Shown here in pieces: positions 1 through 64,000 of a stretch of DNA of 64,000 nt. The notes under the pieces were generated by a model that was not told where the DNA came from, searched no databases, and saw nothing but the letters and a program-made list of their open reading frames with translations. Each line of letters opens with the position of its first letter. Position 1 is the stretch's first letter. The DNA is from Mustelus asterias (Eukaryota). The position numbers and the translations under genes were made by a program. Where the stretch lies: positions 78,430,001 through 78,494,000 of the forward strand of contig NC_135809.1 in NCBI RefSeq assembly GCF_964213995.1. Direction: 5' to 3'.

Positions 1-3000
1 CTCTGCGTGGTGGTTCGCTCTGCGTGGTGGCTCGTTCTGCGTGGTGGTTCGCTCTGTGTGGTGGTTCGCTCTGTGTGGTGGTTCGCTCTGTGTGGTGGCT
101 CGTTCTGCGTGGTGGTTCGCTCTGCGTGGTGGTTCGCTCTGCGTGGTGGTTCGCTCTGCGTGGTGGTTCGCTCTGTGTGGTGGTTCGCTCTGTGTGGTGG
201 TTCGCTCTGTGTGGTGGCTCGTTCTGCGTGGTGGTTCGCTCTGTGTGGTGGTTCGCTCTGTGTGGTGGTTCGCTCTGTGTGGTGGCTCGTTCTGCGTGGT
301 GGCTCGCTCTGCGTGGTGGCTCGTTCTGCGTGGTGGTTCGCTCTGTGTGGTGGCTCGTTCTGTGTGGTGGCTCGCTCTGTGTGTTGGTTCGCTCTGTGTG
401 GTGGCTCGTTCTGCGTGGTGGCTCACTCTGCGTGGTGGCTCACTCTGCGTGGTGGTTCGCTCTGTGTGGTGGCTCACTCTGTGTGGTGGTTCGCTCTGCG
501 TGGTGGCTCGCTCTGTGTGGTGGCTCACTCTGTGTGGTGGCTCACTCTGTGTGGTGGTTCGCTCTGCGTGGTGGCTCGCTCTGTGTGGTGGTTCGCTCTG
601 CGTGGTGGTTCGCTCTGCGTGCTGGCTCGCTCTGCGTGGTGGCTCGTTCTGCGTGGTGGCTCGCTCTGTGTGGCTCGCTCTGCGTGGTGGCTCGTTCTGC
701 GTGGTGGCTCGTTCTGCGTGGTGGTTCGCTCTGCGTGGTGGCTCGTTCTGCGTGGTGGTTCGCTCTGCGTGGTGGCTCGCTCTGTGTGGTGGCTCGTTCT
801 GCGTGGTGGCTCGTTCTGCGTGGTGGTTCGCTCTGCGTGCTGGCTCGCTCTGCGTGGTGGCTCGTTCTGCGTGGTGGCTCGCTCTGCGTGGTGGCTCGCT
901 CTGCGTGGTGGCTCGTTCTGCGTGGTGGCTCGCTCTGCGTGGTGGCTCGTTCTGCGTGGTGGCTCGTTCTGCGTGGTGGCTCGCTCTGCGTGGTGGCTCG
1001 CTCTGTGTGGCTCGCTCTGTGTGGCTCGCTCTGCGTGGTGGCTCGCTCTGTGTGGCTCGCTCTGCGTGGTGGCTCGTTCTGCGTGGTGGCTCGCTCTGTG
1101 TGGCTCGCTCTGCGTGGTGGCTCGCTCTGTGTGGTGGTTCGCTCTGTGTGGTGGCTCGTTCTGTGTGGCTCGCTCTGCGTGGTGGCTCGCTCTGCGTGGT
1201 GGCCCGCTCTGCGTGGTGGCTCGCTCTGTGTGGTGGTTCGCTCTGTATGGTGGCTCGTTCTGTGTGGCTCGCTCTGCGTGGTGGCTCGCTCTGTGTGGTG
1301 GTTCGCTCTGCGTGGTGGCTCGCTCTGCGTGGTGGCTCGCTCTGCGTGGTGGCTCGCTCTGTGTGGCTCGCTCTGCGTGGTGGCTCGCTCTGCGTGGTGG
1401 CTCGCTCTGTGTGGCTCGCTCTGCGTGGTGGCTCGCTCTGCGTGGTGGCTCGCTCTGTGTGGTGGTTCGCTCTGTGTGGCTCACTCTGCGTGGTGGCTCG
1501 CTCTGTGTGGCTCACTCTGCGTGGTGGCTCGCTCTGTGTGGTGGCTCACTCTGTGAGTGGCTCACTCTGCGTGGTGGTTCGCTCTGTGAGGTGGCTCACT
1601 CTGTGAGGTGGCTCACTCTGTGTGGCTCGCTCTGTGTGGTGGCCCGCTCTGTGTGGTGGCCCGCTCTGTGTGGCTCGCTCTGTGAGGTGGCTCACTCTGT
1701 GAGGTGGCTCGCTCTGTGAGGTGGCTCACTCTGTGAGGTGGCTCACTCTGCGTGGTGGTTCGCTCTGTGTGGTGGCTCGCTCTGTGTGGTGGCTCGCTCT
1801 GTGAGGTGGCTCACTCTGTGAGGTGGCTCACTCTGCGTGGTGGTTCGCTCTGTGTGTTGGTTCGCTCTGTGTGGTGGCTCGCTCTGTGTGTTGGTTCGCT
1901 CTGTGTGGTGGTTCGCTCTGCGTGGTGGCTCACTCTGCGTGGTGGTTCGCTCTGTGTGGTGGTTCGCTCTGTGTGTTGGTTCGCTCTGTGTGTTGGTTCG
2001 CTCTGTGTGGTGGCTCGCTCTGTGTGTTGGTTCGCTCTGTGTGGTGGTTCGCTCTGCGTGGTGGCTCATTCTGCGTGGTGGCTCGTTCTGCGTGGTGGCT
2101 CGTTCTGCATGGTGGCTCGCTCTGCGTGGTGGCTCGTTCTGCGTGGTGGCTCGTTCTGCGTGGTGGTTCGCTCTGCGTGGTGGTTCGCTCTGTGTGGTGG
2201 TTCGCTCTGCGTGGTGGCTCGTTCTGTGTGGTGGTTCGCTCTGCGTGGTGGTTCGCTCTGCGTGGTGGCTCGCTCTGTGAGGTGGCTCGTTCTGCGTGGT
2301 GGTTCGCTCTGCGTGGTGGTTCGCTCTGCGTGGTGGCTCGCTCTGTGTGGTGGTTCGCTCTGTGTGGTGGTTCACTCTGTGTGGTGGCTCGTTCTGCGTG
2401 GTGGTTCGCTCTGTGTGGTGGTTCACTCTGTGTGGTGGCTCGTTCTGCGTGGTGGTTCGCTCTGTGTGGTGGTTCGCTCTGCGTGGTGGCTCGTTCTGCG
2501 TGGTGGCTCGTTCTGCGTGGTGGTTCGCTCTGCGTGGTGGTTCGCTCTGTGTGGTGGTTCGCTCTGCGTGGTGGCTCGTTCTGTGTGGTGGTTCGCTCTG
2601 CGTGGTGGTTCGCTCTGCGTGGTGGTTCGCTCTGCGTGGTCGTTCGCTCTGTGTGGTGGTTCGCTCTGTGTGGTGGTTCGCTCTGTGTGGTGGCTCGTTC
2701 TGCGTGGTGGTTCGCTCTGCGTGGTGGTTCGCTCTGCGTGGTGGTTCGCTCTGCGTGGTGGTTCGCTCTGCGTGGTGGTTCGCTCTGTGAGGTGGCTCGT
2801 TCTGTGTGGTGGTTCGCTCTGCGTGGTGGTTCGCTCTGCGTGGTGGTTCGCTCTGCGTGGTGGTTCGCTCTGCGTGGTGGTTCGCTCTGCGTGGTGGTTC
2901 GCTCTGTGTGGTGGTTCGCTCTGTGTGGTGGTTCGCTCTGTGTGGTGGCTCGTTCTGCGTGGTGGTTCGCTCTGCGTGGTGGTTCGCTCTGCGTGGTGGT

Positions 3001-4686
3001 TCGCTCTGCGTGGTGGTTCGCTCTGTGTGGTGGTTCGCTCTGTGTGGTGGTTCGCTCTGTGTGGTGGCTCGTTCTGCGTGGTGGTTCGCTCTGTGTGGTG
3101 GTTCGCTCTGTGTGGTGGTTCGCTCTGTGTGGTGGCTCGTTCTGCGTGGTGGCTCGCTCTGCGTGGTGGCTCGTTCTGCGTGGTGGTTCGCTCTGTGTGG
3201 TGGCTCGTTCTGCGTGGTGGCTCGCTCTGCGTGGTGGCTCGTTCTGTGTGGTGGTTCGCTCTGTGTGGTGGCTCGTTCTGTGTGGTGGCTCACTCTGTGT
3301 GGTGGCTCACTCTGCGTGGTGGTTCGCTCTGTGTGGTGGCTCGTTCTGCGTGGTGGCTCACTCTGTGTGGTGGCTCACTCTGCGTGGTGGTTCGCTCTGT
3401 GTGGTGGTTCGCTCTGTGTGGTGGCTCGTTCTGCGTGGTGGCTCACTCTGTGTGGTGGTTCGCTCTGCGTGGTGGCTCACTCTGCGTGGTGGCTCGCTCT
3501 GTGTGGTGGCTCGTTCTGCGTGGTGGCTCGTTCTGCGTGGTGGCTCGTTCTGCGTGGTGGTTCGCTCTGCGTGGTGGCTCGTTCTGCGTGGTGGTTCGCT
3601 CTGCGTGGTGGCTCGCTCTGTGTGGTGGCTCGTTCTGCGTGGTGGCTCGTTCTGCGTGGTGGTTCGCTCTGCGTGCTGGCTCGCTCTGCGTGGTGGCTCG
3701 TTCTGCGTGGTGGCTCGCTCTGTGTGGCTCGCTCTGCGTGGTGGCTCGTTCTGCGTGGTGGCTCGTTCTGCGTGGTGGCTCGCTCTGCGTGGTGGCTCGT
3801 TCTGCGTGGTGGCTCGCTCTGCGTGGTGGCTCGCTCTGTGTGGCTCGCTCTGCGTGGTGGCTCGCTCTGCGTGGTGGCTCGCTCTGCGTGGTGGCTCGCT
3901 CTGCGTGGTGGTTCGCTCTGTGTGGTGGTTCGTTCTGTGTGGCTCGCTCTGCGTGGTGGCTCGCTCTGCGTGGTGGCCCGCTCTGCGTGGTGGCTCGCTC
4001 TGTGTGGTGGTTCGCTCTGTGTGGTGGCTCACTCTGTGTGGCTCGCTCTGCGTGGTGGCTCGCTCTGTGTGGCTCGCTCTGCGTGGTGGCTCGCTCTGCG
4101 TGGTGGCTCGCTCTGCGTGGTGGCTCGCTCTGTGTGGCTCGCTCTGCGTGGTGGCTCGCTCTGTGTGGCTCGCTCTGCGTGGTGGCTCGCTCTGTGTGGT
4201 GGTTCGCTCTGTGTGGCTCGCTCTGCGTGGTGGCTCGCTCTGCGTGGTGGTTCGCTCTGTGTGGTGGCTCACTCTGCGTGGTGGCTCACTCTGCGTGGTG
4301 GCTCACTCTGTGTGGTGGCTCACTCTGTGTGGTGGCTCGCTCTGTGTGGTGGCTCGCTCTGTGTGGTGGTTTGCTCTGTGTGGTGGTTTGCTCTGTGTGG
4401 TGGCTCGCTCTGCTTGGTGGCTCGTTCTGCGTGGTGGTTCGCTCTGCGTGCTGGCTCGCTCTGCGTGGTGGCTCGTTCTGCGTGGTGGCTCGTTCTGCGT
4501 GGTGGTTCGCTCTGCGTGGTGGCTCGTTCTGCGTGGTGGCTCGCTCTGCGTGGTGGCTCGCTCTGCGTGGTGGCTCGCTCTGTGTGTCTCGCTCTGCGTG
4601 GTGGCTCGCTCTGCGTGGTGGCTCGCTCTGTGTGGTGGCCCGCTCTGTGTGGTGGCCCGCTCTGCGTGGTGGCCCGCTCTGCATGG
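1..4686. repeat. 17-bp G/T-rich minisatellite array, runs off the left edge
   Basis: Tandem unit CTCTG(C/T)GTGGTGG(T/C)TCG with variants (-GTTCTG-, -CTCAC-, -GAGG-, -CCCG-) and 14-bp deletion units. A is almost absent from the + strand. Confidence 0.98.
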
Positions 4687-5716
4687 TGATTTCAGCCTCT
4701 TCAGTGGGAATAGGCCTCGCCCCTGGATTTTCAGAGTGAATACCTCCAGGGCTCACTGCAATGCTCAGAGTGTCAGAGATTCATTCTAGAAATCTCACTA
4801 AAAAAAGCGGACGGAGTTACGTCTGTTTTCACATGAATTGGGGATTTAGAATTTATTTGGGAGAATCCTGGCTCATACTTTGACACAATTACTTTCATTC
4901 TCTGTCTTGTTTCAACACTAAACTCATTTCAAATACATCACCCAAAGCATAGAGTATACTTATCTCATCGATAAGACCTCTGTGACTTTCTTGTGTGATC
5001 AGTTCCATGAGGGCGTGCAACCTTTGGATCAGAATTTCCAGGCAGAATATGGCCGGCTAACAGTATCTCTGGATACGGGATTTTTAACCCGACAGGGATA
5101 GAGAAGGTTCTGGAACCTCCTTCTCTGCATGTTAATGTGTTCTTGTCACCTATTGATTGGCTGACGTATTCTTTGATTTAGCTGAAAAGATCTTGGCCTA
5201 TTTTGAAAATAGAATAATGAACTTGCTCCATGTGTTCTTTTAATCTGATATCAGACGTGCAACTTCATATTTTGTATAACTTTTGTTTTCTAAACCTTCT
5301 TCTAATCTGATTTAAATATAGCTTTTTTAGCCACTTTGTGTCCACATTTTAACCTAAGTTCTATAAGAAGACTCTATATCAAGCATAAAATATCTTCAGG
5401 AACATGCCTAATATTAACCTGTGTAAGTTTAAAGACCAATCTGGTGAAAACCACAAATTAATTAATAATTATTTAATTAAAACTGTAGTCACTCCTTCAT
5501 TTTGAGGGGTGGGGGGGATGGGGGTTGTCCAGCTATTCATATCAGTTAAAACAGAAAATGCTGGATAAACACAGCAGGTCTGGCAGCATTTGTGGAGGGA
5601 GAAAAAATGTTAACATTTTGAATACATACGACCCTTCTTCAGAACGGAAGAGGGGTAGAAATGTAAAGAATTATACAGTTGGAGAGATGAAGGGGAACAT
5701 TCACAGGGGAAAATGA

Positions 5717-6302
5717 CCTGGGTTTGATTCCCGGCTTGGATCACTGTCTGTGGAGTTTGCACATTCTCCCCGTGTCTGCATGGGTGTGATGACTTTATGA
5801 TGTGGAGATTGTGTGGCTTTTGCTACCAAATAAACCTGTTGGACTTTAACCTGGTGTTGTTAAACTTTTTACTGTGATGACTTTAGCCAGGCTAATGAGG
5901 TTGGCTTGCTAGAGGATGAACTACCTGATGAGTCCTAAATGGTTCATGCTCCCTATTTAAAGCAGGTGTGTCAGACTCCCAGCTTGCATTCAGCAGGGAG
6001 CAACTGGAGAGCTCGTTGTGTACAGATATGTGGTGTAAATAAAGTAACTTGGTGACGGGACTTTTGCCTCCATGGAGTTATTAGAGTGGGTTTCCTCCGG
6101 CTGCTCTGGTTTCACCCACAATCTGAAAGATGTGCGGGTTAGGTAGATTGGTCATGTTAAATTGCCCTTTAGTGTCAGGGGCACTAGCTAGGATACTTGC
6201 ATGGGGGTTATGGGGATAGGGCCTGGGTGGGATTGTAGTCGATGCAGAGTCGATGGGCCGAATGGCCTCCTCCTGCACTGTAGGATTCTATGATTCTATG
6301 AT
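5717..6302 (+). mobile_element. HE1-type tRNA-derived V-SINE split by a solo LTR
   Basis: 5717-5784 and 6086-6302 join into the same SINE seen intact at 14703-15052; tail TTCTATGATTCTATG. Confidence 0.9.
5785..6085 (+). mobile_element. Solo LTR containing a short PLE family A fragment (5798-5872)
   Basis: Starts TGTGATG, has TATTTAAA and AATAAA, 5-bp TSD ATGGG/GTGGG. The inner PLE piece is flanked by duplicated TGTGATGACTTTA (5785-5797, 5873-5885). Confidence 0.75.
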
Positions 6303-6895
6303 GTCGGAGTAAAGAAGAGATTGAGAAGGGCACTGAAGAAGTGCTAATAGTGGCAAAAGATAGCAGAATGTGTGAATAGGAGAACAAAGGTCAATGCTGA
6401 GATCAAACCTGAATACAAGGGACGGATGGCCATGTGGGGGAGCAGTGGAGTGGGGTTGTGTTGGGGCAAGCCAAGGGAACCTAGAATCAAAAAGGGGGTG
6501 GGAAGCACGGTCAAGGTGGAGGGGAAAATTCACAGTCTAAAGTTATTGAACTCAATGTTGAGTCCAGAAGGTTGTATTGTGTTGTAATCGGAAGATGAGG
6601 TGTGGTTCTTCCACTTTGCATTGGGCATCACTGAAGCATTGTAGCAGGGCAAGGATGGATACCTGGGCATGAGAGCAAGATGCTGAGCTGAAATGGCATT
6701 TTTACCCTATTCATGCGGGTTGATGGATTAGGTCTCAGCTGCCAATGTTCCTTATCTGTTATTTCCATAGTTACCTAGATTCCAATAGGGCAGACCTATT
6801 TCGTTTGTTTAAATCTACAAAAATAATTCTGGCAAGTTAATCCTAATTTAAATGTAAAGACAAAAGTAATATAATAGGTTATTTACTGAACTTCA

Positions 6896-7028
6896 GAGGT
6901 TGAGGTAAGAGTGACTACCTTTGACATCAAGGCAGCGTTAGACCGAGTTTGACATCAAGGAGCCCCAGCAAAACTGGAATAAAGGGGAATAAGGAGGAAA
7001 TCTCTCCACTGGCTGGAGTCATAACTGG
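6896..7028 (+). mobile_element. CR1/L2-group LINE RT fragment
   Basis: Translates EVRVTTFDIKAALDRV*HQGAPAKLE*RGIRRKSLHWLES; same family as 26790-28232. Confidence 0.75.
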
Positions 7029-7384
7029 TGTAGACCAAGTAATCACATGAGAAGATGATGATGCCTCCACGAAAGAAGTTACATGGCAGGAGCGCGGGAG
7101 TTACCTCCGAAAGTGCGGGAATTATCCCTGAGATTGTGGGCAGATTAAAAGGGTTGTAGCTATTGAGCTCGGGAATAAACTACCTTTGTTGGAAGTCCTT
7201 GATGTCAGTGTTTTGAGGAATCCACAACAATTTACATGGTGTCAGAAGTAGGCAGTGTGGCACGAAGATTTCACCGCATCGACCCACCCGTCTTTGATGA
7301 AAATATTGCAAATGGTTGGGAGAAGTTCCAGAAGGAGTGGTGTATTTACTGTGATACTGCATTCTCTGACAGATCAAAAAAGGT

Positions 7385-7764
7385 CATGATGTGGAGATGC
7401 CGGCGTTGGACTGGGGTGAACACAGTGTGGTGGACTTCAGTTGTGCCGTTGTTATGCCTGGACACATCCCCTGCCGGCTCGGCTCCTCCCCCCTTGTCAC
7501 CTAGTATAAAGGTGGCTGTCTCCTCCCCCTTGTTCAGTTCGGGTCGGTTACCTGTTGGGATGTGCTCCTGATTCTGTTATGAATAAAAGCCTACAGTTGT
7601 ATTGGCACACAAGTAGTCTTTTGCCTAATTGATAGCGCATCACACAGTAAGAGTTTTAACAACACCAGGTTAAAAGTCCAACAGGTTTATTTGGTAGCAA
7701 ATAAACCAAATAAACCAAATAAACCTGTTGGACTTTAACCTGGTGTTGTTAAAACTCTTACTGT
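7385..7764 (-). mobile_element. PLE family A inverted terminal-repeat insertion
   Basis: Family tail CATGATGTGGAGATGCCGGCG, inverted arms about 7645-7764, 14-bp near-TSD AGATCAAAAAAGGT/AAATCGAAAAAGGT. Confidence 0.85.
7426..7642 (+). mobile_element. Solo LTR nested in the PLE
   Basis: TG...CA ends, TATAAA and AATAAA, perfect 5-bp TSD CACAG (7421-7425, 7643-7647). Confidence 0.85.
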
Positions 7765-9947
7765 AAATCGAAAAAGGTACAGGCTTATATCCTGTTAACT
7801 CTCTTGATCCATACACTGTCAAAAAATTTGAGTCGTTTGTTCTTCAGACAGAGGAGGAAAAAGTAGACCCAGAGATAATCCTGAAAAAGTTCAAGAATAT
7901 CTGTCTCCCGGTAAAAAACATAACTCTTGATAGACATCTGTTCAAATCAATGAACCAAAGAGCATTGCGTCAATACAATCTTACACGGCCACCTTTAAAG
8001 TATTGCCAAATAAATATGCATGAGGAGCTGTTACTGAAGACCTAATCAGGGATCAGGTAGTTTGTGGAAAATATAGCGATTTAGTCTATAAGCAGCTGCT
8101 GTAAGAAAAAGACTTAACATTACACAGCCATCAATATCTGTATGTTAAACAGACAATCAGATAAACAAAGCAGGAATTTTAAGTGGGAAACCGAAGTATT
8201 CATAGTACACGGGATGCCCTGCTCCAACTGGAGCGGTCCACAAACTCGGCAAACTAACATCTGGTCAACCGGTCAGGACTCAGATCGCATGTGGCCATGA
8301 CCAGTTGGTGGTGGTGCACAGCAATGCTTAACAGCTGAACAATTACATGGTAGCCTCAGATGGTGCCCATTTTGTACACAATTGTCATCACCTTCTGCAA
8401 GGAGCAGAATCAGCACCAACAGATAACACCGCACTTCAATCATCCGCCTACGGCACCAGCCCTCCGCACCAGTGGACATGCAGTCTCCTATAGAGGCTAA
8501 TACAGCAAATCTTGCACCTGATGACCTCACAGATGAAACATCCCATTTTGCTAACAGTAAGGACACTGGCCACAGAAAGTCTACAACACCACTGACTGGT
8601 GTAATCACACGCTCAGGGTGCCTGACTAGGTCAAACACAAAATTCCAGGACTTCATTACCATCTAGCCTAGAACTGACTTTCAAATTGCAGGATTTCTTT
8701 CCAACAGAAAAGGTGGGGGAGAAGGCGACGTGATGGGCTATGCACCATTTGCTACAGTTTTATCCATGTCTCTATATATCTGTAAGTAGTTATATATTGT
8801 CAGTTTGTTTAATGGTATGTCACACAATGGTCTGTACATAGTTTCCTACTGTGCACACTTTTACACCTCATACCACCGGGTATCCCAACTAAACAGGGAA
8901 GATGTAGACTAAGTGGTCACGTAAGAATGCAATGGCGTGACTACAAATGTGGTCACATGGTGGGAGCGCGGGACTTATCCCTGGGAGCATAAGCCCAGCA
9001 CAAATGTATATAGCTGTTAAGCTCAGGAATAAACTACCCTGGTTGGAAGTTCTTGTTGCCAGTGATTTAGGGAACCCACAACATTCTACAGTCAGTTTCA
9101 CTGTTAATAGGTGCCTGCAAACAAACTCCGTCTGTAAAGGGCCCCTGAGGCCAAGTTTCCACTTTATGTGTTGGAATGGGGTTGCTATAGAGATAATATC
9201 CCGTGACGTGGTTCAGTAGCAGCCTAATGAGACTGAAAGTCAAACAGAAACCTTTATTCCTTGCAGCCATTGGCACCATCAGTGCGACTGGAAATTCTGG
9301 AGACAAACATGTTCTTTCATTATCTATCATTGCACCACATGAATGTGGCCTTTGAAGTGGCAGCTTATGTTAGGTCACCACAAGGAGCCTGGGGCAAGAG
9401 CGTTTATTCATCATTTATGGCTGGGCTCACAGGGGTTTGAGAAAATGGGAAGAAAAATGAAAATCAATAATCAGCTGTGTGTGTCATTCTATAACGTCAC
9501 CTTTCCTGTACGGGCACGCCCGCTAAGAGCTGTAAGTAGATCTGTGCTATTGATCCTCAGGAGAAGAGGCAGAAAAATTCACTGGAGATTACTTAATGGA
9601 GGTAGCTGAAGGGACTGGAAGATGACCGCGGAACACCCTGTCAGAAGTATTGTGATGTTTCCTTTGTTTAAATCTATTCATAGATGAAGGATTCCAGTCA
9701 TGAGGACCAGTCATGAGGATCAGGAGTGCATCAGCAACACATGCACTCTGAGATCAGGTACAACAAAGGTTAGATACAGATTAAATGTTCCTCTACATTG
9801 TCCTGTCAAACACTGTCATGTCAAGTACTGTGTGGGTTAGATTCAAGGTGGGGAAACCTTGGAGGGCCAGATTTTAATATGAAAACTGTATGGAAGCCAG
9901 CCACAAAAGCTCAGTATGTACAAATAAATATAAAACCTTTATTGGTA

Positions 9948-10232
9948 TGTTAACAGTACCAAACCCATGGCTTAATGTTCACTTCTGTTTACAATGGCAT
10001 TGAAGTCTGGTGTCACTTTTTGACTTTCTTCACAGATGCTGCCTAAGGGAACAAGCCATGTGACCTTGGATGTAGGGTGAGGTGCTGGGATCCGCCCAGA
10101 GTGGACAATTTACATTTGGAGTGTGGAGTGAATTGACTGAATAAAGAGCTGTGTTCCCTGATGCCTGACTGTGGCGCAGTTATTGAGGAGAATCCTCAGT
10201 ACAACAGGATTTAACACTGGCGATGAAGGTGG
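9948..10232 (+). mobile_element. Truncated LTR plus primer-binding site
   Basis: TGTTAA...TTAACA termini (9948-10216), internal AATAAA, followed by TGGCGATGAAG (degenerate TGGCGACGAG-type PBS). Confidence 0.55.
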
Positions 10233-10239
10233 AATGTTT

Positions 10240-10998
10240 TGACGGCCTATAAAGTGAAGGACAGGAATATTTCCTCGGGTGGAAAAGTCCAGGACAGGCC
10301 TCATAATCGTTGGATTAAAGTTAGGCCGTTCGGGGGCGATGTTGGAATAATTTTCCTCACACAAAGAGTGTAAACGATTGAAACATTCAAAATCAGATGA
10401 GTAGATTTTTGTTAGACATTAAGGGTTATGGAGCCAAGTCAGATATCATAGAATCATAGAAACCCTACAGTGCAGAAGGAGGCCATTTGGCCCACTGAGT
10501 CTGCACCGACCACAATCCCACCCAGGCCCTATCCCCGTAACCCCACACATTTACCCTGCTATTCTCCCCGACACTAAGGTCAATTTATCACAGCCAATCA
10601 ATCTAACCTGCACATCTTTGGACTGTGGGAGGAAAACAAAGCACTCAGAGGAAACCCACACAGACACAGGGAGAATGTGCAAACTCCATACAGACAGTGA
10701 CCCAAGCCAGGAATTGAACCTGGGTCTCTGGCACTGTGAGGCAGCAGTGCTAACCACTGTGCCACCCTGCTGTCCCATCAGCATCACTGCTCTGCTGCCC
10801 TCACGTGGACACTTGCCTTCACACAAAGACGGAGGGTCTCTTCCGGAAGTTCACCTTCTGGTCACAGTGACTGCGCCTATGCAAATCTTACCTGAAACAG
10901 CCAATCAGCGTTGCCACTCTGCTGCCCTCACCTGGATATATGGAGCTCAGATATAGATCAGCCATAATCTAAACAAATGAATGGTTTGCTTCTGTTCC
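10240..10998 (+). mobile_element. Old CR1 3' fragment interrupted by a SINE
   Basis: Degenerate TTCCTCACACAAAGAGTG, AAGGGTTATGG and AGATCAGCCAT CR1 3' motifs on either side of the SINE. Confidence 0.5.
10446..10774 (-). mobile_element. HE1-type V-SINE, near full length
   Basis: tRNA-like head with A/B boxes, V-domain body, CR1-like tail with CATAGAA repeats. Confidence 0.93.
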
Positions 10999-11199
10999 AA
11001 TGAAATAGGAAGGTTCAATCCTCGATCCCTGATCTTTACAGTGCTGGCTGGTTCTGCCAACCACCACCCTCAGGTTCAGCCAAGGATCCCCTGTTGAAAG
11101 GCTCTGACCAAACGAGTCTGCTGACTCATTCTCAAAGTTACAACATGAAGAGTGGCCATTTTAGAGATGAATAACATATGCCCCGCCCACAACATGGCT

Positions 11200-13205
11200 G
11201 AGCAATGTGCACCTGCCACCCTAGAAATGTACCAGGGGCAGTGCCAAGGGGGAATGCTGAGTGGCAGTGGAGCATGAAGGGGCATGTCAGGGGTTATGGC
11301 GGAGGCGGAGTGAATGTCGGGATCTTGTTAGATCGGCGTGGATTGCTCCGGTTTTCGCACTGTTTGGGAAAATCATGGCCTAAGTGTCATTTTGGGTGGG
11401 AAAACGATGCTATCCGTGCCGGTATGTCTGGTGTGTATCAGATCTCAATCGCCCCACACTGTGAACCCCCATGTGAAACACGCCAGTATGGAGTCCCCAG
11501 GTATGTGACTCACCTGAACTGGCTGCAGCTGGGCACTGTTAATAAAAAGAAGCTGCTTTCAAACACTCCCTCTGCACTCACAGCCAGTCATGCCAGGAGA
11601 ATGGCAGAGCAGAGAGAAGATTCTAGATGCCGTGGGGCAGAGGTGGGCCACCCTGTATCCTTGAGTGGGTAGATGGCACAGAAGCAGGGGAGCCAATGCA
11701 GTCTGGGTTGCAGTGTTTGCAGCAGTTAATGACAGCAGCCTGACACTGAGGACTGGGATCCAATGTTGCAAGAAAATGAATGACCTTGTTCGAGCTGCAA
11801 AGGGTGAGTGTCCATCTGTCACATCCTGGCATCTGTCCGGTCTGTCACACCTAGAATGTCCACATCAATCCACTCTCTGACACCCCGCAGCCATCCAGCA
11901 CCCGACCCCCAGCATCTTCCTCAAATCCCTCTGGCACTCCTCATCACAATCCCTTCCTGTCGAGGCACAGTGCCGATACATGCCACCTGTTCCCAGGGGC
12001 CCACGTGCACCCTCAGGAGGAAGGAAGTGCTGAGGCCATCCCAGGTCCATCCACCTGGGAGTTTCCAGTCCTTCTGAATCCCCTGCTTCCTGAAAAAGGT
12101 GCATCTCCTGGGCAGTGGGCTGAACAATGTCACAACTACATCTGTGACACCTGAAAGTCAGCCAGGCCCCCTCAGATTTCACTCTTCAGAGGGCATCGCT
12201 GGCCACGGGGCACGCAACTCAGCAGGCCACTTTCCCCTCTGATGTGCATCCTGGGGAGTCACTTAGATATAGCGTTAAGCCATGCAAGATTAAGAAGATT
12301 TGGGAGCACTGAGAGGCACGGGTGAAGGCAGACACCATAGTTAGGGATAGGGTAATTGGCACTGTAAATAATCAGCTTTCAAGAATATTGCACCGCAAAG
12401 CCGCAACTCCTCCGTCTTTGTCCAGTTTCCCACAGGGCTTTTATCTCCCCATCTACACTCAGAATCTCCTGCAGCCCCACGGCCCAAACCCTCCCCCCCA
12501 ACCTCCAAGCAATCCCAACAGTGAGAGCCATGGAGACCCATGGCGACAGACATCCTGGAATGAAAGCCTCGTCACTCACTAAACCCTAGGCCTCACACCC
12601 CCCCCCCCCCCCCCCCCGCCATCCCCTTCACCCCCGGAGCGTTGGGTCAAACGATGATGGCCTGACCCTCACTGAGACATGGGTACGGGTGTCTGTGTGC
12701 AATCAGAGGACAGGCAGGAGTCAGACCTCAGCATCACCAGGACAGCATCACAGCTTGCCTCACAGTGAATCGTCACCACCCTCCTGTCCGGACATGTCAC
12801 TCGCTGGCGTGGCCAACACAGGCCCATCAGCCTGGTGTGATGTCAATGTGACCCTCGGAGGTGGGGGGAAGAAAATGCTGTTCTTGGTGGGAGGTGGGGG
12901 TGTGGACAAAGGTTCTGGAAGGTTAGGCAAGGGCCATGGTTTGGTAGACAGGGTTCTTAGAAGGGGGAGCAGGATTGCAGGTTTGCTTGCAGGGGGGGCG
13001 GTGGGGAGCTGCTGGAGCTGCCGGACACCAAGCCTCCTAATCAGAGCATCCGGCAGCAGTCAGGGCCTTCCTGGTCCTCCTGGCATTTTGGGCCCTTGCC
13101 ACCGCCAATACTCCAGCTCCCTGTCGGGTTCTTGCTCCACTCCCTCCTGGTCTGCCTCCACCCCAGAGGAATACACCTGGTCCTCCTCCTCCTCCTGGTG
13201 TTGTG
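11200..13205. mobile_element. Harbinger DNA-transposon remnant (Myb/SANT-like exon on +, acidic transposase-like C-terminus on -)
   Basis: About 11665-11803 translates ANAVWVAVFAAVNDSSLTLRTGIQCCKKMNDLVRAAK followed by GTGAGT, matching the W..V...VN....RT..QCRKK.NDL motif. Minus strand 13030-13200 has EEEED and DALIRRL in different frames. Boundaries uncertain. Confidence 0.65.
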
Positions 13206-13380
13206 GCTAAAATTTATCCCACATTTAACACCAATTAAAAACAGATTAACTGGTCATTTGTTTGACCTGGTTTTGTGCACTAAACTTCAGAAGAAAAGGT
13301 TTTTCATTGCTATTGAAATGCTCTGGGTTGTCCTGAGGAGATGGAAGGCAGTAAAGAAATGAAAGTTTATTCTATCTTTA
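13205..13380 (+). mobile_element. LF-SINE-like 3' fragment
   Basis: ATTTATCCC...CTGGTCATT...TTCATTG...GTCCTGAGG tail motifs, partly shared with the copy at 42250-42605. Confidence 0.5.
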
Positions 13381-13701
13381 ATGTCAATGGGTCATCATTG
13401 TAATTGGCTTATTCAATGAGTGATGAATTCTTGTCCTGTTTTGAACTTTGGTTAGATGCGAACGTGCAACCCAGATAGCAAACTTCTAGATAGATTGATG
13501 AAGAGTTCAGGTTAAACAGTAGCAGAGGGTCACTGCTGTACAGTTCATTATTTAGTTTATATTTCCTATTTTGGTGAGTTAGTAATTTTAAAATGTGATA
13601 CTTCATTAACTCTGCTAATAGTTACAAACCTGGATCTGAATTTATGATGCAAATGTGTCTGTGAGAATTAGGAGTCTCGAAGAATCTGCCTTTAACTCAA
13701 T

Positions 13702-13858
13702 AGGATGAAATTTACCTTTGTGTGATAGTATAGTGAGTTCGCAGCCTGTTTTCCATCTGGCCAGATTTTTTATTGACTACAGTGGAAAAGCTGTAACGCA
13801 GACTGCCAACTCGCCACAGGCGGTTTAACACTATCACACAAAGTCAAGATCTACCTCA
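13702..13858. mobile_element. MITE-like inverted-repeat element
   Basis: Arms CTTTGTGTGATAGT / ACTATCACACAAAG with imperfect outer TIRs. Confidence 0.6.
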
Positions 13859-14702
13859 ATAAATCTGCGAGAACTGAGAGTGCATTGCCTGGAAAGCATC
13901 TTTTATTCTTTTGAAGTTTGAACTGGGAAACAGGAAACTCAAAAGGCATCTTTCACAGTTGATCAAAGCCATCAAGGTTAAGTAACAGTTTCTTAAACCT
14001 CAACAAGATGCTTGACAAGCCCATGTCTTTTACCTTAAATGGATGGTATATCAGAACAAAGTAAGCAGGGTGAATTGATTCATGGGTTCCACTTGCTTTG
14101 CAATCAAACTGTATTTGCATAAGAACAATGGCCAGTGAGTGTGTTTGTAAGGCCCTGCTGACTACTTGTATGCTGCAGTTCAACAACTGGTTACAGTAAA
14201 ACCACATTCAGAATGACTGGTTGCACCTTAAATAATCGATATTAAAAATATAAGGGTACCTTTTAACTTGGCACAATAGTGTAAAACAAATGATAGTGAC
14301 TTTACAGCCCACTTTGTATCTCACCTGTTATTATTCCATTGACTCTAATGGAAAGTGAAATAAAGCCTGGGGCATAATGAGCAGTTAATTCAAACCCCCA
14401 TTTTACAGCATTGACTATTATTCCCGCAGACTTTTGTCTGATTCAAAATAATGGCCAGTGGGACCTCTATCCAGTGTCGTCAGAAGCAGAACAAAATTGG
14501 CTATCTGATTTGTGAAAAGAAGGAAATGCCAGCTTGATTCAATTTGGTGGTATTTTTGGTCTCTGATTTTATAGTATCTATACTTCAAACTGCCCCGCTC
14601 ACTCACTGCCCTGCACTCAACCATTTATCCTGTGAGCCCCGTTCTCACCAAACTTCATTTGCTCCTGGACCACAATCTATTGCATTCAAAATTCTTGTAC
14701 TT

Positions 14703-15052
14703 CATAGAAATCATAGAATCCCTACAGTACAGAAAGAGGCCATTCAGCCCATCGAGTCTGCACCGACCACAATCCCACCCAGGACCAACCCCCATATCCT
14801 TACCTATTTTACCCACTAATCCCTCTAACCAACGCATCTCAGGACACTAAGGGGCAATTTTAGCATAGCCAATCAACCTAACCTGCACATCTTTGGACTG
14901 TGGGAGGAAACCGGAGCACCCAGAGGAAACCCACGCAGACACGAGGAGAATGTGCAAACTCCACACAGACAGTGACCCAAGCCGGGAATCGAACCCAGGT
15001 CTCTGGAGCTGTGAAGCAGCAGTGCTAATCACTGTGCTACCGTGCCGCCCCC
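14703..15052 (-). mobile_element. HE1-type V-SINE, full length
   Basis: GGGGCGGCACGGTAGCACAGTG head, GGTTCGATTCC B box, CR1-like tail. Confidence 0.95.
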
Positions 15053-15084
15053 TTCTTAAATGTTAGTCTATCGCTAGTCTGAGC

Positions 15085-15497
15085 GCCCCTGGCAAGGCCA
15101 TCTTTTGTTGCCCATCCCTAGTTGCCCTCGAACTGAGTGGCTTGCTAGGCCAATTCAGAGGGCAGTTAAGAATCAGCCACATTGCTGTTGGTCTGGAGTC
15201 ACATGTAGGCCAAACCAGATAAGAATGGCAAATTTCGTTCCCTAAAGGACATTAGTGAACCAGATGGGGTTTTACAATAATCAATGATAGTTTCATAGTC
15301 AGAAGTTTAACAACACCAGGTTAAAGTCCAACAGGTTTATTTGGTAGCCTCATAGTTTCATAGTCACCATTACTGAGACTAGCTTTCAATTCTAGATTTT
15401 ATTAACTGAATTTAAATTTCACCACCTGCCATGGTGGGATTTGAACCCATTCCCTCAGAACATTAGGTTGAGCTTCTGGATTACTAACCCAGTGATG
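15085..15497 (-). mobile_element. Deu-domain SINE (SacSINE1/AmnSINE1-like) with a 51-bp PLE insertion
   Basis: tRNA-like head (GGTTCAAATCCCACC) and core CTGGTTCACTAATGTCCTTTAGGGAA...CATGTGACTCCAG. PLE piece 15301-15351 is flanked by a perfect 14-bp TSD ATAGTTTCATAGTC. Confidence 0.8.
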
Positions 15498-15514
15498 TTA
15501 AATCCTGTCAGATC

Positions 15515-15686
15515 AGTCAAAATCATGGAACTCCCTCCCGAACAGCATTGTGGGTGTACCTACATCACAGGGACTGCAGCAGTTCAAGAAGGCAGCTCAC
15601 CACCACCTTCTGAAGGGTATTTCTGAGGGGATGGGCAATGAATGGTGGGCCCAGCCAGTGACACCCACATTGTTTGAATGAATAAA
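15515..15686 (+). mobile_element. CR1/L2-group LINE 3' end
   Basis: TGGAACTCCCTCCC...TTCAAGAAGGCAGCTCACCACCACCTTC...GGGATGGGCAAT; same end at about 26.8, 62.2 and 63.7 kb. Confidence 0.75.
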
Positions 15687-16767
15687 TCAACACTACCTCT
15701 CCTGACCTTCCTCATCTAGGTTCCTCCGTCATCCCTCCTACCTCTGTACCCCCTTCATTTACATATATCCAGTTTACATCCTCTACTCCGGCCTCCTTTG
15801 CATTCCCCTCTGCGAAGGGAAGTCAGAATGTCACACAGTTGTATTAGCCAATGCTACGCTCAGGTCAGAGCAGAGTTCTCCTTGGCGGGGTAATTTGGGG
15901 GAATCCAGGCGCAGAAACAGAAGAAACACGTTCCAGTTCCTAGTGCTGGGCAGACCCGAAAGAACTCTCAGTTAATTCAACTAAAATAAAAACACTGAGA
16001 AGCTGGATAGAAATACCTGCTCAATAGGACGCTTTTTAGTGTATTCAGCATTAACTGCTGCTCACTCTCTCCAGCATGGTGGGCTTCATATTACTAAAAT
16101 GTGGTTGCCGAGGTGATGGGCTATTTCTACACATGTCCTCAATGTGGTTACTGTCAAGACAAATTGAGGTGTGTTAATAAGATTGACAGACTGAACTGTC
16201 GTTGGCAATTTAGAAGGGCATGTAGACCCCACTTCTGCTGAAATAATTTATGGACATACTGTTCTTTCTGAGGTTCCTTGTGTAAGTGAAGGAATCCATT
16301 GTGTTTGTTTTCCTGTAAATCTCTCTTTGTTGAAACAAGCACACTTGTCGACTGATTGGTAAGTTACTTGTACGTGCATTTAGCACTGCATTTGACACAG
16401 GCACCAGTTCTAAGTTGCAATGTCTGAACTAGGTTGCGCATGACGAGGCTGCAGGAACAGGAAGAACACCCATCAGTTTGTTGTGTGGAAGTGTAACGAC
16501 TGCTAAGGTGACAACGTCTGCAGTATTGGAGGCGGGCAGGATTGAGGGCATTATCAGGGTTTACTGCTTGGCCAAGTTCTTCATACTTCCCCAGCCACAA
16601 GCAAAGGCCAAGAGCCATCCAAAATAGGGCTGGGGTGGTGGGGCAGGGAGGCAAAAATCCATCAAAGAGTTGCCACAGCTTCCTGAGTGTTGGAGCAAAA
16701 CCAGTGGTAGACATTTAGCCTCTCATTATGAACGCTGCACATTTAATTTTAAATTGAAAGAATCATT

Positions 16768-16918
16768 GGGCCAGGTGTATAATAGATCAAGATCCGATCT
16801 CGTTCGCCTGCCACCGCTGCCAGCGAGAACGGAGAATTTGGCGTTCAGCAATAACTCCATTCACTGCAGCGGGACTGGAGAATCCCAGCTGCGGGCGAGG
16901 TCGGAGAATTCTGGCCCA
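16768..16918. mobile_element. Harbinger-related MITE
   Basis: CpG-rich, about 150 bp, ends GGAGAATTCTGGCCC like the TIR of 51119-56482. Confidence 0.55.
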
Positions 16919-16925
16919 TAGGACT

Positions 16926-17076
16926 ATAAGACATAGGAGCAGAAGTAGGCCATTTGGCCCATCAAGTCTGCTTCACTATTCAATGAGATCGCAATTGATC
17001 TGATCTTTTAATCCTCAGCTCCACCTTCCTGCCTTATCCCCATAACCCTTGTTTCCCTTACTGATTAAAAATTTGC
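16926..17076 (-). mobile_element. CR1 3' terminal fragment
   Basis: CATAGGAGCAGAAGTAGGCCATT...TCAATGAGATC...CCCCATAACCCTT CR1 3' UTR motifs. Confidence 0.75.
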
Positions 17077-17530
17077 TAAGATCATAAGGAGTAAGGGCAG
17101 AAGTAGCTGATCCACACAGACCAGTTCTCCCTACACAGGGCCTGAACCTTATTTTGTGTATGATCCCCTCCATCAGGGTGACCTGAGGAAATCAGTGATC
17201 GACAGTTCCCCTGCAGTAGATATGAGCTTTTAACTTAGCAATTAATTTGTACTTACATTCATTTTTACCATAGTGCACCCAGTAATTCTCCCTCCACTGA
17301 TAGTTTCACAAACTGTTCAAAACGTGGAGTGCTGGCCGATTTGAAACCAGCATTATGTAGAGTGAAGCACGAGATGGAATGACTCTCACACCTTCCTCTA
17401 AAATGTTTCACTTCTTTTTGGTCATTCACTTCTCTTTCAATAATCAGAATAATAAAAAAAATACTCGTAATAAATTCTAAACTTGCGCTGGGACATAACA
17501 TTCACTTGTTAAACTGGTAAGTAATAGCTT

Positions 17531-17715
17531 AGGTGAGTCAGTTAGCTCAATTGGCTGTTCGGCTGGTTCGTGATGCAGAGCGATGCCAACAGCATGGGTT
17601 CAATTCCTGTACTGGCTAAGGCTCCACCTTCCCAACCTTGTCCCTCATCTGAGGAATGGTGATCCTCAGAGAGCAAACTGTGGTCATCCGGGAATATGGC
17701 AACTCTACATTTTAC
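17531..17715 (+). mobile_element. tRNA-derived SINE, separate family
   Basis: A box TAGCTCAATTGG, B box GGTTCAATTCC, then a non-tRNA body; no intact cloverleaf. Confidence 0.65.
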
Positions 17716-18382
17716 CTAATAACTGAGCACTTACTGAAAACACTGCACCAAATCTACCTTCAAAAATGTTTCATTCCGCTGGTATAGAAGTTATCGGCAC
17801 GCTCAAAGCATGGAAGATAGAACATATAGCGTTAGTGTTTATCAATTGGTACAGTGAGCTGTAAAATGTTGGAACATGGCAACAACAACCTGTATCCTGG
17901 TAAAACCCTTCATGGTAAAACATCTCACAGGAGTGTTCTCAAACAAAATTTGACACTGAGCCACTTTTATGTATCAACTGGTAGCTACCACAAAGAGAAA
18001 AATAATGAAGTGCTACGCCAGTGGATTGCAGTAAAACACGATGCAGGTTTATTAAGAAAGTGTTGCTGGTTCCAGAACCAACACACAAAAGCCAGAAAAG
18101 CCCTCAAATCCCTCTGCTTACATCACTACAGATCACGTGACACTGTGCCAGAAGAGATGTAACCATGTTAAATGCAAAACAGCCACGTAAATAGGTATTG
18201 GAGCAGATAATCAAAAGCTTGGTCAAAGGGTAGCTTTTAATGAGTCTCTGCAAAGAGGAGAGAGAGATGTAGGGAAAGAAGTCCAGGACCTGGGGCCTAG
18301 GGTAGCTGAGTGGCCACTAATAGTGAAATAATTAAAATCTGGGAGGCCATCAGGAGGTCGGAACTGGAGGAATTTAGGGTTT

Positions 18383-18489
18383 TTTAAATTTATTAGTGTC
18401 ACAAGTAGGCTTACATTAACACTGCAATGAAGTTACTGTGAAAATCCCCCTAGTCGCCACACTCCGGCGCCTGTTCGGGTACACTGAGG
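18383..18489 (-). mobile_element. Alternative-tail V-SINE 3' end, cut by the gap
   Basis: Reverse complement of the tail at 60280-60390. Confidence 0.85.
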
Positions 18490-18689
18490 NNNNNNNNNNN
18501 NNNNNNNNNNNNNNNNNNNNNNNNNNNNNNNNNNNNNNNNNNNNNNNNNNNNNNNNNNNNNNNNNNNNNNNNNNNNNNNNNNNNNNNNNNNNNNNNNNNN
18601 NNNNNNNNNNNNNNNNNNNNNNNNNNNNNNNNNNNNNNNNNNNNNNNNNNNNNNNNNNNNNNNNNNNNNNNNNNNNNNNNNNNNNNNNN
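18490..18689. other. Assembly gap (200 N)
   Basis: Run of N. Confidence 1.
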
Positions 18690-18719
18690 CGGTAGATGAG
18701 TTGTTTGGAGGCTGATGCA

Positions 18720-19960
18720 CTAACCCTAATCCCTCGATTTCGCCTCTGCGCATTCCCAGTGAGGTCTCTCAATGTGTTCGATGCATTCCTGAATTAACCT
18801 TCACCACTTTGGCCAGGTCGGGACTCCAATGAGCGGGGATGTTGACCTCTTCAGGAACGCTATGAGGACATTCCTAAAGCATTTCCACTGTTCTCCTGCG
18901 AGTCTCCTGCCATGACTGAGTTCCGAGTGGAGCAGTTGTTCGTGAGTCTGGTGTCAGGCGTATGAACTACATAGAAATCATAGAAATCATAGAAACCCTA
19001 CAGTGCAGAAGGAGGCCATTCGGCCCATCGAGTCCACACCGATCACAATCCCACCCAGGCCCCACCCCCACATATTTTACCCACTAATCCCTCTAACCTA
19101 CGCATCCCAGGACGCTAAGGGGCAATTTTTTTTTTTAACCTGGCCAATCAACCTAACCCGCACATCTTTGGACTGTGGGAGGAAACCGGAGCACCCGGAG
19201 GAAACCCACGCAGACACAAGGAGAATGTGCAAACTCCACACAGACAGTGACCCGAGTCAGGAATCGAACCCGGGACCCTGGAGCTGTGAAGCAGCAGTGC
19301 TAACCACTGTGCTACCGTGCCGCCCATGTCCCACCCAGCGGAGCTGGTGTTGAATGATTAGCGTCTCGAAACTGGGCAAGTTGTTTAGGGAAGGGTCGCT
19401 GCTATTGGACAGCCGTTCCCGTCACTGGATTTGGAGAATCTTGCGAATGCCTCGCTGATGGGGCATCTCCAGTGCTTTGAGGTGCCTGTTGTAGGTTGTC
19501 CAAATCTTCAAAGCCGAGAGGAACATGGGGATCACTGCTACCCAGCAAACCATAACCTTAGTCTGGGGTTTGACATCCTGGTCACTAATACTCTGTTCCA
19601 CACTCGGCTGAAGGCTGAGCAGGCACATTGGAGGTGATGATGAATTTCATTCTCCACTTCTGCCTTCATTAAGAGGAGGCTCCCAAAATACAGAAAATGG
19701 TCTACATTCTTCAGGATCTTGGCATTGATCTTAATCGATGTGGGGAGGTGTTGCACTGTGGGAGCTGGTTGGAGAAGTATTTAATGAAAGGCCCATTTTC
19801 TCATATCCTTCAGAGGAGGAGTTGACAGTGACCTGGAGCTCAGTTTCTGAGTGAATGCACACACACCCACACAGCACCATCTGTATACTGCAGCTCAGTG
19901 ACTAAAGTTGGAGTGATTTTGGTTTTGGACTGAAGTCACTGTAGGTTGTACAGTTCCCAT
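18720..19960 (-). mobile_element. RTE/BovB-like LINE 3' portion, degenerate, split by a SINE
   Basis: LKNVDHFLYFGSLL, WTTYNRHLKALEMPHQRGIRKILQI, HQLRWVGH, PDTRL and QLLHSEL motifs. Confidence 0.85.
18970..19325 (-). mobile_element. HE1-type V-SINE, full length
   Basis: Highly similar to 14703-15052; (CATAGAAAT)n tail. Confidence 0.95.
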
Positions 19961-20099
19961 CTGTTGTGCACAGCTATAGGTACTGTGCCGGAGGTGAGCT
20001 GTAATATGGAACGAGAAAGAGTTGGTGTGAGACTACCTTTTTTTAACCCACTCTTCACTGAGATAGGGCCTGTGGTTGTTCCATTGGTGAACATTGGTG

Positions 20100-22078
20100 A
20101 CGAGCACGCAGATCCTGCACGGATCAGCTGGCGGGGGTATTCACAGATATCTTCAACTTCTCTCTACACCAATCTGAGGTCCCTATCTGGTTCAAGAAGA
20201 TGACCATCATCGATGTACCAAAGAAAAGCCAGGCAGCATGCCTTAATGACTATCGTCCGTTGGCTTTAACATCCATCATAAGAAGTGCTTCGAAAGGTTA
20301 GTTATGGCATGAATCAATTCTGGCCTCCCAGATTGCCTAAATCCACTATAGTTCGCCTACCGCCCACAACAGGTCCACAGCTTTTACAGATGCACCATAG
20401 AAAGCATTCTTTCTGGTTGTATCACAGCTTGTATCACAGCTCCTGCTCTGCCCAAGACCGCAAGGAACTACAAAAGGTCGTGAATGTAGCCCAATTCATC
20501 ACGCAAACCAGCCTCCCATCCATTGACTCTGTCTACACTTCCCACTGCCTCAGCAAGCAGCCAGCATAATTAAGGACCCCACTCACCCCGGACCTTCTCT
20601 CTTCCACCTTCTTCCTTCTGGAAAAAGATACAAAAGTCTGAGGTCACATACCAACCGACTCAAGAACAGCTTCTTCCCTGCTGCTGTCAGACGTTTGAAT
20701 GGACTTACTTTGCATTAAGTTGATCTTTCTCTACACCCTAGCTATGACTGTAACAGTACATTCTGCACTCTCTCATTTCCTTCTCTATGAACGGTATGTT
20801 TTGTCTGTATAGCGCGCAAGAAATAATACTTTTCACTGCATGTTAATACATGTGACAATAATAAATCAAATCAAATCAAAATCAGCAGATGCCATCTCCC
20901 TGGCCCTACACTCAACCCTGGAACACCTAGATAACAAGGACACCTATGTCAGACTATTTATTGACCACAGCTCAGCCATCAACACCATTATTCCTACAAA
21001 ACTCATCTCCAAACTCTGTGGTCTGGGGCTTGGCTCCTCCCCCTGCAACTGGATCTTGGACTTCCTAACCCACAGACCGTAATCAATAAGGACAGGCAAC
21101 AACACCTCCTCCACGATCATCCTCAACACCGGTGCCCCAGAAGGCTGTGTCCTCAGCCCCTTGCTATACTCCTTATACACCTATGACTGCGTGGCCAAAT
21201 TCCCCTCCAACTCGATTTTCAGGTTTGCTGATGATACCACCACAGTGGGTGGGATCTCAAACAATGATGAGACAGAGTACAGGAAAGAGATAGAGAATCT
21301 GGTGAACTGGTACGACAATAGTAATCTCTCCCTCAATGTCAACAAAATGAAGAAGGTCGTTATCGACTTCAGGAAGCGTAGTGGTGGACATGTCCCTGTC
21401 TACATCAATGGGGATGAAGTAGAAATGGTCGAGAGCTTCAAATTTTTAGGTTCCAGATCACCAACAACCTGTCTTGGTCCCTTCATGCCAACGCTTTAGT
21501 TAAGAAAGCCCATCAACGCCTCTATTTTCTCAGGAGACTAAGGAAATTTGGCATGTCCACTATGACTCTCATCAACTTTTGCAGATGCACCCTAGAAAGC
21601 TTTCTTTCTGGTTGTATCACAGCTTGGTATGGCTCCTGCTCTGTCCAAGACCACAATAAACTACAAAGGGTCGTGAATGTAGCTCAATCAATCACTCAAA
21701 CTAGCCTCCCATCCATTGACTCTGTCTCCATGTCCCGCTGCATTGGAAAAGCAGCCAGCGTAATTAAGGATGTCATGCACCCCAGACATACTCTCTTCCA
21801 CCTTCTTCCGTCGGGAAAAAGATACAAAAGTCTGAGGATACGTACCAACCGACTCAAGAACAGCTTTTTCACTGCTGTCATCAAACTTTTGAATGGACCT
21901 ACCTTACATTAAGTTGATTTTTCTCTACACCCTGGCTTTGACTGTAACACTACATTCTGCACTCTCTCCTTTCCTCCTCTATGAATGGTATGCTTTGTCT
22001 GTATAGCGCGCAAGAAACAATACTTTTCACTATATATCAATACATGTGACAATAATAAATCAAATCAAAATCAAATCA
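20100..22078 (+). mobile_element. Rex1/Babar LINE, 5'-truncated, containing a second Rex1 3' fragment (20382-20882)
   Basis: RT motifs ([37 protein letters not shown]); two 3' ends with (AAATC)n tails. Confidence 0.92.
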
Positions 22079-22667
22079 TCAATCATGGCTTACATGTCAC
22101 ACTAATGGGGGAGATTACAGAGGAGGAGGCCATGGTGGGATTTGAAAAACAAGGATGAGAATTGTAAAATTTTACCGAGAAGCCAGTGTAGGTCAGCAAG
22201 CACACAAGGATTGCGGTGATTCATGGAGTAGGCCCAAACCCAACCATCGGACAATTGGAAAGAGAATAAATGCAGCCTTGTCAGTGCCCCCAGAATTCTG
22301 AGAACGAATAAACTAATGATAGTTTTCGGGGTTTATCTGATTCATCTGCCTTCTTTCTACAGGAGTGAGTCAGAGTCATTATCCCTAACCATTCTGAGAG
22401 ACTAGAAACTCCACATAGTTACACAGTGAGTAACCATCACTCTGTTGAATGAACAGAAACCATTAGCATCCACTAGATCGGAATAAGCCGATTATACCTC
22501 AGGTAAATGTCCTATTCAAAGAATGACGTCTTCAACAATTCAGTTTGATCATCATACCAGGGGCCTGAATCCACAAACTCTGCCTTCAAAATGACAGCAC
22601 TGATAAGCCATCCGACCTGATGTTGAACTGGGGTGTTCTACAATGTTGGGCACCACAGGAGCAGATT

Positions 22668-25540
22668 GAACATAGAACATAGAACATAGAACATTACAGC
22701 GCAGAACAGGCCCTTCGGCCCACGATGTTGCACCGACCAGTTAAAAAAAAAAACTGTGACCCTCCAACCTAAACCAATTTCTTTTCGTCCATGAACCTAT
22801 CTACGGATCTCTTAAACGCCCCCAAACTAGGCGCATTTACAACTGATGCTGGCAGGGCATTCCAATCCCTCACCACCCTCTGGGTAAAGAACCTACCCCT
22901 GACATCGGTTCTATAACTACCCCCCCTCAATTTAAAGCCATGCCCCCTCGTGCTGGATTTCTCCATCAGAGGAAAAAGGCTATCACTATCCACCCTATCT
23001 AAACCTCTAATCATCTTATATGTTTCAATAAGATCCCCTCTTAGCCGCCGCCTTTCCAGCGAAAACAATCCCAAATCCCTCAGCCTCTCCTCATAGGATT
23101 TCCCCTCCATACCAGGCAACATCCTGGTAAACCTCCTCTGCACCCTCTCCAAAGCCTCCACATCCTTCCTGTAATGTGGGGACCAGAACTGCACACAGTA
23201 CTCCAAGTGCGGCCGCACCAGAGTTGTGTACAGTTGCAACATAACGCTACGACTCCTAAATTCAATCCCCCTACCAATAAACGCCAAGACACCATATGCC
23301 TTCTTAACAACCTTATCTACTTGATTCCCAACTTTCAGGGATCTATGCACACATACACCTAGATCCCTCTGCTCCTCCACACTATTCAAAGTCCTCCCGT
23401 TAGCCCTATACTCAACACATCTGTTATTCCTACCAAAGTGAATTACCTCACACTTCTCCGCATTAAACTCCATCCGCCACCTCTCGGCCCAACTTTGCAA
23501 CCTGTCTAAGTCTTCCTGCAAACTACGACACCCTTCCTCACTGTCTACCACACCACCGGCTTTGGTGTCATCAGCAAATTTGCTAATCCACCCAACTATA
23601 CCCTCATCCAGATCATTAATAAATATTACAAACAGCAGTGGCCCCAAAACAGATCCCTGAGGTACACCACTTGTAACCGCACTCCATGATGAATATTTAC
23701 TATCAACCACCACCCTCTGTTTCCTATCCGCTAGCCAATTCCTGATCCAATTTCCTAGATCACCCCCAATCCCATACATCTGCATTTTCTGTAGAAGCCT
23801 ACCATGGTGAACCTTATCAAACGCCTTACTAAAATCCATATATACCACGTCCACTGCCTTGCCCCCATCCACCTCCTTGGTCACTTTCTCAAAAAACTCA
23901 ATAAGGTTAGTAAGGCACGACCTACCTGCCACAAAACCATGCTGACTATCACCTATCAATTCATTACTCTCCAAATAACTATAAATCCTATCCCTTATAA
24001 TTTTTTCCAACATCTTGCCGACAACAGAAGTGAGACTCACCGGTCTATAATTCCCGGGGAAGTCTCTGTTCCCCTTCTTAAACAATGGGACAACATTCGC
24101 TAACCTCCAATCTTCTGGTACTATACCAGAGGCCAACGACGACCTGAAGATCAGAGCCAGAGGCTCTGCAATCACTTCTCTTGCCTCCCAGAGAATCCTT
24201 GGATAAATCCCATCCGGACCAGGGGATTTATCTATTTTCAGACCCTCCAGAATATCCTGCACATCCTCCTTATCAACTGTAATACTGTCTATTCTACTCC
24301 CCTGCAACCCAGTGTCCTCCTCAGCTATATTCATGTCCCCTTGCGTGAACACCGAAGAGAAATATTGGTTCAATGCTTCACCAATCTCCTCCGGTTCCAC
24401 ACATAACTTCCCTCTGCCATCTATAACTGGCCCTAAACTTGCCCTAACCAACCTTCTGTTCTTGACATACCTATAGAACGCCTTAGGATTCTCTTTAACC
24501 CTATCCGCCAAAGTCTTCTCATGTCCCCTTTTAGCCCTTCTAAGCTCGCTCTTCAACTCCCTCTTAGCCAATCTAAAGCTTTCTAGTGCACTACCCGAGT
24601 GCTCACGTCTCATCCGAACATAAGCCTCCTTTTTCTTTTTAACCAACAAAGAAACTTTTTTGGTGCACCACGGTTCCCTAGCCCTACCAATTCCTCCTTG
24701 CCTGACAGGGACATACCTATCACAGACTCGCAGTAGCTGCTCCTTGAAAAAACTCCACATGTCGGACGTTCCCAGTCCCTGTAATCTCCTAGTCCAACCT
24801 ATGTTTCCTAATTCTCTCCTAATAGCCTCATAATTACCCTTCCCCCAGCTAAAACCACTGGCCCGAGGTTCATGCCTATCCCTTTCCATCACTAAGGTGA
24901 ACGTAACCGAATTGTGGTCACTATCACCAAAATGCACACCAACTTCCAAGTCTAGCACCTGGTCTGGCTCATTTCCCAGCACCAGATCCAATATAGCCTC
25001 ACCTCTAGTTGGCCTGTCCACATACTGAGTCAAAAAACCTTCCTGCACGCTTTGAACAAAAACTGACCCCTCTAACGAGCTAGAGCTATAACAATTCCAG
25101 TCAATATTAGTCAAGTTAAAATCCCCCATAACAATTGCCCTATTACTTTCACTCCTAAGCAGGATTGACTCCGCAATCCTTTCCTCAACCTCTCTAGAAC
25201 TTTTAGGAGGTCTATAAAAGACTCCCAACAGGGTGACCTCTCCTCTCCTATTTCTAATCTCCGCCCATACTACCTCAACAGATAAGTCCTCATCAAACCT
25301 CCTCTCTGACACTGTGATACAATCTCTGACCAATAATGCTACCCCTCCCCCTCTTCTACCTCCTTCCCTACTTCGACTAAAACATTTGAACCCCGGGACC
25401 TGCAGCATCCATTCCTGCCCCTGCTCTATCCATGTCTCTGAAATAGCCACAACATCGAAGTCCCAGGTACTGATCCACGCTGCAAGTTCACCCACTTTAT
25501 TGCGAATACTCCTGGCATTGAAGTATACACATTTCAAACC
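22668..25540 (-). mobile_element. CR1 (HER1-like) LINE, 5'-truncated at the start of ORF2
   Basis: Unbroken ORF2, 3' UTR stem-loop motif GGGCCGAAGGGCC, (TTCTATG)n tail. Confidence 0.97.
22769..25537 (-). CDS. CR1 ORF2: AP endonuclease plus reverse transcriptase, 922 aa
   Basis: EN motifs YFNARS, ISETW, GVFYRPP, MGDFN, LDLVL, SDH; RT motifs NYRPVSLTS, DFSKAFD, GVPQGSVLGP, FADD. The ORF call starts at TTG; no ATG initiator or ORF1 is retained. Confidence 0.93.
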   Translation of the reverse strand: MKCVYFNARSIRNKVGELAAWISTWDFDVVAISETWIEQGQEWMLQVPGFKCFSRSREGGRRGGGVALLVRDCITVSERRFDEDLSVEVVWAEIRNRRGEVTLLGVFYRPPKSSREVEERIAESILLRSESNRAIVMGDFNLTNIDWNCYSSSSLEGSVFVQSVQEGFLTQYVDRPTRGEAILDLVLGNEPDQVLDLEVGVHFGDSDHNSVTFTLVMERDRHEPRASGFSWGKGNYEAIRRELGNIGWTRRLQGLGTSDMWSFFKEQLLRVCDRYVPVRQGGIGRAREPWCTKKVSLLVKKKKEAYVRMRREHSGSALESFRLAKRELKSELRRAKRGHEKTLADRVKENPKAFYRYVKNRRLVRASLGPVIDGRGKLCVEPEEIGEALNQYFSSVFTQGDMNIAEEDTGLQGSRIDSITVDKEDVQDILEGLKIDKSPGPDGIYPRILWEAREVIAEPLALIFRSSLASGIVPEDWRLANVVPLFKKGNRDFPGNYRPVSLTSVVGKMLEKIIRDRIYSYLESNELIGDSQHGFVAGRSCLTNLIEFFEKVTKEVDGGKAVDVVYMDFSKAFDKVHHGRLLQKMQMYGIGGDLGNWIRNWLADRKQRVVVDSKYSSWSAVTSGVPQGSVLGPLLFVIFINDLDEGIVGWISKFADDTKAGGVVDSEEGCRSLQEDLDRLQSWAERWRMEFNAEKCEVIHFGRNNRCVEYRANGRTLNSVEEQRDLGVCVHRSLKVGNQVDKVVKKAYGVLAFIGRGIEFRSRSVMLQLYTTLVRPHLEYCVQFWSPHYRKDVEALERVQRRFTRMLPGMEGKSYEERLRDLGLFSLERRRLRGDLIETYKMIRGLDRVDSDSLFPLMEKSSTRGHGFKLRGGSYRTDVRGRFFTQRVVRDWNALPASVVNAPSLGAFKRSVDRFMDEKKLV

Positions 25541-25639
25541 CTATTGGGAAAGGGATAAGGCCCTGGAGTGTTTCTTTATCCAATAGGGAAAAGTTTGTTT
25601 CCAAACTTTCAATCTGAAACCAGTCTAGCCTGCTCCAAG

Positions 25640-26348
25640 CTGAGGTGTCAGCCCTGATTCAGTGAGAATATGCTCACCACTGAGTTAGAGGGTGGAATTT
25701 TGTGGCTTCGCTCGCCCCAAAACCGGAAAATTTCACCTGAGGTCAACGGACCTTTCCGTGGACCGCCCCTCGCCCCTTTCGCTTCCTGTGATGGGCGGGA
25801 CGGTAAAATTCTAGCCAGAGAGTTGAATTCCACTCCAGACACATCAGCACAACACATCAGCGTGGGTTTCCTCCGGGTTCTCCGGTTTCCTCCCACAGTC
25901 CAAAGATGTGCGAGTTAGGTTGATTGGCCATGCTAAAAATTGCCCTTAGTGTCCTGAGTTGTGTAGGTTAGAGGGATTAGTGGGTAAATCTGTAGGGATA
26001 TGGTGGTAGGGCCTGGGTGGGATTGTGGTCGGTGCAGACTCGATGGGCCGAATGGCCTTTTTCTGTACTGTAGGGTTTCTATGATTTCACAACATCTAGC
26101 CTGGCATTCCTGTGCAGTACTGAGGGACTGCAGCACTGTCAGAATGGTGCCATTTGGATGAAACATGTTCTTTCTGCCCTCTCAGATGAACATAAAAGAT
26201 CTCACAGCACTATTTCAACAAAGAGCAAGGGGATTCTTCCAATGTCCTGAGCAGTATTTGATCATTAACACAATGCTGTTTGTGGGATCTTGCTGTGCAC
26301 CACTGGCTGCCACTTTTCCCTATGATACAGAGTGACTACATTTCAAAA
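25640..26348 (+). mobile_element. LF-SINE-like element interrupted by a MITE (25690-25817) and a 5'-truncated HE1 SINE (25860-26087)
   Basis: GTGCAGTACTGAGGGA...CTGCCCTCTCAG...GCACTATTTC...TGCTGTTTGTGGGATCTTGCTGTGC...GTGACTACA motifs; CACAACA is repeated either side of the SINE. Confidence 0.75.
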
Positions 26349-26789
26349 TTAAAGTCCTGGGCTCATGTCATGCAATTTATGGATATATTTTTTCTCTTTC
26401 CAAAAACATTTTACGACACTTCACAGAGGGGAGGACACAAAAGATTAAGAAGTGCATTTCAAGAGATGCACGGCCTTAAAAGGCATCATATCAAAGCAGT
26501 CATTTTTTTCTTTTACTCCAGCCAGGACTGGATGAAATGTCCAGAGCAGTGACTGTTATTGAGATTCACTGATGGATGGATTGCAGCCTGGTGTGGGAAT
26601 TGGTGTTTCTGAAGGAACAGGATGACCTGCCCTTCAGTCCGCACTCCATCATCCATCTATTGCCCTGCATAATAGAGTCATTCAAGAGCCATTTACTAAT
26701 GATTAACTAGTTCATCCAGATCTCCTAAAATATGCTGCATTTTCCTTTACTTATTAAAGTATGAAACCATTTCTCTCTTCTTTTCATAT

Positions 26790-28232
26790 TCTTGTGATGC
26801 AAATGTCACTGGCAAGGCCAGCATTTATTGCCCATTCCTAATTGCCCTTGAAAAGGTAAGCTACATTCTGGAACCACTGCAGTCCATGTGTTGTCGGTAC
26901 ACCGACAGTTTCATTACAAAGGGAGCACAAGGATTTAGGCTCAGTGACAGTGGAGGCAAGGTGATATAGTTCCAAGTCAGGATGTATGTGATTTGGAGGG
27001 GAACTTGCAGGTGGTGTTGGGCTATCGAATGAGCCTTGGTGAGTTGCTGCATTGCATCTTGAAAATGATACATGCTGTTGTACTGGTGGTGGAGGGAGTT
27101 GATGTTTAAGGTCGTGGATGGGGTGCCAATCAAATGGACTGTTTTGTCCTGGATGGTGTTGAGTGTTGTTAGAGCTGCACTCATTCAGGCAAATGGACGG
27201 TATTCCATCACTCCTGACTTGTAGGTGGTGGACAGGCTTTGGAGGTGAGTCAGGAGGTGAGTTACTCGTTGCAGAATCCCGAGTCTCTACGTAGTCTGGT
27301 CGCCACAGTATTTATGTGGTTGATCCAGTTCAATTTCTGGTCAATGGTAACCTGCAGGATGTTAATGGTGAGATTCAGTGAGAGTAATGTTGTTGAATAT
27401 CAAAGGGAGATGGTTAGATTCTCTCTTATTGGAGATGGTCATTGTCTGGCATTTCTTTGGTGCGAATCTTATTTGACACTTATCAGCCCAAACCAGAATG
27501 TTGTTCCGGTCTTGCTGCATATGGACATGGACTGCTTCAGTATCTGAGGAGTCGCAAATGATGCTGAACATTGTGCAGTCATCAGCGAACATCCCCACTT
27601 CTGACCTTATAATGGAGGAAAGTTATTTGATGAAGGAGCTGAAGATGCTGGGGACTGGGACACTACCCTGAGGATGTCCTGAGACTAAGATGATTGACCT
27701 CCAACTATCACGACCATCTTTCATTGTGCTAGGTATGACTCCAACCAGTGGAAAGTTTCCCCCCCATCAATTCCTATTGATTTTAACTTTGCTCAGGTTC
27801 CTTGATGCCAAATGCATCAGGATCAAATGCTGCCTTGATATCAAGAACAGTCACTCTCACCTACCCCATTGAATTCAGTTGTTTCGTTCATGTTTGGTCC
27901 AAGGCTATGATGAAGTCTTGAGTTGATTGGCCCTGGCAGGACCCAAACTGAGTGTCAGTGAGCAGGTTATTGCTGCGGCAGGTGCTACTCAATAGCATTG
28001 TTCACGATATGCCCTAATGTCCTTTAGGGAAGGAAATCTGCCATCCTTACCTGGTCTGACCTACATGTGACTCCGGAGCCACAGCAATGTGGTTGACTTT
28101 CAACCGCCCTCAGGCAACTAGGGATGGGCAATGAATGCTGGCCAGCCAGCGATGCCCATGTCCCATGAAAGAATTTTAAAAATGTTCCATCACTTTACTA
28201 GTGATTGAGAGTACACTGATGAAGTGGTAATT
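26790..28232 (-). mobile_element. CR1/L2-group LINE 3' part, degenerate
   Basis: GMFADDCTMFS, WADKCQIRFAPKKCQTMTISNKRESNHLPL, LDIKAAFD; contains a Deu-SINE piece at 28014-28180 (+). Confidence 0.85.
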
Positions 28233-28728
28233 ATGATGTGGAGATGCTGGTGTTGGACTGGGGTAAACACAGTAAGGAGTCTAACAACACCAGGTTAAAG
28301 TCCAACAGATTTATTTGGTAGCAAATGCCACTAGCTTTCGGAGCGCTGCTCCTTCGTCAGGTGAGTGGGAGATCTGCTAACAAACAGTAAACAGGGCATA
28401 TAAAGACACAAACTCAATTTACAGAATAATGAATAATGATTGGAATGTGAGTCTTTACAGCTAATCTAGTCTTAAAGGTACAGACAATGTGAGTGGAGAG
28501 AGCATTAAGCACAGGTTAAAGAGATGTGTATTGTCTTCAGACAGGACAGCCAGTGAGATTTTGCAAGTCCAGGCAAGTTGTGGGGGTTACAGATAGTGTG
28601 ACATGAACCCAAGATCCCAGTTGAGGCCGTCCTCATGTGTGCGGAACCTGGCTATCAGTCTCTGCTCAGTGGCTCTGCGCTGTTGTGTGTCATGAAAGCC
28701 GCCTTGGAGAACGCTTACCCGAATATCA
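28233..28728 (-). mobile_element. PLE family A 3' fragment
   Basis: Colinear with 37425-37910; GIY-YIG C-terminus; TSD AAGTGGTAATT (28222-28232, 28740-28750). Confidence 0.9.
28329..28363 (-). ncRNA. Minimal type I hammerhead ribozyme motif
   Basis: CAC-CUGACGA-A-GGAGC(AGC)GCUCC-GAAA-GC-UA-GUG. Confidence 0.75.
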
Positions 28729-31321
28729 AGTGGTATTGCAAGTGGTAATTGGCCACACTAGATGTCTCTTTGAGTGCTTTCTTTAGCCAGCATAAAGTCA
28801 GTCGCTTATGGACTTGAGACCATGATAAAACCACCTCTATTATAACCATTAGGGAGATTTCTACTATACATGGTAAAATGAATGTTTCAGTAACCCTGTT
28901 CAGCAGATCTTGGTAAGCCTGTATCATTAAGTTTTTGCAGTGCCATTTTTCGGGAAATTGGAGCCATACAACATGAGTGATGAGGATTAGCCACAATATG
29001 CTGAGAGAGTGAGGTACTTCTTTCAGACTAACTATATAGGAGATAACCAGCAAATCCTAATGGCTGCCTATGGGGCTGCAATGTTCAGTATTATAAAAGT
29101 CTGATGTATCCGGCAACACCGATCCAAGACCTTTGATGATTAGTGGAAATGGTGGGAAATCATTACAATCCTAAACCATTCGTTATTTTGCAACGACACT
29201 GCTTCAATACAATTATTGGATTTGCAGAGGAACTAGTGACCAAATTCCTGACATGACTACGAAAATTGGCAGAGCATTGTGAGTATAGCCCAGCATTACC
29301 TGAAATGCTGAGAGATTGTTTAGTATATAGCATAAATGATCTAAAACCTAAAGTCGGCTTTTGACAAAGCCAAAACTAGATTTTTTAAAAACCCCATAGA
29401 ACTAAACTTATCTCAAGAAATGCAGAAAAAGGAGCCCAGGAGCAGCAAGGACCCATAGATAACATCATTCTTAGGCTTGGGCAAGCCTTCTACCGCAGGC
29501 CCAGGTCCCCAGTTGAAAACGCTAATGCCCCCAGTCTTGAGGCTGGAAAACGAGCAGACAAGGGAACCAGGAAATCCTGGCACCAGGCGAGAGGGAGATC
29601 CACTGTTTAGGGAGTAGCCAGCACAACAGCACTGTGCATGCAGTCAGGGAACCTGACCCTTGCAAGGTTACCTTAACAAGCAGAGCGTGCATCGCCCAGA
29701 TTGAAGGGTGAAGCTACCCAAAAACAGAATGTATCAGGTAAGTCAGGCTGAAGAGGAACTAGTACAATTAAATTATGTCACCACTTCAAAGGTGGCCCCA
29801 ATACAGATCCAGCTCCAAGTGAATGGACACCCATTGAACATGGAGGTGGACACAGAGGCAGCAGTATCCATTGAAGGGGAGCGGGAATTTAGAAGATTAT
29901 GATTGGGCATCTTATCACTCAAGTTGAGGGACACTGAGGCAAGATTGGCAACTTTTACAGGAGAACCATTACATATAAACGGGACCACTGTAATCCCTAT
30001 CATACATGGGCAACAAACAGTCCAGCTCCCGTTGATAGTGCACAAGGACCAGAGGCCAGCCTTTTGAGAGGGACTGATTATAAAAAATCCACTTGGATTG
30101 ATGGCAGCACATTTTTGAAATGGGTAATGGTAACTTATATGAGGTAATAGGAAAGTACCCAGCGGTCTTGGAAAAATAAAAGGGGCCAAGGCAAAATTTT
30201 AGGTTGACCCAGATGCTCAACCGAGTTTTTTAAAGGCAAGACCACCTCGATACGCTCTGAGAGCGAAAGTAGAGACCATACTGAAGTGATGAGAAGAGTT
30301 GGGTCTTATTCGATCCAATTTGCTGAGTGGGCCACACTGGTAGTTCCGGTGTGAAAACCAAACAACGCAATCTGCCTCTGTGGTGATTATAAAATGACAG
30401 TGAACAGTGCATCTTGTTTAGATAAATATCTGATGCTGCGAATAGAGGACCTCTGCACAAAATTACCTGGAGACCAGATCTTTACAAAGTTGGATATGAG
30501 TCATGCATACCTCCAGTTAGAATTAAAAGCATCATCAAAAAATATATATAATGGTAAACACACACAAGAGATTGTATGAATATACTCGTCTACTTTTTGG
30601 GGTATCATCGGCGTGCACTATTTTCCAAAGAGTAATGGAAGGCATACTGCAGGGCTACCTAGAGTGACAGTTTACTTAGATAATGTTTAATCACAGGAAC
30701 CACTGCCAAGGAACACCACAAAAATTTAGAGGAAGTCTTCCAATGGTTTTCAGAAGCCAGGGTCAGACTAAAAAGAGAAAAATGCATTTTCCAAACAGCT
30801 GAAATAAAGTACCTCGGATACAGGGTTGGAATGATGGCCTAGACCCAGTTGAAAAAGGTAAGAGCCTAAAAGAGGCTCCAACACCAAGGAATATAACAGA
30901 ATTAAAATCGTTTCTTGGCCTCGTGAATTATTATGGAAAGTTCATTCCAAACTTGACAACCTTACTGGCACCCCTACATACTTTATTGAAAAAACATTAG
31001 AAGTGGGCATGGCAAGAACCACAGGAAGATACTTTTGTGAGGGTCAAGTATTAATTACAGTCGGATAACGTATTGACCCACTTCAATCCAGAAAGGCCAC
31101 TGGTTATAAAATGTGAGACCTTTCCCAATGGATTAGGTGCAGTACTGTCACACCGATGGAGCAGTGAGATGGAGCTTCCGATTGTGTACACCTCATGGAC
31201 ATTAGCCAATTTGGAAAGAAGATACACACAGATCGAAGAGGAGGATTTGGCAATGGTCTTCACAGTGAAGAAATTCCATCAATGTGTGTATGGTCAACAT
31301 TTTAAAGTAAACATTAAAAAA

Positions 31322-31392
31322 GTTAAGGTTTATTTATTAGTCACAAGTAGGCCTACATTAACACTGCAATGAAGTTACTGTGTAAATCCCCT
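31322..31392 (-). mobile_element. Alternative-tail SINE 3' stub
   Basis: Matches 18390-18451. Confidence 0.8.
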
Positions 31393-32019
31393 TTTACCTT
31401 CATAACAGAGCACAAACCTCTGTTGGGCCCTCTTTCTGAGCACAAAATGATTCCCCATAATAGCATCAGCCCGAACCCCATTAACCAGTAGGGAATTTAG
31501 AACATTTATGGAAACAAATGGAGTATTACATGTCCGCATGGCTCCATATCATCCATCGTCAAACGGATTAGCGGAGCGAGCAGTCCAAGTTTTCAAAAAT
31601 GGAATGAAAAAATAGACCAGAGGATCTGTAGATACAATTGACACATTTTCTTTTCAATTCCAGGACGATGCCGCAAGTAACAACAGGATTAGCCCTGGCA
31701 GAGTTACTGATAGGCGCCTATAGATCAGGCCAAACCTCACCTTCTGAACTTAAGCGGAAGAATTGAAGAAAAGCAAGAAGCCCAAAAAAGGGGCCGTGAT
31801 GGACTAAACGTTGATGGAGTTCTTTTGCCAGGAGATATGGTCCAAATGCAAAAATTTGGAGACAGCACCTTATGGATACCAGGAACAATGTTTTTCAAGG
31901 ACAGGGCAAATGTCCTGTACTGTAAATATTGGGGACAAGATCCTAAGGAAACATCTAGACCACCTACGATGTCGGGTGCTGTTGACAGAAGCAGCCAACT
32001 CAGCGAGCAATGTTGGTGC

Positions 32020-32842
32020 TGTTGTACCTGTTAATTCTCAGATACTTTCGACCAGTTTGCTTACTACAAGGTTTTACCCCGGTGCCCTTATTTGCAAGAT
32101 GGACAAACGACAAACACAAGTAAAAGGTTCAACAAGTTTATTAATAACAACACTTTTAACCTTTAAATTACCCACATAAAACAAGAGGATACCCCAGATT
32201 CAAGTATACTACCCGCAAAGATGGCTTGGTTAAACTGCAGGCTCGATTCTCTGAGTCCCTCTGGTCCGTCGTCACGAAGGTGAGTCTCGATGGCAGCTTC
32301 TTCCTTCCTTCCTTCTCTGGTCAGTCTTCCAAATGGTCACGGTCGTCTCCCCTGTCGAGTCTTCGCTCCTGTGTGTCTCCAACTGTGTCCCTTTATCCCC
32401 CAGCCTGCTTGCCTTTTCAGAAACTTCTCTGGCTTCCGGCCAGTGAAGCTCCAGGAGGGGTTCCAATACCCAGTAGGTTTCTTGATGTCTGCCTGACAGG
32501 ACACAAGGGTCCGCCCCCAGGTGTCCCATCTCCATGCTGTTGCTCACATATAACTTGTTATCAGGTAAGGTATCTACAGGAACTCTTGGTGACAGAAAGT
32601 CTGGCCCGATCTGGGCTTCTAACAATAGGCCAGTGCATTTCAATGAGGTACAATGGTCTCCTGCTAAGTATCAGTAACGACCTTTGATGGGTGGTTGATG
32701 GGTCAGGCGCAGACACGTTTGTGTATTTGTACAATTGGCCTGCCTGAGGTTTGACTGTGTTTGATTTTAATATGCCCGATTCTTGAATTTAGGATATCCA
32801 ATTTTATCAGCCTTAAAACTAGGCCCTGTTTATATCACTACA
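32020..32842 (-). mobile_element. Solo LTR (823 bp) inserted in the Gypsy element
   Basis: TGT...ACA ends, perfect 4-bp TSD GTGC, AATAAA on the minus strand near 32140. Confidence 0.8.
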
Positions 32843-33399
32843 GTGCTTTATTGCACCAAGTGCACTGAGGAAGAACAAAGCAACTCAACCAATGGGAGGC
32901 TCAAAAACAGCCGATGAGATTTCTGACTCCAAAATGGAAACAGAAGCAGAGGAATCCCAGCCCAAAGTCGTCATTGAGGTAAAACCACCCCCAGTGATAC
33001 TTCAACAATCACCCAGAAAGAGACACTCATCGATACACTATACCCCACCTGACTGGGCGGAGTATGAAATAGAGAGAAGGCCGTGGGCCAAAAGAGTGAG
33101 GGGGAACCTTCAGACTCAGAGGGAGAGGACTCTGATAACCCCCAGGACTTACATGGGGAATCACTGATTAACCTTCCTGTGGGCCTCATTGAATACAAGC
33201 TCCCTGGTGATTGGTAATTACATTACCAGGTGGAGCTCGTATACCCAGCCCTGAATAAAGCAGGCCCCTGAGTGGGTCCATTGTTGTATAGTCCCAGTTT
33301 GGACCCGTTTGTGTTCACCACAGGCTTGTGGCTTTACTTTACTTTATTTTGTGCAATGAAAGCACCGTTCCTTTGCCGCTGACTTCTCGGGGGCCTCTC

Positions 33400-33790
33400 C
33401 AGCACCTTCTTGCCTTTATAATTTTTCATCTCAACCCAAACTGCTTCTACATTGTGATTTCCTGAACGTAGATCATCCTTCTCTAATGTGCTAATACCAT
33501 CATTAATTAACTTCCTGACCTTCCTAAATGTCACATACTCTTCAATATTCAGGTCCCAAATCTATGTCATCCTGTAGTATATCTCTGTAATGATTATCAG
33601 GTTGTACTTATTAATTTCTATTTGCACTAACAGTTCATTTGTTTTGTCTCGAATGCTACATGCATTAAGTTATGGCCCTTTATTATTTTTGTATTGTCTA
33701 GTCTTATCTACTGATTTGCTCTTAGATTTGTACTCTCGGCCTCTTCCTGTCACAGCCTGTTTATCATTTCCCATATTAGTACCTTTCTGT
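33400..33790 (-). mobile_element. CR1 endonuclease-region fragment
   Basis: DDLRSGNHNVEAVWVEMKNYKGKK. Confidence 0.65.
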
Positions 33791-34358
33791 CTTGGTTTCC
33801 CATCCACTGTGGTTGACAGGGCTCTCAACTGTGTCCAACTCTGCTCCCATCCCCCCCCATCGCCGCCCCTCCATCCCAGAACTAGTGTCCTCCTTGTCCT
33901 CACTTTTCACCCCACCAGCCTCAGCATTCAAAGGATCATCCTCCGCTATTTCCACCAACTCCTAGCACGATGCCACTCCACACATCTTCCCGTCACTCCC
34001 CCTGTTAGCATTCTGCAGGGATTATTCCCTCCGGGACACCCTGGTACACTCCTCCATCACACCCAATACCTCACCCACCCCCCACAGTACCTTTCCATGC
34101 AATCGTAGAAGGTGCAACACCTTCCCCTTTACCTCCTCCCTGCTCACCAACGCAGGTCCTAAACATCCCTTTTAAGTGAAGCAGCACTTCACACGCACCT
34201 CCTTTATTATAGTCAATTGCATTTGCTGCTCTCAATGAAGTGTACTCCACATCAACTCCCACTCACCTAATGAAGGGGCAGTGCTCGAAAGCTTGTGGTT
34301 TGTGCTACCAAATAAACCTGTTGAACTTTAACCTGGTGTTGTGAGGCTTCTTACTGTC
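33790..34358 (+). mobile_element. PLE coding fragment plus an adjacent family A terminal repeat (34255-34358)
   Basis: GFPSTVVDRAL...LVLTFHPTSLSIQRIILRYFHQL and CNRRRCNT (PLE RT-to-GIY-YIG linker); degenerate hammerhead CUAAUGA...CGAAAGCUUGUG. Confidence 0.8.
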
Positions 34359-37300
34359 TTTATCTATCCCCTGCTCCTTTCTCTCTCTCTATCCCCTTCT
34401 CTCTCTCCAGCTCTTCAACCTCTCTCTCTATCCCGTCTCTCACTATAACCAATGTTTCTCTCCTTCTCTATCCCATCTCCCATCTCTCTTTCTATACTCA
34501 CTCCCCCCACCCCAACTCCCCTCTCTATTCCTTATCTCTTTCTCTGTCTATCCGTGATCTATCTTCTCTCGATGCCTCATTCACTCTCTATCCCCTGTCC
34601 AACTCGATCCCATCCCCTCTTTCTCCTTTCCCTGCCCCTCTACCACCTGAGTCTCTCCCCTCTATCCTATCTCTCTTTATCTTATTTATTTTTCTATTCC
34701 CTATCCCTCCCTCTCTTTCTATCACCTTTCTCCTTATTGTTCTAGCCCGTCTCACTATCTCATCTTTCTCGCTCGCTCTCTCTATCCTCGTCCCTCTCAG
34801 ACCGACCCTCTCTCTCTAACCCGCCCTTCTGTCTGACTCATTCTCAATCTATCCCATAACGTCCTTTTCTCCCAAGTCCCTCTCTCTATTCCCTGTCCCC
34901 CCTCTATCTGATTTCCCTCTCACTCTATTGCCTCTTTCACTGTCTCTCTCTCTCTCTATTCCCCCCCCCCCCCCTTGCTCTCTGACACTCTCTTTCTATC
35001 CCCTCTCTCTCTTTCACTCTATTCCCCCCCCCCCCCTCTCTCTATCCCCTGACCGGTCTCTTTATCCCATGGCCCCCCTCCCTCTCTATCCCCTGTCCCC
35101 CTCTCTCCACTGATATCCACCGAACGGCGAAGCTAAAACGCAGCCCGACAGCGACCCGGAACACCCGACCTCACGGCCCATATACCAACGCAGGAACTGC
35201 AAGCAAGGCAACAAATCCTTCATCCGCACACCGACCAGAGCGAAGAACCTCATTGGACACAACCAGACCTTTAACACTGCAAACCACTCTAACCATCTCC
35301 CAGGCTCGAAAAGAAGCAGACACTGCAGGAAGCGTGGAAAACGTGCAGGCCTGCACGTGAGAGTAAAACAATGGGGTCCCATGGCCCCCCTCCCCAGCTT
35401 ACTCCTTGCAAATGTCCAGTCTCTGGAAAACAAGCTAGACGAACTTAGAGCCAGACTCACTTTCCAAAGAGAACTGAGGGACTGCTGTGTGCTCTGTTTC
35501 ACAGAGACGTGGCTCACTCCTGCTTCACCGGACAGTGCCCTACAACCAGAGGGCTTCTCAATCCATCGAATGGACCGTACAGCAGCCTCAGGCAAGGCTA
35601 GGGAGGTGGGGTCTGCTTCCTAATCAACACCTCGTGGTGCCTAGATGCAGCAACACTGGCAACTTTCTGCTCCCCAGACCTAGAATACCTGACGCTAAAA
35701 TGCTGCCCCTACTATCTTCCGCGGGGGTTCACCTCCGTCATCCTGATGGCAGTTTACATTCCACCCCATGCGGATGTGAAGATCTGAACGAAATATACAG
35801 CACTACGAATAGCCTGGAGATGAAACATCCCGAGACCTTGTTCATCAGGCCAAGTTCAAGAGTGTACCACCAAGTTACCACCAACACGTCTCCTGCTCCA
35901 CCAGAGGCCCAAACATCCTAGACCACTGCTACACAAATATCAAACATGCCTACCACTCTATCGCTCGCGCTCCCAGCTTACAAGCAAAAGCTGAAGTGGG
36001 AGAATTCATTTAAGAAAGTTGTGTAATGTTGGTCTGAGGAATCGGATGATCTCCTACGGGGCTGCTTGGAGTCAGTGGACAAGTCAGTATTTAAAAACTC
36101 TGCAACCAGCCTGAATGAGTACGCCACTACAATAACTGACTTCATTAGTAAGTGTGTAGAAGACTGCATGCCAAAGAAGCAAATCCGTGTGTTTCCCAAC
36201 TGGAAACCATGGATGAACAGGGATATCCACTGCTTTCTGAAGTCCATGTCTGAGGCATTCAAGTCAGGCGACACTGGCCTATACAAGAAAACCAGATACG
36301 ATCTAAGCAGATCCATCAAAGATGCCAAATGACAGTACCGGACCAAGCTGGAGTCCCAATCTAGCCACACCGACCCCTGCCAACTACGGCAAGGTCTGCA
36401 AGATACAACAGACTACAAGGCATGCAAAATCACCGCCTCCAACGCACCCCTCCCTGATGAGCTCAATGCATTCTTCGCCCGTTTTGAGCAAGAGGTCAGC
36501 AAGAGCATTCCCTCCACCCTGGAAGCCCTGGATGAACCTGTATCTGGGGTCACCATTGTAGATGTCAGAGCAGCTCTCTTGAAGGTCAACCCACGGAAAG
36601 CGACTGCCCCGGATAGGGTATCCGGATGTGCACTCAGATCCTGTGTGGATCAGCTGGCGGGGGTATTCACAGACATCTTCAACCTCTCTTTACAACAATA
36701 TGAGGTTCCTACCTGCATCAAGAAGACAACCATCATCCCGGTACCTAAGAAAAACCAAGCAGCGTGCCTTAATGACTATCGGCCGGTGGCTCTGACATCC
36801 ATCATTATGAAGTGCTTCGAAAGGTTAGTCATGGCAAGAATCAATTACAGCCTCCCAGACTACCTGGATCCACTACAGTTTGCCTACCGCCGCAACAGGT
36901 CCACAGCAGACGCCATTTCCCTGGCCCTGCACTCAACCCTGGAACACTTAGATAACAAGAACACCTATGTCAGACTCCTATTTATTGACTACAGCTCAGC
37001 CTTCAACACTATTATTCCCACGAAACTCATCTCCAAACTCTGTGGCCTGGGCCTCGGCACCTCCCTCTGCGACTGGATTCTGAACTTCCTAACTCACAGA
37101 CCACAATCAGTAAGGATAGGCAACAACACCTCCTCCACGATCATCCTCAACACCAGTGCCCCACAAGGCTGTGTTCTCAGCCCCCTGCTATACTCCTTAT
37201 ACACCTATGACTGTGTGGCCAAATACCCCTCCAATTCGATTTTCAAGTTTGCTGACGACACCAGCGTAGTGGGTCGGATCTCAAACAATGACGAGTACAG

Positions 37301-37424
37301 GAATGAGATAGAGAATCTGGTGAACTGGTGCGGCAACAATAATCTCTCCCTCAATGTCAACAAAACAAACGAGATTGTCAGCGACTTCAGGAAACGTAAA
37401 TGAGAACATGCCCCTGTCTACATC

Positions 37425-38145
37425 GTGATGTGGAGATGCCGGCGTTGGACTGGGGTAAACACAGTAAGAAGTTTAACAACACCAGGTTAAAGTCCAACAG
37501 GTTTATTTGGTAGCAAAAGCCACACAAGCTTTCGGAGCTCTAAGCCCCTTCTTCAGGTGAGTGGGAATTCTGTTCACAAACAGAACTTATAAAGACACAG
37601 ACTCAATTTACATGAATAATGGTTGGAATGCGAATACTTACAACTAATCAAGTCTTTAAGAAACAAAACAATGCGAGTGGAGAGAGCATCAAGACAGGCT
37701 AAAAAGATGTGTATTGTCTCCAGACAAGACAGCCAGTGAAACTCTGCAGGTCCACGCAACTGTGGGAGTTACAAATAGTGTGACATGAACCCAATATCCC
37801 GGTTGAGGCCGTCCTCGTGTGTGCGGAACTTGGCTATCAGTTTCTGCTCAGCGACTCTGCGCTGTCGTGTGTCGCGAAGGCCGCCTTGGAGAACGCTTAC
37901 CCGAATATCAGAGGCCGAATGCCCGTGACCGCTGAAGTGCTCCCCAACAGGAAGAGAACAGTCTTGCCTGGTGATTGTCGAGCGGTGTTCATTCATCCGT
38001 TGTCACAGCGTCTGCATAGTTTCCCCAATGTACCATGCCTCGGGACATCCTTTCTTGCAGCGTTTCTTAGAGCTCCGAAAGCTTGTGTGGCTTTTGCTAC
38101 CAAATAAACCTGTTGGACTTTAACCTGGTGTTGTTAAACTTCTTA
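37425..38145 (-). mobile_element. Young PLE family A 3' fragment with an inverted terminal repeat at its 5' end
   Basis: ORF 37769-37996 MNEHRSTI...VGEHFSGHGHS...AEQKLIAKFRTHEDGLNRD (GIY-YIG C-terminus); perfect 13-bp TSD CCCTGTCTACATC. Confidence 0.93.
37523..37559 (-). ncRNA. Minimal type I hammerhead ribozyme motif
   Basis: CAC-CUGAAGA-A-GGGGC(UUAGA)GCUCC-GAAA-GC-UU-GUG. Confidence 0.75.
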
Positions 38146-39299
38146 CCCTGTCTACATCAACAGGGACAAAGTAGAAAGGGTCGAGAGCTTCAAGTTTTTA
38201 AGTGTCCAGATCACCAACAACCTGTCCTGGTCCCCCCATGCCGACACTATTGTTAAGAACGCCACCAATGTCTCTACTTGTTCAGAAGACTAAGGAAATT
38301 TGGCATGTCAGCTACGACTCTCACCAACTTTTACAGATGCACCATAGAAAGCATTTTTTCTAGTTGTATTAGAGCTTGGTCTGGCTCCTGCTCTGCCCAA
38401 GACTGCAAGGAACTACAAAAGGTCGTGAATGTGGCCCAATCCATCACGCAAACCATCCTCCCATCCATTGACTCTGTCTACACTTCCCGCTGCCTCAGCA
38501 AAGCAGCAGCATAATTAAGGACCCCAAGCACCCCGGACATTCTCTCTTCCACCTTCTTCCTTCGGGGAAAAAAATACAAAAGTCTGAGGTCATGTACCAA
38601 CCGACTCAAGGACAGCTTCTTCCCTGCTGCTGTCAGACTTTTGAATGGACTTACCTTGCATTAAGTTGACCTTTCTCTACATCCTAGCTATGACTATAAT
38701 ATTACATTCTGCACTCTCTCATTTCCTTCTCTATGATTGGCATGTTTTTTCTGTATAGCGTGAAAGAAACAATACTTTTCACAGTATGTTAATACACGTG
38801 ACAATAATAAATCAAATCAAATCCCTGTCCCCCTCTCTCACTCTGTCCCTCTCTCACTATCCCCTATCACTCTCCTTCGCTCTCTATCCCCTGTCCCCCT
38901 CTCTCACTCTGTCCCTATCTGTCTATCCCCTATCAGTCTATCCCCTATCAGTCTCCCTCTCTCAATCTGTCCCTATCTATCCCCTATCACTCTCGCTATT
39001 GCCTTTCCCTCTCTCTCTATCCCATGTCACTCTCTGACCTGCTCTTTCTACCCCCTGTCCCTTTCTCTCTGTATTGCTCTCTGTATCCATTCCTCTCTCT
39101 CTCTATCCCATCTGTTTCTATCCCCTGCCCCCTCTCTCTAACCCCTAGGGAACCACAACAAGGAGGAGAAGGTATGGAACGAGGAGGGGGCACAGGAGAT
39201 CAACCCCAAGGACTGAGGACAAACAAATAAGGGAGAACCACGATAGACAGCAGGAAAGCCAGCATGGTGAGAAGACAGACATGTAAGCCATTCATCTTT

Positions 39300-39575
39300 G
39301 GGCAGCACAGTGGCACAATGGTTAGTACTGCTGTCTCACAGGATCAGGGATGCAGGCTAGGGTTCTGGCTTGAATCTCTACCTGTGTGGAGTTTGCACGT
39401 TCTCCCCGTGCTTGCGTGGGTTTCCTCCGGGCGCTCCGGTATCCTCCCATCCTCCAAAGATTGCTAGTTAAGTGAATTGGCCATATTAAATTCCCCCTTG
39501 GTGTACCCTTCCACAGTAACTTCGTTACATTGCTAATGTAAGCCAACTGTGGACACTAATTAATTAATAAATAAA
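39300..39575 (+). mobile_element. Alternative-tail V-SINE, diverged
   Basis: HE1-like head and body with a CACAGTAACTTC...AATGTAAGCC...ACACTAAT tail. Confidence 0.8.
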
Positions 39576-41234
39576 CAGATAAATTGTCTATGAAGTAATT
39601 TTTGCACTGCCAACAAAAGACCTTTCCTCATACCAAACCCATAAACCATCCAAATAAACGGGAATGTCCCTACACCAACGTGCTCCGCCAGCTAGTGTCC
39701 CCACAACAATCCAATGCATACTACCCAAATCCACACCACGACATCTTGCCCACCACAACATAAAACACCCACAAAGAATAAAAAGTCACCCCACCCCACC
39801 AGCTCTGGGAGCCCCTTCACCTCACCCACCCTAACAGGCACACACACGGAGACGAAAGCACCAAGACAGGGGAGGACAACAAACCATCCTTCATCCAACA
39901 ACCTACCCACCAACATCCCTATCAGGAAACCCCCAGGACCTTTTTTCCCACCTCTTGACCTCCCCCCCCCCAGTAGACCACCTGCTACCCCCTCAGTAGC
40001 CCATCCACTAACAAAACCTTTCCCCCACCAACCCCTCTCTGAAAAAACAGAATCCGACTCAGCAACAGACACAAAAACTCCCCAGACAAGAAACCCCTAA
40101 AAAAACAACTCTCCAACACACACACCACTTGGACATCCATCCCAGCCCCCGGAGACATGGAAACACCAACACTCCTCCTAACACACACCACCTCAACAAC
40201 CACCTCCCCCCAACCACCTAAAATATGACAGAAGCAGATCATCACCCTGTTTCCTTTTGTCCTCTCCCTGCCCCCCCCATCCCATCCCTTCTCTTCACAG
40301 TGCTGTACTCGCCATACACCACCCCATACAAGAAAAAACTAACACGGATAATAATATATAAGAAAAAGGCCCAGGAGACAAGAAGACAACAAGCCACAAG
40401 ATAAAGGCAAGGCATCACTGGGAGCAACAAGGGTTGGACATGAGCTGAAAGAAAAGTGGCAGAGCACGAAGAAAAGGGGAATGCACTCTCTCTGTCTGAC
40501 CCCAAAAATCTCTCTCTATTCTATCTGTTTCTATCCCCCGCCCCCTCTCTCTAACCCCTGTCTCTCTGCCTCGCTCTCTATCCACTGACTCTTTCTCCCT
40601 CTCTATGCCCTGTCTCTTACTCTATCTATCCCCTGTCTCTTTCTCTCTCTCTATTTATTGTTCCTTTCTTTCTTTCCCCTCTCTATTCACATCCTTCTTT
40701 CTCTATCCTCCTCTCTCCCTCTATCTCTCTATCCCTGTCTCTTTATCTATCCCCTGCTCCTTTCTCTCTCTATCCTCCCTATCTCTATTTACTGTCCCTT
40801 TCTCTCTTTCCTCTCTATTCCCTGTCCTTCTCTCTATCCCCTCTCTCTCTAGCCATTACCTCTTTTTATCTACTGTCCCTTTCTCTCTCTCTCTATCCCC
40901 TGCCCCTCTCTCTCTAACTACTGCCCCTCTCTATCCCTTTCTCCCTCACTCTACTGTCCCTCTCTCTCTATCCCTTTCTCCCTCTCACTCTACTGTCCCT
41001 CTCTCTATCCCTTTCTCCCTCTACTGTCCCTCTCTCTCTATCCCTTTCTCCCTCTCACTCTACTGTCCCTCTCTCTCTATCCCTTTCTCCCTCTCACTCT
41101 ACTATCCCTTTCTCCCTCTTCTGTCCCTTTCTCTCTATCCCTTTCTCCCTCTTCTGTCCCTTTCTCTCTCTCACTCTTCTGTCCCTTTCTCTCTATCTAC
41201 TCTCCCCCGTCTCTCTCTCTCCCACACTCTGTTT

Positions 41235-41700
41235 CTGGGCTGAGCCGCGGTGCCTGTTGGTTTCTGGCACTGGGATCGAGCTGCCTGATGTTGGGATCCG
41301 GGATCCCAGCCGGAGTTCCTGGGAAAGTTTCTGCGGGAGCGACGCCGAGTGTGGGGAGCATGTGGCCGCTCTGCCTGCTGATCGCCGCCGTGGGTGAGTG
41401 TCCGGGCCCGGGATGAGAGTGTCCAGAGGGCCAGGGGAGGGGGCTGGTGTCCGGCCCGGGGGAGAGGGGGGGTGCCGGGGGTGTCCGCCCCGGGGGAGAG
41501 GGGGGCCCGGGAAGCTGTCACTTTACCATTCGGCTGCAGTGTGTTCAGCCTCCGCCCTCTGGCCTGGCCTTTCCCCGGGAGGGAGCAGTTGAGCTCGGGG
41601 AGAGCTGATCCAGCCGGGCCGCTGCTGCCTGGGCCCCGGCTCCCAACACAGCCAGAGCCGCCTGTCTGTCCCTGAGCAGCGGGTTACCCTCCCAGAGAGA
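41235..41700 (+). promoter_or_regulatory. CpG-island-like gene 5' end
   Basis: GC- and CpG-rich stretch, not recognisable as a repeat, around an ATG exon and a consensus donor; G-runs follow the donor. Confidence 0.7.
41360..41393 (+). CDS. Putative first coding exon of a secreted or membrane protein (MWPLCLLIAAV + phase-1 G)
   Basis: Context GGGAGC-ATG with A at -3, hydrophobic signal-peptide-like residues, donor G|GTGAGT at 41394. The gene cannot be identified from 11 residues. Confidence 0.6.
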
Positions 41701-42249
41701 GGGGACAGGACTGGAGGGTGAAGTGTGGCTGCAAGGTGTGGGTATAAAGTATGTAGTGGATGTATATTAAATGTCTGTAAAGTATGTGTGTTGCGATTGT
41801 ATGAAGTCTTTGTATAAATAGTGTGTGTAGTCGATGTGTGTGTCTGTGTGGAGTGTGTGGGAATGTGTGACCTGCTTTTTGTTGAAAACTCCCTCCTCAC
41901 TCTCACCTTTTTGCTCACCTGCAACTTCAGTATTTTCTCTCATCCATTAAGTTCAACCCCTCAAACACTTTACTTTTTGCTAGAGTAGCTACAAAGTGAT
42001 GTTTGCTGGATTATATTTGTGGTTTGAGGAACAGGTGGTCAGTCTAATTCCCAAACAGTGAGGGAGTGCTGTTAATATACTATTTATTGGATGGAGTTGC
42101 ATGGATGTGGACAGGAACACAGCCATTGGAATGTGTTGTACAGTCTGTTAACAATTCCGCAGCAATGAGTTACATTGAGAACAACATCTAGACAGGAGTG
42201 AGTGAGTTATCAGGACAGGTACATATAAATTGTTATTCATTACATAAAC

Positions 42250-42605
42250 TGACACACGCAAGATAGGAAATGTGGTGGCCAATTTGCTCACAGCAAACAT
42301 CGCATGTGCCAATAACAAATCAAATCAACATGCTGGAGGGATAATGACCAGATAGTCTGTTTTTTGTGATGCTGATTGAGGGATTAAATATTGACCTGGA
42401 CAGCAGGGATAACTCCCTTGCTTTTCTTCAAAGCAGTGCCCTGGGATCCTTTATATGTGAGCAGAGCGGCCTTCGGTTTAACATTCCATCCGAAAAATGA
42501 CACTTCCAATTATGCATTGGATTGTCAACCAAAACTTTGGCACTCAAGTCTCAGTGCAACTGGAACCCACAACCTTCAGAGGCAAGAATGTAACTAACTG
42601 AGCTA
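42250..42605 (-). mobile_element. LF-SINE-like element
   Basis: Reverse complement carries the tRNA-like head (AAGGTTGTGGGTTC) and body motifs shared with 25640-26348. Confidence 0.7.
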
Positions 42606-43555
42606 CTATCATCTGTTAGAGTAACAGAATATATCAGATACAGATGAATGAGTCAAAACTATAGCAAGCAGATATTTAATGGCAAGTTACACAAAATATG
42701 TTCCCTAAAACCTTCTACTTTGATAAAGCTTTTGGTCACCTGTGCTAATATCTGAGTATGTGGTATGATGTGATTTTTTTTGTCTAATAATCTTCCTGTG
42801 AAGTGCTTTGGGGCGTTTCCCATGTCCAAAGATTCTATACAAATACACGCTGTTGTTGTACAGTTGCATAGAGAATACTACATGGACCTGGTATGATATC
42901 ACAGTTTAGGAATGCACTGACCTGACCACACGACCAATGACACAGTTGTATGCATTATTTGACCAGGTTCACCAGTTGTTTAAGTGTGTAGTGCTCTACT
43001 TGTAAAATTGGCACATCATTTTAGGGGCTGGGATCTCAGCTTTCATTAAATTGATTTAATGAAACTAACAAAAGACCACATACACAGTGTGATTTTTCAT
43101 TTTCTGATGATTTCAGATGTTGAGGATTATAATTACTGGTTTGAATATAGTTTGTGAAGGAACATTTCTGAATTAAGTTCACTCATCTTAGGTACGTGTT
43201 TCAGTTTTATTTCGGAAGTTCAGCATTCACATTTTTTTAGTTTCCTTCTAACTTAAACTTGAATAGGAGAAGTCAGAGTAATACTAGGTCACAAGACAAA
43301 TCTCATGATCACTGAAAGTAGCCTGATCAGAACACTATGTTGGATTGCTCTTTGAGCCGTAACTATCGCACGAGTAAAGAATAACATGTAGAGGGAACTT
43401 TTACTGACCAGACCTACAAGAGAAATTAGAAATTAGGGATGGGGAAAGGGGGGAAATCAATCAGGTGGGCTCACGATCCCAAGATGGAGGTCAGAGGGCT
43501 GAGAGGGACATTCAGAGTCCTCATACCGAGGGGTGTGTGTGTTAATATATGTATC

Positions 43556-44645
43556 GGGCATGGGATCCAAGGGGCTGCTGCCCTGTGGATCCAGAACTGG
43601 CTTGCCCAAAGGAGGCAGAGAGTGGGTATAGATGGGTCTTTTTCTAAATGGAGGTCGGTCACCAGTGGTGTGCCCCAAGGATCTGTTCTGGGACCCTTGC
43701 TGTTTGTCATTTTCAGAAATGACCTGGATGAGGAAGTGGAGGGATGGGTTGGTAAGTTTGCCGACAACACAAAGGTTGATGGGGTTGTGGATAGTCTGGA
43801 GGGATGTCAGAAGTTACAGAGGGACATAGATAGGATGCAAGACTGGGCAGAGAAGTGGCAGATGGACTTCAACCCAGATAAATGCGTAGTTTTGGCAGGT
43901 CAAATGGGATGAAGGAGTACAATATAAAGGGAAAGACTCTTAGTACTGTAGAGGATCAGAAGGACCTTGGGGTCCGGGTCCATAGGACTCTAAAATCGGC
44001 CCCGCAGGTGGAGGAGGTGGTTAAGAAGGCGTATGGTGTGCTGGCCTTTATCAATCGAGGGATTGAGTTTAGGAGTCCGGGGATAATGATGCAGCTATAT
44101 AAGACACTCGTCAGACCCCACTTGGAGTACTGTGCTCAGTTCTGGTCGCCTCATTACAGGAAGGATGTGGAAAAGATTGAAAGGGTGCAGAGGAGATTTA
44201 CAAGGATGTTGCCTGGATTGAGTGGCATGCCTTATGAGGATAGGCTGAGGGAGCTCGGTCTTTTCTCCTTGGAGAGACGTAGGATGAGAGACCTAATAGA
44301 GGTATATAAGATGTTGAGAGGCATAGATCGGGTGGACTCTCAGAGGCTTTTTCCCAGGGTGGAAATGGCTGCTACGAGAGGACACAGGTTTAAGGTGCTG
44401 GGGTGTAGGTACAGGGGAAATGTTAGGGGGAAGTTTTTCACACAGAGGGTGGTGGGCGAGTGGAATCGGCTGCAGTCAGTGGTGGTGGAGGCAAACTCAA
44501 TAGGGTCTTTTAAGAGACTCCTGGATGAGTACATGGGACTTAATAGGATGGAGGGTTATAGGTAGGCCTAAAAGGTAGGGATATGTTCGGCACAACTTGT
44601 GGGGCCGAAGGGCCTGTTTTGTGCTGTAGGTTTCTATGTTTCTAT
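43556..44645 (+). mobile_element. CR1 3' fragment
   Basis: GVPQGSVLGP...RPHLEYCAQFWSPHY...; small indels; TTCTATG tail. Confidence 0.95.
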
Positions 44646-44885
44646 TGACTCTAATTGTAGACTCTAGGTAATTTTCTCCATTATATAGTGACTGGGCTAT
44701 TTAATATACAGTAATATATAATGTATATGACTCTTAACTAGACACTGAGCTATTTTCTACATTATATAATGACTGGGTTATTTAATGCACAGTAGCATGT
44801 AGTGTATAATGACTCATTATGTATAGACATTGGTCATTTCTACATTATGTAGTGACTCAGTTATCTTATATTCTATATAGACACT

Positions 44886-45011
44886 GGGCGGGATTTTACA
44901 GCCGTGCTCCCCCAAAACCAGAAAATCCCACCTGACTTCAATGGACTTTTGTATGATCTGCCCTGAACCCACTACGATTTCTGTGGCGGGCGGGACGGGA
45001 GAATTCACCCC
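44886..45011. mobile_element. Harbinger-related MITE
   Basis: TIRs GGGCGGGATTTT / GGGAGAATTCACCC; homologous to 25690-25817. Confidence 0.7.
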
Positions 45012-46007
45012 ACTGGGTTATTTTACGTTTTGTACAGTGATTGGATATTTTATACTCTGTATGGTGACCAAGTTACTTTAAAATTACATAGTAGTTTATA
45101 GATTGCCTTATTTTCTGTATGGAGATTGAGCCTGTAAACTTGAGCTCAAGAAGCTGCTGACATTTCCTTGCTTGCATAAAATCCCGTTCACCATAACCCC
45201 TGTTCTTATGATTCTATAATTCCCTCCCTCATCTACTGTGGCTCTTGATTAACTAATAGCCATATAGCCAGAATGCCTGACACTCGCTTACCAAAACAAG
45301 AACTTTTTTTGAGAGCATGTGTCTAGGGTGCACTCCCATATGATGGGTGGGGCAGTCAAAGGAAGTGCCATGAGAATACTCTGATGGCTTGACTTAGGAG
45401 TTTTGATATCAATATTGAGTGCTGGGTGAAGGGTTGCCCATGTTCGCTGCACCTGACTTAACCAAATAAAGACCGGTGCAACCCCCTTTGAAAGCAAGTG
45501 CTTTTCAGAGGCAGAGAGGAGACGCAAGGAGAGGCAATCCTGAGCCAGTAACTTGTCCAAATGTTTATCCTCTGCTGCATCCTGGCCTGTTTACATCAGA
45601 ACCTTCCAGTTGCAGATCAGCCTCAGCAGTCACTTATCTATCCTTTTTGTCCTATACTGAGGTCCGCTGCCATCATTCAGCCAATTCAAATTCTTTAACT
45701 TGCTATAGAGCTATCAAACCGGACAGCGAGGGGCAAGAAGGAGATTTTTAAAGCATTCTTCAGAAAGGCAGTCTCAGGCGGGGTGGGGTAGGTGGCCTTT
45801 ACCTCACTGTGACCCCAGTGCGCAGATTGGAATGCCAGCTCTTGGATCCTGGGGCCATGGAGACTGTGGCCATGTAATGTTGGCTTATCTTTGGGGAGCT
45901 GGAGTATTTGAAATGCTAACTTGTAATACAAGTGGACCATGTTAATGTGATGCTTTCCGAATGGAACATCCGCTGACTGAGGGCCACAAAAGTGTAAAAT
46001 GGAAAAA

Positions 46008-46140
46008 GACGAGACAAGGGAGTCGAGGGTTATGGGGGGCAAAGTGGAGTTGAAACACAACCAGATTGGCCATGATCTTGTTGAATGGCGGAGCAGGCTG
46101 GAGGGGCTGAATGGCTTACTCCTGCTTCTGAGTCCTATGT
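46008..46140 (+). mobile_element. CR1 3' terminal fragment
   Basis: GGCCATGATCTTGTTGAATGGCGGAGCAGGCTGGAGGGGCTGAATGG. Confidence 0.75.
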
Positions 46141-46194
46141 ACCCACTGGAACCCTCCCAAACACTCGAGTTGAACAAGAACCAAACCCCAGTTT

Positions 46195-47845
46195 GTAAAA
46201 TTCTCATTGCTGTTTTTAAATTCCACCATGGACTTGCCCCTCCGGATTTCTGTAATTTCCTTCAACCACACAAGTCTCCAAGATCTTTGCGGTTCTTTAA
46301 TCATTCCACCATTGGCTGGGCCCTCAGCTGCATGGCCCTGAAATTCTCTTCCTAAACCTTTCCACCTTGTCTTCTTCCATATTACACCGTTTAGAGCATA
46401 TCTCTCTGATCAAGCCTTTAGTCATCTCCCCTGTTAAGGACAGGGCAGTGAGGCAATCTGAACTCCATTATTTTTCTTGCTGGCTATTTGCAAGCAGAGT
46501 TGTTTTTATTTTTGGAATAGGCTGTGGCATGTTTCCCTAAACCCCCTATTTGTGATGTTAATTTGAAAGCGATTTGCAGCAAACTCTCTTTAGGGTTAAA
46601 TCAGAAATATTGTTTATTCATACATTTAAACCCGAGGAATGGTCGCAAATTCAGACATACACACACACACACAAGCGCACAATAAGAAGATAGGAAAGAG
46701 GGGTTTTTACAACTGTGAATACTTACGAGAAAAAAAACACAGGTACTGGGTGAGATTTTCTGGCTTCCGACTGCGTGTTTCACGCGACAGGAGGTGGCGT
46801 GCCATTCGCTGGCACAGGGATCTTCTGGTCCCCCCGCTGTCAATGGGATTTCCCATTGAATCCACTCCATGATACCAGGAACCCATGGCAGGGGTGCGCC
46901 ATTGACAGGACTGGAAAATCCAATCAGCTGAATGGCTGGGAAGTTCCAGCTGTGGATATCAGTTCATGTGATTGCCAGAATCCAGAAAGTCAGTGTCCAG
47001 TGAGAGTTCTTTCACTAAGGAGCTACAGTTCTGGCGGGCCTAGCTAGCCGAAGCAGGAATTCCAGAATTCCTTAAAAGTTGATGGTGACGCAGCGAGATG
47101 AGGTTGGTATACAGAGATTTCATCTGTTTCAACAGGCAATGGCAGGCCTTTTCTAGAGAAGCAAGCTTCGAAGAAGCAGAGACTTGCTATAGACCGTTGG
47201 TCAGCCTGGAGTTGTGCTGTGATGTTTGCAGGCTGGAGTTTAAACAGTAGACTGAGTTGTGAGTCTGGAAATGTAATATTGAAACTTTCCAAAGGCCAGA
47301 AGCTTAGATCATGTGATGTTGCCCATTTTAATGAATCACTTGCAGGCTGACGAGCAGTTTCTGTGCCTCTGGTCAAAATCCATTGTTCCCCTTAGGAGAC
47401 AGTGGCCAATAGCACCTCTGCAAATATAATAAACGTTGATGGCACTCCCTTCGTTATAGGACCAGGATAGGGAGATGGATCATCTCCTGATTCCAGGTTT
47501 TGTTGATTGCAATGTGTCATTACCATGAGAGGTTTGAGATTCCACAAGGACGTGGATTGAGCTTTTGTTTCGTTGCTGCTGTTGTAAATTTCCAGAAACT
47601 GTAGCCAACTTGTGAATCAAGTGACCTGTAGCAGCCATTATTTTGGTTCAGCAATGTCCACTCTTTAAATGAGCAAAAAAATGGTTTGATTCAACCAGTT
47701 TCTGATTTCTTTCATGTCTTCGGGACCTGATGGCCCTAATACCTCATTATGTGGCTTGCTGTCAATTTTTGATTTATGTTGCTGCTGTGAAGCACCTTGG
47801 AACATTATATTATGTTAGATCTGCTAAATAAATAAAAGATATTCT
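46195..47845 (+). mobile_element. L2 3' remnant interrupted by an LTR-like insert (46432-47732) that contains a MITE (46748-46950)
   Basis: KILIAVFKFHHGLAP L2 motif; L2 tail resumes at about 47733. The insert starts TGTTAAGG, has minus-strand AATAAA and an imperfect 4-bp TSD. Confidence 0.55.
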
Positions 47846-48554
47846 TTTATACTTTGTATAGCGACTTGGTTGTTTTGCATTCTGTGTAGTGACTGAGGTA
47901 ATTTAATACACAGTATATTGACCAGGCTGTTTTATATGCTGTATAATGATTTGATTATTTTGAATTCTGTATATTGACTGGACTTTTTTTTGCTAGACAT
48001 TATCTAGTGGCTTGCTCATTTATTTCTCGCTGATGTGTTTAAATCTGCAGAGAGGTGTTGTTGGAGAAAATGGTGTGATCGATATGGCCTTCTGCTTAGA
48101 AAGGCATTCATGAATGTTTGAAAATTTCTTAAATGAAAGCATTTATGCAAGTTTATTTTTGAACACCCAGTGATACCTGTGAACAAGGTTTGAACTGTTT
48201 CTGTACCTAGTGGCATGTGAACCTTATTTCCCGACAACTTCGTTGTTTCTAGGAAATTTTGTGACAAGTAATGTACTCATGTGGATTGTTTTGAATTCGG
48301 TGGTAGTGTCACCGTGGTTTTCTCCCTGATGATTTCCACAACCCTCCCCTGCCAAATCTAAGCTTTTCAGAGGTTGAAATTACAGGCCAGTGAAGGGTTG
48401 TTAGGGTACATAGATGGGCAATGCAGCCATTTACCAGCCCAGTCCTGCCCCCCCGCCCCCATACACAACAGTACACCGCCAAAGGGGCACATACTTTCAC
48501 TCACCATTCGCTGCCCATTCATCAGGTGAGTGGTCAGCCTGGAGTTGTGCTGTG

Positions 48555-48688
48555 GTGTTTGGTAGCAAACACCAAGGGGCAGTGCTCCAAAAGCTCGTGC
48601 TACCAAATAAACCTGTTGGACTTTAACGTGGTGTTGTGAGACTTCTTACTGTGTTCACCCCAGCCCAAAGCTGGCATCTCCACATCTT
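48555..48688 (+). mobile_element. PLE family A terminal-repeat fragment
   Basis: GCTACCAAATAAACCTGTTGGACTTTAA...GGCATCTCCACATC. Confidence 0.85.
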
Positions 48689-49633
48689 GGTCACCATGGG
48701 ACATTCTAGACCCAAGGAACCATAACTGTTTATTATGGACAGTCAATCTGTTCAGACCTCAGTGAGACCTAAAAAGGCCCATGGGGAAGAAAGTGGAATG
48801 AACCAGATGAAAAGCCAAGCACCATAAAACAGTAGAAACAGATCAAAAAGAGAAGGGAAAAGGATTTAACTAGAAGGTCTTCACTGGAATTCTCTTAGCA
48901 TACAAATTGTTATGAGGTTGCCTAGGTGAAAAAGGCCTCAACAAGACAATGGATGGAAGGAGAAAATGAAGGGAGGGAGGACTTCCACCAATTGGAAAGG
49001 TTGGTGAGGCATAGATTGTAAATGGCATATTAAGTTCAAAGTCATTAAGGTACCTGGGCAAATGGGAAAACAGCCACAATCTACAATAGAATATGGAATA
49101 CTGAACATTTTCCTACAGACAGTGAAAAGAATGGAAAGAACAATATTTCAAAAGAGGAGATAAAAACTAGTGTAAAGTCTACTCCGGAATTAGCCTCTTG
49201 GGCGTAACTGATAAAGTATTTGTCAGTCTTGAGTAATCAAATTGCAAATAAAAAGATCATTAACTTCTTGGTGGAATGGGTTGAGCTATAACTGAGGGAA
49301 AGTATACCAATCTGTTTACCCTCAGGCAGCTATCTGAAAAATACCATGAAAACAACCAATATCTCATTGAGAGTGTTTTCAGACAAGTATTTGACAAGAT
49401 CTGAAGAGACAGATTGTGAGCAATAATATGGAACTGTGAGCTGAATGTAAATAGGGTTGTAAGCCTGCGCGGTGTATGATTATTTTCTAAATGCTGGGTG
49501 AGCATATATGAGTTGTCTGGCTGGTTGAAGTAGTCATGATGTGGAGATGCCGGCGTTGGACTGGGGTAAACACAGTAAGAAGTTTAATAACACCAGGTTA
49601 AAGTCCAACAGGTTTATTTGGTAGCAAAAGCCA

Positions 49634-49670
49634 CACAAGCTTTCGGAGCTGCAAGCCCCTTCTTCAGGTG
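49634..49670 (-). ncRNA. Minimal type I hammerhead ribozyme motif
   Basis: CAC-CUGAAGA-A-GGGGC(UUGCA)GCUCC-GAAA-GC-UU-GUG. Confidence 0.75.
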
Positions 49671-49758
49671 AGTGGGAATTCTGTTCACAAACAGGGCATT
49701 ATTCATGTAAATTGAGTTTGTGTCTTTATATGCTCTGTTTGTGAACAGAATTCCCACT

Positions 49759-49795
49759 CACCTGAAGAAGGGGCTTGCAGCTCCGAAAGCTTGTG
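49759..49795 (+). ncRNA. Minimal type I hammerhead ribozyme motif
   Basis: Exact inverse copy of 49634-49670; predicted cleavage after 49792. Confidence 0.75.
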
Positions 49796-51664
49796 TGGCT
49801 TTTGCTACCAAATAAACCTGTTGGACTTTAATCTGGTGTTATTAAACTTCTTACTGGTTGAAGTAGCGCAAGGCTGTTGCATTTCTCAAGTGTATCAAAG
49901 TAATGTTAGCTGCAATTGTAAGGAATCTGGATGCTGTGAATGGAGATGTTAAATGGTGTGAAATTTGCCAGTGACGCTGCTGTTATTGCTGGAAGTAGGA
50001 ATGTCGCCAAAAGTCTGACCAACAAAATTTATAGAGGAAGCAAAACATTTGACCTGAACTTAAATACGGTCAAGATGACATTGCTTTTGTTTGACCAGAG
50101 GTTAGAATAAATGAAAAAGGAATGAACAATGAATTATTTTGATCTGGAATGTACTGCCTGATCACTGGGTGGAAGCAGATTCAATCGTAACTTTCAAAAG
50201 GGAATTGGCTAATTACTTGAAAAGGAGGAAATTACAGGGTTCTGGTTAAAGGGCAGGGATTGGGACTAATTTGATAACTCAGCCAAGAAACCAGCCTAGG
50301 TATGATGGGCTGAGTGGATTCCTGTGTAATACAATTCCATAAATAGAGCAAGTTCTCTGGTGAAATGTTCAGAGGTGGTGGTAATCATCCTGGCAGCTGC
50401 TGCTCATTGCTGGTTGAGGAGTTTTTTCTTTGCAAGTCAAACTTGACATACATGAACCTTCAGTGGCACTTGGCATGCAACATTGCCACATGGGAGAGGA
50501 TGAGCAAAGATCACTTGTCCCATCCTTCCTATCTTCTAGGTAATTTTAGGATCATCAGGCATGTATGTAACATGAGGCAGAAATAAAATCTGGGCAGAGG
50601 AAAAACACTATTAGACGGAGTCAATGAAAGCTGTGCAAACAGAATGGCTGAAGGCAGGTGCTAAATATTGTTGTAACACCACCACATAGCGGGACCAAAA
50701 TATAAACAAAACTCCTGAAAATATTGATCAAACACTCTTAAGGCTTGTTGTGTTATGATATACACTGCATATGGGTTAGAAGATGATATATACTATGTGA
50801 ATTGGCATTTGTGATTGAGACTGTGTGGGTTGAGATGAGTGATGTACACTGTGTATACGTCAGTCCTGATATGCATGGTGTGTGGTTTGTGTTCTGTATT
50901 ACACTGTATATGAATTGGGATGTGATATGCATTGTATTTGGGTTGGGGTGCAATATGTGCTGTACGTGAGTTGGGTTCTGATATACACTGTATAATAGTT
51001 GGATTGCATCATACACATTATAGGTTGGGTTCTGTTATGCACCATATATAGGTTGAATTCCGATACAAGCCGAAGAGGCTGGTTTTCTTTATATAGGGTT
51101 GAGTTATGATTTACACTTTGGCCAGAATTCTCCGAAACCACCCCGCGGTGTGTTTGTTGGTGTGTGGACGTGGAAAATCTGGTGAGGGACAAAAAGTTGG
51201 AAACAAGCCGGCGCAAAAGCACGTTGCAATTTTCCCAATGGCAGGTTAACGGTGGGTCGGTCTTCCCGCTGGTTCGTGTTGCGAATGTCATTTACATTCA
51301 TGTTCATCTCATGAATGTTCATTAAAACAGCTGCTGCTGGTGTCCCATCAGGCCTTTCAGTTTAGTGTCATGTCAGCAGGAAATGACATCAGCGTCAAAC
51401 CTGATTGGTAAAGGCTGACATGCGAAAGGCGGTCATCAGCTCGCCAGAGACTTTGAGATGAGTCCAACATGCAACGCCTACCTGCCATAGTGCTGCTCTG
51501 CTGTTGATACACCACTGTGCCAGATAGACCCATTCCTGCCCCCCATCTCTATGCCGAGCTGGTTTTCATGGAGAGCACTGTGCTGCTGGACCCATGGACC
51601 CTCCTGTGTCACCAATTAGAATCAGTCCTGCACCTGAGGTTGGGGAGTACAAGGATCTCCCTCC

Positions 51665-52207
51665 AAACCAAAAGAGAAAACGCTGGAAAATCTCAGCAGG
51701 TCTGGCAGCATCTGTAAGGAGAGAAAAGAACTGACGTTTTGAGTCCAGAAGACCCTTTGTCAAAGCTAAAAGACATAGAAAGTGGGAGATATTTATAACC
51801 GCCCCCCCCCCACTCTTTCCTTCCCCCTACTTCATCCCCCTTCCCTTACCTTTTCTCTCCCCACCCACTTCCTCTTTTCTATATTCTACCTCTGTCCCAT
51901 CCCCCCCGCAATCCCCCAACATCTCCATCTGTCACAGCTTACAGCTTCTCTGCCTTTTATTCTCTCTGTGGACAGTTATTAGCAGACTTTTCCCCTGGTT
52001 TCTGTGGCTATGACTCATCTTTCATTCCCTCACCCTGCAGTATAAATATCTCCCACTTTCTATGCCTTTTAGCTTTGACAAAGGGTCTTCTGGACTCAAA
52101 ACGTCAGCTCTTTTCTCTCCTTACAGATGCTGCCAAACCTGCTGAGATTTTCCAGCATTTTCTCTTTTGGCTTCAGATTCCAGCATCTGCAGTAATTTGC
52201 TTTTATT
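51665..52207 (+). mobile_element. PLE family B fragment with inverted terminal repeats
   Basis: 51665-51797 is inverted at 52041-52172; 14-bp near-TSD AAGGATCTC(C/A)CTCC; variant hammerhead motifs at 51730-51766 (-) and 52072-52108 (+). Confidence 0.85.
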
Positions 52208-52548
52208 AAGGATCTCACTCCCCCTGGTGCCATGCACCAGTGTGTATCTGGACAGCACTGTGCTGCGGGATTCATGCAGCCACAACAACAAAGGTCTAAG
52301 GTTTGACCGTGGGTGGAGTGTGAGGTGAGGGAGGAGGATGGGGGTGGGCAGACGAAGATAAGGGGGGCAAATGTAGAATGAAGGGGGGTTGAGTTAAGGA
52401 CAAGGGCTCATGATGGCAGACAGAGGGATAAGGAGGTGGATGAAGTAGATGAATGGAAGGCAGAGGGAAGACCGAGAGAAGGGAAACTGGACCCTGACAT
52501 GGCTGCTTGAAATGCATGCAAACGAGGGACCTAGGGGCCATCATATGA

Positions 52549-52862
52549 ATCATAGAATCCTACATTGCAGAAGGAGGCCATTTGGCCCATCGAGTCAGAA
52601 CCGACCACAATCCCACCCAGGCCCTATCCCCATAAGCTCTGAAATTTATCCCAGCTAGTCCCACTGACACTAAGGGGCAATTTAGCATGGCCAATCCACC
52701 TAACTGCACATTTTTGGAGTGTGGGAAGAAACCAGAACACCCGGAGGAAACCCCCACAGACACGGGGAGAACGTGCAAACTCCACACAGACAGTGACCCA
52801 AGCCGGGAATTGAACCCGGGTCCCTGGCGCTGTGAGGCAGCAATGCTAGCCACTGTGCCACC
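52549..52862 (-). mobile_element. HE1-type V-SINE
   Basis: Same head, body and tail as the other copies. Confidence 0.93.
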
Positions 52863-54100
52863 TTTCACTTGAAGGGGATGAATGCAGATGACAGATCAAT
52901 AGATGGGTGCATGAAGGTTACTGTTCATAGTGCTTTTTGGAAATTGGAATTATGTCAAGGCTCCTAGTTAAGTTCAGGGCTGGCAGGCAGGAATCAGAGG
53001 GTGTAGAAGTTCCTGCTGAGAAATGGAAAGGAGTCATAAATGTCGGACAGTGCAGGGGTGATGTGGACCTCAGTCTGAAGTCAGAGAAAGAAGACAGTGC
53101 AGAAGAGCGCAGCGGGCATGCAGATGGTGCAAACATTGGAAACATGGTGTACCCCAGCTGCATGGAGGGGTAAGAGCTGCGTGCTTCAAACGTAAAATGT
53201 ACAGCTTGGTGTGCACAGCTGTCCTACAGCTGATGTCTCTGGGTGTGGCAGAGTCTGTGTTGGTGTGAGGGTATGGCAAGGGTCATGGGGGCACCTGTAA
53301 CCTGTAGGTAGGGATCGTGTAAGGAGGGGAGTTATGTGAAACTGTCATTGCGTGCGGGTGGGGGGGCGGGTGGGTGGAGGGTGAGGCACGTGCAGGCAGG
53401 GACCCTAAAGTGACGGTGCAATTAGCCTTGAAACGGGATGGGTACAGGTCCACGTGAGGCTTGGGCACTCAGAGATGATGGGCTCAGTAGTGGGGGTGGC
53501 CAGACGAAGATCGTTGAGGCGGTGGGGGGGGAATGTGCAAGGAGTGCTGTGCAATATCTATCCCACAATGACAAGATCCAGTAGTAGTGGGGGAGGCTGG
53601 GGAATAACAGGTGGCATCTCCACCTGCACATTGTGAGGCTCCAGGTAACTCAAAAGCATGCGGTCAATGAGAGAGGGAGGGTCGAACTCCATGCTGTCAC
53701 AGAAACGTAGTATCTGGACACTCAAATAAAATGGCACCTTCCAAAGTCAGAAGTAAGATTGGTTACGTCTGGGAAGGGTAGAATGAGATGTGGGAGAACT
53801 GCAAAGCGGGGCTTTGGGGCTCTTTCTTGGCATTCATACTCACTTGTTGTTGCCTCTACAGTGGACAGGGTCCAGGTCAGTTACACAAGAGGCATACTCC
53901 ATTGCCCAGGAAGCAACAGCAAGCCAAATTTCACATTTCACTCTCTGAAAGGGATAGGCACAGTTCAATTGATGTGTGTCAAATTTGGAAATGTTACATA
54001 GCGGAAGACAGGAATGCAGCCTTGGGGAGTGAAGGGGAACAGCTGCATCAATTCTGCCATCCCATCACAGCTTAACAATGAAGGCTGTTTATCAGTGGCC

Positions 54101-54159
54101 ATGATGTGGCGATGCCGGCGTTGGACTGGGGTGTGGAGATGCCGGCATTGGACTCTGGG
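54101..54159 (-). mobile_element. PLE family A extreme 3' tail, two tandem copies
   Basis: TGTGG(C/A)GATGCCGGC(G/A)TTGGACT twice, flanked by duplicated TATCAGTGGCC. Confidence 0.8.
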
Positions 54160-54689
54160 TATCAGTGGCCAAACAGATTCCATTCACTCACCATGAGCAA
54201 ACAAGTGCTCATAGTTATGACAAATCAATGAGTGGAGTTCAGAGCCACATTGGTTCAATGATGAAAATCACAGGTTCACACCTGCCACAGGTATAACACA
54301 TGTGGGATGGAATGCTGCTCACCTGTCCCGCGTGTGCTAGAGTCCCAGGGCTAAGGTAGCTTGAGGGAGCAATCCAATCTAAGGTGCCAAAGCTTAACTT
54401 GCCCGACTTCTCCCATAGGTCTCTCGTTCACACCTTTGTATTCAGCACCCTTTATCTATTCTGGTCTTCAATATCTCTTTACAGAGAGGAGCTAAAAGTG
54501 AGAATGGATCCAGTGGGGCAGGGAGCTTTTATACAAATCCTCATTTGAAAGAGGGAAAGGTGTCTGCATGTGCAGTTCCAGCAGGAGGCACTGCATGCGG
54601 GACAAGGCCAGGGGGAGCGGGGGCATCAACAAGAGGCTGAGGAGCAGAGACCCAGACTGCAGAGACGACCAGCAATGACACTTGTCCAT

Positions 54690-55210
54690 GAGTCTCCTTT
54701 CTGCAAGTGAGTGAGAGGCAGTACAGGGCATGGCTGCCATTGTCCAGAGATCTGGTCCATCACATAAGCCACTTGCCCCGAGAAGACCTGACACCACATG
54801 GGTTTGGAGGCTTCCCCCTGCCAGTGGCCCTGAAGGCGACAGCAGCATTCATTTTCTTTGCCTCTGGGTCTTAGGCAGCAACTGGTGATCTGTGTGGCAT
54901 TTCAGCAACACATTGGTGCATTCAGGAGGTGGCCAATGCCCTTAACAGGAGGGCCCATCATTATGTGAACTTTATTCTGCATGAGGATCACCAGGCACAG
55001 AGATTCATGAGGTTTGCAGCTATCTCTGGGTCACCAAGAGTTCAGGGAGCATAGGCTATACCCATGAGGTTCATCAACCGCAAGGGCTTCCATTCTGTCA
55101 ATGTGCAGTTGGAAGTGACCATAGAAAGCACATCCTACACGTTTGTGCACAGTTCCCTGGGAGTTGCCCTGACTCTGACCTCCTCAATCACTCCCAGGTG
55201 CTTAATCTCT
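54690..55210 (+). pseudogene. Harbinger (HARBI1-like) DDE transposase remnant
   Basis: LPVALKATAAFIFFASGS*AATGDLCGIS, FAAISGSPRVQGA, FINRKGFHSVNVQL, HILHVCAQFPGSCPDS; stops, frameshifts and a C-terminal deletion. Confidence 0.88.
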
Positions 55211-57256
55211 GAGTGTGGGAGAGGTTGAACATCGGAATAAGAGCATTGCAAAAATTCAAACCCAAAGGTTTTCATCTGATCAAAACATTCACATTCTCAT
55301 GGAATGGCTTTTAAAAGAATGTAATTTATTCACAGTGATAGAATACCCATGATCCTGAGGTGACAGCTAAACCTTTTTACTTTCCTAACCCCTATCACTG
55401 CACAACTTGACAACTGCAGCAAGGGCAGAGGCAGCCAGCTGCACCCTGATGCCTGTGATGACCTTGGCGGTTGTACACTGGTGGCTCTGGAGGGGCCCAG
55501 TCTCATAAGGGTCTCCTGCTCAGGAGCAGAAACACCCTTGTTGGTGTGGCCTGCTGGAGTTGGTATGGACGCAGGCAGAAGGGACTATGAGCAGCGGCAT
55601 AAACTTGGGGTGTCCTGAAAGGAGTGTCTGGCTAACGTTCATCTTCCCAGGAGGTGTCATAGGGGTCCGACATGACTCCTGGAGGAGATGGGGCACCTGG
55701 AGGGAGGACAAGGTGCCTGGTCCCCATGTGACCTAGATCCTGATGGTGCCCACCAGAGGTTGGGTAAATCACAGATCTCCTGTAAGTAGTGAGCCCGCCT
55801 CAAAAAGGATAGAGATTGGAGATTGAGCAACAAGACAGATGAGATGGTGGTGTTGTGAAAGTCTTGTTGAGACGGCAAGTGCTGAAATGTATTTCCTGAG
55901 ATTGAATGTGTGAGATCCGTGAAGCGAATAGCCGTTTGACTACATGATGCTATGCTGGGAGCTGAGAGAGGACTTACCATGGCAGAGCAGATCCTGGATA
56001 TTGCTGCAGGGGTGTGTGACAGCCATACTGACCTCCTGGGCAACAACTTTCCAAACTGGAGAGGTGAGGCTGATGTGGTTCTTTGACCCTTCCCTGGGAT
56101 AGAGGGCATGCTGGTGGGCCCAAGCTCCCTGAACAAGGCCGTACTAAAAGCTGGTGCTGCCTTCTTGAGGCTGTTAACCCTTCCCCCTGGGTTCCAGATA
56201 CCCTGCACGGTCTGGTGAAGATAGGTGGGCTGGAGAGTGTGATACGAGTGTGCTGGACATTTAAAAATAGCACCAGAGACCTTCAAACCCGTCAGCTGCG
56301 GGTGGGGGAAATGCATCAGTTGCTGGCTCACCAGGAGAGTCGGAGGGGAACTTGTCTGTACATAACTAATGAGGTTCCAAATGCTGAATCTGGCGTGGGA
56401 TCGCGTTCTTCTCATCAGCAGGACAGACGCTTCTGGAGCTGCCCTCCATCGTATTTAGCATCAAATTGGGAGAATTCTGCCCTGTTTATATATGTTGGGC
56501 TCTGTTAGACTATTTGTACAAATTGGAATGTGATATACTCTATCCAGAGGCTGCCCTCGGTTTTACATTGTATAGGTTGGATTATACCACACACTCACCC
56601 CTTAGAGGTTGAGTCATTGACGATGAGTTGCATTATGCTCTAGAAAGGAGGGATTGGATGTTACGATTGAATTGAGGAGATTTTCTGTATTATATAGAAG
56701 GTGTGCTGTGTTTTACACTGTATTTGATATTGTATACTGTATAAAGTATTAGTCTTAATTTAGTTGAGTAGGTGTCTTGCTCTTTGTCGAGGTTGGCTTG
56801 TATTTTACAACTTTTGTTTATCTCGGGCCTTTAACATCGAAAAATATCCTCTCCACTGAAGTGTGAGAAAAATAGAATGTGCAAAAAAGGAGAGATTTGG
56901 AGAGTTGAGGAAAGCTTGGTTAAGGTATTAAATGTTAAGGAGGACTTTGTTATAATTCACTGAATAAAGGAAATATCTGGAGCTAGGCTTTCCATAACAT
57001 CAGTTTATTCACAATCTCCAGCAAACATAGCTACCGACTTCCACCCTTCTGCCCACCCTCCACACAGTTCTTCTTTATGTTTAAGAATAATGGGGCGGCA
57101 CAGTGTGTGATGTTAGTGTACCTTTAAGAGATTTTTTTTCTAAATCATGTTTTCTTCAGTTTTTTCATTATGGCACCAGCGCGTCTTGAGGTCCTTTTAT
57201 TGCTACTTAAATGGGGGTTTGTTTATTTTTACTTTGGGATTTTATGATTCTGCATT

Positions 57257-59460
57257 AGAACATAGAACATAGAACAGCACAGAACAGGCCCTTCGGCCCA
57301 CGATGTTGTGCCGAGCTTTGTCTGAAACCCAGATCAAGCTATTTCCTCCCTATCATCCCGAAGTACTCCATGTGCCTATCCAATAGCTTCTTAAATGTTC
57401 CTAAAGTTTCTGACTCCACTATCCCTGCAGGCAGTCCATTCCACAACCCAACCACTCTCTGAGTAAAAACCCTACCTCGGACATCCTTCCTATATCTCCC
57501 ACCATGAACCCTATAGTTATGCCCCCTAGTTACCGCTCCATTCACCCGAGGAAATAGTCTTTGAACGTTCACTCTATCTATCCCCCTCATCATCTTATAA
57601 ACCTCTATCAAGTCTCCTCTCAACCTCCTCCGCTCCAAAGAGAAAAGCCCAAGTTCCCTCAACCTTTCCTCATAAGACCTACCCTCCAAACCAGGCAGCA
57701 TCCTGGTAAATCTCCTTTGCACTCTTTCCTGTGTCTCCACATCCTCCTTATAGTGAGGTGACCAGTACTGCACACAATATTCCAAATGTGGTCTCACCAA
57801 GGTCCTGTACAGTTGCAGCATAACCCCACAGCTCTTAAACTCAAACCCCCTGTTAATGAACGCCAACACACTATAGGCCTTCTTCACGGCTCTATCCACT
57901 TGAGTGGCAACCTTTAGAGATCTGTGGATATGAACCCCAAGATCTCTCTGTTCCTCCACATTCTTCAGAACCCTACATTTGACCCTGTAATCCACATTTA
58001 AATTTGTCCTACCAAAATGAATCACCTCGCATTTGTCAGGGTTAAACTCCATTTGCCATTTTTCAGCCCAGCTCTGCATCCTATCTATATCTCTTTGCAG
58101 CCTACAACAGCCCTCCACCTCATCCACTACTCCACCAATCTTGGTGTCATCAGCAAATTTACTGATCCACCCTCCAGCCCCCTCCTCCAAGTCATTTATA
58201 AAAATTACAAATAGCAGAGGACCAAGCACTGATCCCTGTGGCACTCCGCTGGTAACCGGTTTCCAGTCCGAAAATTTTCCATCCACCACCACCCTCTGTC
58301 TTCTGTTAGATAGCCAGTTACCTATCCAATCGGCCAAACTTCCCTCTATCCCACACATCCTTACTTTCTTCATAAGCCGACCGTGGGGGACTTTATCAAA
58401 CGCCTTACTAAAATCCATGTATATGACATCAACTGCACTACCTTCATCTACACACTTAGTTACCTCCTCAAAAAATTCTATCAAATTTGTGAGGCAAGAC
58501 TTGCCCTTCACAAATCCGTGCTGACTATCCCGGATTAAGCTGCATCTTTCTAAATGGTCGTAAATCCTATCTCTAAGGACCTTTTCCATCAGCTTACCGA
58601 CCACCAAAGTAAGACTAACCGGCCTATAATTACCAGGGTCATTTCTATTCCCTTTCTTAAACAGAGGAACCACATTCGCCACTCTCCAGTCCTCTGGCAC
58701 CACCCCCGTGGACAGTGAGGACGCAAAGATCAATGCCAAAGGCTCTGCTATCTCATCCCTTGCCTCCCAAAGAATCCTAGGATATATTTCATCAGGCCCA
58801 GGGGACTTATCAACTTTCAGTTTATTCAAAATTGCTAGTACATCTTCCCTCCAAAGATCTACTTCCTCCAGCCTATCAGCCTGTGACACCATCTCTTCCT
58901 CAAAAACATGGCCTCTCTCCTTGGTGAACACCGAAGAAAAGTATTCATTCATCACCTCTCCTATCACTTCTGACTCCATGCACAAATTCCCACTGCCGTC
59001 CTTGACCGGCCCCAGCCTCACCCTGGTCATTCTTTTATTCCTCACATAAGAGTAAAAAGCCTTGGGGTTTTCCTTGATCTGACCCGCCAAGGACTTCTCA
59101 TGCCCCCTCCTAGCTCTCCTAAGCCTCGTTTTCAGCTCATTTCTTGCTAACTTGTAACCCTCAATCGAGCCAACTGAACATTGTTTTCTCAACCTAACAT
59201 ATGCTTCCTTCTTCCTCTTGACAAGACATTCCACCTCTTTTGTGAATCATGGTTCCCTCACTCGGCCATTTCCTCTCTGCCTGGCAGGGACATACCTATC
59301 AAGGACACGCAGTATTTGTTCCTTGAAAAAGTTCCACTTATCATTAGTGCCTTTGCCTGACAATTTTTGTTCCCATCCTATGCTTCCTAATTCCTGCCTG
59401 ATTGCATCATAATTACCTCTCCCCCAATTGTAAACTATGCCCTGCCGTATGGCCCTCTCC
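57257..59460 (-). mobile_element. CR1 LINE, 5'-truncated, young
   Basis: Perfect 7-bp TSD CTGCATT (57250-57256, 59461-59467); (TTCTATG)n tail. Confidence 0.96.
57339..59234 (-). CDS. CR1 ORF2 reverse-transcriptase portion, 631 aa, no endonuclease
   Basis: KSPGPD, NYRPVSLT, DFSKAFD, GVPQGSVLGP, FADD with no stops; a truncated copy, unlikely to be expressed. Confidence 0.85.
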   Translation of the reverse strand: MECLVKRKKEAYVRLRKQCSVGSIEGYKLARNELKTRLRRARRGHEKSLAGQIKENPKAFYSYVRNKRMTRVRLGPVKDGSGNLCMESEVIGEVMNEYFSSVFTKERGHVFEEEMVSQADRLEEVDLWREDVLAILNKLKVDKSPGPDEIYPRILWEARDEIAEPLALIFASSLSTGVVPEDWRVANVVPLFKKGNRNDPGNYRPVSLTLVVGKLMEKVLRDRIYDHLERCSLIRDSQHGFVKGKSCLTNLIEFFEEVTKCVDEGSAVDVIYMDFSKAFDKVPHGRLMKKVRMCGIEGSLADWIGNWLSNRRQRVVVDGKFSDWKPVTSGVPQGSVLGPLLFVIFINDLEEGAGGWISKFADDTKIGGVVDEVEGCCRLQRDIDRMQSWAEKWQMEFNPDKCEVIHFGRTNLNVDYRVKCRVLKNVEEQRDLGVHIHRSLKVATQVDRAVKKAYSVLAFINRGFEFKSCGVMLQLYRTLVRPHLEYCVQYWSPHYKEDVETQERVQRRFTRMLPGLEGRSYEERLRELGLFSLERRRLRGDLIEVYKMMRGIDRVNVQRLFPRVNGAVTRGHNYRVHGGRYRKDVRGRVFTQRVVGLWNGLPAGIVESETLGTFKKLLDRHMEYFGMIGRK

Positions 59461-61470
59461 CTGCATTGTTAGGAGGTTGGCAGGTCAGGTGACTGCAGCT
59501 CTTTCATTTTCAGTTTGGAGCTGCAGGTTTTAGTTTTAGAAGGGACATCAAGCTGGAAAGCAGTCTCTCTCTCTCTCTCCCTGGTTTTGGAAATTCTGCT
59601 GGTTAGCTGGAAGCAAGGTCTTGCCTTTCTGAGGGGGAGAATCTGCTGTTGGTGCTTTGACCAGAGTCTCTCCCTGTTGTTCTGACTTCTAACTGCTCTG
59701 AGTGTCAGGAGATCCACAGCATTCATCCAAAGGACTCAAGTCCAGTATCAAGTGAGCATTAGTCTTTGCTGGGTTAAACCTGTGAAAAGGGTCTTTTGTC
59801 TATGGAATTGGTTTGATTAGAACATTTTATATATCTTTAAAGGTTATACATTATAGTGGTTGTTTGGTTTCTTGTTTGTAATTGATAAAAGTTCTTGCCA
59901 ATTTTCTTACTATCCATGTTAACTATATTCTTAAATAAACTTTGTTTGATAAAAGCTCCCTCGTTTGAATCATACCTGAAGTGAAACATCTGGCATTTGG
60001 CTTATCCTAGCCAAATTCAAGATGCAAAACTTATAATCCAGGTAGGCTCCATAAAATAACTTTGGAGTTTCTGACCTGAACCATAACAGATGACATGGTG
60101 TTTAACACTGCTACCTCACAGCGCCAGGGACCCAGGTTCGATTCCCGGCTTGGGTCATTGTCTGTGAGGAGTCTGCACATTCTCCCCGTGTCTGCGTGGG
60201 TTTCCTCTGGGTGCTCATGTTCCCCCCCACAGTCCGAAAGATGTGCTGGTTAGGTGGATTGGCCATGCTAAATTCTCCCTCAGTGTACCCAAACAGGCAC
60301 CAGAGTGTGGTGACTAGGGGATTTTCACTAATTTCATTGCGGTGTTAATGTAAGCCTACTTGCAACACTAATAAATTAACTTAAACTTAATACCTTAACT
60401 TTCCCTAATTTGTAACATCCGCTCTCACTTACAGTTAGAGCATACACATCATTGTGACAGGATTGCACACTAAGAGATTCAAAGGAGGAGATGGCGGAGC
60501 AGAGGTCCAGGAAGGGGAATTTCAATGAGTGGAACCTGGGATGCTGATGGTACAGCTCCTATTGATAAAGGGGCAGAATGGAGGGAAGCAAACAAGGAAC
60601 AGAGGTTTGGGGACCATAAAACTGGAGAATGTGTCAGAGATGGAGAGGAATGAGGCCGTGAAGGTATTTACAGCCAAAGCAAAATGAATTAGGACTGACA
60701 GTGTAGATCAGTGAGGGCAAAAGTGATTTGGCCTGGATAAGGTTTGAGCATGAGAGTTTGGATAGAGTGAAGTTTATAGAATGGGGAGATCAGTAAGGAT
60801 GGCATTGTTATTTTATTCACTATATCTGCTGAATGGTGTTATTCAATGTGCTGTATATAGGTTGGGCTCTGTTATACACTGTAAAAAAGATGGGTTATAT
60901 ATATTTTATACAGTTGGGTGTACACTACATAAGTGTATAGTATTTGTGTTGTGTAGTAATATGCTGTAAAGGTTTGGCTGCTGTTTGTTAAAGATGGATA
61001 AGATGTCCAGAGTCTGTAGGCTTTTTGTTGGTCTTTTGGAATTTCTTTAGTTGCCTTGCACTGTACTTGTTCTTTGGCTGAGTGAACAGACGGAAGCAGA
61101 CCCTGCTGTTTTCTCAATGTTACTGTATGATCAAGGACAGGGTCCAGACTGGCACTCTGGCACTCACCATTCAGCTTTCCCTCCAAGTACGGCCAATATA
61201 AACTTAACTGAGGTCAGACTCCACATCGCCTTGCGTCCAACTATTCAAGGCCCACGTCAATCAAATTCTAATGCAATGCACACAGTTGTTGTCATTTTGG
61301 GATTGCATTATGTTGGCCATCAGCCTGAACTGTAGGATATCGGATGGAGAAAGAAAATCGGAGCCTTATAATAAAAATAAATGTCTTGAGCGTTGACTGA
61401 AAGTACAAGCAATAACTCAAAGCCGTCCTTTATTATATGGTCCTCGTCTGAAAGCATATTCAAATTCTTT

Positions 61471-61933
61471 ATAGAACATAGAACATAGAACATAGAAAGC
61501 CACAGCACAAACAGGCCCTTCGGCCCACAAGTTGCGCCGATCACATCCCCACCTCTAGGCCTATCTATAGCCCTCAATCCCATTAAATCCCATGTACTCA
61601 TCCAGAAGTCTCTTAAAAGACCCCAACGAGTTTGCCTCCACCACCACCGACGTCAGCCGATTCCACTCACCCACCACCCTCTGAGTGAAAAACTTACCCC
61701 TGACATCCCCCCTGTACCTACCCCCCAGCACCTTAAACCTGTGTCCTCTCGTAGCAACCATTTCAGCCCTTGGAAATAGCCTCTGAGAGTCCACCCTATC
61801 CAGACCCCTCAACATCTTGTAAACCTCTATCAGGTCACCTCTCATCCTTCGTCTCTCCAGGGAGAAGAGACCAAGCTCCCTCAACCTATCCTCATAAGGC
61901 ATGCCCCCCAATCCAGGCAACATCCTTGTAAAT
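61471..61933 (-). mobile_element. CR1 3' fragment, same subfamily as 43556-44645
   Basis: ORF 61561-61923 is near-identical to the C-terminus of 43882-44565; (CATAGAA)n tail. Confidence 0.95.
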
Positions 61934-62084
61934 GATGGAGAACAGTTGGCAGTTAAGGATATGTTTATGGATATTATAGTGACAATTTTACAAGACTAGG
62001 CTGCATTCAACTGTGATGTGGGTGCACTCATGGCAACAAGTGGAGCTGATTTGTGAGGCATGCCCCTTTCTGCCAACCATGACT

Positions 62085-63040
62085 TGCTGGTAGCACTCTC
62101 GTCTTTCAGTCAGAAAGTTGTGGGTTCAAATCGGCTCTAGACCTTGAGCACAATTTAAAACAAAATTCATTCCTGGGATATTGCCGTCACTGGTTGGACC
62201 TCATCCATAATTGCCCTTGATAAGGTGGTGGTGAGCTGCTTTCTTGAACTGCTGGAGTCACTGAGGTGTAGGTACACCCACAGTGCTGTTAGGGAGGGAG
62301 TTCCAGGATTTTGACCCAGCGACAGTGAAGGAACGGTGATATATTTCCAGATCAGGATGGTGAGTGACTTGGAGGGGAACTTAAAGGTTGCTAGTGTTCC
62401 CAAGTGTCTGCTGCCTCTGTCCTAGATAGTAGTGGTTGTGGGTTTGGAAGGTGCTGTCTAAGGAACCTTGGTGAGTTCCTGAAGTGCATCTCGCAGATAG
62501 TACACACGACTGCCACTGTTACTTGGTGGTGGAGGGAGTTAATGTTTGTAGATGGGGTGCCTACCAAGTGGGCTGCTTTGTCCTTGATGGTGTCAAGCTT
62601 CTTGAACATTGGAGCTGCACTTATCCAAGCAAATGGAGAGTATTCCATCACATTCCTGACTTGTGCCTTGCAAATGGTGGACAGCCTTTGGGGAGTCAGG
62701 AGGTGAGGATTTCTATCCTCTGACCTGCCCTTGTAGCCACAGTATTTATATAACTGGTTCAGTTTCTGGTCAATTGTAACCCTTAAGATGTTGATAGTGG
62801 GGTATTCAGTGATGTCAATACCATTGAATGTCAAAAGGCAATGGTTAGTTTATCCCTTGTCGGAGATGGTCATTGCCTATCACTGGCATGGTGCAAATAT
62901 TATTTGCCACTTGTTAGCCCAAGTTCCAGTCTTGCTGCAGTTGGACATGGGCTGCTTCAGTCCAGAGGCTGATACTTCAGTGCTGAATTAAGGGAGTCAG
63001 AGATGCCATCTTTTGATTGAGACTTTAAACTGAGACCCTG
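62085..63040. mobile_element. LF-SINE-like head (+) interrupted by a CR1/L2-group LINE 3' part (62165-62960, -)
   Basis: GGTAGCACTCTCG...GTTGTGGGTTCAA head resumes at about 62967; LINE motifs TINILRVTIDQKLN, KAQVRNVMEYSPFAW. Confidence 0.75.
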
Positions 63041-63374
63041 GTGAAAGTTTCTATGATTAGCCCCTGCTGGAACGGTGGAACCATTTGTGGATTGGGGATC
63101 CATTTTATTAATTAGTGAGTTTTGCAGGGGCACAGCATTATGAACCCACCTCCACGTTCCCTGAGCAGTCAGGAGGGCAGGTAGAATGAAACATTTGTTC
63201 TGTTAAAAGAAGTATTTCTAATGAAAGAGACCATGACATGAGTTACAAAGGCGAACCAGCACTTGTACATTGAGGCTACAGAAAGCACAGGAACGGAGAG
63301 GAGACCTGGGAAAGCTGCTGTTTCACTCTAACCTGGAGGTCCAGCTGCAGGATCTGATGGTTTGCAAGTGAGGT

Positions 63375-63800
63375 CTCCAGCAACACTCAAGGAACTCGAC
63401 ACCATCCAGGACAAAGCAGGCCGCTTGATTGGTAACCCATCACAAACATTCACTTCCTCCACCACCGACACTCAGTGGCAGAAGTGTGTACTATCGACAA
63501 GATGCACTGCAGGAATTCACCAAGACTCCTTAAACAGTACCTTCCAAAGCCACGACCACTATCATCTAGTTTCCCCTTGGAGGTTCCCCTCCAAGTCGCT
63601 CAGCATCCTGACTTGGAAATGCATCATCATTCCTTCATTGTTGTTGGGTCAAAATCCTGAAACTTCCTCCCTAATAGCGCTGCGAGTATGCCTACACCAC
63701 AAGGACTGGAGTGGTTCAAGAAGGCAGCTCACCACCACCATCTCAAGGACACCTAGGGATGGGCAATAAATGATGGCATTGCTGGTGACACATCCAATAA
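63375..63800 (+). mobile_element. CR1/L2-group LINE 3' fragment
   Basis: PATLKELDTIQDKAGRLIG and the family 3' end GGGATGGGCAATAAATG. Confidence 0.85.
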
Positions 63801-64000
63801 ATATTTTTTTTAAAACTGCATCAATCTCTGTGAATTTACATCTGGATGTCTGCAAAATCAGAGCTTAGTAATGTTGATTTTCATGACACTTGATGAATCA
63901 CTCAGACAGGAGAGGTGGTTTTGTGGTGCAGTGTGTAGTGCTTCTATCTCTGAGCCAGAAGCTTTGGGTTTGAGTGCCACTCCAGGACTTGATGAAAGGT

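What the first reader, a model, noticed from the sequence alone, without database searches (positions are those of the whole stretch)
5609..52108. Minimal hammerhead motifs in two PLE families, with covariation visible inside this window
Seen: copies follow stemI-CUGAnGA-A-stemII-GAAA-NN-UH-stemI'. Stem I co-varies (CAC/GUG at 28329, 37523, 49634, 49759; GUU/AAC at 5609; GCU/AGC at 52072). Stem II swaps G-U for A-U with free loop change. The cleavage-site base is U, A or C, never G (NUH rule). The 52-kb copy has U3/A8 in place of the C3-G8 core pair. Stem III shrinks to a palindrome (AGCU or ACGU). Established: PLE terminal repeats carry minimal hammerheads thought to cleave as dimers. Inference: these were under structural selection. 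The family B copies have GAAA changed to AAAA and are probably inactive.
Basis: partly seen in the sequence, partly recalled or inferred. Interest (0 to 1): 0.7.

Follow-up and report, generated by a model that had tools for sequence, protein, structure and literature searches.

The report
Penelope hammerheads: decay and cut footprint
These motifs are real copies of the tiny hammerhead RNA already known from Penelope-like jumping genes; the 'broken' GAAA is ordinary DNA decay of old copies rather than a family trait, and shortened copies of the youngest family begin about four times more often exactly at the predicted cut, likely a trace of the RNA cutting itself in the animal.

Summary
All six motifs are at the stated coordinates (plus a seventh, 51730-51766); 7 hits against 0.08 in shuffles. 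They lie in the terminal repeats of two RT + GIY-YIG Penelope-like families with a Neptune-type zinc linker, a published kind, U3-A8 variant included. Corrections: 49634/49759 and 51730/52072 are arms of single insertions, and family A's stem I does not covary inside the window. Family B is not an AAAA family: of 6,244 genomic matches 1,123 (18%) have A12, and the mirror CpG change occurs 896 times, so this is CpG decay. Selection acted on source elements: among 59 family A copies shared non-CpG changes fall on N7, H17, loop II or keep pairs, while private changes hit core and flank alike (1.7% each). Extras: family A1 copies start at the predicted cut 1,594 times, 2.7-7.8 times the neighbouring positions (no such peak in B1); one old B lineage spread with U in place of core A6 (171 vs 220 matches). 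Cleavage is untested. The scan noted these hammerheads, U3-A8 and the cut footprint before, in this and other genomes.

The parts
5609..5645 (-). Decayed minimal hammerhead of old subfamily B2 (C3-G8, A6; A12 and U15.2 by CpG decay)
5548..5674 (-). 3' end (pLTR piece) of a B2 element
6340..6698 (-). B-type endonuclease-region fragment upstream of the 5609 motif, separated from it by younger insertions
   Evidence: (L151)
5806..5876 (+). Family A1 stub starting 2 nt before the predicted cut
28329..28363 (-). Intact-core minimal hammerhead, subfamily A2; predicted cut 28332/28331
28225..28728 (-). 5'-truncated family A element (end of EN, 3' UTR, pLTR, tail)
34254..34362 (+). Decayed family A pLTR piece (G5 to A, stem II deletion)
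37523..37559 (-). Intact-core minimal hammerhead, young subfamily A1; predicted cut 37526/37525
37423..38066 (-). 5'-truncated A1 element: GIY-YIG C-terminus (37778-38068), 3' UTR, pLTR, tail ending just before the ATG position; 98% to a full-length copy
38066..38155 (+). Inverted arm of the same insertion, lacking the CUGA half
48574..48697 (+). Family A stub starting in the core, with AAAA (CpG decay in family A too)
49634..49670 (-). A1 hammerhead, left arm of fold-back insertion 49530-49856
49759..49795 (+). A1 hammerhead, right arm of the same insertion; predicted cut 49792/49793
51730..51766 (-).
52072..52108 (+). B1 hammerhead (U3-A8, A12 by CpG decay) in element piece 51802-52206; site 52105/52106

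Best explanation
The motifs are minimal type I hammerheads in the pseudo-LTRs of two Penelope-like retrotransposon families, likely kept by selection only in the few source elements, where they are predicted to cut the element's RNA as domain-swapped dimers or with protein help, while the dispersed copies (all those in this window) decay without constraint. Shown: motif anatomy; link to RT + CX4CxxC + GIY-YIG ORFs; a pLTR-ORF-pLTR copy with two hammerheads 3.0 kb apart and the cut 99 nt before the ATG; the pattern of shared vs private changes; AAAA as CpG decay; excess of 5' ends at the cut in A1. Inferred: a read-through transcript of a tandem is cut after H17; the palindromic A-G-C-U or A-C-G-U of two copies forms the shared 4-bp helix III; RT copying a cut RNA runs off its 5' end and leaves insertions that begin at the cut. 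Not tested: cleavage itself, dimer formation, need of the cut for transposition.
For: Motif enrichment (51 G12-intact hits in 1.2 Mb). PLE ORFs: RVT_1 E 1.2e-9 in an 892-aa family A ORF; RVT_1 and GIY-YIG below Pfam cut-off in family B; linkers CHSNLCKMC and CNRRRCNTC; tandem L199. Family A, 59 copies found by flank homology (126 flank hits, 69 with whole motif, 59 after merging arms; 4 from the window): 10 core positions have only 1-2 private changes each, N7 = 25 U/17 C/16 A, H17 = 31 U/15 A/12 C/1 G, pair 2.1-1.1 = 43 C-G/11 U-A, pair 10.3-11.3 paired in 59/59 as A-U, G-U or G-C. Family B, 16 copies: 7 U3-A8, 9 C3-G8, none mixed. G12: 1,123 A of 6,244 vs 896 mirror C-to-T. Cut footprint in A1, matches per allowed flank context: -3 22.8, -2 46.9, -1 47.2, cut 177, +1 66, +4 44.6; 30 of 30 inspected cut-site loci lack the hammerhead upstream, 26 of 30 have an inverted arm there. 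Literature: PMC4209133 (parts 1-2 of 4), PMC11167929 (passages).
Against: Covariation cannot be separated from descent: in B, C3-H17 has the same mutual information as C3-G8 (0.989), and in A the best MI pairs are not base pairs; only three independent double changes are seen. The fourth stem I pair is broken in 22 of 59 A copies. The hammerhead-shaped dimer (-18.1 kcal/mol) is no better than two monomers (2 x -9.5) and far from the MFE dimer (-35.0). No cut-site peak in B1 (83 vs 143 at -2, both contaminated), and only 1 of 109 random family A copies starts exactly at the cut. One B lineage spread with U6. A 35-nt flank block is at least as conserved as the core, so conservation alone proves no catalysis. 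In Anolis PAc the hammerhead was dispensable for insertion in vitro and no RNA ends were seen at the cut (PMC11167929).
Confidence: 0.85

Rival explanations
1. The fold is real but mostly a passenger or a protein-binding shape: it is inherited and weakly selected, and cutting is not needed for transposition.
For: Lineage B2u spread with U6 in the core (171 matches vs 220 for its A6 sister; 52 of 63 in the tighter pattern), copies carry EN sequence (L171, L179) and 4 of 28 U6 copies also share G17. Natural A6C lowers activity (PMC3088659, PMC7151607, passages). Naiads proliferate without canonical hammerheads (PMC8557442, passages); PAc mutants still insert in vitro (PMC11167929).
Against: All 9 shared non-CpG changes counted in family A within the 32 core and stem positions are tolerated ones (post hoc P about 1e-5); two different families converge on the same core and on palindromic helix III; A1 5' ends peak at the exact cut.
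Confidence: 0.3
2. The A1 peak of 5' ends is a fold-back junction artefact (microhomology between the arm's CAAAAG end and the G after the cut), not a cut footprint.
For: 26 of 30 inspected loci are fold-backs, several with a G that can be assigned to either side; in B1 the commonest 'cut-site' class is a fold-back through the AGCU shared by both stem I strands.
Against: Many junctions have non-templated letters before the exact first base; +1 and +4 controls are 2.7 and 4 times lower; RT stalling at stem I would be expected at its 3' edge, not at the cut (inference).
Confidence: 0.25
3. One reading: family B is an inactive AAAA family and the copies themselves are under structural selection.
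For: All three B copies in the window have AAAA; 25 of 43 old B2-type hits have A12 (biased by an AAAA query).
Against: G12 in about 80% of B1 matches, with a near-symmetric mirror change; equal private change rates in core and flank.
Confidence: 0.04
4. Chance matches to a loose descriptor.
For: Rfam gives no hammerhead hit.
Against: 7 vs 0.08 expected; fixed position in PLE pLTRs.
Confidence: 0.01

Closest known systems
[quoted passage not shown]
   Same: Type I, short helix I, extra nucleotide between A9 and 10.1, G10.1-C11.1, palindromic 15.2-16.2, mostly solo or opposite-strand pairs, tandem pairs about 3 kb apart, many consensus families with compensatory changes, U3-A8 variant (Schistosoma).
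   Different: Host lineage (no shark or Callorhinchus term in the searched supplement); stem II of 5-6 bp; U6 lineage and 5'-end footprint not seen in the parts read.
Anolis Poseidon PAc hammerhead (Frangieh et al. 2024, PMC11167929; passages)
   Same: Hammerhead in the pLTR near the ORF start; genomic tail signature.
   Different: Poseidon clade, ORF starts inside stem II; here the ATG is 99 nt after the cut. PAc cleavage was shown (protein-assisted); ours is untested.
Neptune-clade EN+ PLEs (Craig et al. 2021, PMC8557442; passages)
   Same: RT, CX2-5CxxC linker, C-terminal GIY-YIG, 5' truncation, inverted 5' arm, 30-40 bp tail.
   Different: Neptune vs Nematis not separated here (no tree with reference sequences).
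Dimer-cleaving PLE hammerhead variants (Lunse, Weinberg, Breaker; paper not held, seen only as cited in review PMC6765202)
   Same: Very short palindromic stem III, dimer model.
   Different: Could not check whether sharks or U6 are covered there.
Non-LTR retrozymes (bioRxiv 10.64898/2026.07.22.740005; passages)
   Same: Type I hammerheads related to pLTRs in vertebrates, including one chondrichthyan.
   Different: Those are tandem non-coding repeats; these are truncated ends of coding PLEs.

Membership tests
Minimal type I hammerhead (min-HHR) | Core CUGANGA ... GAAA ... UH (or U3-A8) | tested here: met
   4 A copies intact; B family master has G12; window B copies have A12; B2u lineage has U6
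Minimal type I hammerhead (min-HHR) | Helix I of 3-5 bp and helix II with G10.1-C11.1 | tested here: met
   (95% of cells paired in 12 hand-picked representatives)
Minimal type I hammerhead (min-HHR) | Extra base after A9 and palindromic 15.1-16.1 | tested here: met
   A in 59/59; G-C in 58/59; ACGU in B
Minimal type I hammerhead (min-HHR) | Covariation beyond shared descent | tested here: inconclusive
   three double changes, but MI confounded; R-scape not available
Minimal type I hammerhead (min-HHR) | Self-cleavage after H17, as a dimer | not testable with these tools
   indirect only: 5'-end peak in A1; dimer not favoured by nearest-neighbour energy
EN+ Penelope-like element | Single ORF with RT and C-terminal GIY-YIG | tested here: met
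   (GIY-YIG Pfam score below cut-off in B, none in A; YIG motif read directly)
EN+ Penelope-like element | pLTR by partial tandem, inverted 5' arm, 30-40 bp tail | tested here: met
   L199 direct repeat 367 bp, L192/L197/L200/L205 inversions; tail of about 37 nt; no tandem B copy among 10 fetched
Neptune clade | CX2-5CxxC linker between RT and EN | tested here: met
   both families
Neptune clade | RT phylogeny with Neptune references | not tested
   no reference set fetched
Rfam hammerhead families | Covariance-model hit | tested here: not met
   E<=10; motifs lack helix III

The most novel reading that the evidence does not exclude
The genome records the ribozyme at work and its dispensability: about 1,600 young A1 insertions start exactly at the hammerhead cut because reverse transcription ran off self-cleaved RNA (in vivo evidence that a minimal PLE hammerhead cuts and that cut RNA is a template), while an older lineage spread with a U6 core, and partly G17, showing the cut is optional.
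Probability: 0.5. Interest if true: 0.55.

Novelty: new member of a known kind. Interest (0 to 1): 0.3.

Why it matters
The role of hammerheads in Penelope-like elements is open: activity in vitro is low, and in the one reconstituted system the cut was not needed. This genome offers natural wild-type, U3-A8 and U6 lineages and a countable 5'-end footprint, so the question can be tested with defined constructs. The motif class itself is published, and the scan has noted it many times.

Tried and rejected
Rfam scan: no hammerhead. MI/APC covariation: confounded by descent; the count of structure pairs beat all 500 shuffles but on 12 hand-picked rows of related sequences, so not a probability. 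ViennaRNA dimers: hammerhead-shaped dimer not favoured. RNA: no RNA holder listed; contigs of four coded runs (RNA only guessed) cover the region but show no ends and no splice joint; no evidence either way. 5'-end scan of the random sample: 1 of 109 at the cut, too few. Control +3 (873) dropped because another subfamily matches it. B1 cut-site test inconclusive. Idea that the antisense donor-like CAG/GUGAGU explains conservation: rejected, subfamily A3 loses the GU yet keeps the hammerhead. Literature: 5 full-text searches; none listed a paper on shark PLE hammerheads, A6U hammerheads in PLEs, or truncation at the cut; the Lunse paper was not held, so U6 or sharks may be in print there.
Full report
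Observation. A descriptor scan finds the six motifs at the stated coordinates and a seventh at 51730-51766(-). With stem II of at least 4 bp and stem I of at least 3 bp the window gives 7 hits against a mean of 0.08 (max 1) in 100 dinucleotide shuffles; 400 kb of position-picked genome gives 17 against 0-2; 1.2 Mb gives 51 with G12, which extrapolates to the order of 100,000 in the 3.68-Gb assembly (inference). Rfam has no hammerhead hit. 49634/49759 and 51730/52072 are the two arms of single fold-back insertions, so the window holds five independent whole motifs; family A's four share the same CAC/GUG.

What carries them. Upstream of the 37523 and 28329 motifs, on the same strand, lies the end of a GIY-YIG frame. 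That 75-aa piece has 150 of 150 scored matches at 100% identity, so subfamily A1 is young. Fetched loci show an 892-aa ORF with RT (Pfam E 1.2e-9), a CX4CxxC linker and a YIG endonuclease, 5' inversions, and in L199 a pLTR-ORF-pLTR unit with 367-bp direct repeats and two hammerheads 3.0 kb apart; the predicted cut is 99 nt before the ATG and the upstream repeat has the extra tail. Family B has its own RT-linker-EN frame, about 30-33% identical to A, older and with stops in most copies; no tandem B unit was among 10 fetched. By the linker criterion in PMC8557442 (passages) both are Neptune- or Nematis-type; I did not build a tree. The host is probably a shark (recalled repeat content and earlier scan notes; not determined here).

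AAAA is decay. With position 12 left free, the B1 pattern has 6,244 exact matches (first 100 by hand: 80 G, 18 A, 2 C). A12 accounts for 1,123. G12 follows C11.1, a CpG; the mirror change C to T has 896 matches. Family A copies show the same change (4 of 59; window 48574). G12 is the general base (PMC6155905, passage), so the three B copies in the window are likely dead, but their family is not an A12 family.

Where selection acted. Copies were collected by homology of the downstream flank, not by structure. Family A: 126 flank hits, 69 with the whole motif, 59 after merging arms (4 from the window). Ten core positions have at most two private changes each; shared variants fall on N7, H17 (one G in 59, in a deleted copy), loop II and stems. 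Pair 2.1-1.1 is C-G in 43 and U-A in 11; 10.3-11.3 is paired in all 59. Counting 7 transitions and 2 transversions shared by lineages, all tolerated, gives a post hoc chance of about 1e-5; I left out CpG-type changes (11.5, 11.1, 12) and the outer pair 2.4-1.4, which is broken in 22 of 59. Family B: 49 flank hits, 17 whole, 16 merged (2 from the window): 7 U3-A8, 9 C3-G8, none mixed; 2.2-1.2 is C-G in B1 and B3 and U-A in B2. These are three independent double changes, and mutual information cannot tell them from descent (C3-H17 scores as high as C3-G8). Private changes hit the core (10 of 590) and a flank block (36 of 2,065) equally. So constraint acted on source elements, not on the dispersed copies.

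An exception. The 5609 copy belongs to old subfamily B2. One B2 lineage has U6: 52 of 63 matches of a pattern with positions 6-7 free (hand count), 171 against 220 for the A6 sister lineage in a looser pattern. U6 copies carry EN sequence and 4 of 28 share G17. Changes at A6 lower activity (PMC3088659, PMC7151607; passages, both on A6C). A lineage can therefore spread with a likely weakened core.

A footprint of the cut. Prompted by scan note e1-9129149, I counted A1 copies whose homology begins at a given base. Matches per allowed flank context: -3, 205/9; -2, 422/9; -1, 425/9; cut, 1,594/9; +1, 264/4; +4, 401/9, a peak of 2.7-7.8 fold. The +3 control (873) was dropped because another subfamily matches it. 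All 30 inspected cut-site loci lack the hammerhead upstream; 26 have an inverted arm, and some junction G's are ambiguous. B1 shows no peak, and the random sample is too small (1 of 109).

Mechanism. Most likely a tandem or read-through transcript carries two motifs; their AGCU or ACGU palindromes form the shared helix III, and each core cuts after H17, giving a unit RNA that begins 99 nt before the ATG; RT sometimes copies such RNA to its end. Anatomy and sequence patterns are shown; cutting, dimerisation and template use are inferred. Nearest-neighbour energies do not favour the dimer, in line with low activity in vitro (PMC4209133) and protein-assisted cleavage in Anolis (PMC11167929), where the cut was not needed for insertion.

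Comparison and verdict. Cervera and De la Pena 2014 (parts 1-2 of 4 read) describe this motif, the extra base, the palindrome, opposite-strand pairs, fish Neptune elements and U3-A8; one supplementary file could not be searched and the Lunse paper was not held, so host range and U6 may be in print. Five searches listed nothing on the cut footprint or U6 in PLEs. The scan holds 770 notes with these words.

Noticed in passing
G000-wide; L152-L190: Old subfamily B2u has U at core position 6 (171 exact matches vs 220 for A6 sister; U6 goes with G10.2, A6 with A10.2); 4 of 28 U6 copies also share G17.
   Followed up: partly
window 52110-52126 (+), 5590-5607 (-): All B subfamilies carry a strong polypyrimidine-CAG acceptor-like signal about 20 nt after the cut; family A has a weaker one before the ATG. 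No splice joint seen in contigs.
   Followed up: partly
window 37551-37563 (+): The antisense strand of the family A core reads CAG/GTGAGT, a consensus 5' splice donor; lost in subfamily A3.
   Followed up: partly
window 37476-37510 (-): A 35-nt block after the hammerhead, holding AATAAA, has no shared variant among 59 family A copies: more uniform than the hammerhead, function unexplained.
   Followed up: no
window 37534-37526 region; A1 copies: A1's extra GU after the cut breaks the fourth stem I pair but allows a 3-bp extension beyond a 2-nt bulge (CCA/UGG).
   Followed up: no
random sample: 5' ends of family A copies also cluster 33-40 nt before the cut (18 of 109), at the start of stem I; earlier scan notes read this as a transcription start.
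   Followed up: no
window 1-4780: 17-bp tandem satellite, about 190+ registers.
   Followed up: no
window 22769-25540 (-), 57339-59246 (-): Long open RT frames (923 and 635 aa) of LINE type (CR1/L2-like label recalled, not tested).
   Followed up: no
window 17536-17618 (+): tRNA-like Rfam hit (29.6 bits), probably a SINE head.
   Followed up: no
window 7642-7764: Fold-back stub of family A with tandem CAAATAAAC units at its centre, no hammerhead.
   Followed up: no
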